Positions 1 to 64,000 of a DNA stretch of 64,000 nt are shown here, piece by piece. The position numbers and the translations under genes were made by a program. The notes under the pieces are model-generated. The model did not search any database. It saw nothing but the letters and a program-made list of their open reading frames with translations, and was not told where the DNA came from. Each line of letters starts with the position of its first letter. Position 1 is the stretch's first letter. This stretch comes from Leucoraja ocellata (Eukaryota), in contig JAWMAR010000030.1 in NCBI GenBank assembly GCA_036785375.1, forward strand, positions 1,302,001 through 1,366,000. Direction: 5' to 3'.

Positions 1-176
1 AGCCTAATGGGTCTATAAACAGTACACAAAGATAATATATAATAATTAAAAATTCAATAAATTAATTTGTAGCTTTTTGATTAACAGCATCAATAATCAT
101 CAAATCATATACAGCTTCATTAACACATGAGCAAAAGGTCTATATTTTTATAAAGATAATAAAGATTCATACTTAC

Positions 177-368
177 TACATCTGGCACACATTGATTGGC
201 AGGCTTTCGAGGATCCAAAGAAATCCCGGTTTCCACAAGCAACTCCTGGTTTGCAGCAGCAATTTCTGTTTCAGCTTCGATTCGCATTTGAAGAGAATGC
301 AGGCTCTCATCAGGTTCAATCAAAAAGGAATGAACCCGGGCAGAAGTCATATTTAATATATGAACAAA
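177..368 (-). CDS. CHUK: CHUK/IKK-alpha coding exon 10 (ubiquitin-like domain); gene continues beyond the left window edge
   Basis: Translates FVHILNMTSARVHSFLIEPDESLHSLQMRIEAETEIAAANQELLVETGISLDPRKPANQCVPDV. This matches IKK-alpha (IVHILNMTSAK...DESLHSLQ...ETGISLDPRKPASQC) much better than IKK-beta. AG acceptor at 370-369, GTAAGT donor from 176; 192 nt. Confidence 0.96.
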
Positions 369-2554
369 CTGTGAGAAAGATGAAACAACACTTTCAGATT
401 TTTTTTTAATTAATTCTAACAGTCCCATACACTTCTCTTAACAGAAATGTATCCAGTCTACTTTAAACTGTTTTACCATTGGTGAAATGGATCGCCAGTA
501 AAACCATAACTGGCTTCTTGCCCCTTTGTTGGGTCAAGAGCTTCAGGCCTCTGCGCTCGTCAATTTGTGATTTTTCTATTTAAGCTGCAAATATAAACCT
601 GCCAAGTGAAAAGTAGAAAATCTTATTCAGAAATTCATGCCATACTTGAATTGTATGGAATTAACCACAAGAGGGCACTCTAAAACAAATGAAGGCCACT
701 TTGTCTACGCAGTTCCTTTTAAACACTCGAAAGCAAATATTGTTTCCAAGGTGTTACTGAATTTGAGGCACTACATTATTTTTCTACAAAAAACCTTCCA
801 ATAATATTTTGAGCTGAATTTAAAACACAAAGACGACAGGCAAATATTTAAAAGCTCAGCCACAACCAACATGTCAACGGTGGATTAGTAAGAGCTAGAA
901 ACATCATTAGGTTCATGATAGAAAACTTAGCCCTTTGCTACCGTCAGAGTTGATGTCGTTCATGAGGCATTAACCAGTCTGTTTTCCATGGAACATGCCA
1001 CAAAACTATTTCAGAGAAGTTTGGGGCACTTAACCTTCATGACTTGCTCAATGAACATACAACATCAGTGAAACATTTCACCTAGGGAGCTTGCTATGTA
1101 CACGTTAACTGTAATGTTTTAATGTGACAATGACGACTGGATTCTGAAATAAAAAAGCTAGAAATACTCAGAACATCCAGCATCTCATGAAGAAAAAGCA
1201 AGTTAACATTACAAACTAATGAACTTTCATCAGAATTATTGAGTTCAATGTTAAATTCTGAGGATTGTAACATACCTAAAATAATACATGCTATTAGTCG
1301 ATCTACTGGTGTGTATCATTGGAACAGTGTAAGAGGCCAAGAATAGTCATCAGAGTGGGGGTAGGATGGAAAATTAAAACCACAGGAGACTGGAAGCAGG
1401 TCACTTGAGTACCAGGAGTTTCTGCCAAGTAGTTCTTCAATCTGCATATAGCAAATACAGAAAGTGCTGGAAATCAGCATGTCAGGCAGCATCTCTAGAG
1501 CATATAGACATGCAAGGTATTGGATTGGGATTCTTCTTCAGACTTCTTTAGTCCAAGCAATATAGAGACCATTTCAGGGCACTGAAACTGGGGCATGAAA
1601 TGAAAAGGGGACAAGTGAATTGCTGCTCCACTTGTAGGGCTTTTAAGGTCTTAGAGCATTGTAGGAGGTAAACAGTAGGTATTTCATCTCTTGTGGATAG
1701 ATGAAGGGGATTTGACAGAGTTGAACGATTGAACTGGTATTTGTGAAGGGAATAGTTCTTCCAGAATGCTGGAAGAAGAGGTGAATTAGAGAGGAGATGT
1801 CTAGTGGTGCCATCACACAGTGGTGGTAATTATGAAGGATGATTTAGTGAATTTGGAGTCTGGCGTTGTGGAAGAACAGGAGAAGAGTGAAAGCACAAAT
1901 GTAGGTAATTATTAAGAGCCGGTCCACTATAGTACAGCAAAAGCCCCTTTTAAGGCAAAAGAAAAACACCTCAGAAGTACTAGTGTGGAAGTGTCACGAT
2001 AGGAATACAATGGAACCAAGAAAACTGGCCAAACTTAGAAGGAACCCTTACAAGAGCCAAAATGGAAAGATGTATACCGTGTAGATTAGTGGTCTGTAGG
2101 TTTGTAATGAATATTGCTCACAAGACTATTTCACCAAGATTTCAAATAAAAGCCTGTCGGAAATCAGCAGTAGAAGTGATGATACATTTGAGTTCTATGT
2201 GGGAACAGGACACACATTTATTGCAATGTACTGAAAAAAGGAAGAAAGGAACTGGCTCAGTTCAGACAGAAAGAAGGATCTGTGCATGTATAGTTCAGAT
2301 CTACATGCTCATAACTATGACTGACTTGGTAGAAGTGAGTGGAATTAAGGGAAAATATGTTCAATGCAAAAACAAATTCAGCTGTAAGTTAATAAATTAA
2401 TACGAGATAGTAGAATTAGGCCATTTGGCCTGACATCCATACTAATCAACAATCCCGACACCCATACTAATCAAGAATATATCTATCTCTGCCTTAAAAA
2501 TATCCTTTGACTTGGCCTTCACTCTTTCAACTGGCAACCATACAATATTTGCTC

Positions 2555-3005
2555 CATAGTATGATGAAGGGCCTCAAACCGAAACGTCACCCATTCCTTC
2601 TCTCCAGAGATGATGCCTGTCCCGCTGAGTTACTCCAGCATTCTGTGTCTATCTTCCATATTATCTTTCATTGTATTCACCCTATCACAGACGTTCCCTT
2701 GTTTCTTCCACCACCACATCCCTCTCTGAAGCGACCAGTCTGAAGAAGGGTCTCGACCCGAAACGTCACCGATTCCTTCTCTCCAGAGATGCTGGCTGTC
2801 CTGCTGAGTTACTCCAGCTTTTTGTGTCTATCTTAAGTTTAAACCAGCATCTGCAGTTCCTTCTGACACCTCTCTACAACTTATTCTGTATTTAACTTTT
2901 CCTAATTCTGATGAAAGGCTATCGACCAAAAATGTCATTGTCTCTCTCTGTCAGGTACACCCTAATCCAGCATTCTCCGTGATTTCAGATTTCCAGCATC
3001 TGAAG
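2555..3005 (+). mobile_element. Tandem Penelope-type pLTR remnants (three copies) carrying minimal hammerhead-like cores
   Basis: Repeated unit CTGAAGAAGGGTCTCGACCCGAAACGTCACC...TCTCCAGAGATGCTG...GCTGAGTTACTCCAGC. Related copies at ~14365, 14555-15055, 16480-16885, 17720-17925, 51855-52200, 59200-59290 and 62895-63020. Confidence 0.6.
2738..2769 (+). ncRNA. Minimal hammerhead ribozyme-like motif
   Basis: GT-CTGAAGA-A-GGGT(CTCG)ACCC-GAAA-CGTC-AC: core boxes CUGANGA and GAAA flank a 4-bp helix II, followed by a GUC triplet. Helix I is only 2 bp and helix III is vestigial and palindromic (ACGT). Confidence 0.55.
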
Positions 3006-3647
3006 TTTACTTTGCAACCATTAAAGTACTGCAGTCAAAATGCAAAGTGATTTTTGTTATTCTGAGAATGTGAAAGGAATTATTCTATTTTCTTGAAAAA
3101 ATATAATTATTGATCGATCAAGTTTTACTTTGGGATCAGGTTCCAACAGGGTGAACTCCTCATTGCTGAAGGAAGAGATTAGGTAACAGCCGTCAGATCC
3201 CTACACACCCTGGCCAGTTTCACTGAATATTCTTCATTCCACACAAATGTTTTGGGCCAACAGAAATAATTATGGTTAACTTTAATTGATTAAGAAATAT
3301 ACTGAGAGATGAAAAAAACAAATAAAGAAAAATGACAGACAATTCAAATACATTTAACCCCAAAAACTTTCTGAACGTGTTCAAATTCATATGCATTAAA
3401 TGACATGTACTATGATGATATATTTGATAAAATAAAATGTTTTGTGCAGTCTTCATACTTTAAAGAAATGTGCAGCAAGACATTCACAATAAAATATAGC
3501 AATTCTGTAGAAACTATCTTGACATTCCTTTTAATTGTAATTCTGAATTTATTATATTGTCTTTCAAACATGTGTTTTATCAGAGATTTCAATAAATTAA
3601 ACATGTCATATGACACTACACTAACCAATATTTATGGTATAACCAAC

Positions 3648-3783
3648 CTTCTGACTTAAAATCTGCTCCAGGAGCGTGAAGCAGGCTAGTCGATTTGTGT
3701 TTGGATCTACATTACCACCCCGTTGTTTTGGATCCCAAACCAACATCATTTGCAGCCATGTCTCCAATGGTTTTACCATTAAG
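3648..3783 (-). CDS. CHUK: CHUK coding exon 9 (end of kinase domain)
   Basis: LMVKPLETWLQMMLVWDPKQRGGNVDPNTNRLACFTLLEQILSQK; 136 nt; CAG acceptor and GT donor; phase fits both neighbouring exons. Confidence 0.95.
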
Positions 3784-3844
3784 CTGCAAAACAAAACAAA
3801 ACCATTCAAAAATGAAATAGTCGCAGTGAACTCCCCATCATGGG

Positions 3845-4055
3845 AAGGGGGGTGAGTGTATGGAACAAGCTGCCAGAGGAGTTAGTTGAGGCTGGGACGA
3901 TCCCAACGTTTAAGAAACAGTTGGGCAGGTACATGGATAGGACAAGTTTGGAGGGATATGGACCAAACGCTGGCAGGTGGGACTAGTGTAGCTGGGACAT
4001 GTTGGCTGGTGTGGGCAAGTTGGGCCAAAGGGCTTGTTTCAACACTGTATCGCTA
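3845..4055 (+). mobile_element. CR1-type LINE 3' end fragment
   Basis: GTATGGAACAAGCTGCCAGAGGAG...TTTAAGAAACAGTT...GGAGGGATATGGACC encodes the WNxLP...FKxxLD...GYG C-terminus of CR1 ORF2. A near-identical fragment lies at ~62260-62460. Confidence 0.75.
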
Positions 4056-4803
4056 TGTAATTATCACAATTTATGTCTGAAGAAAAGTCACAGAGGTGAA
4101 ACGTTAACGGTTTCCCTTTCACAGATGCTGCCTGACTGCTCAGTGTATCAGCCTTTTTAAAAAAAAAATTGTGACAATTACATCGTAATTATGTGAGTTA
4201 TTATTTGACCAGACCCTGGAAAACATAAGATTCCATGTTGCCTGGTGACTAACATACATTTACTGGGGAAGATTCCAGCCGTTGGTCACTTCACAGAACT
4301 AAAAATTGATCACAAAATACAAAGTGCTGGAGGAACTCAGATGTTCAGGCAGCATCAGTGGAGGGAATGGAAGGTGATGTCATGGGTGGAGACCATTCTT
4401 CAGACAGTATCTGGGGAGAGGACAGGCCAGAAATATCGTCTCTCCATTCCCTCACCAGAAGCTGCCTGACCCAATGAGTTTCTCCAGAACATTGTGTTTT
4501 GCTCAAGATTCCAGTATTTGCAGTGCACTTGGTCATATAGGCATTCCAGCGTCCATTTCTGCATCACTGCATTATATTTGGCTAGGATAAAAGTATTCCA
4601 GGTCCTTGTTCTCCCTCCCCCGTGATTGCATAAGTCACCTGAATTCCTCTTTGCTCGTTTTACAACTGTCCACCCTGGGTTACATAATCCTGCATTTCAC
4701 AAGACTGAAGTCATTGAGATTTTAAAAATGTCACGAGACAACCAAATTTCAGCGAAATTTAAGTAGTTAAAGATGCAAAATTCCTACAGGTAAAAATACT
4801 CAC

Positions 4804-4911
4804 GTGCTAAGGCCATTGGGCTGTGGCAAATTTGGGGAGAACCGTACTTCACCATTCATCTCTTCAACAGCCATAATGTCATATTGGCCCTTAACTCTAA
4901 CTTTGTCTTGC
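4804..4911 (-). CDS. CHUK: CHUK coding exon 8
   Basis: QDKVRVKGQYDIMAVEEMNGEVRFSPNLPQPNGLS; 108 nt; TTTCAG acceptor, GTGAGT donor. Confidence 0.94.
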
Positions 4912-5838
4912 CTGAAAGGAAGTGTATTTTCATGATTAATTTCTCCACAGCAATAAATGTCAAAATATATTATAATCCATTTTCTATAAATAAATGGTAA
5001 TCCTCGAAGCTATATTCCACAGATCTTTAGCAAGCAACGAGGAACTGAACACGTTTAGATATAATTCAGCATTAATTTAATTAAAATGATAAACAGAGCA
5101 CATGATTTTCTTTTAAACAAAAAAACTAGTTTTTATTTCCTGTATAAGGCTCATCATTCAGTTGAGTCCACTTGTCCACAAATCTTTATAATTTTAACCA
5201 AGACCCTTTACAATTACAAGCTCCAATCAATTCCACAATCTGGCCAGTGCTTACTGTTGTGTATATAATTTTAACAGTCCTTTATTGTAAATTTACATCC
5301 TATAAATACTGAGTGGCAAAATACGTATTTTTAAACTAGAACGATGATATTATAAGGGATGCTGCAAACAATATAAAGAAAATCCAAGACAAAGGTAAAG
5401 AATATCATTACCCTTCCCTTACAAGGGAAGTAATGAAAAGAGAATGTGAGAATAAGAATACTACAGAAAACCTTCCACCATCGGGTAGCTAATATTAAAC
5501 TGACCAGTGAGTGTGAAATGTCTGGAACCCTTTGAGGAACATCTTGTTGTTGCAATGGGAAATGTGGATATTTTGTGTAGTTTAACTAAAATGGGAATTT
5601 AATCTTCATCTATGATTATCTTCTGATTTAAAAAAAAGATTATGGTTCGCAAAATCTGATTTTAATTCTGTGATCTTGATTATAATCCAACAATGGATTA
5701 TTTTTCATTCCACCTGATTAAAGATGATAAGAGAAGAAATCCATTAGAGTCCCCAATGCACTCATTCTAACATCCTCTCTTTGTAAACTGTAAATGTGAT
5801 TTATGCATTGAATAGGGAAGCAAAAACAGTCTACTTAC

Positions 5839-5963
5839 GATTGGAAAGGCTGCATATTATGTAAAAATGGTCGAAATCCTGAGATGCACTCAAATACTAG
5901 TGTTCCAAAGCTCCAGTAGTCTACAGTGACTGTGTAAGATTGTGATTCAAATAACTCCGGTGC
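5839..5963 (-). CDS. CHUK: CHUK coding exon 7 (APE motif, subdomain IX)
   Basis: [41 protein letters not shown]; 125 nt; TAG acceptor, GTAAGT donor. Confidence 0.96.
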
Positions 5964-6896
5964 CTAGAAGGAAGGTAACAATATTGTCTAATGAACAAGT
6001 CTATTTGGTTCTCAATATAATAAAGAATGAGAAATTGAACCAATATTGCGCACTGACATGCACATTAACTCAAAAATGTTTGATACTCATCTTTCTATGG
6101 CACGTATGAGAACAGCTAGGAACTACATAACATTGTAGACAAACCTTGACTGGTTGACAATTATTAAATTTTCGAGCAGATTGTGTTATAAATGGCAATA
6201 ACAATTTTTAGATAAAATCAACATAAAACAAAATGCAATAGTAAACATACCGGACATGGTTCTTTTCCACAATACTTACTTCAATAATGTATAAACATCA
6301 TTGGAGTTCGCCAGGTTTGATTCAAAAGGTGCACATTTATTATAGTGCACAGAAATTTGTTGCTTTAGTCAAATGCATTTTGCAAAGTTCAATCCACCTG
6401 CACAAATCTCAATAGTAAACTGATGTGATTAGATACTAATTATGGTTAAATGGTTTGAGTCATTAAATGGGAAGGCAAGCCAAATGTGGTCTTCAGGCGA
6501 GTTAGATCCACTGAGTAAACAACATAATTTAAAACTAAACATATCAAAATGCTGTTTTTTCACTTTTTTTGGTTTAAATTCAAATGTTCACATTGATAAT
6601 GGCCTTATATATTGATCATCTGCTGAAACTGATAGGACTGGAGAATTGCACTCAAGTGTTATTATAAAATGAAAACATTATATAAGCAATTATGGTATAA
6701 AAGTGCAAAGAATTTAATAATGGATTATTTTAACATACCTATTATATTTATTCTCACTTATAGCTATTTCCAGACGTAATATTCTTTCAATGACCATGCC
6801 TGAATAACATTTGCAATGGTACTGAGAGTGAATACATTTCCATGAATTACAATGTGTTCAATCAATCCACAATAAACAATGCAACAGAAAACTTAC

Positions 6897-6986
6897 CAGG
6901 TACTGTAATGTTCCTACAAAAGATGTGCAAAGACTTCCTTGATCCAGATCCTTTGCATAGCCCAAGTCAATTATTTTGTATATCAA
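6897..6986 (-). CDS. CHUK: CHUK coding exon 6 (DLG motif, activation loop SxxxS)
   Basis: [30 protein letters not shown], with both activation-loop serines present; 90 nt; CAG acceptor, GTAAGT donor. Confidence 0.97.
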
Positions 6987-8184
6987 CTGCAGTAAAAAAG
7001 ATAGAGTTATTCACTCCTTTTGCCAGATATTTTTGCAATTAAATATTTCAGAACAATTTCAATAATTTTTTAATTTTGTTATGTGGGTCGTCCATGCTGT
7101 CGTGCCTTTTACCAATAAAATGTAACTACTGTGATATTCTTCCACCATCATCTCACTATACGATCATAAGATCATAAATGATAAGAGTACAATTAGGCCA
7201 TTCGGCCCATCAAGTCTTCTCTGCCATTCAAGAAATATACAAGAAAACAAAACTCATATTGATGATAAAGCATTGATGGGACTGCAATTTGGCGAATGAA
7301 GTCAGTACTACTGCCACTGCAATCTTGTGTACCTGAAGAGCCTTTTGTGAAATTAGTCCCATAAAAATAAAAATATTGATAATAAGAAAAAAAAATAATT
7401 GAAATATATGTACGAGATCAGTTAAAGTGAATCACATAGTTTTAGTGATATAGTACACTGTTATATAATAACTCAGCAGTTCTTGATAAATGTTTGAACA
7501 TAAATGAGTTACATAGTTGCTAAGGATTATTTTTACATCCAAGGTTACTAGTACAGTAAGTAAAGTCTGGAAGAGTATTGTCTGCTCATCACTGACAAGT
7601 GCTACGGCAGGCTTCAATGAAAGCAACAGAGGCTGCAACTCAGCCCACACCAACAGGTACTCAGTCATGAAGTGAACCAGGAAGGGAGCCAAGCTTCATG
7701 TATTTCTGGAACGTTGATAACTAACATCAGGCATGCGAGAATAAATCACAGCCAGTGATTCCCTGGATACGAATAGACGTGGAAGAATGGAACGGAGCAG
7801 CTCAACTGAATAGTATAAAAGAGGTGCTATAGAAGAATGGTCTGGTACCTTGTCTAAAATGGAAAACGTGCCAATCTGTCTTTCATTCGACAATGTGTAA
7901 GCTGAGGTTTAAATATGATGGAAACTTATTGATGAGGTTTGATAGTGCATTAAAGCATCTTGCAGAAGAGTAAAGACTGAAGATGGTGCAGTAGTTGCAA
8001 GAAAAAAGGGATACAAATGCATTGTTGGGACTATTTGCAATAGAGGGACAAAAAATACATTTTGCTGATTTTCAAGGAAGAAAAGAGTTCGATGGTATTT
8101 GGCAATAAAGCATATATGCCCATTGTTCTTAAATTGTGTTAGGAAAACTACAGAGGAAAGAGCTCAAACATTTTTTTACTTTTA

Positions 8185-8295
<111 letters not shown>

Positions 8296-8584
8296 TTAAA
8301 TACAAAATGGTGGGTGAAAGCAAATTTGTTTTAAATAGAGAATGTGTGTTTTTGTCTTTATATTGACCAGATCACAGAATATTCATGAGATTATGAGGCC
8401 ATTTGACATTGGTTCTAAAAGAAAACAACCACAGGCTGCCATCTTTCCTCAGAGCTTCTAATTTTACAGTTTATTTTATATGAGATATGAACCCTCTCAG
8501 TAAAATTATGTCCTCCTTATGATGCACTGACCAGAATGATTCACAATAGGCAAGCTGTAGTTGAACAAGCATTGTGTACAATTC

Positions 8585-8860
8585 CAGTGTAATCTTGCTA
8601 CCTGCAAATTGTTTGCATCTGCTAATAAACAAAAGCATTCCATATGTCGATCAGCCTTCTAATCCATCCATCCTTGCTTGCTTGAAGGACCTATGGATAT
8701 TCACCCCAAGTTCTCTCTTCTCCACAATTCCAATTATCCTCCTATTTGTGGTGCATTCCCTTGCCTTGTTGCACCTCCCCAAGGGCAATGTGTTGCATAT
8801 TTCTGGGTTAAATTTAATTTTCCATTTTCCTGCCCACCTGACTAGACCATCAACGTCTTC
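8585..8860 (-). mobile_element. Old CR1 LINE reverse transcriptase fragment
   Basis: ORF 8651..8893 reads WAGKWKIKFNPEIC...RELGVNIHRS, resembling the CR1 W..W.M.FN..KC...RDLGV segment. Confidence 0.7.
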
Positions 8861-8909
8861 TGTAAGAAATATAATTAAATTATAAATAGGCATTTACAAA
8901 AATACCTAC

Positions 8910-8979
8910 CAACATCATGTAATAAGCTTAAAACTTGGCTTTCTTTAAGTCCACAGCAGTTTTCAGGCTTGCCCAGTAC
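8910..8979 (-). CDS. CHUK: CHUK coding exon 4
   Basis: VLGKPENCCGLKESQVLSLLHDV; 70 nt; AAG acceptor, GTAGGT donor. The KPENCCGLKESQ motif is typical of IKK-alpha. Confidence 0.95.
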
Positions 8980-9081
8980 CTTGAAACACAAAATGCAACG
9001 TTAGCGAAGAACCAATTCGTAAAAATACACAAATGAATATTCAAAAATTCTCCGACAGAAAAATGGCAATTATATTATAAA

Positions 9082-9445
9082 CTTAGAAATATAGAAACAA
9101 AGAAAATAGGTGCAGGAGGAGGCCATTCGGTCCTTTGAGCCAGCACCGCGATTCATTGTGATCATGGCTGATTGTTCCCTATCAATAACCCGTGCCTGCC
9201 TACTCCCCATATCCCTCGATTCCACCAGCCCCTAGGGTTCTATCTAACTCTCTCTTAAATCCATCCAGTGACTTGGCCTCCACTGCCCTCTGTGGCAGGG
9301 AATTCCACAAATTCACAACTCTCTGGGTGAAAAAGTTTTTTCTCGCGTCAGTCTTAAATGGCTTCCCCTTTATTCCCCTGGTTCTGGACTCGCCCAACAT
9401 TGGAGACATTTTTCCTGCATCTGGCTTGTCCAGTCCTTTTATAAA
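9082..9445 (-). mobile_element. CR1 LINE 3' fragment
   Basis: ORF 9200..9409 reads KNFFTQRVVNLWNSLPQRAVEAKSLDGFKRELD; degenerate (TAGAAACA)n tail at ~9082-9105. Confidence 0.85.
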
Positions 9446-9962
9446 TGTATATGCTTCTAGTAAAAGATGTTAAGTTCAAATAAATATATTATGAGTTGAA
9501 ACAAATTATTTAATAGAACATGGAAAATGGATGCACAAAAACACAGCAGTAATTAACATTCACAATTAACATTAAATCTTTTACATGGTTCTCAAAATAA
9601 ATTGAATATTCAAGTTGCAAAACAGGCAAAGATCTGAAGTTATAATGCCCATTTAACTGACAGTAGTTATGTTTTAAATGTATCCAGCACCAATTGAAAA
9701 ATGGCAGGATGGTGAGGTTCAGTCCAAAATCAAATTAGCATTGATGCCATCTAATGCTGAGATAAGATTGAGACACTGCAGCCTACTCTTGCTTCTATTT
9801 CTTGATCTTAATCACAAAAAGAAGGGTACACCACTTGTCTCTAAATACATGCAGATGTTTAGTACATAATGAAATTCTGTTAAACATTTGTAACTAAATT
9901 AAATTTGGATTAACCTCAAAATCGCACTCAGTAAAAGGAATTAGGATGACCTTGAAAATTAC

Positions 9963-10080
9963 CTTACGCAAGTTACCTCCTGTACAGAATTCCATCGCAA
10001 GTAGAGGGACATCATTAAAGGCAACACCCTGCATTTCTTCGGGAACTTCACGAGCTTTAACAACATTTGCATTGTTTAAC
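9963..10080 (-). CDS. CHUK: CHUK coding exon 3
   Basis: [39 protein letters not shown]; 118 nt; acceptor CCCAAAAAAG (purine-rich), GTAATT donor. Confidence 0.94.
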
Positions 10081-10391
10081 CTTTTTTGGGACAAGACAAC
10101 AGAAATGATCTTCAGACAACCCTTACACGTCAAATGTATTTAAATTTTAGGAGATAGAAAAACTGAGAAAACACAATTAACAAGTTTGTCAAATGTAATT
10201 CTACTATAGTCCTTATATGCAAACTGAAACAAAAAATAATCCCAACTGCAAAGCAATTCTTATCTCTCGAAAATTAAATTGCCTGAATTTTATACTTGAG
10301 ATTTAACAATACAAAGAAAATTGCCTATTATTGACAAAGGAGAGAGGAACAATTTGTTAGCAGGTTCAGTAGAAATAAGCAAAAATACATG

Positions 10392-10702
10392 TAGTTTAAT
10401 TTAGTATATGCTAGAGATATGGCACGGAAACAGGCACATTGGCCCACCGAGTCCTTGCTGACCAGCGATCCCTGTACACGAGCACTATCCTACACATGAG
10501 GGACAATTTACAATTGTTACCAAAGCCAAATTAACCTACAGACCGGTACGTCTTTGGAGTGTGAAGCATCCGGGGAAAACCCAGAGGGTCACAGGGAGAA
10601 CGTACAAACTCCATACACATAGCACCCATAGTCAGGATTGAACCTGGGTCTCTGGCGCTGCAAGGCAGCAACTCTACCACTGTGGCACCCCTGTGCCACC
10701 CT
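10392..10702 (-). mobile_element. tRNA-derived V-type SINE (HE1-like)
   Basis: Minus strand shows a B-box (GGTTCAATCC), the V-domain GGAGTTTGTACGTTCTCCCTGTGACC and a CR1-like tail ending in AAACTAAAT-type repeats. Confidence 0.8.
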
Positions 10703-11179
10703 TTATGGAATGTTCTGCCTTACCCTTGTGCTACTCCATGATGAAACATACACATTAATATTCAGACTGTAGCCACCAAGGTTCTGAAGTAGTCACAATA
10801 TTTTACAGAATCTTCCAGAGATTGGAACAACCTTATCCAGGTAAAACAAGATGTCACAACCTCAGTGAACTTGATTGGGAGACGGGAAAATCAAACTATG
10901 AATTTCCTCTAAGTTCCACCTTACCTAAAGGATCAGGTATTTTCAGCTTGCACACTGTCCTTATCCCCAGGTAACAAAAAATTGAGCACATTGTTCCCTC
11001 ACAACCTCTACCTGCAAAGATTTTCCTAAAAATCGTTAGTCAATGGTTTGTGCTGTACTGTATACAAATAGCTGGATACAAAATGGATTATCTGTGATGG
11101 CAAAAATGTTGTGAAATTTTTAAGCCAAGGTCCACTGCATCACTAAAGAAACTCCAGAGGTCTCTGAAAATATACTCAC

Positions 11180-11274
11180 TTTTTCATGATTTGAATCTCA
11201 TGGCACCACCTCTCCTTGTTTCTTGCACTCAACTCCACACGACAGGCTTTAACTGCAATCCTTTCCCCAGTGCT
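11180..11274 (-). CDS. CHUK: CHUK coding exon 2 (catalytic lysine, alphaC helix)
   Basis: [31 protein letters not shown]; 95 nt; TTCCAG acceptor, GTGAGT donor. Confidence 0.96.
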
Positions 11275-12259
11275 CTGGAACAGAGATGTCGATTTAGACG
11301 TTCATTACATAGTAAATCAAAAGGTAATTAGTTAAAGTTGTTGACAAAATTAATGACGAATCACAAATCTCAACAAACACAGTTACACTTGTTTCACTTA
11401 GTTCATTTGAAACTGGCTTGCAAATCATGTCAACTGATGTCAAATAAACATCTGATTAAATTATAAACTATAAAGTCTGTCAAATACACTCCAATGTTGA
11501 TTATTTGTAATGAAACCTTAAAGATGCAATGTAGCTGCCAAATTCAGTCAATTTACGAATAAACATTGATCATTTTATCTTAAACCAACAGAAAGAGACC
11601 TCTTTCAATTTCTACAATGCATTTGGCATATCATGCACTTCATTGTTGAAATACAAATCCAATAATAACAGAATTCAATGTGCATTAGCAACTAGATTGC
11701 AAAGAACAATTTTTTACTCTACCATCTTTCTGCAAAAGGCCATAAATAAAGTAATTAAAAACTCCTAAACTTGGGCTGATAAGAGTGAATTTAAAACCTA
11801 TTAAAACTTTGATGACTATGGTATGAGTACCTGTAACTGAGGTATGCAAATGGTAATGAATGATAAAAGAGAGCGAAGCAAGCAAATGAGGCTGAATTAT
11901 GAAAAAAAAATAATGTAACCTAGGAAAGATTAAGCACAAAGAAAGCATAAGAATTTACAGACATAAGTGGCCAACAACATGCAAGGATTTTAATAGGAGA
12001 ATTAAATTTTAAACTAGATCAATTAAGGAAACGTTATGTCATGTTAATGAAGCGATTGGGAACCTTTGATGCGGTCCAGTCTAAAGGCGACAATGCACAT
12101 ACTGGTTTTGGTAGCAGACAAGCCGAGGCAATGAGAACCATTACTGAATGTCAGCAAGATAAAAGGATTAACAGGTTTTTCATCTAACAATCACAAAATA
12201 ACACATCAGAGAAGATGGAATCAGGTTTATCAGTGGAAACCCTCACTTTTTTAGAAATA

Positions 12260-12869
12260 TAGTGCCCTTCATAATGCTTGGGACAAAGACCCATCATTTA
12301 TTTATTTGCCTCTGTATTCCGCAAGTTGAGATTTGTAATCGAAAAATGTCACATGTGGTTAAAGTGCACATAGTCAGGTTTTAATAAAGGCCACTTGTTT
12401 GCATTTTGGTTTCACCATGTAGAATTTACAGCAGTGTTTATACATAGTCTCCCCATTTCAGGGCACCACAATGTTTGGCACACAACAAAGTCATGTAAAT
12501 GAAAGTAATCATGTTTAGTATTTTGTTGCATATCCTTTACATGCAACGACTGCTTGAAGTCTGCGATTCATGAACATAACCAGTTGCAGGCTGTGTCCTC
12601 TGATGATGCTCTGGCAGGCCTGTATTGCAGCCATCTTTCGCAAGAACGATCCCAAACATACTGCTGAAGCAACAAGGGCATTTTTCAAAGCTAAAAAAAT
12701 GTCAATTCTTGAGTGGCCAAGTCAATTACCCGATCTGAACCCAATTGAGCGTGCCTTTTATATGCTGAAGTGAAAACTGAAGGAGACTATTACAAATCTC
12801 AAATTGTGGAGTACAGAGGCAAATAAATAAATGATGGTTCTTTGTCCCAAACATTATGGAAGGGCACTG
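12260..12869 (+). mobile_element. Internally deleted Tc1/mariner DNA transposon
   Basis: ~80-bp terminal inverted repeats (TAGTGCCCTTCATAATGCTTGGGACAAAG... / ...CTTTGTCCCAAACATTATGGAAGGGCACTG) flanked by TA at 12258-59 and 12870-71. Internal Tc1 DD34E fragment NDPKHT...[12 protein letters not shown]. Confidence 0.92.
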
Positions 12870-13822
12870 TAGCTGGGCGCACACTGTACAATAGACACAA
12901 GGAACTACAGATGCTGGTTTACAAAAAATATAAGGCACTGGAGCAACTTAGCAGGACAGGCGACATTGCTGAAAGACATGGACAGGTGACGTTTCAGGTT
13001 GTGACCCTTCATAAAGCTATAACACAACAACACCCTTGCTTTAAAGGATAGGTGATTAAAATATATCTCAACCCAAAGCTAAAAAGGTTACAATTTCTCC
13101 CGGAAAATGTGGAAAACTCCCTCTCCTAATTAACACTCCATTCAATAACATTAATTGCTTTGAAATGTAATCAATAACTAAAAACTGAATTTCACAACCA
13201 TGAGGAGCTTCCCTTGACATCACTCCATCAATTGTATTATCAAGGAGCCCTGGTAAAATTGAAGTCATGGAAATCAAGCAAGAAACTGATGGAGAATGGC
13301 TGCAGAAGAGCAATGACTTCCCATCGAGAAAAAACCCTCAGGGCTTACGTGTCAACCGTCTTTCTGTCAGTTCCATACATTGGGCACTTTATTTTTCTCT
13401 CTCAGAAATAATTTCAATTTAAAATTATTCGAGCTTTGCATTGCTCAGAATAGCTTGCTGGTAGCTGCCCAATCAGCTTAAGTACATGACATAGATATAT
13501 TGAAAGAATCATCGCTTCGCAAGTTTGATCACAACATTACCGATCTAAATTACAAAGATTTCTGTCACACAGATACTGGGGAGAAGAGAAAGAAAAGCAA
13601 CACAAACTGGAATGTAAAAACAGGAGATTTCAAATTCTCATGACGAACATCTATAGAAGGAATAAAATCTAGAACAATAAAGGCCGAGGAGAAATTAGTC
13701 CCCTGAAATTGCATATTAACAGTTGGTCAAAGAAACTGAAAGAAGGAGGTTTTTGTATCTGTCTCGTGCTTGTTTTATTAAAATATGCCAGAAAGGTTAG
13801 ACTAACTGTATATAGAATGTAC

Positions 13823-13927
13823 CTTATGTTCGTACATATAGACATGTCCAAAGCCCCCTGCTCCAAGGCGTTCCTTTAGATCCCAAGGCCCACTTGTCGG
13901 AACCTGCCTAAAGGGGGGCTTCTCCAT
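13823..13927 (-). CDS. CHUK: CHUK first coding exon (start codon, glycine-rich loop)
   Basis: ATG at 13927-13925; MEKPPFRQVPTSGPWDLKERLGAGGFGHVYMYEHK (105 nt); GT donor at 13822. A TTTCAG acceptor 21 nt upstream of the ATG suggests the exon begins at 13948. Confidence 0.94.
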
Positions 13928-15149
13928 TCTCGGTCAGAATCTTCAACACTGAAATTACAAAAATACCAACTTATCATTGAAGCCATATGAGAAATTTAAA
14001 TCACAAATAAAACAACCAAAATAAATTGAAACACTGCACAATACAGTTTCTACTTCAACTTCTCTTTCTCAACTGCATTTCTAACAGTAAATGGCAAAGA
14101 TTAAGGATGCAAGTGAGAATAGCAGTGGAACTTTAACTCAAGTCAGGGGGAAAATAAAATCATGATCCACAGAATTGTGGTCTTCAAACAGCCCACATGT
14201 ATTGGTGATTTTCCCCTATGCAGTGAATATTCATTTCCAAGGAAAAGTAAGAGAAAGATCTTGAGTTCACTTATGAAAAATTGTTTGGCTACTGAGTAAA
14301 AGCATGGGAGGAAACAGGCACAGGTGGAAATGAGGTATTCTGCCCTGAATAATTAACATATTTTTCCAGAGATGCTCTCTGACCTGTTGAGTTACTCCAG
14401 CTTTTTGTGTCTATCTTCTACCTTTTAAAAGTATCTGCTGTTTTGCACATCATTTATTTACTGATACAAAGTACAATAACAGAGTTAAGAGCTGGTGGAA
14501 GCAGCACCAGGAAGAGAGCGTGAAAGAGATTGATTGGTTCAGGAAGACAGACAGAAATGCTGGAGAAACTCAGCAGGAAAGGCAGCATTTCTGGAAAGAA
14601 GGAATGGGTGACACTTCAGGTCAAGACCCTTCTTCCAACTGAGAGTCAGGGGAGAGGAAAACTGGAGATATGGAAGGGATGGTGATCAAGGAAATGTACA
14701 ATGGTTCATTATTGGCTGAAAGGAAGGTATCAACAAAGCATGCAAAGAGTAGAATTAATCAGGAGGACAGTGCTGGTATTGAACCCAGAACACTGACGGT
14801 TAGCCTGAAGGAGGACAAGCAAACTCCACACACACAGATCAAAACAGATGATGATCAAGGAAATGTAGAATCGTTCATTGTTTGCTGTGGGGAAGGTGAC
14901 AACCTGGCGTACAATCAGTAAAGACATTTAAGGTCGAGGTCTTGACTCGAAACGTCACCCATTCCTTCTCTCCAGAGATGCTGCCTGTCCAGCTGAGTTA
15001 CACCAGCTTTTTGCGTCTATCTTCGGTTTAAACCAGCATCTGCAGTTCCTTCTGAAACAATCAGTTAAATTAACCAGGGGGGCAGTTGAACTAGTTAGAT
15101 AATTAGGATGGGGAAGGGACAGAATGGGAAAGCCAGGGTTACTGAGGGA

Positions 15150-15562
15150 TCGGCCTGAAGGAGGACATGCAAACTCCACACATAAAGCATCCCAGGCTGG
15201 GATTGAACCTGGGACCCTGCGGCCTGGAGGAGGGCATGCAAACTCCACACAGACAGCACCCCCGGGCTGGAATTGAACCCGGGACCCTGCGGCCTGAAGG
15301 AGGCCAAGCAAACTCCACAAAGGCAGCACCCCCGGGCTGGAATTGAACCCGGGACCCTGCGGCCTGAAGGAGTACAAGCAAACTCCACAAAGACAGCACC
15401 CCCGGGCTGGGATTGAACCCGGGACCCTGAAGGAGGACAAGCAAACTCCACACAGACAGCGCCCCCAGGCTGGGATTGAACCCGGGACCCTGCGGCCTGA
15501 AGGAGGACATGTAAACTCCACAAAGACAGCGCCCCCGGGCTGGGATTGAACCCGGGACCCTG
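15150..15562 (-). repeat. ~70-bp minisatellite (about 6 copies) derived from a SINE head
   Basis: Unit CGGCCTGAAGGAGGACAAGCAAACTCCACACAGACAGCACCCCCGGGCTGGGATTGAACCCGGGACCCTG (period 70, e.g. 15290 and 15360). It contains the B-box and the start of the V-domain of the local SINE on the minus strand. Confidence 0.85.
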
Positions 15563-15830
15563 GCGGATCGGCCTGGAGCCGCGGGTGGTGTGCGGGGCAG
15601 GAAGGTGAGCGCCGGCGGGGTCACGGTGGGGCGTTGGGGCGGAGGAGGGGTGGGGAGAGCCGGGCCTAACCTACCTACCGTGAGGGGGGGCCTGGGCCTG
15701 GGCCTACCGCCACTGCCGTCGTCACCGCATCCCGTCCCGTCCACAACCGGCTCCCGCGCCTGCGTCAGCGCCCGACCCAGGCATGCTGGGAGTTGGAGTC
15801 CATTACACTGCGCCTGCGCGTTCACCCTTC
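15563..15830 (-). promoter_or_regulatory. GC/CpG-rich promoter and probable non-coding exon 1 of CHUK
   Basis: The only strongly GC-rich, CpG-dense island near the gene. Minus-strand donor candidates CG|GTAGGT at 15678 and CG|GTAGGC at 15707. ZNF143/THAP11 SBS-like GCATGCTGGGAGTTGGAGT at 15781-15799. NRF1-like TGCGCCTGCGCG at 15809-15820. Confidence 0.75.
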
Positions 15831-15902
15831 AGTGAAACAATGCGTTTCGAGATGTCTTCACTTTGTATCTTTTGTTGTTGTACTTCGTCTGCACTTTGTA
15901 CG

Positions 15903-16455
15903 TCAAGTCAAGTCGCATTTATTTATATAGCACATTTAAAAAACAACTCTCGTTGGCCAAAGTGCTTTAAATGTGTTATTAGAATAGTACAACAAAAACA
16001 GACTACATTGCTAATGCTTTTTCTCAGGGTAACCAATTTGTTTGGAAAGATATAGGTTATTAGTATATAAGTTATAATGTTATTTGATCCACATTTCATA
16101 CCAGTTGGTGACGGTAATGCACTAAAATGTTGTTTGCCAACCGCCAAAAAAAACGACATAGAAGAAGAACAGACTACATCATGCAGCCTTCACTCAGTGG
16201 ACGTCAGGAAAGGCTTGGGAGTATAGATAAGTCTTTAGTCTCGACTTAAAAGAGTCGATGGAGGGGGCAGTTATGATGGGAAGAGGGATGCTGTTCCACA
16301 GCCTGGGTGCTGCAACCGCAAAGGCGCGGTCGTCCCTGAGCTTATGCCTAGACAGTGGGATATTCAGCAACCCCAAGTCGGCCGATCTGAGGGGCCTGGA
16401 GGTGGAGTGGTGGGTGAGAAGACTTTTTATGTAGGTGGGGGCAAGCCCATTGAGG
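15903..16455 (-). mobile_element. L2-clade LINE 3' fragment
   Basis: ORF 16194..16376 reads DRAFAVAAPRLWNSIP...SIDSFKSRLKTYLY; L2-type tail ...GTGCTATATAAATAAATGCGACTTGACTTGAC on the minus strand. Confidence 0.8.
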
Positions 16456-17719
16456 TTACATAAACGTTGTTACAGTTTAATGTGTGTATGTCTTCGGTTT
16501 AAACCAGCATCTGCAGTTCCTTCCTACACAATAGGAACAGCAGATGCTGGTTTAAACCGAAGACATACACACAACAAGCTGGAGTAACTCAACGGGACAC
16601 GCAGCATCTCTGGGGAGAAGGAATGGGTGACGTTTCGGGTCGAGACCCGTTGCTGTCAATCTTCGTTGTAAACCAGTATCTACAGTATCTAAAGTTCCTT
16701 ACAGAAACGTTGCCCATTTCCTTGCTCCACAGATGCTGCACCCGCTGAGTTTCTCCAGCTTTTTTGTGTACCTTCGATTTTCCAGCATCTGCAGTTCCTT
16801 CTTACACTCTACAGTTCCTATTGATGCTTTTCGTCATCTCGTTCATGTTTTGACCAAAGGAAGGAACTGCAGATGCTGGTTTACTCATTCATGCAGGGGT
16901 TTACTTTTTTTTAAAAAAGAACAATTGCAAAATCAGCAGAAGGGTGAACATGCACAAAACACTGTTCAGCAGCCCATTATGAGAAATACAAATCGGCTTT
17001 TCTTACTATTATTGCCCTTCAGGATTATTTAAAAAAACAAGACTTTCAAATAAGATTTTCATCATATGTACCTATCCGTATTTGTACAGGTGGCAATAGG
17101 CTTGACGATGTATAATTTGCCTAATATTGTTTCGATCGACGACAAAACAAAGCTTGGAAATAAGAAAAGGGCGTCAGGCAAAAATGATGCCTGCGAGACT
17201 GAAATACTGAGAGGATACTTTATAGACTGCAGATGCTGGAAGCTGGAGCAACGCAAAAATTGTTCCGGGAACGTCAGCGGGCAGCATCTGTGGAGGTAAA
17301 AAGGTAGTCGATGTTTTGGGCTAAGATTCTGCATCAGGAGATCGTTCAGTTATATTGCTCATAGAATCCATTACAATGTTGGCTTCTGTCAGCTGAACTA
17401 GCACAAATCAACTCTGCACAAAGTGCTGGTGGAACAATGCGTCAGCAGCATTTGTGGAGGGAATGGACAGGCGATATAGTTTTTAGTTAGGACCCTTCAC
17501 ACCCTGTCAATCTCTCTGCCTGATGTATTTTCGAACATTATAATTATGGCGACACTATTGTAACATCGATAACGTGCCCTCCAGACCAATTGTAGTTATA
17601 ATGCTATGTCTTGCTTACCTTTCAATATCTAGGTGAGTGGAAACAATGTTGTATAGTAGCAATACTCCACGAATGTTTCATCTTTATGTATCAATAGAGT
17701 ATCTCTCATATGTGCAGGA

Positions 17720-17925
17720 AAAAACTGCAGATGGTTCAAATCGAAGGTAGACACAGAATGCTGGAGTAACTCGGCGGGACAGGTAGCATCTCTGGAGAAA
17801 AGTAATGGGTGACGTTTCGGGTCGATACCCTTCTTCAGACTGATCCGAAACGTCACCCATCCCTTCTCTCCAGAGATGCTGCCTGTCCCGGCTGAGTTAC
17901 TTCAGCATTTTGTGTCTACCTCCGA
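17720..17925. mobile_element. Inverted (foldback) pair of Penelope-type pLTR remnants
   Basis: 17745-17820 is the near reverse complement of 17845-17920. An intact hammerhead-like core lies on the minus strand at 17809-17840. Confidence 0.65.
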
Positions 17926-18619
17926 GTATTTTTCACTTGCTGTTACATAGGACCCGTCCCTCAGTAGCCTGTGGTAGTACTATCTGGGTTGCAGTCCTTT
18001 CCCTCAGAGTGCGGTGCGGTGCCGTGACAACAAACAAACCCCTCGCTGGACCTTCTTGGTAAACAGTTACGGAGTCAGACATAGGTAGGAAAGTCTCTTT
18101 AGCCCAATTCGACCTTAACGACCAAGATGCCTTTTCTCAGAGAGTTTCATTTGTTTCAGACCCTTTAAAACTTTTCTATCTATCCGCCTGTCCAAATGTA
18201 TTTCAAATGTTGTTGCTGTTAAAGAAAGGAAGACAACTGTCTCATCCGCACCTCAGCCAACTCAAGTGTAAGCTGCGATTGGTGAGGGGGCAGCAGCTGT
18301 GCGTTAAAGGTGATGATCTGATCTGGCGGGCTTTTTTCATGGGGCAAGGAAGTTTAAAAATTAGAGGGGACTGGTTGAGGCAAAAGAAGAAAGGATTAAT
18401 GTGCAAATCTGTAATATATATTTCTTAAATTAAAAAAAAAAGATGTTATGCATAAAACACATAATACAGGAGATAAATATGTTACATGAATACATAACTG
18501 TGTCATCAAATCAATATGTTCAATTTACAAAGCCCATTAATACTGAGATATGTTGACAACATATAAGGCTCCTGACAACGAACATTTTATTTCTGAATAA
18601 CAATGATAAGATTAATGTA

Positions 18620-21600
18620 GAAATTATATTTTACTCAACGTTTTTTTTAAATTCAAGTATTTTTCAATCGAGGTGTTTGATTACTCGACGTGTCTTTACT
18701 CGGGGTAGTTTTATAGTCGATGTGGGTTTATTTAACTTGTGGGACTTTTTACTCGAGGTGTGTTTTTTAGTCGAGGCGGGCTTTTTATTCGTTTTTTTTT
18801 AATCGAGGTATATTTTGTAACGGTGAGTTTTTTTTAACTCGAGGTGTGATTTTTACTTGGGGCGGGCTTTTTACTCGTTTATATATACTCCCCAGGTATA
18901 TTTTGTAATTCGGTGGGATTTTTACTCGAGATGTGTATTAAAATAATTTTAACTCGTCAGAGTCGAGGTTATTTTTTCACTCGTCGTGGGATATTTTATT
19001 CTAGGTGCTTTTTTTTTTACTCGAGATGAGTTTTTTTTACTTGAGGCCGGCTCTTAAACTCGTTTCTTTTGATCGAGGTTTCTCTGCTTTTTTACTCAAA
19101 GTGTGATTTTTAGTTGAGGTGTGTTTTTAATCGAGGCGAGCTTTTTACTCCTGTTATTTTTTAATAGAAGAATAATTTTAGGCTTTTAATCTTTCCTCCC
19201 GAGATGTGTTTTTTGTTTAAACTCTTTTTTAGTCGAGGCGGGCTATTTACTCGTTTTTGTATTGAATATAACTCGGTGGTATTTTTACTCGAGGTGTGAT
19301 ATTTAACTGGGCGTGTTTTTTCTATAGTTTTTTAAGTCGAGGTGGGCATTTTACTCGTGGTTTCCTTTAGCTCGAGGTATTTTAACTCGGTATGCTTTTA
19401 ACGTGTGTTTTTACTCCAGACGGGCTTTTTTATTCGAGATGTATTTTTTTAATCAAGGCGGGCATTTTAATTATGGTTTCTTTTAACTCGAGCTGTGCTT
19501 TTTGCTCGTTTTTTTCACTCGTTAGTTGTTTTACCAATGGTGTTTCTGTTGCTGGGCGGTGGTTGTTTAATCAGGTGCAAAGAGGGTGTTTAGGCGGGCT
19601 GCTTGTTTACTGGAGCAGGTTGTTTACATAACGGGTTGTCCACTCCAGCTGTACTTGCGACGCGCGCCGGCTTCGAGAACTTTCTCCGCCTCGGTTTCCC
19701 GCTCAAAAAACTGTTCTTGCTAATTGGACGAAGCCCGAAGTCCGATCAGCGCTGGCGGCGAGTGCAGCGAGTGTTTAAAAGGCGGACGGGACCGGCTCTC
19801 ACCTCCAGTCACAGAGCCGCTCTGGTGAAGACACGTCGTGGTCACCAGCTCCCATTGCTAGCCCATGTACCTCGTTGGTTATTCTTGGTTTTTCGTGGTA
19901 GGTTTTATTTTTAAATATGTGATTTTTATTCCAGTTAAGTGTTTTACGTTAGGCGGGCTTTTTACTCGAGAAATTTTTTTTAAACACGGTGAGAATTTCA
20001 AGGTGTGATTTTTAGTCGAGGCGGCTTTTTTACGTGATTTTTTTTTCCCCCTCAAGATATTTTTTTTTTTGTCGAAGCCAGCTTTGTACTGGAGATGGAC
20101 GTTTGCTGAGTCAAGTCGGGCTTTTTGGTCGTGCTTTTTTAACCCACGGTATTAAAAACAACATTTTGCTATGTGTTTTGTAACTCAATGTACTTTTTAC
20201 TCGGGGCTTGTTTCTCAGTAAAAGGTGGGAATTTGACTCGTTAGTTGTGACTCGGGGCGTGTGTTTTTTTTTTAACTCAAGATGGGTTTTTTAACTCGAT
20301 GTGATTTTTTTTAAAGTCTTTGTTTATTATATTCCTAATTTATTTTACTCGGTGTGTTGTTTACCTCAAGGGTTTTTTTTTTAGTCGTGATGTTGTTTTT
20401 AGTCGATGCGAGCTTTCTTTACTGGTGATTTCTATTGATTCTACATACGTTTTTAACTCGTGTGTTTTTACTCGACCTGTGCTTTCCCCTCGAGTTGGTT
20501 GTTTTACTCGAGGAGTTTTTGTAAGTCGAGTCAGGTGGGTGTTTACTGGATCAGGTTGTTTACATAACGGGTTGTCCACTCGAGCTGTACTTGAGACGCG
20601 CGCAGGCTTCGGAAACTTTCTCCGCCTCGGTTTCCCGCTCAAAAAACCTCTTGTTAATTGGACGAAGTCCGATCAGCGCTGGCGGCGGGTGCAGCGAGTG
20701 TTTAAAGGCGGACGGGTCCGGCTCTCACCTCCAGTCACAGAGCCGCTCTGGTGAAGACACATCGTGGTCGCCAGCTCCCATTGCTAGCCCATGTACCTCG
20801 TTGGTTATTCTTGTTTTTTCGTGGTATGTTTTATTTTTAACTGCGCTTTTTATTCCATTTAAGTGTTTTACTTTAGGCGGGCTTTTTATTCGAGATAAAG
20901 ATATGTTTTTTTTTTTAACACGGCAGGAATTTTATTCGAGGTGTGATTTTTAGTCGAGGCGGCTTTTTTACGTGATTTTTTTTTTCCTCAAGATGGGTTT
21001 TTTTTTGTCGAAGCCAGCTTTGTACTGGAGATGGGCGTTTGCCGAGTCGAGGCGGGCTTTTTACTCGTGCTTTTTTTTAACCCACGGTTTAAAAAACAAC
21101 CGTTTTGCTATGTGTTTTGTAACTCAATGTACTTATTACCCGAGGCTTATTTCTCAGTAAAAGGTGGGGCTCGTTCTTTGTGACTCGGGGCGTGTGTTTT
21201 TTAACTCAAGATGTGCTTTTTTAAAATATTTGTTTATTTTATCTAATTTATTTTACACGGTGTGTTTACCTCGAGGGCTTTTTTTTTAGTCGTGATGTGT
21301 TTTTTTTTAGTCGAGGCGAGCTTTCTTTACTGGTGATTTCTATTTATTCGTTTTTTAGTCGACCTGTGCTTTCTTCTCAAGTTGGCTGTTTTACTTGAGA
21401 AGTTTTTGTAAGTTGAGTCTGGTAGGTGTTTAGGCGGGGCAGGTTGTGTACTGGAGCAGGTTGTTTACATGAGGGGCTGTCCGCTAGTGCTGTGTTTATG
21501 GCGGGGCAGGTTGTTTACACGAGGGGCTGTCCGCTAGTGCTGCACCTGTGGCGGGGCGGTTTGTGTACTGGAGCAGGTTGTTTACATTAGGGGTTGTCCA

Positions 21601-22490
21601 CTAGTGCTGTATTTATGGCGGGGCAGGTTGTTTACACGAGGGGCTGTCCGCTAGTGCTGCACCTGTGGCGGGCGCGGGCTTCGTCGACAGCGGAAACTTT
21701 CTCCGCTTCGGGTTCCCGCTCAAAAATCTCCTCTGGTTCATTAGACGAAGCCCGTCGACCGATCAGAGTTGAATGCTCTTGTTTTTACTCGAGGTATACA
21801 TTGTTTTTTAACTCTATTTTCATTTTACTTGAGTTTAGGCTGTGTTACTTGAGAAGTTACTCCTTAAAAAAAAAAAAAATCCAAGATATGTATTTTTAAC
21901 GCGAGTTTTTTTTTAAACTGGTTTATAGTCGAGGCCGGCCTTTTACTCGAGATGGGTTTTTTGGTCAAGGCGAGCTTTTTACTCTAACTGGAGTTTAAAA
22001 TTATTTTTTACTCGGTATAATTTTTACTCGGTGTTGTAACTCGATGTATTTGAAGTTTTTTTGACGAGGTGTTTGGGGGAAGGGGGGGGGGGGGTGCTCG
22101 CCCATGTTACACACTGGTTACTCTGGTTTTTAATTACATGAATAGGGTTTTTTAACCTCGATGTGCACGTTTTTACTCCAGTTTTTTTTTACTTTAACTT
22201 AACTTTTTAACTGGCTTTTTACTCGTTTTATTTACTTGGGGTATGTTTTTTTTTATCGGTGGGATTTTTATTTAAAGTGTGAAGCAGTTTTAACATTTTT
22301 TTACCTCAGATTATCTTTTTAAGTCAGGGCGGGCTTTTTACTTGTGAATTTTTCCAGCTATTTATTGGAGATGGATGTTTGCTTAGTTGAGGTGGGGTTT
22401 TTACTCGTGCTCTTGCGTTTTTTAATTTGATGTGTGCTTTTTTTTCTCTCAAGGTGTGTTTTGGTCGAGGTGGACTTTTAACTCGTGAGG
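18620..22490. repeat. Degenerate T-rich tandem array (TTTTACTCGAGG / TTTTAGTCGAGGCGGGC motifs) containing a ~935-bp tandem duplication
   Basis: Dozens of T-run + (AC/AG)TCGAGG motifs. Matching anchors at 19626/20562, 20154/21091 and 20211/21151 give a period of about 930-940 bp. Confidence 0.85.
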
Positions 22491-23128
22491 ATGTGAATCT
22501 GTGCACAGTCCGTGCCATGAGCCACCATTTTACCCGAAGACATTGGCGTGTCTGTATACCTAACCCGCCTGGTCCAACCATAGCTCTTGAAAGAGCCAGC
22601 GAAGGTAAGGTGCAGGAATAAGCCCTTGGGGGCCCATTGGCAGTGGACAGTCCTCACTTGAGGCTGCCAAACATGGTGAGTATGATAACTGTGTTGATGG
22701 GTGTGTTACAAGGGAACCGGTTCAAGGGTCTGACTAGTAGACCAGAAAAAGGCTCTCTCATCTGTTTATTTACAAATCAGATTTATTGGCAAGAGAGAAC
22801 AAACACAATACTTGTCTTGGTATGCGCGAGTCTGTTTTACAGCAGCACACCTCTCTGCCTCCGTCTGTGGCGCTGATTGTGACAGCCTGTTGGTGAGCTT
22901 ACGTGTACATGAACTAACTTATGGCTTTCTGGCATCTGCCTTTATACAGGTAAAAAATCAGCTGTTGAAATAACCACCAGCAAGTCCTGGTCAATGGTGC
23001 TGCTCCCATATTCAAACTATAACTAATGGCAGTGGACTGCATCTCAGCAAGCCCTGCCCCTCCCTCCTTTGGGAACAAAGTGCTATCAGCTGCAGACTGG
23101 CACGTAAAGCAATACATGTAGCGCTAAA

Positions 23129-24270
23129 GACTTGGTGCGTAAATCAATGCAGAGCTACCGACTTGGTGGACAAATCAATGCACAGAGCTGCAAACATGGT
23201 GTACAAATCAATGCACAGAGCTACAAACTTGGTGTACAAATCAATGCACAGTTACAAACGGTGTGCAAATCAATGCACAGAGCTACAAACTTGGTGTACA
23301 AATCAATGCACAGAGCTACAGACTTGGTGCGCAAATCAATGCACAGAGCTACAAACTTGGTGTGCAAATCAATGCACAGTTACGAACTTGGTGTGCAAAT
23401 TAATGCACAGCTACAGACTTGGTGTACAAATCAATGCACAGTTACAGACTTGGTGTACAAATTAATGCACAGAGCTACAGACTTGGTGCGCAAATCAATG
23501 CACAGTTACAAACTTGGTGTGCAAATCAATGCACAGAGCTACAGACTTGGTGTACAAATCAATGCACAGTTACAGACTTGGTGTACAAATTAATGCACAG
23601 AGCTACAAACGGTGTACAATTCAATGCACAGTTACGAACTTGGTGCGCAAATCAATGCACAGAGCTACAGATTTGGTGTACAAATTAATGCACAGACTTG
23701 GTGTGCAAATTAATGCACAGTTACGAACTTGGTGCGCAAATTAATGCACAGCTACAGACTTGGTGTACAAATTAATGCACAGAGCTACAGACTTGGTGTA
23801 CAAATCAATTCACAGAACTACTAACTTGGTGCACAAATCAATGCACAGAGCTACAGACTTGATGTACAAATCAATGCACAGGGCTGCAAACTTGGTGCGC
23901 AAATCAATGCACAGAGCTGCAAACCTGGTGTACAAATCCATACACACAGAGCTAAAGACGGCAGCTCAAATCAATTCACACAGCGATACAGACTTGGTGT
24001 GTAAAGGTAATACACGGCACTGCCAGTTTGGTGTGCAAAGGTTTAAACAATGCTGTCGGCTTAACCCTCAGAAATTTAAACAAAGAGCTATTGGCTGCAT
24101 TGCTTTGGGTTCTAAATATAGCGTTACTAGCCACAGCACATTGGGCTTTAAACACAACGCTATGGTACAAACTTGGTGTGCAAATAAATGCACAGTTACA
24201 AACTTGGTGTGCAAATAAATGCACAGAGCTACAGACTTGGTGCGTAAAGGTAATACACGGTTCTGCCAGT
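23129..24270. repeat. 31/33-bp minisatellite (about 25-30 units)
   Basis: Units ACTTGGTGTACAAATCAATGCACAGAGCTACAG (33 bp) and ...GCACAGTTACAG (31 bp) are interspersed; the array degenerates after ~23950. Confidence 0.93.
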
Positions 24271-27200
24271 GAATAACGTTTTTTTGTTTCCTCTGGGTAT
24301 GTGAGTACTCGGGGAAAATGACAATAAAGATATACTATGGGTCAGTGACTTCAGGCGAAATTCTTGTATAATGGAGTTATGGTGAATTCCTGTGCTAATA
24401 GCGATGGATCAAATGTCTTCAGTAGCTAAAAGCTGCTTCTTTTCAATGGCTGATGGTAATTTTTTTACTTGTGTGAATTTTAGTCAAAGCCAGCTATTTA
24501 TTGAAGATTGGTGTTTGCTTATTCGAGGTGGGCATTTTATTTGTGCTTTTTTAAACATTTTACTCTTTCTCGAGATTTTTTAGTCGAGGCGGACTTTTTA
24601 CTGGTGAGGACACAACTCTGCGCACCGTTCAATCTGCGAGTCGCCATCATACCCAAAGACATTGACACGTCTACAAGCTTATCCCATCTGGTCTAACTGT
24701 AGGTCTTGAAAGAGCCACCAAAGGTAAGGTGCAGGAATAGCCTTATAGCCCGTTGGCAGGAGATCGTGATCACCTGAGGCCGTGTAAAGAATCGTGTTTG
24801 TGTTGATGAATGTAATGATGAATTCCTGTGCTAATAGACGATGGATCAAGTGTCTTCAGTTGCTCAAAACTTTTTTTTTTTTTTGCAATGACTGATGATA
24901 ATTTTGACATTGGGACGAGCATCATATAAAACCAGCGAATATCTGACAATGAAATTTCTCCTTGCCAGGGATGGGAACCCCCACCAGCGACTCAATACTA
25001 CGTGAAAGAGATACCTAATGGAAAGAAAAGATCCATCCAGGAAAAACGAAGAGCAAGAGCAGAAAATTGAAGCACACTTTTTACAAATGGTTTGTTTTGC
25101 TCTGTGTTTTTGAAAACTATTTAGTCAGGGGCTGGTTGTTTACACGAGGGGTTGTCCACTCGTGTTGTACTTGCTGGGAGTGCGGGCTTCGTCTACAGCA
25201 GAAACTTTCTCAGATTTGGTTTCCTGCTCAAAAATCCATTCATGCTGATTGGACGCAGTCCGAGATCTGACCAGCGTAGGGGGCCGGGTGCTGCAAGAGC
25301 CGCATGTCCACAGGGAGTTCTGCAGTTCCAAGATCGCTCTGACAGGACTGCAGCGCCAGATCTCATTGCTCCCCATTTGGTCCAGTGCTTCCAGCAATCC
25401 AACAAATTGCTCCTTCCACTCCCACAAGCGGGTGACCACTCTGTAATTTAATTATCTTTATTGGAGGGAAAAAAAATTACAGTATCTGATGTATGGCATT
25501 ACATTTCCCTCCATTTTGTTTTTTATAAATAATAATTAAAAAAAAAAAACCCTAACCCGCCCTCCCTAAACACCCCTTGGCAGCTAATGTTTTCACAATA
25601 CAAGTATATCACAAAATCAAATGCACATTTTAACAATAATAAAGTAACAAAACAGAATAAAGGTGGCTCCCCACTTACTGTCAAGTGCCCTCAGTCAATA
25701 GGTGGTTCTTTTAGACCGTTAAAGTATGATAAAAAGGGTTCCCATTTCAAATAACTTTTTCACAGACCCCCTCAATGTGAATTTAATCTTTTCTCGCCTT
25801 AAAAAAAACATCACGTCTTCCAGCCAAGCAGCGGCAGATGGAGGAGAGGTAGATTTCCAGACCAGCAAGATTTTCCTACGGGCCAAAAGTGATGTAAATG
25901 TAATGATATCAGACTGGGTTGTGTTTAAACCCAAGGTTTTATCTGCTACACCAAATACAGCTACAAGCGGGCAAGGTCTCACTGTCATCCCATGGACTTC
26001 ACTGATGGTTTTAAAAACCACTGCCCAGTAGTTACCAAGTTTGGGAGCAAGACCAGAATGCATGAGCTAGATTGGCTGGAGAGAAGGAGCTCCTGTCACA
26101 GCCAGCATCTGTCCCTGGACATATGTCAGCAAGCCTGGCTTTGCTTAAGTGAACCCTGTGTAAAACTTTAAATTGTGTGAGCCCCAATCTAGCACATGAT
26201 GGTGAGGAATGGACTCTTTTCAGTGTTTCTGTCCAGCATTCCTCAGGCAGATCTATTCCAAGGTCGTTCTCCCACCTAGCTTTAACTTTGTTCAGGTTTT
26301 GATCTCCTAAAGACATCAGTTGAGAATATACTACAGAGATCAGTCCTTTATTTGCAAAGGTAAGAGTGAGTTTATCCAACACTGTGACAGGAGGGAGATC
26401 AGGACAAGAAGGACATTTTCATGGCAAAGTGATGGACCTGAAGATATTTAAAGAAATGATAATGTGAGAGGCCATGTTTTTTGTGTAGGTTATCAAAACT
26501 ATCAAATATGTTGTTGGTGTATAAATCCTTAATGCACATATGACCATTCAAACCCCACTGTCTAAAGGTTGAGTCAAGTGTAGAGGGGGGAAATAAATGG
26601 TTACTGTGAATGGGACCCAGAACTGAAGCTGATGTAAACTTATAATGGCAACGAAATTGGTTAAAAATGTTGACGGTGGATAGTACAACAGGGTTGGATG
26701 TAAATCGAGAGTGTTTCAATGGCAGGGAGGAATATACTAAAGCTGGGAAAGACGAGGAGTAACAAGACTGACTCGAGTAGACACCAGTCTGTATCTGGTC
26801 GGTGGAGCCAGAATAATATCTTTTGGATATTGGATGCCCAGTAATAATGAATAAAGCTAGGATGGCCCAGTCCACCTACTTCACGACCTCTTTGGAGAGT
26901 GTACTTATTGACCCTTGGAACCTTGTTACCCCATATAAAGGAGGTTATAGATTGGTTAACTGAGTTAAAAAATCACTTGGATAGGAAAACTGACAAACAT
27001 TGGAACAAGTAAAGAAATCTGGGAAGTACAGTCATCTTCACTGACTGCACTCTCCCAGCCATAGTGAGAAGCAGACTACGCCATCTCTCAAAAGTCAGCC
27101 TTCATTTGGCCAAATTGAGGCATATAGTTAGCTGCAAACAGGGATGTGAAAGAGGGTAATGTGTGTTCCTAGATATACAAAACCTTCTTGAGATATGGGA

Positions 27201-27859
27201 AAGGGCAGGCATTCCTGTCGGTTCTGTAGGGCAAGGTTGATGGGAAAGCATTCGCTTTTTTGGAGGTTTAGTTTATAGCCAGAGAAAGTTCCAAACTGAT
27301 CTAACAAGGACACAATTGCAGGCCCACTGGCTGTAGGGTCGTTCACATAGAGAAGGAGGTCATATAGAGACACACGATGTTCCCTGTTTCCTCTCCTAAT
27401 GCCCTGGAATAATGTGGTTGACCTAAGTGCAATAGAGAGACTCAATTGCAATCGCAAAAAGAAGCGGAGACAAAGGGCATCCTTGATGAGTGCCACGTGT
27501 TAATGGAAAATTATCAGATTGTAAATAATTTGTTTGTATACATGCTAAGGGTGAATGATATAATAGCTTAACCCAGGCCACAAATTTTTTTTGCCGAATC
27601 TAAATATCTCCAAGACTCTGAACAAATATGGCCACTCCACTCGATCGAATGCCTTCTCCGCGTCCAAAGAGATAACAACATCTGGCCGCGAAGAAGCACC
27701 GGGTGAATAGACCACACTGGCCAGTCGGCGGATATTAGAAAAGGAATGACGATTTTTAATGAAACCTGTTTGATCTTCTGAGATTATTTTGGGAAGTTGG
27801 CATTCTAAACTCCTTCGCCAAAATTTTTACATCTACATTCAAAAGTGAGATTGGGCGGT

Positions 27860-28328
27860 ATAGAAAATAGGTGCAGGAGTAGGCCATTTGGCCCTTCGAG
27901 CCTGCACTGCCATTCAATATGATCATGGCTGATCATCCAACTCGGTATCCTGTACCTGCCTTCTCTCCATAGCCCCTGATCCCTTTAGCCACAAGGGCCA
28001 CATCTAACTCCCTCTTAAATATAGCCAATGAACTGGCCTCGACTACCTTCTGTGGCAGAGAATTCCAGAGATTCACCACCCTCTGTGTGAAAAATGTTTT
28101 CCTCCTCTTGGTCCTAAAAGATTTCCCCCTTATCCTTAAACTGTAACCCCTTGTTCTGGACTTCCCCAACATCGGGAACAATCTTCCTGCATCTAGCCTG
28201 TCCAACCCCTTAAGAATTTTGTAAGTTTCTATAAGATCCCCCTCGATCTTCTAAATTCTAGCGAGTACAAACCGAGCCTATCCAGTCTTTCTTCATATGA
28301 AAGTCCTGACATCCCAGGAATGTCTGGT
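27860..28328 (-). mobile_element. CR1 LINE 3' fragment nested in L1
   Basis: ORF 27933..28205 (FFTQRVVNLWNSLPQ...GIRGYGEKAG). It splits the L1 RT just before YRPISL. Confidence 0.9.
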
Positions 28329-28617
28329 TTCCATTATGATCCACATTGTCAGATCCTTGTCTTTTTTTAAGGAGGTTAAATAGTTGCCTGTGAAAGGGTG
28401 AGGGGCAATGAACCTTTTTCCAAAGATTCTTGAAATATTTCTAAAAGAACAGGTGTGAGCTTATCCTTAAATTTCTTATAGAAGTCTATAAGCCGTCATT
28501 ATCCAGGGTTTTACCACTCTGCATCGCCATAATGGCATTATTAATCTCTTCCTGCCCAAGAGCTTGGTCTAGATCTTCTGCCTCTTCTAATTCCAGAGTG
28601 GGTATTTTCAAATCATC

Positions 28618-30830
28618 AGAAACAATGGTTTTGAACTTAAAGAAAGGTAACTTTGAGGGTATGAGACGTAAATTGGCCAAGATTGACTGGCAATTAATTC
28701 TAAAAGGGTTGACGGTGGATATGCAATGGAAGACATTTAAAGACTGCATGGATGAACTACAAAAATTGTTCATCCCAGTTTGGAAAAAGAATAAATCAGG
28801 GAAGGTAGTGCATCTGTGGATAACAAGGGAAATCGGGGATAGTATCAAAGCAAAGGATGATGCAACAAACTAGCCAGAAAAAGTAGCGTACCGGAGGACT
28901 GGGAGAAATTCAGAGACCAGCAGAGGAGGACGAAGGGCTTAATTAGGAAAGGAAAAATGGATTATGAAAGAAAACTGGCAGGGAACATAAAAACTGACTG
29001 CAAAAGTTTTTATAGATATGTGAAAAGAAAGAGATTAGTTAAAACAAATGTAGGTCCCTTGCAGTCAGAAACAGGTGAGTTGATCATGGGGAACCAGGAT
29101 ATGGCGGACCAATTGAATAACTACTTTGGTTCCGTCTTCACAAAGGAAGACATAAATAATCTGCCGGAAATAGCAGGGGCCCGCGGGTCAAAGGAGTTGG
29201 AGGAATTGAGTGAAATCCAGGTTAGTCGGGAAGTGGTGTTGGGTAAATTGAATGGATTAAAGGCCGATAAATCCCCAGGGCCAGATAGGCTGCATCCCAG
29301 AGTACTTAAGGAAGTAGCTCCAGAAATAGTGGATGCATTAGTAATAATCTTTCAAAACTCTTTAGATTCTGGAGTAGTTCCAGAGGATTGGCGGGTAGCA
29401 AACGTAACCCCACTTTTTAAGAAGGGAGGGAGAGAGAATTACAGACCAGTTAGTCTAACATCGGTAGTGGGGAAACTGCTAGAGTCAGTTATTAAAGATA
29501 GGATAGCAGCACATTTGGAAAGTGGTGAAATCATTGGACAAAGTTAGCATGGATTTACGAAAGGTAAATCATGTCTGACGAATCTTATAGAATTTTTCGA
29601 GGATGTAACTAGTAGCGTGGATAGGGGAGAACCAGTGGATGTGGTGTATCTGGACTTCCAGAAGGCTTTCGACAAGGTCCCACATAAGAAATTAGTATAC
29701 AAACTTAAAGCACACAGCATTGTGGGTTCAGTATTGATGTGGATAGAGAACTGGCTGGCAAACAGGAAGCAAAGAGTAGGAGTAAACGGGTACTTTTCAC
29801 AATGGCAGGCAGTGACTAGTGGGGTACCGCAAGGCTCAGTGCTGGGACCCCAGCTATTTACAATATATATTAATGATCTGGATGAGGGGATTGAAGGCAA
29901 TATCTCCAAGTTTGCGGATGACACTAAGCTGGGGGGCAGTGTTAGCTGTGAGGAGGATGCTAGGAGACTGCAAAGTGACTTGGATAGGCTGGGTGAGTGG
30001 GCAAATGTTTGGCAGATGCAGTATAATGTGGATAAATGTGAGGTTATCCATTTTGGTGGCAAAAACGGGAAAGCAGACTATTATCTAAATGGTGGCCGAT
30101 TGGGAAAGGGGGAGATGCAGCGAGACCTGGGTGTCATGGTACACCAGTCATTGAAGGTAGGCATGCAGGTGCAGCAGGCAGTAAAGTAAGCGAATGGTAT
30201 GTTGGCTTTCATAGCAAGAGGATTTGAGTATAGGAGCAGGGAGGTTCTATTGCAGTTGTACAGGGTCTTGGTGAGACCACACCTGGAGTATTGCGTGCAG
30301 TTTTGGTCTCCAAATCTGAGGAAGGACATTATTGCCATAGAGGGAGTGCAGAGAAGGTTCACCAGACTGATTCCTGGGATGTCTTATGAAGAAAGACTGG
30401 ATAGACTTGGTTTATATTCTCTAGAATTTAGGAGATTGAGAGGGGATTTTATAGAAACTTACAAAATTCTTAAGGGGTTGGATAGGCTAGATGCAGGAAG
30501 ATTGTTCCCGATGTTGGGGAAGTCCAGGACAAGGGGGTCACAGCTTAAGGATCAGGGGGAAATCCTTTAAAACCGAGATGAGGAGAACTTTTTTCACACG
30601 GAGTGGTGAATCTCTGGAACTCTCTGCCACAGAGGGTAGTTGAGGCCAGTTCATTGGCTATATTTAAGAGGGAGTTAGATGTGGCCCTTGCGGCTAAGGG
30701 GATCAGAGGGTATGGAGAGAAGGCAGGTACGGGATACTGAGTTGGATGATCAGCCATGATCATATTGAATGGCGGTGCAGGCTCGAAGGGCCGAATGGCC
30801 TACTCCTGCACCTAATTTCTATGTTTCTAT
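28618..30830 (+). mobile_element. 5'-truncated CR1 LINE (RT) nested in L1
   Basis: ORFs 28957..29547, 29617..30189 and 30199..30570 contain [32 protein letters not shown] and FADDTKL; TTTCTATG tail. The L1 reading EHFLD|DLKIPTL rejoins across the insertion. Confidence 0.95.
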
Positions 30831-31213
30831 CTAAGAAATGTTCCATATTCATTGTATCCAAGGGGAATCCTGAGGTGTAAAGAGAAGAATAAAAGGCTGT
30901 GAAAGTATTGTTTATTTGTTTTGGATTGCTTGTTATGTCTTGGTGTATGTTATCTGAGGAGTAAGTCGTGATGGGGATTGACGCTTCAGCTGCTGAGCCA
31001 CAAGCCGGCTCGCCTTATCACCCTATTCATACTAAAGACCACGAGTTCTAAGAATTACTTCTGTTTGATTAGTAGATAGAAGAGTAAATTTCGTTTGTAA
31101 ATCAGCACGGCTTTTATATAGTTGGGCGGTGGGTGCTTCAGAATATTGCCTATCCAGAGCCAAGATGGATTGTAACGGGGTTTGCATTTCCTTTTTACGT
31201 TCTTTATTGGCAT

Positions 31214-31575
31214 TTAACCATATAACAATTACAGCACGGAAACAGGCCATCTCGGCCCTTCTAGTCCGTGTCGAACACTTATTCTCCCCTCGTCCCATCT
31301 ACCTGCACTCAGACCATAACCCTCCATTCCTTTCCCATCCATATATCTATCCAATTTATTTTTAAATGATAAAATCGAACCTGCCTCCACCACTTCCACT
31401 GGAAGCTCATTCCACACAGCTACCACTCTCTGAGTAAAGAAGTTCCCCCTCATGTTACCCCTAAACTTCTGTCCCTTAATTCTCAAGTCATGTCCTCTTG
31501 TTTGAATCTTCCCTACTCTCAATGGGAAAAGCTTATCCACGTCAACTCTGTCTAACCCTCTCTTCATTTTAAAGA
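31214..31575 (-). mobile_element. CR1 LINE 3' fragment (subfamily with ATATGGTT tail) nested in L1
   Basis: ORF 31229..31567 (GNFFTQRVVAVWNELP); nearly identical to 34066-34430. Confidence 0.9.
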
Positions 31576-33439
31576 TATGAAGTATAAGATATGATTTGAC
31601 CTCTTAAGTAGGCTTTTAAAGTTTTCCAAATTAAAGAGCAGGATACGGAATCAGTTTTATTAATTTCTAGGAGTGTGTCTATGTTAGCCGATACAAAACC
31701 GCAAAAATTTTCATTGGAAAGCAAAAGAGGGTTGAGTTTCCAGAGAGGTCATTATATATATATATATAAAAAAAAAAGTCTATTCTGGAAAAAGAATGGT
31801 GAACATGGGGGGGAAAAAAAAAGAGAATTGTCTAGCAGTTGGGTTCAGGAATCTCCAGGGGTCCACATAACCATATTGTTGCATAAACAGTGAGAAGGTC
31901 TTTGCCAAACCAGAAGGTGTCCCCTTAGAAAAAGACCTATCAAGCAGTGGATCAATAGCACAGTTCTGGTCTCCTGAAAAAGTTAGCTGGTGCGTGTTCA
32001 GATCAGGCATAAATGACAAAACCTTATTTGCAAAGTGAACATCATCCCAATTAGGGGCATAAACATTCACTAAAATGACAGGTTTTTGAAAAAGATACCC
32101 GGAAACTATAATAAATCGGCCATTAGGGTCACTGACTATGTCAGACGGTGTCAACTATTCTTTTGTTGATTAATATTGCCACACCCCTGGACCTGCTATT
32201 AAATCTTGAGTGAAAGATCTGACTAACCCACGTTTTATACAGTATTATGATCTTGCAGTCTTAAGTGAGTTTCTTGTAAAAGTAGTATATCTGTTTGTAG
32301 TTGTTTTAGGTGAGAAAAAAACATTAGCTCTTTTAACAGGACCATTAAGCCCCTTTACATTCCAAGATATAAACCTCACTGGATAGCCTCCATCAATATC
32401 TCCATTAGCCATATTTCAAAATATGTTTCAAAAATACATACAGGGTCTCCCATCCAAAACCATGTGAGAGCCCACAATGGAGGGAAAAAAAGAGAAGAAA
32501 AACAAAAAAAAGAAACTTGAGTGCATTTGTAACAATCAAAGAATAAGCTGCCATTACCCAAAAACCCTTCCGTCATCCCCTTACAATAACAAAAAAAAAC
32601 ATTTATCCCCCCCGAAACCTAGATCTTCTTCCCTGACTGAGGACAGAGGACAATCGCAGGCATTACAAAACAAAAAACTTCCAAAGTGTTCCCAAACTAA
32701 AATTTTAGATCCAATTGAAGGTGGCTCCCTTCTTTGAAAGTTGTACAGTCGTTTATTCTACTTTTAAGATATAGGCTAAAGATAACCCCGGACAAGCAAA
32801 GCATTACGAGAAAGAAAGAAGTAAAAAATTGTATCCCAGAGAGTAATCATAGCCATTTACATTTGTGCTGGCTAAAAGTCCTCAACTCGCCACTCTCAAG
32901 TGCATTAGTGAAGGCAACAATTGACTTCTTTGTCTTACAAAGGCAGAGAGAGAGATAATTGTTCTGACACAACTCATTTGTCTTGTAGGTCAGACTGTGG
33001 ATCTGAAAGAAAACCTGAACTGCCTGGAACCCCACAAGGTGCTCCTTCGGGAAGTCATCCGAGATCTATCTGAAGGATGAGATCAGTGCTACCAGAGCTC
33101 AGATGTCATCGACTCACCGAACGCCAGTGAACTTAACTCGGCCAGGTTGTGGACGTGATCCTGCAGGCGTTCCTGCATGTGATCCATCCACGGAGAGAAT
33201 TTGTCCCCTGTTCGAGAAGATGAAGTCCATCTACAACCTTCCTTCGTCCAGTACTACTGGTAAGAGCAGCTGAATATTTTACTCCCTAGGTCTGCTGTTT
33301 TAATTTGTGTGTCAGGATGTTCTATTTCTCTATTTGTAATGCTTAATTAAGAAACGTGCAAGTGTAGTTCAGATGAAGATTTGATGTTTAGACTTGGTAG
33401 CTTGTGTCGTAATTTATTAGTAATGGCATTGTGACAACT

Positions 33440-34045
33440 TAAAGTGCAGTAACAGAAATATTCAAGTTTAACCTACTGAACCCCCCCCCCCCCCCCCCCC
33501 CACTTATGGATCCAGGTGTGATTAGCATGTTTAATTTTTATTATCTCAACAAAATATTTCATGCTGTAATGAAGACTAGTGGTGATGGTAAACTGACTGT
33601 TAAAGATTTTTGGAAATCTTTTAACATTAGAGACTTCATAATGCTTGCTCGTGATGCATGGGACACAGTTGCTGTGTGAATGGTGTTTGATAAAAACTGT
33701 GCCTGCATCTAGTGCCTGACCTGAGAGGTTTTAGGGTTGGTAATGGTCGAGGAAAAGGTTGAGTTTGGCTTAAAGTAGGTTGTGATGAGGTGAGTTGGAA
33801 GACGTGCAGGAGTTATTGGCGTCATTAAAGGGAACTGTCGCTTCAAGATTTGCTTGACCTTAAAAGCGTGGGAACATGAAATAGAGGAGGTTGAGGTTCT
33901 TTGAAATCTAACAGCCAAGTGGTTAACAGACGCATTCTGTTTAATTGAGAGTGCTTCGGCTATTTTGGTGAAGATGATCCAAATAACCAACATAATGCAA
34001 AAGTGTGTAGAAATGTTCTTTCGGTTCTGAAATGTTTCGCTGGTG
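33440..34045 (+). mobile_element. Degenerate pogo/Tigger-type transposase relic (copy 1)
   Basis: From 33506 reads MDPGVISMFNFYYLNKIF...KLTVKDFWKSFNIRDFIMLARDAWDTV, then KLCLHLVPDLRGF after stops. This resembles the Tigger/TIGD1 segment QPMDQGVISTFKSYYL...FWK.F.I.D.I....W...KL...L..DF.GF. Confidence 0.8.
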
Positions 34046-34065
34046 CAATGTGGTTCAAGAAACTG

Positions 34066-35485
34066 ATAACCATATAACAATGACAGCACGGAAACAGGCC
34101 ATCTCGTCCCTTCTAGTCCGTGCCGAACACTTATTTTCCCCCAGTCCCATCTACCTGCACTCAGACCATAACCCTCCATTCCTTTCCCATCCATATACCT
34201 ATCCAATTTATTTTTAAATGATAAAATCGAACCTGCCTCCACCACTTCCACTGGAAGTTCATTCCACACAGCTACCACTCTCTGAGTAAAGAAGTTCCCC
34301 CTCATGTTATCCCTAAACTTCTGTCCCTTAATTCTGAAGTCATGTCCTCTTGTTTGAATCTTCCCTACTCTCAATGGGTAAAGCTTATCCATGTCAACTC
34401 TGTCTATCCCTCTCCTCATTTAAAAACCTATATCAAGTCCCCCCCCCCCCCTCCCTTAACCTTCTGCGCTCCAAAGAATAAAGACCTAACTTGTTCAACC
34501 TTTCTCTGTAACTTAGTTGCTGAAACCCAGGCAACATTCTAGTAAATCTCCCCTGTACTCACTCTATTTTGTTGACATCCTTCCTTTAATTGGGCAACCA
34601 AAATTGTACACCATACTCCAGAATTGGTCTCACCATTTTAACAATTTTACATTACATCCCAGCTTCTATACTCAATGCTCTGATTTATAAAGGCTAGCAC
34701 ACCAAAAGCTTTCTTTACCACCCTATCTACATGAGATTCCACCTTCAGGGAACTATGCACAGTTATTCCCAGATCCCTCTGTTCAACTGCATTCCTCAAT
34801 TTGCTACCATTTACCATGTACGTCCTATTTTGATTTGTCCTGCTAAGATGTAGCACCTCACACTTATCAGCATTAAACTCTGTCTGCCATCTTTCAGCCC
34901 ATTCTTCCAAATGGCCTAAATCTCTCTGTAGACTTTGGAAATCTACTTCATTATCCACAACACCACCTATCTTAGTATTATCTGCATACTTACTAATCTA
35001 ATTTACCACACCATCATCCAGATCATTGATGTACATGACAAACAACAGTGGACCCAACATAGATCCCTGAGGCACCCCACTAGTCACTGGCCTCCAACCT
35101 GACAAACGGCCATCCACCATTACTCTCTGGCATCTCCCATTCAGCCACTGTTGAATCCATCTTGCTACTCCAGCATTAATACCCAACAATTGAACCTGCT
35201 TAACCAATTTTCCATGAGGAACCTTGTCAAAGGCCTTACTAAAGTCCATGTAGACAACATCCGCTGCTTTACCCTCATCAATTTCCCTCATAAACTCTTC
35301 AAAAAATTCAAGAAGATAAGTTAAACATGACCTTCCAGGCACAAATCCAGGTTGACTTCCTAATCGGACCCTGTTTATCCAGATGCTTATATATATTATC
35401 TCTAAGTATCCTTTCCATTAATTTGCCCACCACTGATGTCAAACTAACAGGGCTATAATTGCTAGGTTTACTCTTAGAATCCTTA
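34066..35485 (-). mobile_element. 5'-truncated CR1 LINE
   Basis: ORFs 34998..35342 ([20 protein letters not shown]) and 34647..34958. The empty site is visible in the paralogous sequence AAACTGATGGTTGATGGG at ~43551. Confidence 0.92.
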
Positions 35486-36697
35486 GATGGTTGATGGGAA
35501 GATGTTGTTCTTGAACCTGGAAAGAATGATTGTCTGGTTGCTGAGTGTCTCTAAAGAGGCACCAGCGAGAGCTGCAATTTGCATTTTATTTTGTCTGGAT
35601 GTCTTATTTCTCTATTTGCTTACTTATGAACCCCGCAAGTGTAATTCAGACCTGCATTTGATCTTCAGGCTGTGTAGAAAGAGTCACAATTTATCTATCT
35701 AGCTGCAATACAAAGTGAGGAATAGGCTTTTCTTTTGTTTATGTGTTTCTACTCATTGGTTACATTTGTTTTTACTTGAGATGTTTTTTTAACTTGTATG
35801 TTTTTTACTTGGGATGGTTTTTACAATTGAAGCGAGCTTTTTACTAATGGTTTGTTTTACTCTATTTTTGTAACTGTTTAGTTGGTGGGGAGTGGGGGGC
35901 TTGTTGTTTACTGGAGCAGGTTGTTTACATGAGGGGTTGCCCACTTGTGCTGTACTCATCGCTACCCACCTGGTGCTGTGACTTCCAATGCTTCCAGTGA
36001 CATCCAGTGCTTCCAGCAATCCAACTAATTGCTCCTTCCACTTCCAAAAATGGGTGATCACTCTGGATAGAAGTGTGGGCCAGAGCTCGGTTGTACTAGC
36101 ATTTCCTGTAGGTCAATTAGATGGTGGGTTGGGCAGTATTTGTGATGGATCTGTCAATGCGTTAGTGAAGGCAATAATTAGCTCCTTTGTTTTACAAAGG
36201 CAGAGTGAGATAATTGTTCTGATACCACTCAGGAAACAAAGTAAGGATTAACGGGTCCCTTTCAGAATGACAGGCAGTGACTAGTGGGGTACCGCAAGGC
36301 TCGGTGCTGGGGCCGCAGCTATTTACAATATACATCAATGATTTGGATGAAGGGATTCAAAGTAACATTAGCAAATTTGCAGATGATGCAAAGCTGGGTG
36401 GCAGTGTGAACTGTGAGGAGGATGCTATGAGAATGCAGGGTGACTTAGACAGGTTGGGGGAGTGGGCAGATGCATGGCAGATGAAGTTTAATGGGGATAA
36501 ATGGGAGGTTATCCACTTTGGTAGCAAAAACAGGAAGACTGATTACTATCTAAGAGGCGTCAAGTTGGGAAAAGGGAAAGTACAACGGGATCTGGGGGTC
36601 CTTGTACATCAGTCTATGAAAGTAAGCATGCAGGTACAGCAGGCAGTGAAGAAAGTGAATGGCATGTTGGCCTTTATAACAAGAGGAATCTAATATA

Positions 36698-38014
36698 GGG
36701 TGATTTCACGGAAGGTCACTGGAGCGTAGATCCGCACCCACGTGACCGAAAATTTGAAGTGAAGTACATGCTATACTTCCAGTACATGTTAGTGAATGGG
36801 AGAACACGCACTTTCACACCCGTTAAAAACATCGAAAACGGCCAGTTTTTGAGCTGCAATTTACTGTGCCAGTCGGGGTGACCGTGAGGCACAGCTACCT
36901 AAATTTACAGTCCAAAAAAAAGATAGAAACTAAGGTAAATTCAAGAGGGAGCTGAAGGTGCAAATCCAGCGGAAGTGATCAGCAGACATTTGTCGTGGAG
37001 ATTTAAAGATCCAAAATATCGGGAATTATCGCGTTTGCTCGCTGCATTTCATCAAAAGTAAGGCATTATTGACTTTTATCTTTATTCATTTGTTATATGA
37101 AAAGTTTTAAAAGTGAAAAATCCGTCGGTAAAATTGCAAAATCGCCCATGGTTCTCAGGTGGGTTTTAACATGCAAAATGAAAACGCTTCTGAAGCTACA
37201 TTTACCATTTAAATAATCGTAAACTATCAATGCATTTTATTATTTGCCAAAATCAGGATTGTTGACATCATTCCATGCTGCAGGCTTGTCTGTTATTAGA
37301 TGATAAAGAAATAAATAAATAAGTCGTTTCGGTGAATGTGCAGGCTTTAAACAAGAAACATTGAGAAATATATTTTGGCAAATAATAAAATGTCCTAATT
37401 TTGTCCAACTAACAGCTGACAATTATCCCATTCCTTAGCTTGCATCTGAATAAAATTTATTTCAAAACGCATTGATAGTTTACGATTATTTAAATGGTAA
37501 ATGTAGCTTCAGAAGCGTTTTCATTTTGCATGTTAAAACCCACCTGAGAACCATGGGCGATTTTGCAATTTTACTGACGGATTTTTCACTTTTAAAACTT
37601 TTCATGTAACAAATGAATAAAGATTAAAAAAGTCAATAATGCCTTACTTTTGATGAAATGCAGCGAGCAAACGCGATAATTCCCGATATTTTGGATCTTT
37701 AAATCTCCACGACAAATGTCCGTTGATCACTTCCGCTGGATTTGCACCTTCAGCTCCCTCTTGAATTTACCTTAGTTTCTATTTTTTTTTTTTTTTTTTG
37801 GACTGTAAATTTAGGTAGCTGTGCCTCACGGTCACCCCGACTGGCATAGTAAATTGCAGCTCAAAAACTGGCCGTTTTCGATGTTTTTAACGGGTGTGAA
37901 AGTGCGTGTTTTCCCATTCACTAATATGTGCCGGAAGTATAGCATGTACTCCATCCAAATTTTCGGTCACGTGGGTGCGGATCTACGCTCCAGTGACCTT
38001 TTGTGAAATCACCC
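36698..38014. mobile_element. Non-autonomous foldback DNA transposon with ~540-bp terminal inverted repeats
   Basis: 36698-37238 is the near-perfect reverse complement of 37464-38014. Termini GGGTGATTTCAC / GTGAAATCACCC are flanked by TATA on both sides. It interrupts a CR1 at GI(E)YRSK. Confidence 0.93.
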
Positions 38015-38300
38015 TATAGGAGCAAAGAGGTCCTTCTATAGTTGTACAGAGCCCTAGTGAGGCCACACCTGGAGCATTGTGTGCAGTTTTGATCCCCTCA
38101 TTTGAGGAAGGGCATTCTTGCTATTGAGGGAGTGCAGCGTAGGTTTACAAGGTTAATTCACAGGATGGCGGGACTGTCATATGTTGAGAGAATGGAGCAG
38201 CTGGGCTTGTACACTCTGGAGTTTAGATGAATGACAGGGGATCTCATTGAAACATAAGATTGTTAAGGGCTTGGGCACACATGGAGGCAGGAAACATGTT

Positions 38301-41300
38301 ACATAGAAACATAGAAAATAGTTGCAGGAAGAGGCCATTCGGCCCTTGGAGCCAGCACCGCCATTCATCGTGATCATGGCTGATCGTCCCCTATCAATAA
38401 CCCACGCCTGCCTTCTCCCCATATCCCTTGAATCCACTAGCCCCCAGAGCTCTATCTAACTCACTTAAATCCATCCAGTGATTTGGCCTCCACTGCCCTC
38501 TGTGGCAGGGAATTCCATAAATTCACAACTCTCTGGGTGAAATTTTTTTTTTCTCACCTCAGTCTTAAATGGCCTCTCCTTTATTCTAAGACTGTGGCCC
38601 CTGGTTCTGGACTCACCCGACATTGGGAACATTTTTCCTGCATTTAGCTTCTATATGTTTCTATAAGATTCCCCCCCCCCCCCCCCCACCCCCCTGTCCA
38701 TCCTCCTAAACTCCAGTGAATGCAATCCTAGTCTTTTCAATCTTTCTGCATATGACAGTCCCACCATCCCAGGGATCAATCTTGTGAACCTATGCTGCAC
38801 TGCCTTAATCACAAGGATGTCCTTCAAATTAGGAGACCAAAACTACGCAATACTCCAGATGTGGTCTTACCAGAGCCCTATACAACTGCAGAAGAACCTC
38901 TCTACTCCTATACTGAAATCCTCTTGTTATGAAGGCCGACATTCCATTAACTTTCTTCGCTGCCTGCTGTACCTGCACACCAACTTTCAGTGACCGGTGT
39001 ACAAGGACACCCAGTTCTCACTACCTCCCCCTAACCTAACCCCATTGAATAATAATCTGCCCCCTTCTTTTTGCCATCAAAGTGGATAACCTCACATTTA
39101 TCTATATTATACTGCATCTGCCCTCAACCTGTCCAGGCCACCTGCAACCACCTAACATTCTCTTCACAGTTCACACTGCCACCCAGCCTTGTGTCATCCG
39201 CAGACTTGCTAGTGTTGCTCCTAATTCCCTCTTCCAAATCATTAACATAGAAACATAGAAATTAGGTGCAGGAGTAGGCCATTCGGCCCTTCGAGTCTGC
39301 ACCGCCATTCAATATGATCATGGCTGATCATCCAACTCAGTATCCCGTACCTGCCTTCTCTCCATACCCCCTGATCCCCTTAGCCACAAGGGCCACATCT
39401 AACTCCCTCTTAAATATAGCCAATGAACTGGCCTCAACTACCCTCTGTGGCAGAGAGTTCCAGAGATTCACCACTCTCTGCGTGAAAAAAGTTCTTCTCA
39501 TCTCGGTTTTAAAGGATTTCCCCTTTATCCTTAAGCTGTGACCCCTTGTCCTGGACTTCCCTAACATCGGGAACAATCTTCCTGCATCTAGCCTGTCCAA
39601 CCCCTTAAGAATTTTGTAAGTTTCTATAAGATCCCCTCTCAATCTTCTAAATTCTAGAGAGTATAAACCAAGTCTATCCAGTCTTTCTTCACAAGACAGT
39701 CCTGACATCCCAGGAATCAGTCTGGTATATTAATATATATATATGTATGGTAAACAGTTGCGGCCCCAACACCGAGCCTTGCGGCACTCCACTCGCCACT
39801 GCCTGCCATTATGAAAAGGACCCGTTCACTCCTACTCTTTGCTTCCGGTCTGCCAACCAATTTTCTATCCATGTCAACACCCTACCCCCAATACCATGTG
39901 CTCTAATTTTAGTCACCAGTCTCCCGTGTGGGACCTTATCAATGGCTTTCTGAAAATCTAGATACACTACATCCACTGGCACCCCTTCATCCATTTTACT
40001 TGTCACATCCTCAAAAAATTCCAGATTAGTCGAGCATGATTTCCCTTTCATAAATCCACGTTGACTTGGACTAATCCTTTTACTGCTATCCAAATGCCCC
40101 ATTATTACCACTTTAATAATTGACTCCGGCATCTTTCCCACCACCTAAGTCAGGCTAACTGGTCTGTAATTCTCCGTTTTCTCTCTCGCTCCTTTCTTGA
40201 AAAGTGGGATAACATTAGCTATCCTCCAATCCACAGGAACTGATCCTGAATCTATTGAACATTGAAAAATGATCACCAATGCATCCACTATTTCTAGAGC
40301 CACCTCCCTGAGGACCCTGGGATGCCTTCTTTGTATTCCTGGCCAGCTTCCCCTCATACTTCATCTTTTCAGCCCGTATTGCCCATTTTGTTTCATTCTG
40401 TTGTCCTATGAAAGTTTCCCAATCCTCTGGCCTCCGGCTATTCTTTGCTGTGTTGTATATCTTTTCTTTTTAGTTTTATTCTATCCCTGACTTCTCTTGT
40501 CAGCCACGGTTGCCTCCTACTCCCCTTAGAATGTTTCTTCCTTTTTAGAATGAAATGATCCTGCGTCTTCCTGATTATGCCCAGAAATTCCTGCCATTGC
40601 TGTTCCACCATCATTCCTGCAAGGATCCCTTTCCTGTCTACTTTGGCCAGCTCCCCTCTCAAGCCTTCATAGTCCCCTTCATAGTCCCCTTTATTCAACT
40701 GCATTACTGCCACTTCCGATTTAACGTTCTCCTTCACAAATTGCAGATTAAAACTAATCCTATTATGATCACTACCTCCAAGCGGTTTCTTTACCTCAAG
40801 TTCTCTTATCAAATCTGGTTCATTGGACAACACTAAATCCAGAATTGCCTTTTCTCTGGTCGGCTCCATTACAAGCTGCTCTAAGAATCCATCTTGGAGG
40901 CATTCTACAAACTCTTTCTTGGGGTCCTGAACCAACCTGATTTTCCCAGTCTACCTGCATATTGAAATTCCCCATCACCACAGTGGCATTACCATAGTTA
41001 CATGCCAGTTTTAACTCCTGCTGCGACTTACACCCTACATCCGGTCTGCTATTTGGGGGCTTGTAAATAACACCAATTAGTGTATTCTTGCCTTTGCAAT
41101 TCCTCAACTCGATCCACAGTGACTCTACCTCGTCAGTCCCTATGTCTTCCCTCGCAAGGGACTGAATTCCCTCCCTCACCAGCAGAGCTACACCCCCTCC
41201 TCTGCCCACCTGCCTGTCCTATTTATAAGAAATATAACCCTGAATATTAAGTTCCCAGGCCCGATCTTCTTGCAGCCAAGTCTCAGTAATCCCCACAATG

Positions 41301-42170
41301 TCATATCTACCAACCTCTAACTGAGCCTCAAGCTCATCTACTTTACTTATACTTCGCGCATTCATATACAATACTTTTAATTCCTTACACATCTCACCTT
41401 TCACATCAATCCCTAGTACACTTGGCCATACTCTCCTATCCCTTTGTGAACTTCCTTTCTAGTTAATTCTGGGGTCATTAACTATCCCATTTGACACCCC
41501 ACCCTCCCTAATTCAGTTTAAAGCCACCCGTGTAGCAGTGGCAAACCTGCCTGCCAGGATGCTGGTCCCCCACCTGTTAAGATGCAATCCGTCCCTTTTG
41601 TACAGTTCCCCCTTACTCCAAAACAGATCCCAGTAATCTAAATCACTGCCCCCTGCACCAGTTCCAAAGCCACACATTCAGGTCATTCATCTCTCTGTTC
41701 CTGCTCTCGCCAGCATGAGGAACTGGAAGCAAATCGGAGATAACCTTGGAGGTCCTTTTTTTCGAGCTCTCTAAAGTCATGCTGCAGAGTATTCATCCCC
41801 TTCTTTCCGACATGCACCACCACTGTTTACTATGGATCTTGGCACCAGGAAGGCAGCACACCATCCTCGAATCCCGTCTGTTGCCACAGAAACCCCTGTC
41901 CGTACCTCTCACAATGGAGTCTCCAACTACAATGGAATTGCCTGACGTGGGCCTCTTTGGTTTTGGTTCAACTGCCCTTTTTGCTTCACAAGCCAGTCCG
42001 CCACTCGGTGTGATAACGTCTTCTGTCCCGACAGCTTCTAAGTGGGTGAACCTTTTCACAAGTGGTACAACACCCAGGGACCTTTGCATTCCAAGTTTCC
42101 CTCCCTTTCTCACCATCACCCACTTTCTCTCTTCCAGTATATTAGGTGTATCAATCTTTCTGTAGGACTA
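38301..42170 (-). mobile_element. Degenerate, near full-length CR1 LINE (ORF1 esterase region, APE, RT)
   Basis: ORF1 SGNH-like IVVGDSIVRGTDRGFCG...VCCLPGAK (41793..42119); APE LYMNARSI...IVGITETWL (41219..41404); RT YLDFQKAIDKVPH; (CATAGAAA)n tail at 38301; GTT at both junctions. Confidence 0.92.
39246..39728 (-). mobile_element. Young CR1 3' fragment nested in the 38301-42170 CR1
   Basis: Intact ORF 39337..39708; CATAGAAA tail; ATTAA direct repeat at 39241-45 and 39729-33. Confidence 0.9.
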
Positions 42171-42939
42171 GTTCCCGATGTTGGGGGAGTCCAGATCCAG
42201 GGGCTACAGTTTGAGAATAAGGAGTAAGCCATTTAGAACGTAGATGAGGAAACACTTTCTCGCAGAGAGTGGTGTGTCTGTGGAATTCTCTGCCTCAGAG
42301 GGAGGTGGATGCATGTTCTCTGGTTGCTTTCAAGAGAGCGCTAGATAGGGCTCTTGAAAATAGCAGTCAGGGGATATGGGGAGAAGGCAGGAACGGGGAT
42401 GATCAGCCATGATCTTATTGAATGATGGTGCTGGCTCGAAGGGCCGAATGGCCTACTCCTGCACCTTTTGTCTATTCTCTATTATCAATTGTATTGTAGG
42501 TCATACCGTGGATCTGAATGGAAAGCCCACACTGCCTGGAACCCCACGAGGTGCTCCTTAGGGAGATCATCCGAGATCTATCGGAAGGATGAAATCAGTG
42601 CAACCGGAGCTCAGATGTCATCGACTCACCGGAGACCAGTGGGCTTAACTTGGCCAGGTTGTGGACGTGATCCTGCGCGCGATCCGTCCACGGAGAGAAT
42701 TTGTCCCCTGTCCGAGAAGATGAAGTACATCTGCAACCTTCCTTCGTCCAGTACTACTAAAGGTCTGGGTAAGAGCTGCGGAATATTTTACTCCCCAAGT
42801 CTGCTGTTTGCATTTATTTCTCTATTTGTAATGCTTAATTAAGAAGCGTGCAAGTGTAGTTCAGATGAAGAATTGATTGATATGACACAAACTTGGTAGC
42901 CTGTGTCATAATTTATTAGTAATGGCATTGTGACTTAAA

Positions 42940-43545
42940 GTGCAGTAAAATAAATATTCAAGTTTATCTTCTACTGAACACCACATCCCTCCAACATGGA
43001 TCGAGGTGTGATTAGCATGTTTAATTTTTATTATCTCAACAAAACATTTGATGCTGTAATGAAGGCTACTGGTGATGGTAAAATGAGTGTTTAAAGATTT
43101 CTGGAAATGATTTAACATTAGAGACTTTAATACTTGCTTGTGATGCATGGGGCACAGTTGCTGTGTGAATGGTGTTTGATACAAACTGTGCCTGCATCTA
43201 GTGCCCGACCTGAGAGGTTTTAGGGTTGGTAATGGTCTATGTAAAACCAGAGGAAAAGATTGTTTGGCTTAGAAAGTAGGTTGCGAATAGGTGAGTTGGA
43301 AGACATGCAGGAGTTAGACTCATTAAAAAGAACTGTCGCCCCAAGATTTGCTTGACCTTAAAAGTGCGGGAACATGAAACAGAGAAGATAGAGGAGGTTG
43401 AGGTTCTTTGAAATCTAACAGCCAAGTGGTTAACAGATGCATTCTGTTTAATTGAGAGTGCTTCGGCTATTTTGGTGAAGATGATTCAAATAATGACCAT
43501 AATGCAAAAATGAGTAGAAATGTGCTTTCGGCTCTGCAATGTGAT
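42940..43545 (+). mobile_element. Degenerate pogo/Tigger transposase relic (copy 2)
   Basis: Paralogous to 33440-34045. Reads NIQVYLLLNTTSLQ then MDRGVISMFNFYYL, resembling the pogo motif V.FLPPNTTS..QPMDQGVI. Confidence 0.78.
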
Positions 43546-43839
43546 TCAGGAAACTGATGGTTGATGGGGAAATGTTGTTCTTGAACCTGGGAAGAACGAT
43601 TGTTGGGCTGCTGAACCCTGCAAGTGTAATTCAGGCCAGTTTTGATCTTCAGGCTGGGTAGAAAGTCATAATTTATCTAGCTGCATTGCAAAGTGAGGAA
43701 TAGGCCTTTATTTGATTAAATTGTTGAAGGCTGTTTGGCCATCTAGGGGTGAGAAAGGCTGGCAATGCCATCCAATAGAGGACTTGGCGGCTGAGGGCAG
43801 GCGGGTGGGTGCCAGAGAGTAGATAAAGAAGAGGAGCAT

Positions 43840-46800
43840 GTGCAATGGTAAGTACAACAAATGCTGAAAATGACACCTGAAAACCAAGGGATCTCTGGTA
43901 ATGAAGCCAATCTTGTCAGAGGACAAACACCCCATCCAAGTCAACACTAGACAAGAGGAGGAAATGACCGAGCAGGAAACATACATGGGAGGAACAGCAG
44001 CATCAGAACCCTACTGCGTATTGTCTCTGGGAAAACCAAGACATCACAACTGACCGGAAGTAGCAGGAGCTAACGACGATTGAGAACCGGTCTCCTCTTT
44101 GCAGTGTCATTGGATTCACCATCAAGGCAAAGCCAGAAGAAAGATGTCAAATAGCCTGACCAGCTCTGGGAAGACTCTGCTAGCAAGACAGAATCTCCAG
44201 GAATGATGCATCTTTTTGACTGAAGATGGAGTCATCACCAAATCAACACTGAACCAAAGAAAGCACCAGTGATGACTAGAAGGAAAAGACCCAGCGAGGA
44301 CCAAACAGGAGAGCATGAGCATCATGACTGACGCTGCTTGTTGGTGGGAAACAAGCGAAGAGGTTGAAGAGGACAAGGTATGCCATCCAAGAGAGGATTC
44401 GGCAGCTGAAGACGGGCCCGCGGTGGGTACCGGAGGTTGGATGAAGACAGGCCCTCGGTGGGTGCTGGAGGTCGGGGAGAAGACGACGAGGTGCAATTGC
44501 CAATGGAACCTACGTCAAATGCTGAAATCAACACCTGAAAGCCAAGGGATCTCTGGTAATGAAGCCTATCCTTGTCACAGAATCCACACCCAAGTCAACA
44601 CTGGATAAAATGAGGAAGGAACATATAGGGGAGGAACAGGAGCTTCGGAACCCGACTACGGATTGTCACTGGGAAAACCAAGGCATCACAATTCACCAGA
44701 AGTAGCTGGAGCAAACGACACTTGAGAACCGGTCTCCTCTTTGCAGTGTCATTGGATTCATCATCAGGGCAAAGCCAGAAGAAAGATGTCAAATCGACTG
44801 ACCAGCTCTAGGAGGACTCTGCTAGCAGGGCAGATTCTCCAGAAATCGTACATCTATTTCCTTGAAGATGGAGCCATCACCAATTCAACACAGGACAGAA
44901 CCCACACCCAAATCAACACTGGATAAAATGAGGGAGGAACAGGAGCATCAGAACCGTACTATGAATTGTCTCTGGGAAAACCAAGGCATCACAACTGACC
45001 TGAAGTAGCTGAATCTAACGACGATTGTAAACCAAGCTGGTCTCTTTGCAGTGTCATTGGATTCACCATCAGGACAAAGCCAGAAAGATGTCAAACAGCA
45101 TAACCAGCTATGGAAGGACTCGGCTAGCAAGACAGAATCTCCAGGAATGATGTATCTTTGCCTGAAGATGGAACCATCACCAATTCAACACTGAAGAAGT
45201 GAAAGCACCAGTGATGACGAGAAGGAAAAGACCCAGCCAGGACCAAACAGGAGATCAACAGCATCATAACTGACACTGCTTGTTGGTGGGAAACACAAGT
45301 GAAGAGGTTAAAGAGGAGAAGGTATGCTGTCCAAGAGAGGATTCGGCAGCTGAAGACGGGCCCGCGGTGGGTTCTGGAGGTTGGACGAAGACGAAGACGA
45401 GCAAGTGGTGGTTACGACAGCGGAAATCCAAGGGATCTCTAGTAATGAAGCCTATCGATGTCAGCAGACAGAACCCACACCCAAATCAACACTGGATAAA
45501 ATGAGGAAGGAACATACAGGAGCATCAGAACACTACTATGGATTGTCTCTGGGAAAACCAAGGCATCATAACTGACCAGAAGTAGCTGGAGCTAACGACG
45601 ATTGTGAACCAAGTTGGTTTCTTAGCAGTGTCATTGGATTCACCATCAGGACAAAGCCAGAATGATGTCAAATAGCATGACCAGCTATTGAAGGACTCTG
45701 CTAGCAAGACAGAATCTCCAGGAATGATGTATCTTTGCCTGAAGATGAAGCCATCACCAATTCAACACTGAAGAAGTGAAAGCACCAGTGATGACGAGAA
45801 GGAAAAGACCCAGCCAGGACCAAACAGGAGTTTATCAGTATCATAACTGACGCTGCTTGTTGGTGGGAAGCACAAGTGAGTATGTTAAAGAGAGCAAGGT
45901 CGTCCAAGAGAGGAATTGGCACCTGAAGACGAGCCTGCGGTGGGTGTTGGACGTCGGAGAGAAGACAGGCCCTCGGTGGGTGTTGGAGGTTGGACCAAGA
46001 AGAGGAGCAAGCGGAAAAGTTACGATAAATGACCTACTTTCGTCACCCAAGCAAGACGGTTATGGAACGAGGAAGATGGATGGGGCTGTCCAAGTGAGGA
46101 CTTGGCAGCTGAACACGGGCCCGCAGTGGGTGTTGGACGTCGGAGAGAAGACAGGCCCTCGGTGGGTGCCGGAGGTCAGGGAGAAGATGATGAGGAGCAA
46201 GTGCCAATGGAACCTACGCCAAATGCACAAAGCAACAACTGAAAGCCAAGGGATCTCTGGCAATGAAGCCCATCCTTGTCACATAATCCACACCCAAGCC
46301 AACACTGGATAAAATGAGGAAGGAACATACAGGAGCATCAGAACCCTATTATGGATTGTCTCTGGGAAAACCAAGGCATCACAACTGACCAGAAGTAGCT
46401 GGAGCTAACGACGATTGAGAACCAAGACGGTGTCATTTGAATTCACCATCGGGGCAAAGCCAGAAAGATGTCAAATAGCCTGCTAGCAAGACAGAATCTC
46501 AGGGAATGATGCACCTTTGCCTGAAAATGGAGCCATCACCAATTCAACACTGAAGAAGTGAAAGCACCAGTGATGACGAGAAGGAAAAGACCCAGCCGGG
46601 ACCAAACAGGAGTTCATCAGCATCATAACTGACAGTGCTGTTGGTGGGTAACATAAGCGAGGATGTTATAGCAAGGTGTGCCTTCCAAGAGAGGATTCGG
46701 CAGCTGAAGACGGGCCCTTGGTGGATGCCGGATGTTGGACCAAGAAGAGGAGCAAGCGGCAAAGAGTTACGACAAATGACCTACTTTCGTCCCCCAAGCA

Positions 46801-48935
46801 AGACGGTTAAGGAGCGAGGAAGACGGATGATGGTGTCCAGGTGAGGACTTGTCAGCTGAAGCAGGGCCCGCGGTGGGTACGGGAGGTTGGATGAAGACAG
46901 CCCCTCGGTGGGTGTTGGAGGTCGGAGAGAAGACGACGAGGAGCAAGTGCCAATGGTAGTTACGTCAAATGCTGAAAGCAACACCTGAAAGCCAAGGGAT
47001 CTCTGGTAATGAAGCCTATCCTTGTCACAGAATCCACACCCAAGTCAACACTGGATAAAATGAGAAAGGAACATACAGGAGAGGAACAGGAGCATCAGAA
47101 CCCAACTATGGATTGGCTCTGGGAAAACCAAGGCATCACAACTGACCAGAAGTAGATGGAGCTAACGACAATTGAGAACCAAGCTGGTCTCTTTGCAGTG
47201 TAATTGGATTCACCATCAGGGCAAAGCCAGAAAGATGTCAAATAGCCTGACCAGCTATTGAAGGACTGCTATCAAGACAATCCCCAGGAATGATGCATCT
47301 TTGCCTGAAGATGGAGCCATCACCAATTCAACTGAAGAAGTGAAAGCACCAGTGATGACGAGAAGGAAAAGACCCATCCAGGACCAAACAGGAGATCATG
47401 AACATCATAACTGACACTGCTTGTTGGTTGGAAACACAAGCGAGGAAGTTAACAAAAGCAAGATGTGCCGTCCAAGAGAGGAATCGCCAGCTGAAGATGG
47501 GCCCTCGGTGGGTGCCGGATGTTGGACGAAGATGCAGAGGAGCAAGTGCCAATGGTAGTTACGACATGCAGAACGTGACAGCGGAAAGCCAAGGGATCTC
47601 TGGTAATGAAGCCTATCCTTGTCACAGGACAGAAGCCACACCCAGCTCAACAGTGGACACAATGAGGGAGGAACAGGAGCATCAGAACTATGGATTGGCT
47701 CTCGGAATGCCAAGGCATCACAACTGACCAGAAGTAGATGGAGCTAACGGCGATTGTGAACCAAGCTGGTTTCTTTGCAGTGTCATTGGATTCACCATCA
47801 GGACAAAGCCAGAAAGATGTCAAATAGCCTGACCGGCTATGGAAGGACTCTGCTAGCAAGACAGAATCTCCAGGAATGATGCACCTTTGCCTGAAGATGG
47901 AGCCATCACCAATTCAACACTGAAGACGACGAGGAGCAAGTGCCAATGGTACCTACGTCAAACGCTGAAATCAACACCTGAAAGCCAAGGGATCTCTGGT
48001 AATGAAGCCTATCCTTGTCACAGAATCCACACCCAAGTCAACACTGGATAAAATGAGGAAGGAACATATAGGGGAGGAACAGGAGCTTCAGAACCCTACT
48101 ATGTATTGTCACTGGGAAAACGAAGGCATCACAATTCACCAGAAGTAGCTGGAGCAAACGACACTTGAGAACCGGTCTCCTCTTTGCAGTGTCATTGGAT
48201 TCATCATCAGGACAAAGTCAGAAGAAAGATGTCAAATCGACTGACCAGCTCTGGGAGGACTCTGCTAGCAGGGCAGATTCTCCAGAAATCGTACATCTAT
48301 TTCCTTGAAGATGGAGCCATCACCAATTCAACACTGAAGAAGTGAAAGCACCAGTGATGACGAGAAGGAAAAGACCCAGCCAGGACCAAACAGGAGATCA
48401 TGAGCATCATAACTAACACTGCTTGTTGGTTGGAAACACAAGCGAGGATGTTAAAGGGCGCAAGGTGTGCCATCCAAGAGAGGAATAGCCAGCTGAAGAC
48501 GGGCCCGCGGTGGGTGCTAGAGGTCGGAGAGAAGACAAAGAGGAGCAAGTGTCAATGGTACCTACGTCAAACGCTGAAAACAACACCTGAAAGCCAAGGG
48601 ATCTCTGGTAATGAAGCTTATCTTTGTCAGCGGACAGAACCCACACACAAATCAACACTGGACAAAACGAGGAAGGAACATACAGGAGCATCAGAACCCT
48701 ACTATGGATTGTCTCTGGGAAAACTAAGGCATCACAACTGACCAGAAATAGCTGGAGTTAACGACGATTGAGAACCGGTCTCCTCTTTGCAGTGTCATTG
48801 GATTCATCATCAGGGCAAAGCCAGAAGAAAGATGTCAAATCAACTAACCAGTTCTGGGAGGACTCTGCTAGCAAGGTAGTATCTCTGGGAATGACGCATC
48901 TTTTTTTACCAATGAACGGAGCCCATACTGGTCAA
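43840..48935. repeat. Complex tandem macro-repeat, about 9 modular units of ~300-800 bp
   Basis: Anchor GTGTCATTGGATTCA (or close variant) recurs at ~44104, 44745, 45051, 45628, 46429, 47198, 47780, 48189 and 48792. Anchor CCAAGGGATCTCTGGTAATGAAGCC recurs 8 times. Purine-rich plus strand, no continuous ORF. Confidence 0.93.
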
Positions 48936-50172
48936 AAGAAAACACATGCTAAGCAATAACAAATAAAGAAAAAGAAATTGGTATGTTGGCATATATTGTA
49001 GTTGATGTCCATTACAGCAATCTGATGGATATCTTGTCTCAAACATATTTTGTTGTTGTTAGTTATAGGAAAGTAGACCACGAGAATACAAAGAAACATT
49101 AATTGTGGAGCAGCCATTGTAATGCAGTCTGTTATGGTTTAGAAAGAGTGTTTTGCTGGTGCAATGTGGTTCAAGAACTTGATGGGAAGAGGCTTGAGCT
49201 TTGAAAGACCAGTTCTTGGGCTGCTGAGAGTCTCTTGAGGCACCAAAAAGAGCTGCAATTTGAATTTTATTTAGTCTTGATGTCTTATTACTTTATTTGC
49301 TTACATATGTAGCCTTCAAGTGAAGTTCATACCAGCATTTTACCTTTAGGCTGGGTAGAACGTTTTTTGTTATTTAGTCACAATGCCATGTGAGGAATAG
49401 GCTGAGCCTGTTTGATCCATCACCAATAGATAACTGAAGATGGTTACCATGATAACTTGCAGGCTTGTTCTTGTGTGATATGAACATAACATGTATTGAT
49501 TAATCTATACTATGATTGTGGATGGATGCAATATCTCTCCTATAGCTATAATCTGCTTCTTTACCATAGCTCTAATGATAAATCTGGCAGAAAGTTTTTA
49601 GATGTTTATAATAGTTTGTCTGAGGAACCAGTGATGTGGAACCTAATGGATCCCCTGAGAAAGTTTTTCTAAACTGCCCCGGCTTTCAACCCAATAACCT
49701 CTCCTAGATGCAGCACTTGCAAGAAAACAGACACTTGAGTGTTAACAACAATATTACAGGATGTCCAAATTACCAGGTAATGGAAGTGAAGTCCCACCTC
49801 ACACCCCTTGCAGCACTAACTCAAGCCACCTCGGGTTGCCAGAAGGGATGTGCAGAATGCCACACCTGAAAGCCAAGGAGTATGGGAATTAAGCCTCTAC
49901 TTGCCAGAGGTCACCAAGTCAACACGGATCAAAAGTAGGAGGCAAAGGCCCAGCCATTAACATACAGGAGGGCAGGAGTAATAGAACCCTGACATTTATT
50001 TTCTCTGGGGAAACCAAAACATCACCACAGGCCAGAGGGGAGTGGAGTTGGACATTGGTGAAGTAGGCTGGTCTCCACTATGCAATACTATTAGATTCAC
50101 CACAAGGACTTGGCCAAAAGAAAGATGTCCAGGATCCTGACATGCTCTGGGAGGACACTGCTAGCAAGACTT

Positions 50173-50363
50173 GAAAAACCCAGGATTACAAAAGAAGAAG
50201 AAACCCAGGATTACAAAAGTAGAAAAACCCAGGATTACAAAAGTAGAAAAACCCAGGATTACAAAAGTAGAAAAACCAAGGATTACAAAAGTTGAAAAAC
50301 CCAGGATTACAAAAGTTGAAAAACCCAGGATTACAAAAGTAGAAAAACCCAGGATTACAAAAG
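50173..50363. repeat. 24-bp minisatellite, about 8 copies
   Basis: Unit GAAAAACCCAGGATTACAAAAGTA/T. Confidence 0.93.
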
Positions 50364-52454
50364 AAGCAGAATGAAGAACAACTATAATTTACTGGTAAAC
50401 CTGCAGTGTCCTGGATATTAATTTGAGGTCGATCTGTACTGAAAGATGTGACAGATTGGCGATTGTAGAGCTATTGAGGATCAGTGTCCCTGGAGGATGA
50501 CATTCTACAAGGTGAGTATGCTGAGAGTCGCTGTCCTGTCTGAGGAGATCCAGTGCATCTGTTACCTCTCTCGCCCAGTCCAACATAAGGTATGTAAAAA
50601 GCTACCAAAAATAGCGTAATATTTTATTCCTGACAAACAGGGTATTTTAAGAGCCTCTGAAAAGAGATGTAATATTTCACTCCCATAGTCTGCCATGTAG
50701 GATGTCCTGTTTCTCTATTTGTAGTGCTTAGTTTAGAATCATGCATGTCGTTCAGACCAGTATTTGATCGTGCATCATGCCACAATTTATTAGAAATGGT
50801 ATTGTGACAATGTATGGTGCTGGAATAGGCATTAGAACCTTCATCAATAGGTGGCAAAAAATGGTGATGATGAAAGGATGATGTCCAGGACGACCAGAAT
50901 AATCTTGGAGTTTGGTTCTTGTTTGATACGAACATAACTTGCTGATGTTGTGACTGATCATGATACAGGTAGTGGATGGATACTAGTTGGCAGTGTCTTT
51001 CCAATTGCTGTAATCTGCTTCTTTGCAATGGCTAGGCTAGTAAATCTGGCAGAACAATAAGTTTGCAATAGTTTGGAAAACTAGAGTGATTGGGACCCCT
51101 TTAGAAAGTCCTCTAAATTGCCACTGACTTGAAGCCTCTATTGTTTCCCAGTTACAGCACTTGCAAGATAACACATCCTTATGTTAATTTCAATTTATCA
51201 CATGGAAATGCCTGGAAGCAAGATGTCAAATAGACGAACATGCTGTGCTGGGAGGACTCTGCTAGCAAGACAGAAAATCTTTGGTGATGAAGCTTCTACT
51301 TGCCAGAGGATGGAACCCCCACTAAGGCAACACTGGTCAAGGGAAAGGAAAAGGGATGACAAGGAGGACGGCAGGGCCCAGCCACGACCATAGAGGGGAG
51401 CAAAAGCAGCATCACCTTGACACCGCTTGTCTTCGGGAAAGCCAAGGCATCGGAACAGCCCATAAAGTTGCTGGAGATAATGTCATTGGAGAACCAGCCC
51501 GATCTCCGCTGCGCAATACCATTGGATACACCACAAGGGAATGACCAGAGAGAGGCAAGATGTCGGGATGTCCTTATGGACTCTGCAAGCAATACGGAGA
51601 AATGCTGAGATTCACAGAAAGAAAAGAAGCACAATGAAGAACAGCAATCATTTGTTGATAAACAATGTGTGTGGGCCACTCATTCGTATGAACTGAATGT
51701 ATGAATATAACATGTTGGTATTCTTTTGACTGGCTGCTGGAAAGATGCTCTTTTGTGGCAATGTAACGTGCAGCAGTAATATGCCTTTGAGACTGCTTGA
51801 TCAAGCATCTAAAGGTGGTAGAAGTTGGTGATGACCATAACTCGTGAAGTTAGACATAAAAAGGTGGAGTAACTCCGCGGGTCAGACATCATCTCGAAAG
51901 AAAAGGGTCCAACACTTCTTCAAACTGGAGAGTCAGGAAAGGGCAACGAGAGATATAGATGGTGATGTGGAAAATTTCATTAACTCATTCTCTCTTAACA
52001 AACCGCTTCCTTTATAACCATAACCTTTTTGCATGCTTTCATTAACTTGTTCTGTATCACTGTCTATCTCATTTCACATTCCGCTGACTCCAGTCAGAAG
52101 AACGGTCTCGACCCTAAATGCCATATATTCCTTTTCCCCAGAGATGCTCCAGCTTGTTGTGCCTATCTTCTATTTAAACCAGTGTCTGTAGTTCCTACAT
52201 GTAAAGGCTTGTTCTTGTGTGATGCTGTTGTAGCGATGTGTCCTCTTCAGTGGCTATAAATGGCTCGGGTGTTAAATCTATCAGGAGACGTTTGTAATGG
52301 CTTAACTGAAGAAATGGAGTGATGGAGAACCTGATGGATCCCTTGAAGAAAGTTCTACAAAACTACCCATGGTTTGAAGCCAATAATGTCTCCTATCTGT
52401 GGCATATGCAGTATAACTGATCCGTGTATGTCAACTTAAACATAATAGGATGTC

Positions 52455-52722
52455 CGTGGATTGTCACCTTGTGGTGGAGAAGTTTGTGTGATTCTGAGAG
52501 CGATGCCGTCTGGAGCTATACTCTTGGTGGGGGCCACCCATGGTGGTAAGGTCGAGGAGGAGGTCCCTGACAGAGCAATCCAACCAAGACCTCAACGGTG
52601 GACCAGACGGAGGATGATGGCTGACTTTAGTGGAGCGTCACAACGACTTGGAAGACGGATGAAGGCTGCAGCAGAAAAAGGTCCCCAGTCGTCTTGGACT
52701 CCATACTACTGAATTCTGACCC
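52455..52722 (+). mobile_element. Probable RTE-clade (Expander/BovB-like) 5' UTR fragment
   Basis: CACCTTGTGGTGG...GATGCCGTC...GGGCCACCCA resembles, from memory, RTE 5' ends; no ORF support. Confidence 0.45.
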
Positions 52723-52734
52723 GTTATGTTTGTT

Positions 52735-53125
52735 GGTGAGGCTTGGGACGTGGTTAGTTGTGCATGTGTGAATGGCGTTTGAGAAAACTGCTCACATCTA
52801 GTGCATTACCTTAGAAGCTTTAGATTTAACAGTGATTTATCTAAAACCGGAGGAAACAAAATTTGTTTGACTAAGTAGGTTCTGAAGATGTGGAGTTTTT
52901 AAGACATGCAGGAATTATGGCAAACATTAAAACAAAACTTTTGCCTCAAGATTTGCTTGAGCAGGTAGATAAGGAAGGAAAGAAGAGGCTCGGGTCGTTT
53001 GAAATCAAACAGCAATGTTTCCGTTTCATTGTGAGTGCTTTGGTTCTTGTTGACGAAGATGATCCATATATTGAACGTCGCTCAAAGGTGTGCTTTTCGG
53101 CTCTGCAATGTTGCAAAGAGAAAAA
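52735..53125 (+). mobile_element. Third, more diverged pogo/Tigger relic
   Basis: AWDVV...VNGV...EDDPYIERRSKVC, homologous to 33650-34040. Confidence 0.65.
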
Positions 53126-53237
53126 AAAAAAATAGAAGTCACCCAAACATCGCGAGGAAATCTGACATTTGGTAGCAACAAACCTGCCGTCGACATCTGC
53201 TATCTCCATATCTCACCCAACTGCTGCCTCAACCAAG

Positions 53238-53540
53238 CGTGGAACGGCAGAGTTGCTGCCTTACAGCACCAGAGACCCGGGTTCGATCCTGACTACGGGT
53301 GCTCTCTATGGAATTTGTTCATTCTCCCCGTGACTTGCGTTGGTTTTCTCTGAGATCATCCGTTAACTCCCACACTCAAGGTGTACTGGTTTATAGGTTA
53401 ATTGGGTACAGTAAAAATTATAAATTGCTCCTACTGTGTGTGATAGTGATAGTGTTAATGTGCGGGGATCGCTGTACAGTTATAGACTCGGTGAGCCGAA
53501 CGGCCTGTTTTTTTGTGTTGTATCTCTAAACTAAACTAAT
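53238..53540 (+). mobile_element. V-type SINE (HE1-like)
   Basis: B-box GGTTCGATCC, V-domain-like core, (CTAAA)n tail. Further copies at ~57905-58100 (-) and ~60285-60515 (+). Confidence 0.8.
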
Positions 53541-56084
53541 TCACTGACTCTCTTTGTGCCCATGCCCCCGGTCTCTGGCTCCGAGTTCACCAACGGATAC
53601 GGAGGACTCCCAGTAACCTTCCACCTCAACCTCCTTCTATGCTGTCTTGGGCAAGCAGAGATCACCAGTCGTCGATGTAAGTGTTAACATTTACATTCAA
53701 AAAGAGATTTTCAATTTACAATTATGTTTAATTTAGATGCCTTTACTGTTGATTTTGTTTTTAAACTTTTTTCTTTATTAAATATTGATGGACCCCTGCT
53801 CTCAGATCTTGGCTATCGTGGACCTTCTGTGGACCAATCTGCGCACTGACAGTTGCCGTCTTGCCCAAAGAGATCCAGAGCATCTGCAATGTACCCTCAC
53901 TCATTCCAACAAAACTTCTGGTAAGAGCTACCAAAAAGAGTAATTTATTCCACACTGATTATTTTAGAAATCACCAGAAAAACGTACTCCCCAAGTCTGC
54001 CATTTACATGTATTTTGTTTGAATGTCCTACTTCTCTATTTATAGTGCTTTGTGATAAAAGATGCAACATTTGGGCTGGGAATTTGAGCTTCAAGCTGGG
54101 TAGAAGGTTTCACACAACTTTACACAACATGGTTCATGTGAAACAATTGTACACAAGCTGACATTTTCTTGAAGATCTCAATTATGTAAATGCAAATTGC
54201 AGGCATCAAAGGTCTTTATTTTTCAGCTGGCCCCAGTCATTAAATGTCAAGGAACTGTACACAGTAATTTAGAGCCACAGGAATCTGCAGATGCTGGAAT
54301 CTTGATCAAAAGAAATGTGTTGCTCAATGGGTGATGCAAACCTCTATGGAAGAAATGGCCAGCCAACATTGTGGGTTGTGACCCTTCTTCAGTCTGTTAG
54401 TCTAGCACTAGCAGGGGATATTACAGGTAAATTTGAACAAGAAATAGCAAATAATGGAAATAAAAAAACAAAATGCTGGAAATTTCACCCCATCAGGAAA
54501 CATCAATAAAGAGAGAAACATTATAATGAAAGTTAATTAAAGAACAATCCCTAATATTTTGAGATGTCTTTCATGAAATCTGTTGCTTCAGTAGATTTGT
54601 GCTCGGTGAACGCATGACTTTAAGAACCGAACTGAGTTTTTTAACTGGCTGCATCTGATATTTTACGTGAGCAAGACCAGGCCATCTTTTTGTCACTAGA
54701 TGGTGCCAGAGTCTGTCTTTCCATAGCAATGATCTATTATGTTTATAATTGTACACCAGTTAACAATAATTTGTAAAGATTGTAAAGATAATTTCTATGC
54801 TGCATGCAGCATAGAAATAGGCCCTTTGGCCCAACTTAACCCTGTCAACCAAGATGACCCATCTAAAATAGTCTCATTACTTGCGTTTGGTTCCTATCCC
54901 TCTAAACGTTTTCTATCCATGTACCTGTCCAAGTAGCTTTGAAATGTTGTTATTGTCCCTCAACTACTTTCCCTGGCTGCTCGTATTTATACCATCCACT
55001 CTCTAAGTGGACAAACTTGTCCCTCAGTTCCCTATAGCTTTTTCCCCTTTCACCTGGACAGGTACATGCATTGGAAAGGTTTAGCGGGATATGGGCCAAA
55101 TGCAAGCAAACTGGACTAGTTGAGATGGGGCATCTTGGTCAGCACAGACTAGTTGGACTGAAGGCCATGTTTCCAATCTGTATGACTGACTATGAAGTGT
55201 ATTTCTTGATGATCTTACCCTGGTAAAAAGACTCCATACATTAATTATTGAACCAACATTGCGATTCTTTGAAATTAGAAACAAAATGCTTTACTGCAAA
55301 TGAGATCTATAATTTACACAAGGACCATTCTTAGTCACGTGTGTGACCAAAAAAATATGAAAAATTGTGGGAATACATCTCTTCTAATTCTGAAAGCATT
55401 ACAGGTATATTGTTTCATACTGTATATATGATTTTTTTTTTGAAAGTTTATCAAGAGAAATGTTTGTTATGCTGACAATGTTTGTTCAGGGTCAGAGGTC
55501 AAACATGACTGGTCACATGTGTGATCTCACACGGAAGCATTTTTTTCATAACTCAGTTTTATCTTTCAAACTGAATTTTAAAAAAAGCTAGAATGTTCAT
55601 ATCTTTAGCAGACATGCATTATAGGTCTGTCGGTAGGAAAACAACAATGAATACGATTAATCATCTCTGAAAGAATTCTTTTAAATGTATCACTTTATGT
55701 GATGCCATCTGGTCACGTGTGTGTGTGACATTTTTGTTACACTTTTCAAAGAATGACCCATAAATTCTTCTACCTTTTACAGCTGGGTTCGATCCAGAGT
55801 ATGAAGTACTGCCCTACCCATTCGAGGTGGATGCCGTGTTGAAAATAACCTCAAGTATTCAGCAAGGAGTGGATGGATCCTGCTTCGTATTGCTCCCTCC
55901 AGCAAGATGGCGGTGGTACGCTTCATCCTCCAGATCACCACTACAGCAGTCGGCAGTACCATCGGGCAGATCATTATGATGATGGTAGCTCGAATCACCA
56001 AGACAATGGTCCAGGCATCCAATTTGTGCATTGACATAATTGAAACTACCTTATTGGGATAAAGGCACAGGATGGATTTAGATG

Positions 56085-56760
56085 AAGGACATATTTGAGC
56101 CACTGAATTCCATCATCACCAAAAAAGCATACCAACATTTCTACTTCCTCAGAAGACAAAGGATATTTGACATTAATCTAAAGACTCTTACCAACCTCTA
56201 CAGTTGAATTGTTTTGAAAACATACTGCCGGGTTGTATCACAGCTTGGTTTTGGAGCTGCTTTGCCCAAGACCATGAGAAATTGTAAAGTTGTGGATCAC
56301 TCCAGCACCCAGACCAGACTTCTCACCATTGACTACATCTACACTTCACTCCCTTGGGAAAGCAGCCAACATAATCAAGGACCTTTTCCACCCTTGTTAT
56401 TTCCACTTTCCCCTGCTTTCCACCACAAAGAGGATACAAAAGCTTGAAATCGCGTACTTTCAGACTCGAGAACAGCTTCTTCCCCTGTTATTTGACTTCT
56501 GAACGGTCCTTCCAGAAGCTAGGATACATTTCTTAATTTTCAACCAACATCATTGTGAACATTGGACTTTTCCTCAAACGGTTATACTACAATGTTGAGA
56601 AACTGTATGCTGCACTATGCATGTTTCTGCCCTCTCTACCTATTGTGCTTGTGTATGGCTTGATTATATTTATGTACAGTATTACCTGATTTAATTGCGT
56701 AGCATGCAAACAAAAGCTATTCACTTTATTTCAGTGTTCACAACAATAAAGCAATTTAAA
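56085..56760 (+). mobile_element. Old Rex1/Babar-like LINE 3' fragment
   Basis: ITKKAYQHFYFLRR...CITAWF...KAANIIKD..HP resembles the C-terminus of Rex1-clade ORF2; AATAAA near 56745. Confidence 0.6.
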
Positions 56761-56861
56761 CTTGTTTTGTGTGCCACAGTAAATGACTTCACAATGCCAT
56801 ATTATATCCCTTCTGTTATGTTCTGGCCCACACACTCAGCTTGTTTCTATCCCTTTAATAG

Positions 56862-57155
56862 ACAATAGGTGCAGGAGTAGGCCATTCGGCCCTTCGAGCC
56901 AGCACCGCCATTCAATGTGATCATGGCTGATCATCCCCAATCAGTACCCCGTTCCTGCCTTCTCCTCATATCCCCTGACTCCGCTATTTTTAAGAGCCCT
57001 ATCTAGCTCTCTCTTGAAAGCATTCAGAGAACGCGCCTCCACCGCCCTCTGAGGCAGAGAATTCCACAGACTGAGAAAAAGTGTTTCCTCATCTCCGTTC
57101 TAAATGGCTTACTCCTTATTCTTAAACTGTGGCCCCTGGTTCTGGACTCCCCCAA
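56862..57155 (-). mobile_element. CR1 LINE 3' fragment
   Basis: Canonical local CR1 3' UTR (GGTGCAGGAGTAGGCCATTCGGCCCTTCGAGCC on the plus strand) plus remnants of the LWNSLPQR segment. Confidence 0.85.
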
Positions 57156-59307
57156 AAAACTATTTACATCCTTCTCACTACTCAAACATTTCCCAAGTTT
57201 TATATCATCAGATAAACTGGAAATGTGCTATTTGGCTGCTTCATCCAACCATCTGAAGAAGACTGAATGATCAGGATTCCTGTGTTACCCCACCTATTTA
57301 ATCCCAATCCTTGGTTGCTGCCTGTCAGCCAATTCTCAACAGCCAGTGGTATACTACACTAATCACATACATTCTGAAGTTCTAAATGTACCACTACCAT
57401 TGTCCATTTAACTAACCATATCCTCAAATATCTTCAAACAATTTAATCCCATGGACTTTTCTGGATTAAACTCCATTGACTATTGCTCAGACCATTTGCC
57501 CAACTGATTTAGATCCTGCTGTAATTTTTGATAACAATCTTCACTGTCTATGATACCACACACATTAGTGTCATCTGCAAACTCCCAGTCCCAAAAGGCT
57601 ATTTCATTCCAACTCGCCTTAATTTATTGCCTGCTTAATTAGTCCATTTTGATCTCTATAGCAAGTCTATGGCTGCCTTGAAATCCCTTGGGAAAGCAGC
57701 CAACATTTGTACTGTTTCATTCCATAACTTGGAATTCAATTCAATTTGTGATTCACTTTCTAGTTCATCAGGCACCATCTCCACCTCCCAAAATATTTGA
57801 GGAGATTGGGCCATTGTTTTGTGATGAATGGAATATTTAGAAATGCTATCAACATCTTTGAAACTGCACATTATTAGTCTGTGGTTGTGACTGTCACAAG
57901 GTCATAAGGAATCGGAATAGAATGAGGCCATTCGGCCCGCATGTCTTTGGGATGTGGAAGGAAACTGGAGGAAGCCTACACGGTCACAAGGTGAACGTGC
58001 AAACTCCACACAGACAACACACAAGGTCAGGATCGAACCTGGATCTTGTGCGCAGGTGAGATAGCAGCAGGTATACCAGATGAGCCACTGTGCCTCCCAA
58101 TGATCTTGGCAACCCAGTAACCTGACCCAACTCCACCCAGCCCCAACTCCACAGAAACCTCCTATCATTTCATTGGATTAGTCCAACACAATCTTAATCA
58201 CCCTCCTATCTGCTACGGTATGGAAGACCCACATCAGCGATCCAAGTCTACAATTGCCATTGAAGTTTCTGCCTTTGTGAGAAGCGGCCGATAATGAATA
58301 GTACCCCCATTGTTCCCGCTCCTTCTATGCTGCCCTGTGTATTATGATCAAGGGATTAGTTACTTCTAATGGGAGAGGATGGAAATGCAATTGTACTGCT
58401 TCCATGGCAACTCGGGTATTTCTGATGTGAACACTTCACCTTGTTCAGTTAGCACGATTATAATCGCATTGATTTTCTTGATTGAATAAATGGAATGAGA
58501 ATGGATGTGGGAGGAGAGGTAAGTCTAAATATAAGAATATAAACAGAAGTAGCATTAAACTTCTCAAGTTTTGTGCAAGACCATGTCTGTCTTGGGTTCA
58601 CCTTTCATGGAACGCCTGCCATTGTTTCCCCCAAAAATAAACTCTGCAAAAGAACAATTATATACAAAACCAAAGATTGCAAAAACTCATTCTCAGTGTC
58701 TTAGAAACATAGAAAATAGGCCCTTCAGCCCTTTGAGCCAGCCCCGCCATTCAATACGATCATGGCTGATCATCCTAAATCAGTTCCCCATTCCTGCTTT
58801 TCCCCATAGCCCTTGATTCCGTACTTTGATTCACTTGATTCATACATTTGTAGTGTTCACACCTATCTTTAAACAAAATACCCTTGTGGCCTCTGTGAGG
58901 TGATATCCACGTCCTTGTTTGAGGGGGGTTTCCACTAGACTCTGCCCTTCAAAGATCAGTGTGCTTCTGCAGTGTCTACTATCATTCTTTTCCCCAAAAT
59001 AAGCATTATTCAGAATAATAAAAAATATATACTAAAAAAGAACAGTGCAAAATTTCTTCTGATATTCTCAGTGTTTATACATTTATTAGTATTCTATCGC
59101 AAATTATCCTTTATTCCAAGCACCCTTGCCACTCATGTGGCTCCCTTCCCTTGTTTGAGGGGTGTCTCCACCAGATGCTGCCTGCATTCTTATTTAAAGA
59201 AGATAAACAAAATGCTGGAGTAACTCAGCGGACATGCAGGATCTCGAGAGAAGGAATGGGTGAAGTTTTGGATCGAGACCCTTCTTCGGAGCTGCCATCT
59301 TACTTAA

Positions 59308-59620
59308 TGGATGGGATTTATATAGCGCCTTTCTAGATACTCAAGGCGCTTTACATCGCATTATTCATTCACTCATCAGTCACACTCGGTGGTGGTGAGC
59401 TACTTCTGTAGCCACAGCTGCCCTGGGGCAGACTGACGGAAGCGTGGCTGCTAATCTGCGCCTACGGCCCCTCCGACCACCACCAGTCATTCACACACAG
59501 GCAAGGGTGGGTGAAGTGTCTTGCCCACGGACACAACGACAGTATGCACTCCAAACGGGATTCGAACCGGCTACCTTCCGGTCGCCAGCCGAACACTTAG
59601 CCCATTGCGCCACCTGTCGT
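59308..59620 (-). mobile_element. tRNA-derived CORE-type SINE with L2-like tail
   Basis: Minus strand: A-box TGGCGCAATGG, B-box GGTTCGAATCC, CORE-like GTGTCCGTGGGCAAGACACTTCACCC, and a tail stem-loop GTAAAGCGCCTTGAG...AAAGGCGCTATATAAAT. Confidence 0.78.
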
Positions 59621-62600
59621 TACTTGTCCCACGTCTTCCTGAAGGTTTGACTGTTGCTGCTGCAACCCCTTCCCCTGGGGTGTGTGCATAAGAGCAGAAT
59701 TTGGCCATTCAGCCCATCATGCCTCACGGGTCGACGGTCGATAGTTGGTGAGAGCGTGGAGGGTCGCCATGAGGGAAGGGAAGGGAAGGACAATGGAGGA
59801 CCTGGCGTGGGGGGGACCGCCGTGAGGGGGAGGGGGGTGGTGAAGAACAATGGACATTGGGGAGGAAGGGAGAACAAAGGACAATGGGGACCTGGTGTGG
59901 GAGGACCGCCACGAGGGAGAGGAACAAAAAGAGCCGGCGTCCTTTGTAGCTTTGCCAGCGTCAAGACACGGGGTGGTCACTATTTGTATAAATTGAGTAT
60001 ACAAGCGAAGAATTTCACTGTCTTGTGACGTGACAATAAGGTATTCCGTTCCAAGTCTACTCCGTCATTCAATTATGGCTGATCTATCTTTCCCATTTAA
60101 CCCCTGCCTTCTTCCCATAACCCCTGACACCCTGACTCAAGCACCAGTTATGCCGCAGGGGGTGGAAACCAAGACCATTCGATGACACCTTATGCCCACC
60201 ATGGCCTTTTACACTGTTTCCAAATGTGTATGATGAATACAGCCATGAATAAGCAGCTGCAAAACATTTAAAAATAAATGGACAGCACAATGGCCCAATT
60301 GGTAGGGTTGCTGCTTTACAGTGCCAGAGACTCGGGTTTGATCCAGGCTCTGGGTGCTGTCTGTACGGAGTTTGTACGTTCTCACTGTGATCACATGAGT
60401 TTTCTCCGGGTGCTCCAGTTTCCTCCCACATCCCAAACAAGTGCAGATTTGTAGGTTCATTGGCTTCTGTAAATTTTCCCTAGTGTGTAGGATAGAACTA
60501 ATGTACGGGTAGTATGAGCTAGTCTACAGTACACATATTGGAGTATACATTGCACTTATATATTATCTGACAAAATGGGTGATCCAATAGGTAAGTTATC
60601 TCGCTCCACTTTCTGAAGCAGGAAGGTTGTGAAAAGGACTAGTGACTTGTTTGCTGTGTCTGTCAGGTGTGGCTCAGCAGGGGGACAAACCCTTGTTTGT
60701 GGGTTAAAAGACTACAGGTTCACATCCCACTCCAGAGACTTGAGGTAGTACCACACTACCAGATGAGCTGTTTCCTAATAAACAAGTTATATAAAATTAT
60801 AGTATGTAGACAACTGCTTCAATGGGGTGAAAGGGGGTTAGGGGCCAGAGTTTGGATATTAACACAAGGTCCTGTCCGACCTTCTGAGGAGGCATAATGG
60901 ATCCCATGGCATGAATTTCAGCAGACATTATCCCCCATTACTGGGGCCAATATTTATTTTTTAATCTGCACCACCGAATCTGATAGCTATTATCATATAC
61001 CTATGAGCTTCCTGTGCACAAGGTCGGTGTTTGCTAACTTAAACAGGGAGATGCAGAGGAATTTAACACTTCTGATAGGGTGAAACAGAATTACAAGCCC
61101 CATTTCTATTTTCATCATGTATGTAAATCCATGTAATATCTGTATATGTGTTAGGAGTTATGGGGAGAAGGCAGGAGAATGGGGTTAAGGGGGAAAGATA
61201 GATCAGCCATGATTGAATGGCGGAGTAGACTTCATCAGCCGAATGGCCTAATTCTGCTCCTATCACTTGTGAACTCATAGCCAGATGCAGTAATTAGGAA
61301 CACAGCAGCAACAGTACTGCAAGCTAACTGCAGAGGATGCTGCTGAGTTCACAAGGGCATGTGAGGGCTTGTGTGAAATTGCAGTATTTCCAGTTTGTGA
61401 TGATCACTGCAATTTATTTATTTCATTAGAATTTGGATGTTTAAGGATCGTCATAGAAAGATGACGTGTAAAAGATTTGAAGAGTCAACTCTTGAAATTC
61501 TAGTGGACAAAAAGCACAAGGAACACTGCAGAGGAAAAGACTGCAGACAAGCAAGGTGAAAGTGAGTGACAATTAATTTCAACCGACCGGTGAAATCACG
61601 CAGCTTGTACTTTTCAGTGTTACAGTGTTAAATACTTTGTGTTAGGAGAGAGGTGTATGATGGGGACGATATGTGGCGATCCACTTCTATCAGAAAAGCA
61701 GGAAGGTTTTTCTCTGCAAAATTGAAGTCACTGGAGTATTTAAAAAGGTTTAAATATTCAATTAAAGGAACTTAGACACATAAGTCCATTCATTACTAAT
61801 GTGAACAAATTGATGTCATCTACACGATACGTTTTTTTAATGTGTTTGTTAACTTGTAGGTTGCTGTTTATTGCATACGGAGTTAGTTACAGTCTTTAGC
61901 ATAAGTTGGTATAATAGATAGTACTTTGGCTGTGGGCTTGGTTTTTCTTGGTTGAGCGCTTATCCTGGTGTTATCGCACATGTATTGTAATTGTAATTTG
62001 CGTTATATCCACTTTGAGTAAATAAGTATGCACACAAACGATTTCAAGGTATATAATAACACAGGTTAAATTATTGAGCCATCAGCAGCGTTCTGCACCA
62101 TTGATCCAGTCATGGCAGCAGGAAATTTAAATTTGCGTAATTAAAGCCAGACGCAGCAATGATGATCGTGACATTACTGGATTGCTGTTAAAAACCCATC
62201 AGGTTCACCAATGTCCTGACAAATGCGACTCCACTAAATGTGGAGACCAAGGGTCACACAAAGGGTGGTGGGTGTATGGAACAAGCTGCCAGAGGAGGTA
62301 GTTGAGGCAGGGACTATCCCATCATTTAAGAAACAGTTAGACAGGTAAATGGGTAGGACAGGTTTGGAGGGATATGGATCAAGCACGGGCAGGTGGGGCT
62401 AGTGTAGCTGGGGCATGTTGGCCAGCATGGACAAGTTTCCACACTGTATCACTATGACACTATTTAAGAAGGAAAATAGATTTTTAAAAAAAGAGGGACC
62501 TATTGATCTGCCAGCCTTGTATTCATAGTTGGGAAATGTTTTAGTCACTAATAATAAGAGGCATTTAGGCAGGCACATGAACAGACAGGGAATGGAGGGA

Positions 62601-63040
62601 TATAGAACACATGCAGGCAGATGGGATTAGTTTAATTTAACATCATAGTTGGCACGTATCAAATTAGGGAACATTATTTGCATTATGTAAAATAATTAAT
62701 TATAACTAGATTTTGTTTGTGGAGGAGAGAACCAGTTCAAATTTATTTTAGAATTGACAAGTCTTGAATAAAAGCAGCATAGACACCAAAAATCCTGTTT
62801 CCATGTAATTCCCTGCAGTAATTGAACATTATTGTCTCGAAGAACACAGCTGCCATTTTAACCATGGGTGACCACTGAAATTGATAAGCAATTAGTCAGA
62901 AGAAGGGTCTCGACCTGAAACGTCACCCATTCCTTCTCTCCAGAGATGCTGTCTGTTCCTCTGTGTTACTCCCGCATTTTGGGTCTATCTTCGGTTTAAA
63001 CCAGCATCTGCAGTTCCTTCCTGCAGTAAACATTTGCACA

Positions 63041-63090
63041 ATGCTGCTCTATTAAATAATATATATATATATTATTTAATAGAGCAGCAT
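63041..63090. repeat. Perfect 50-bp AT-rich palindrome
   Basis: ATGCTGCTCTATTAAATAAT-ATATATATAT-ATTATTTAATAGAGCAGCAT is fully self-complementary. Confidence 0.95.
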
Positions 63091-63559
63091 ATATATATAT
63101 ATAAGCCTTTGTTAGTTTTAGCTTGCAGTAGCAAAAATAAACTTATTGTCATTGAAAATACTTTTATTTCGTTTTCAAAATCCTTACTTGGGTCAGAAAT
63201 GCTGTTGCAAGCAAGAATTTAATTGCTGTGTTGCCTCTTCACATTAATATTAAACACTCTAGACTATTTTTGAAAATCTTGTGGGAAAAATATCTTTGTT
63301 ATTGTAAGATTGAAACTCTGGCCCTTAGCCCCCCCTTTCCCCATCCATTGACACAATTGTCTGCATAATACAACCTGTATATTTATTATTATTATTAAAT
63401 CGTTGAAAACACTAGCGACGCAGTGGTGCTGGTTTCCGACGGGCATTCCTCACAATACAATGTACGGCAGTGATCGCAACTTCTACTGAAGTGCGGTCAC
63501 TTCATTGAAACTTCTATATAACATGAAGTTTCTTAGGAATGCAACTACCATGCTCCAGC

Positions 63560-63960
63560 AGATAATATGATAGATAACCTGTATTTGGATGTACAGAGGC
63601 TGTCGGTAAGGTCCCACACAGTAAGGTCATGCATAGGGTTGGAACACATGGAGTTGGAGGTTATATACTAGTGTGGTTAAGAATTAATTAGCGGCTACAA
63701 AACAAAGAGTTGGAATATATTATTGGGTTGGCAGGCTGTGACTAATGGAATACCACAAGACCTGACTGTTCACAATCGTCATCAGTGGTGTGGCTGACAG
63801 ACCAAAGGTAATGTACCCAAGTGTGCTGACAACATGAAACTAAGTGGAAGAGGAGGCACAGAGGCTTCAAAAGGACGCAGACCAGTTGAGTGAGTGGGTA
63901 GTAACAGAGCAGATGGGCTGGTGTGTGAAACAAACACATCAGTAGGAAACAAAATACAAG
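63560..63960 (+). mobile_element. Highly decayed CR1 RT fragment
   Basis: YLDVQRLS / KVPH / KQRVG / WQAVTNGIPQ remnants. Confidence 0.6.
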
Positions 63961-64000
63961 TGCTGAGTATTTTTTTTAAAGGAAACAGACACTGGTGTTC

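Follow-up and report, generated by a model that had tools for sequence, protein, structure and literature searches.

A segmental-duplication family beside CHUK whose core is probably a spliced non-coding RNA gene

The window, a stretch of 64,000 nucleotides from Leucoraja ocellata, holds one copy of a segmental-duplication family that occupies about 20 loci. We lean towards the view that the 40-kb core of this family encodes a spliced non-coding RNA and has a promoter of its own, probably unmethylated in the germline, and the family is best read as core-duplicon-like. In what follows we describe the copies, their apparent origin next to CHUK and the predicted transcript.

Copies across the genome

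A marker found once per unit, within the predicted last exon, gave 40 matches on 30 contigs, out of 41 candidates in the whole assembly. As single-copy genes are mostly found twice, this amounts to about 20 loci per haploid set. An earlier note on this DNA had proposed a single, locus-specific cluster built from locally re-duplicated modules. Self-BLAST supports the internal duplication, but neither the single cluster nor a purely local origin survives the genome-wide recurrence of the 40-kb block. The promoter tract and the macro-repeat are kept in all 15 other copies examined, with modules in the order seen in the window, and some internal modules are absent from some copies. Trees built from the 5′ and 3′ parts concur on the starred clades.

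The number of matches changes along the source: 7 (5.8 kb), 16 (13.8 kb), 40 (55.8 kb), at least 17 (64.2 kb), and further along 2 (110 kb), 4 (139 kb) and 9 (156.6 kb). The stretch from promoter to poly(A) signal thus has 40 matches against 2-17 for the flanks, which were shed in later copies. These flanks consist of CHUK 5′ pieces and Sec7-gene intron pieces whose extent differs by copy; all 16 CHUK exon-1 matches adjoin a core. Within the 40-90 kb examined per copy, little sequence from outside the source is common between copies, and a same-chromosome comparison found no CwfJ, CutC or SUFU family matches on the copy-bearing contigs.

Dispersed copies with internal tandem arrays and gene fragments might also suggest that a giant transposon of Helitron- or CACTA-like type picked up pieces of CHUK. 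We consider this extremely improbable and, on the sequence of the copies, largely refuted. DNA transposons such as pogo, CACTA or Helitron have termini that are fixed and encode a transposase, intact or as a relic. Here the ends are variable, carry no inverted similarity and pass without a break into source DNA, the left end that copies share was inherited as a junction, and the copies share no long open reading frame (ORF). An ordinary dispersed transposon family, the case against itself that the earlier note had named, fits no better, as the ends differ by copy and the copied sequence extends into CHUK introns on one side and source DNA downstream on the other.

The source locus and the founding junction

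The features that define the source locus are:

123..13948, minus strand: CHUK (IKK-alpha) kinase and ubiquitin-like exons
1913..1914, no strand: left boundary of the 155-kb founding block, in a CHUK intron, fused in daughters to source position +157144
15560..15900, minus strand: CHUK CpG promoter and 5′-UTR exon, with a ZNF143-like motif at 15781-15800
17000..18400, no strand: spacer common to most copies
57894..57938, no strand: right end of source-like sequence in the examined copy where it stops earliest

The best PDB match of the window gene is IKK-alpha (E 6e-24), on the minus strand, which bears out the reported neighbour. Full-length CHUK exists solely here and on the presumed allele of this locus, and broken CHUK 5′ pieces accompany many other copies. 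The window holds the source copy of the family. We rejected the truncated copies as kinase-only genes, since all six that bear exons miss other exons or have shifts or stops; a reading of the core as a CWF19L1 relic was dropped as well, its matches being confined to short repeats. Two earlier claims hold in part. The ZNF143-like motif at 15781 is present, but it occurs in just 4 of 15 other copies, so that a reliance on a bidirectional CHUK/ZNF143 promoter fails. Of the proposed limits, 15780..54100, the right one has to move, as the unit extends beyond 54100 to about 57900.

An end-to-start junction, joining +157.1 kb to 1.9 kb with a 2-nt TA overlap, was found in 6 of 20 left flanks. Position +157144 of the source lies outside the window (G000:C30:1459144). 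The junction is missing from the source itself, and the 156.6-kb piece has 9 full matches, 2 of them source and 7 daughters. Furthermore, one presumed allele pair (C3/C699) is circularly permuted, starting at about 156.1 kb and ending at about 153.4 kb, so that its ends nearly meet. A junction missing from the source and a permuted order are what a circular intermediate leaves behind; together they point to a founding 155-kb circle, and the first move was likely made via circular DNA. Tandem duplication and a later move would be another possible way to produce the junction.

We read the history as follows. A 155-kb block, from the interior of CHUK to just beyond the Sec7-family exons, was copied in such a way that its end became joined to its start. 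It then probably moved as a DNA circle that reopened near +154 kb. The daughters were re-duplicated repeatedly; CHUK and Sec7 pieces dropped out, the interval between the CpG tract and the poly(A) signal was retained, and promoter cassettes and macro-repeat expanded or contracted copy by copy.

A CpG-protected promoter-like tract

The kept interval contains the following features:

18400..22400, plus strand: T-rich, CpG-rich promoter-like tract of 18-bp units, with cassettes at 19604-19900, 20540-20830 and 21620-21770
22454..22676, plus strand: exon-like unit A with two donors (22605, 22676); a second copy has its donor at 24724
23123..24242, plus strand: 33-bp tandem array, length differing among copies
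25128..25440, plus strand: decayed promoter-cassette copy in the body, CpG o/e 0.71
25500..42480, no strand: LINE nest of CR1- and L1-like pieces, mostly private to the window copy and its sister
32989..33259, plus strand: exon-like unit B, copy 1, acceptor AG in 16 of 16
42500..42768, plus strand: exon-like unit B, copy 2, donor GT in 22 of 22, no Pfam or protein match
43615..48905, plus strand: unit C (donor 43848) together with the macro-repeat array, most of whose monomers measure 600-950 bp
49851-50170 and 51193-51446, plus strand: degenerate macro-repeat monomers
50173..50363, plus strand: 24-bp tandem array
53585..53920, plus strand: exon-like units F1 (donor 53677) and F2 (53806-53920, donor 53921), with a 129-bp intron-like gap between them
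55783..56770, plus strand: predicted last exon, with AATAAA at 56745 and the once-per-unit marker; AG in 13 of 13

The tandem arrays reported earlier are real (units of 18, 50-117, 33 and 24 bp), as is the macro-repeat, which has 12 anchors in the window copy and 13-57 in the 15 others. Presumed alleles are strongly unlike in array length. A "pogo relic" had also been reported; the 9 frames tested over 42500-43621 match no Pfam family.

CpG o/e of the promoter tract is 0.93-1.25 in all 16 copies. The ratio of CpG to non-CpG transitions is 0.6-0.9 over 18400-21500 and 2.0 over 21500-22400; in the body, CHUK introns and flank it is 2.2-5.9. These counts are per sequence and not per event, and four of the copies form one young clade. 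The tract ratio is 0.9 in the 7 copies where neither the CHUK 5′-UTR nor its first coding exon was detected; per-copy ratios were computed for two copies, and C76 taken by itself gives 2.45. Spared from CpG decay, the tract is likely to be unmethylated and open in the germline. FOX-, E2F- and CCAAT-like motifs are present in 29-32 of 39 cassettes; the E2F-like motif is found in none of the 6 body cassette copies, all six of one origin. The tract would then be open in germ cells and drive a plus-strand transcript.

The predicted transcript

The plus-strand donors reported earlier carry GT at all 7 positions. The unit A donor GT is retained in every aligned copy (27 of 27 and 15 of 15, from context strings), the GT, AG and GT of F1/F2 in 16 of 16, and the AATAAA of the predicted last exon in 12 of 12; one of five minus-strand control hexamers is retained as well as AATAAA. 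Splice dinucleotides are invariant at 8 sites, partly picked after the alignments had been viewed, and variable at 5 other candidate sites. An unbiased test is suggestive only: of the consensus donors on the plus strand, 7 of 15 are invariant, compared with 237 of 946 in the background (p=0.06). Plus- and minus-strand donors do not differ significantly in invariance (p=0.31) and acceptors give no signal (6/22 vs 12/33).

Protein-coding capacity was sought in several ways. The claim that the region holds no host CDS stands: 8 copies and the window have no long ORF in common, and the non-synonymous to synonymous ratio is never significantly below 1 in 6 frames of 10 exon-like or ORF segments. 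Protein searches with the macro-repeat ORF, unit F2 and unit B returned no match, and Atlas matches were all under 0.8. A fast-evolving or recently dead coding family, with a frame through F1, F2 and the last exon open in several copies, is thus very improbable. Of 16 copies, 11 have the F2 frame open, an 18-nt indel notwithstanding, and several F1 indels are multiples of 3, but synonymous changes are not in excess, stops or shifts occur in 5 of 16 copies and no start context was found. An ITIM/transmembrane reading of F1-F2 was set aside: the hydrophobic stretch is a translated pyrimidine tract behind a SINE tail, Pfam hints at nothing but LST1 (E 0.023, below the cut-off), and coding selection was not detected. 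Among known structured RNAs, Rfam gave 6 weak matches, each far under its gathering score, and the best 12 hairpins in a scan of 90-nt windows, run without a shuffle control, showed no clear pre-miRNA-like stem.

The CpG-protected tract, the retained splice sites and poly(A) signal and the lack of coding selection indirectly support a predicted plus-strand, spliced, non-coding unit. Against such a unit stand exon-like parts conserved no better than introns (0.82-0.90 vs 0.88-0.94) and the core's substitution strand asymmetry, which is null (A>G/T>C 1.12, p=0.19; the CHUK control is null too). It is rather unlikely that the core is instead a selfish or neutral driver of duplication, in which copying is seeded by recombining arrays together with an open CpG tract and RNA is a by-product. 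Such a driver would suit a core that diverges as fast as CHUK introns, with some internal units missing from some copies, and also the null result for strand asymmetry. However, the kept interval runs from the promoter to just beyond the poly(A) signal and is not centred on one array, and several splice sites are invariant. On the window branch, strand asymmetry is 1.61 (p=0.011), one among 72 tests.

Retroelements and piRNAs

piRNA clusters that act as TE traps are enriched in antisense TE fragments. In the window the reported LINE bias is confirmed: pieces at 26-41 kb number 6 minus and 3 plus, and two of the plus pieces are one split element, giving 6:2. The 15 other cores hold 26 sense and 18 antisense pieces, shared insertions being counted repeatedly, and retroelement coding pieces make up a median of 4.3% of the core, against 23.4% in the window. 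The nest and the antisense bias are thus private to the window copy, which weakens the TE-trap idea, and for the family as a whole it does not hold.

The copies could still be piRNA precursor loci, with a germline promoter, long transcripts cut to piRNAs and paralogues or arrays as mutual targets; we regard this as unlikely. The probably germline-open tract, the strong array-length differences between presumed alleles and the non-coding unit would fit. Mammalian pachytene piRNA loci are likewise non-coding, structurally variable and enriched in segmental duplications (PMC9925758). Against it are the lack of antisense bias and the scarcity of retroelement pieces in the copies. Furthermore, conserved pachytene clusters have first exons of at least 10 kb and low- or intermediate-CG, methylated promoters (PMC7782496), whereas here the tract is protected and, in all 16 copies, high in CpG (CpG o/e about 1.1), the retained donors lie 3 kb from the promoter, which would suggest short exons, and the family is spread over many loci.

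Comparison with known systems

Core duplicons are known from primates, where they carry protein families. Those of the LCR16a type are transcribed, have mosaic flanks drawn from many unrelated donors and expanded independently in several lineages. Like LCR16a/NPIP (PMC7419210), the CHUK-linked family has a tens-of-kb core in many interspersed copies, variable flanks with gene fragments, a repeat-variable body and serial duplication over a long time. It differs in that no protein family or positive selection was detected, whereas the cores of such duplicons encode proteins and are often positively selected; in that the flanks examined all trace to one source block and not to many donors; and in its non-primate vertebrate host. 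Our search of largely open-access literature on CHUK segmental duplication, skate multicopy lncRNAs and core duplicons in fish or sharks found no such family described.

Core survival may be due to selection for the RNA, or to the open, repeat-rich core itself. A fuller account, possible but doubtful, is a non-primate core duplicon with a germline non-coding RNA or piRNA gene as its core. It would have arisen next to CHUK and set out on a 155-kb circle, and about 20 loci would retain it on account of RNA dosage: hypervariable promoter cassettes and macro-repeat would adjust that dosage, which either is under selection or promotes its own spread. Since a single assembly contains the source and the founding junction as well as about 20 daughters whose ages are graded, and since the kept interval coincides with the predicted non-coding transcription unit, a selected RNA and a selfish driver become testable alternatives.

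For the proposed circle, a parallel is the circular-DNA duplication of vasa in Nile tilapia (PMC3245284), which likewise shows an end-to-start junction, permuted daughter order and retained introns. The block here is 155 kb compared with about 28 kb, and it later spread to about 20 loci, keeping a non-coding core and losing its genes. The same paper cites cattle KIT as a case of a circular intermediate.

Copies of the core

The core, the block of about 40 kb that adjoins CHUK and runs from promoter to poly(A), belongs to a family with a source locus, a founding junction, a retained core, a pattern of CpG protection and no coding selection. Self-comparison and a tandem scan bore out the duplicated modules and tandem arrays described for the window in the earlier note. 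The modules are not confined to this locus: a genome-wide search with four of them found many contigs carrying them in unchanged order and orientation. A once-per-unit marker (55783-56050) gave 40 matches on 30 contigs, from 41 candidates, and since single-copy families mostly occur twice in the assembly, we estimate about 20 core loci per haploid set.

We retrieved 15 of the other copies, 40-90 kb apiece. All 15 keep the window's module order, which begins with CHUK pieces and a spacer, continues with one to five promoter cassettes and the exon-like units, and closes with the macro-repeat and 3′ units; four of them lack unit A and one lacks unit B. The CHUK introns match the window at an identity of about 0.90, and the core at 0.82-0.94. 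Three trees, one for the 5′ spacer and one for each of two 3′ segments, all recover the groupings window+C50 and C3+C398+C213(+C306), and place C76 in the latter clade (starred in two); the remaining copies form a shallow burst. The copies on C35, C469, C115 and C74 carry an extra short-period tandem array after unit B, absent from the window.

Macro-repeat anchors number 12 in the window and 13-57 in the other copies. Between presumed alleles they differ as 50 to 30 (C76 and C679, with 3 and 7 promoter cassettes), 28 to 21 (C50 and C354) and 12 to 11 (window and C167). Window and C167 mismatch at about 2-2.6% in the core and 1.0-1.6% in the flanks. Genes and core copies are also doubled within single contigs, often inverted (C30, C123, C214, C377, C74, C400 and C17), the two members being some 98% identical or scoring equally. 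Such pairs could represent both haplotypes assembled into a single contig, and were therefore counted as alleles.

The source locus

CHUK is indeed the neighbour, with cleanly translating exons whose best solved-structure match is IKK-alpha. Its scaffold-domain exons occur only on C30, the window's contig, and C167, the second IKK gene lying on C33/C3146. Because of this, and of an ERLIN exon downstream of CHUK, the window is identified as the source. The CHUK pieces of daughter copies are incomplete or broken in all six exon-bearing copies (eight tested). Gene order on C30 is ERLIN-like exon, CHUK, core, Sec7-family gene (presumably PSD-like), with BLOC1S2 1.6 Mb off and no adjacent CwfJ gene. 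The neighbourhood coordinates are:

L070:4534-4746 (-)
C30:1453567-1453692 (+)
C30:2978889 and 3408200

Set against what we take to be the human order, the core lies at a rearrangement point. In CHUK intron 1, six 70-bp units are arrayed in tandem (15151-15562).

The founding junction

Two copies with different flanks share an exact left end at 1911-1913, and more flanks were therefore examined. Of 20 left flanks, 6 carry a joint between source position +157144 and ~1913, the two sides overlapping by 2 nt; a later deletion has altered one of these joints, and a later insertion another. The 156.6-kb piece has just nine full matches genome-wide, two at the source and seven in daughters. The C3/C699 copy starts at ~156.1 kb, crosses the joint and the core, and stops at ~153.4 kb, so that its ends would lie within 2.7 kb of each other on a 155-kb circle. 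Permuted order of this kind is the signature used for the Nile tilapia vasa duplication (PMC3245284), and it suggests that a DNA circle was the founding intermediate. A tandem duplication that moved later could also produce the junction, but gives no reason to expect a length so close to exactly one unit. The C50 copy, spanning 7145-61055, arose separately and later.

What the copies retain

Matches along the source number 7 at 5.8 kb, 16 at 13.8 kb, 40 at 55.8 kb, at least 17 at 64.2 kb (a lower bound, with 40 of 4317 candidates scored), 2 at 110 kb, 4 at 139 kb and 9 at 156.6 kb. All 16 matches to CHUK exon 1 lie beside a core. The minimal common interval starts with the promoter tract and extends to ~57.9 kb, 1.2 kb beyond an AATAAA; its retention might reflect selection for the predicted RNA, or the proposed openness and the repeat content of the core. 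The family behaves like a core duplicon as characterized in PMC7419210, but lacks the protein-family feature given there, and we therefore class it as a variant rather than a member.

The promoter tract

The AT-rich tract at 18.4-22.4 kb has a CpG o/e of 0.93-1.25 in all 16 copies; farther downstream the value is 0.37-0.55. Comparison of the copies shows no rise in CpG transitions over 18.4-21.5 kb (ratio 0.6-0.9), an intermediate level in the spacer (1.4) and tract end (2.0), and a 2.2-5.9-fold rise in the body, the flank and the introns of CHUK. The tract ratio is 0.9 in seven copies without a detected CHUK 5′-UTR or first coding exon; for the two copies examined singly it is 0.48 (C50) and 2.45 (C76, few sites). 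In vertebrates, lack of a CpG transition excess marks DNA unmethylated in the germ line, so the tract appears to stay unmethylated there, a pattern suggestive of germline promoter activity. The earlier note cited the enrichment of ZNF143 sites at bidirectional promoters. A ZNF143-like motif is present at 15781, but just 4 of the 15 other copies have it, which argues that the unit is independent of the CHUK promoter. The first cassette's donor (19898) is GT in three and GC in three of six aligned copies, the GC form having a strong donor context.

The gene-like body

Exon-like units A, B, E and F2 share an old common origin (z 5.8-12.7 against F2), which means that internal duplication long ago enlarged the core; the positions of their donors are not homologous throughout. 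The homologous exon-like units are:

22480-22620
24590-24740
42490-42785
50440-50605
53795-53935

GT is found at all seven donor positions proposed previously. Eight splice dinucleotides are invariant over 13-27 aligned copies, and five candidates vary. An unbiased scan gave a weaker result: of 15 donors on the plus strand 7 were invariant, the background being 25% (p=0.06), while acceptors showed no signal. Strand asymmetry was null in the core, as was its control. The core is predicted to give rise to a spliced plus-strand RNA. No frame shows coding selection and no long ORF is common to the copies. Protein searches (macro-repeat ORF, units F2 and B) and Atlas gave no match, nor did Rfam at gathering level; a supposed pogo relic matched no Pfam family in nine frames.

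Retroelements and the piRNA reading

Retroelement coding pieces make up 23.4% of the window core versus a median of 4.3% in 15 others, so the TE nest is a feature of the window copy. Its antisense bias holds there (6 minus to 2 plus LINE elements at 26-41 kb) but not across the other cores, with 26 sense to 18 antisense pieces (37 to 33 outside cores; the library came from sequences of this analysis, and shared insertions were retained). That the copies are piRNA precursor loci seems unlikely. Like the core family, mammalian pachytene loci are duplication-associated (PMC9925758), but their lengthy first exon and promoter low in CG (PMC7782496) misfit the core's high-CpG tract and nearby predicted donors. 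A young BEL/Pao-like LTR element with long open frames lies antisense inside the macro-repeat of the C226 and C14 cores, the two being 97.6% alike.
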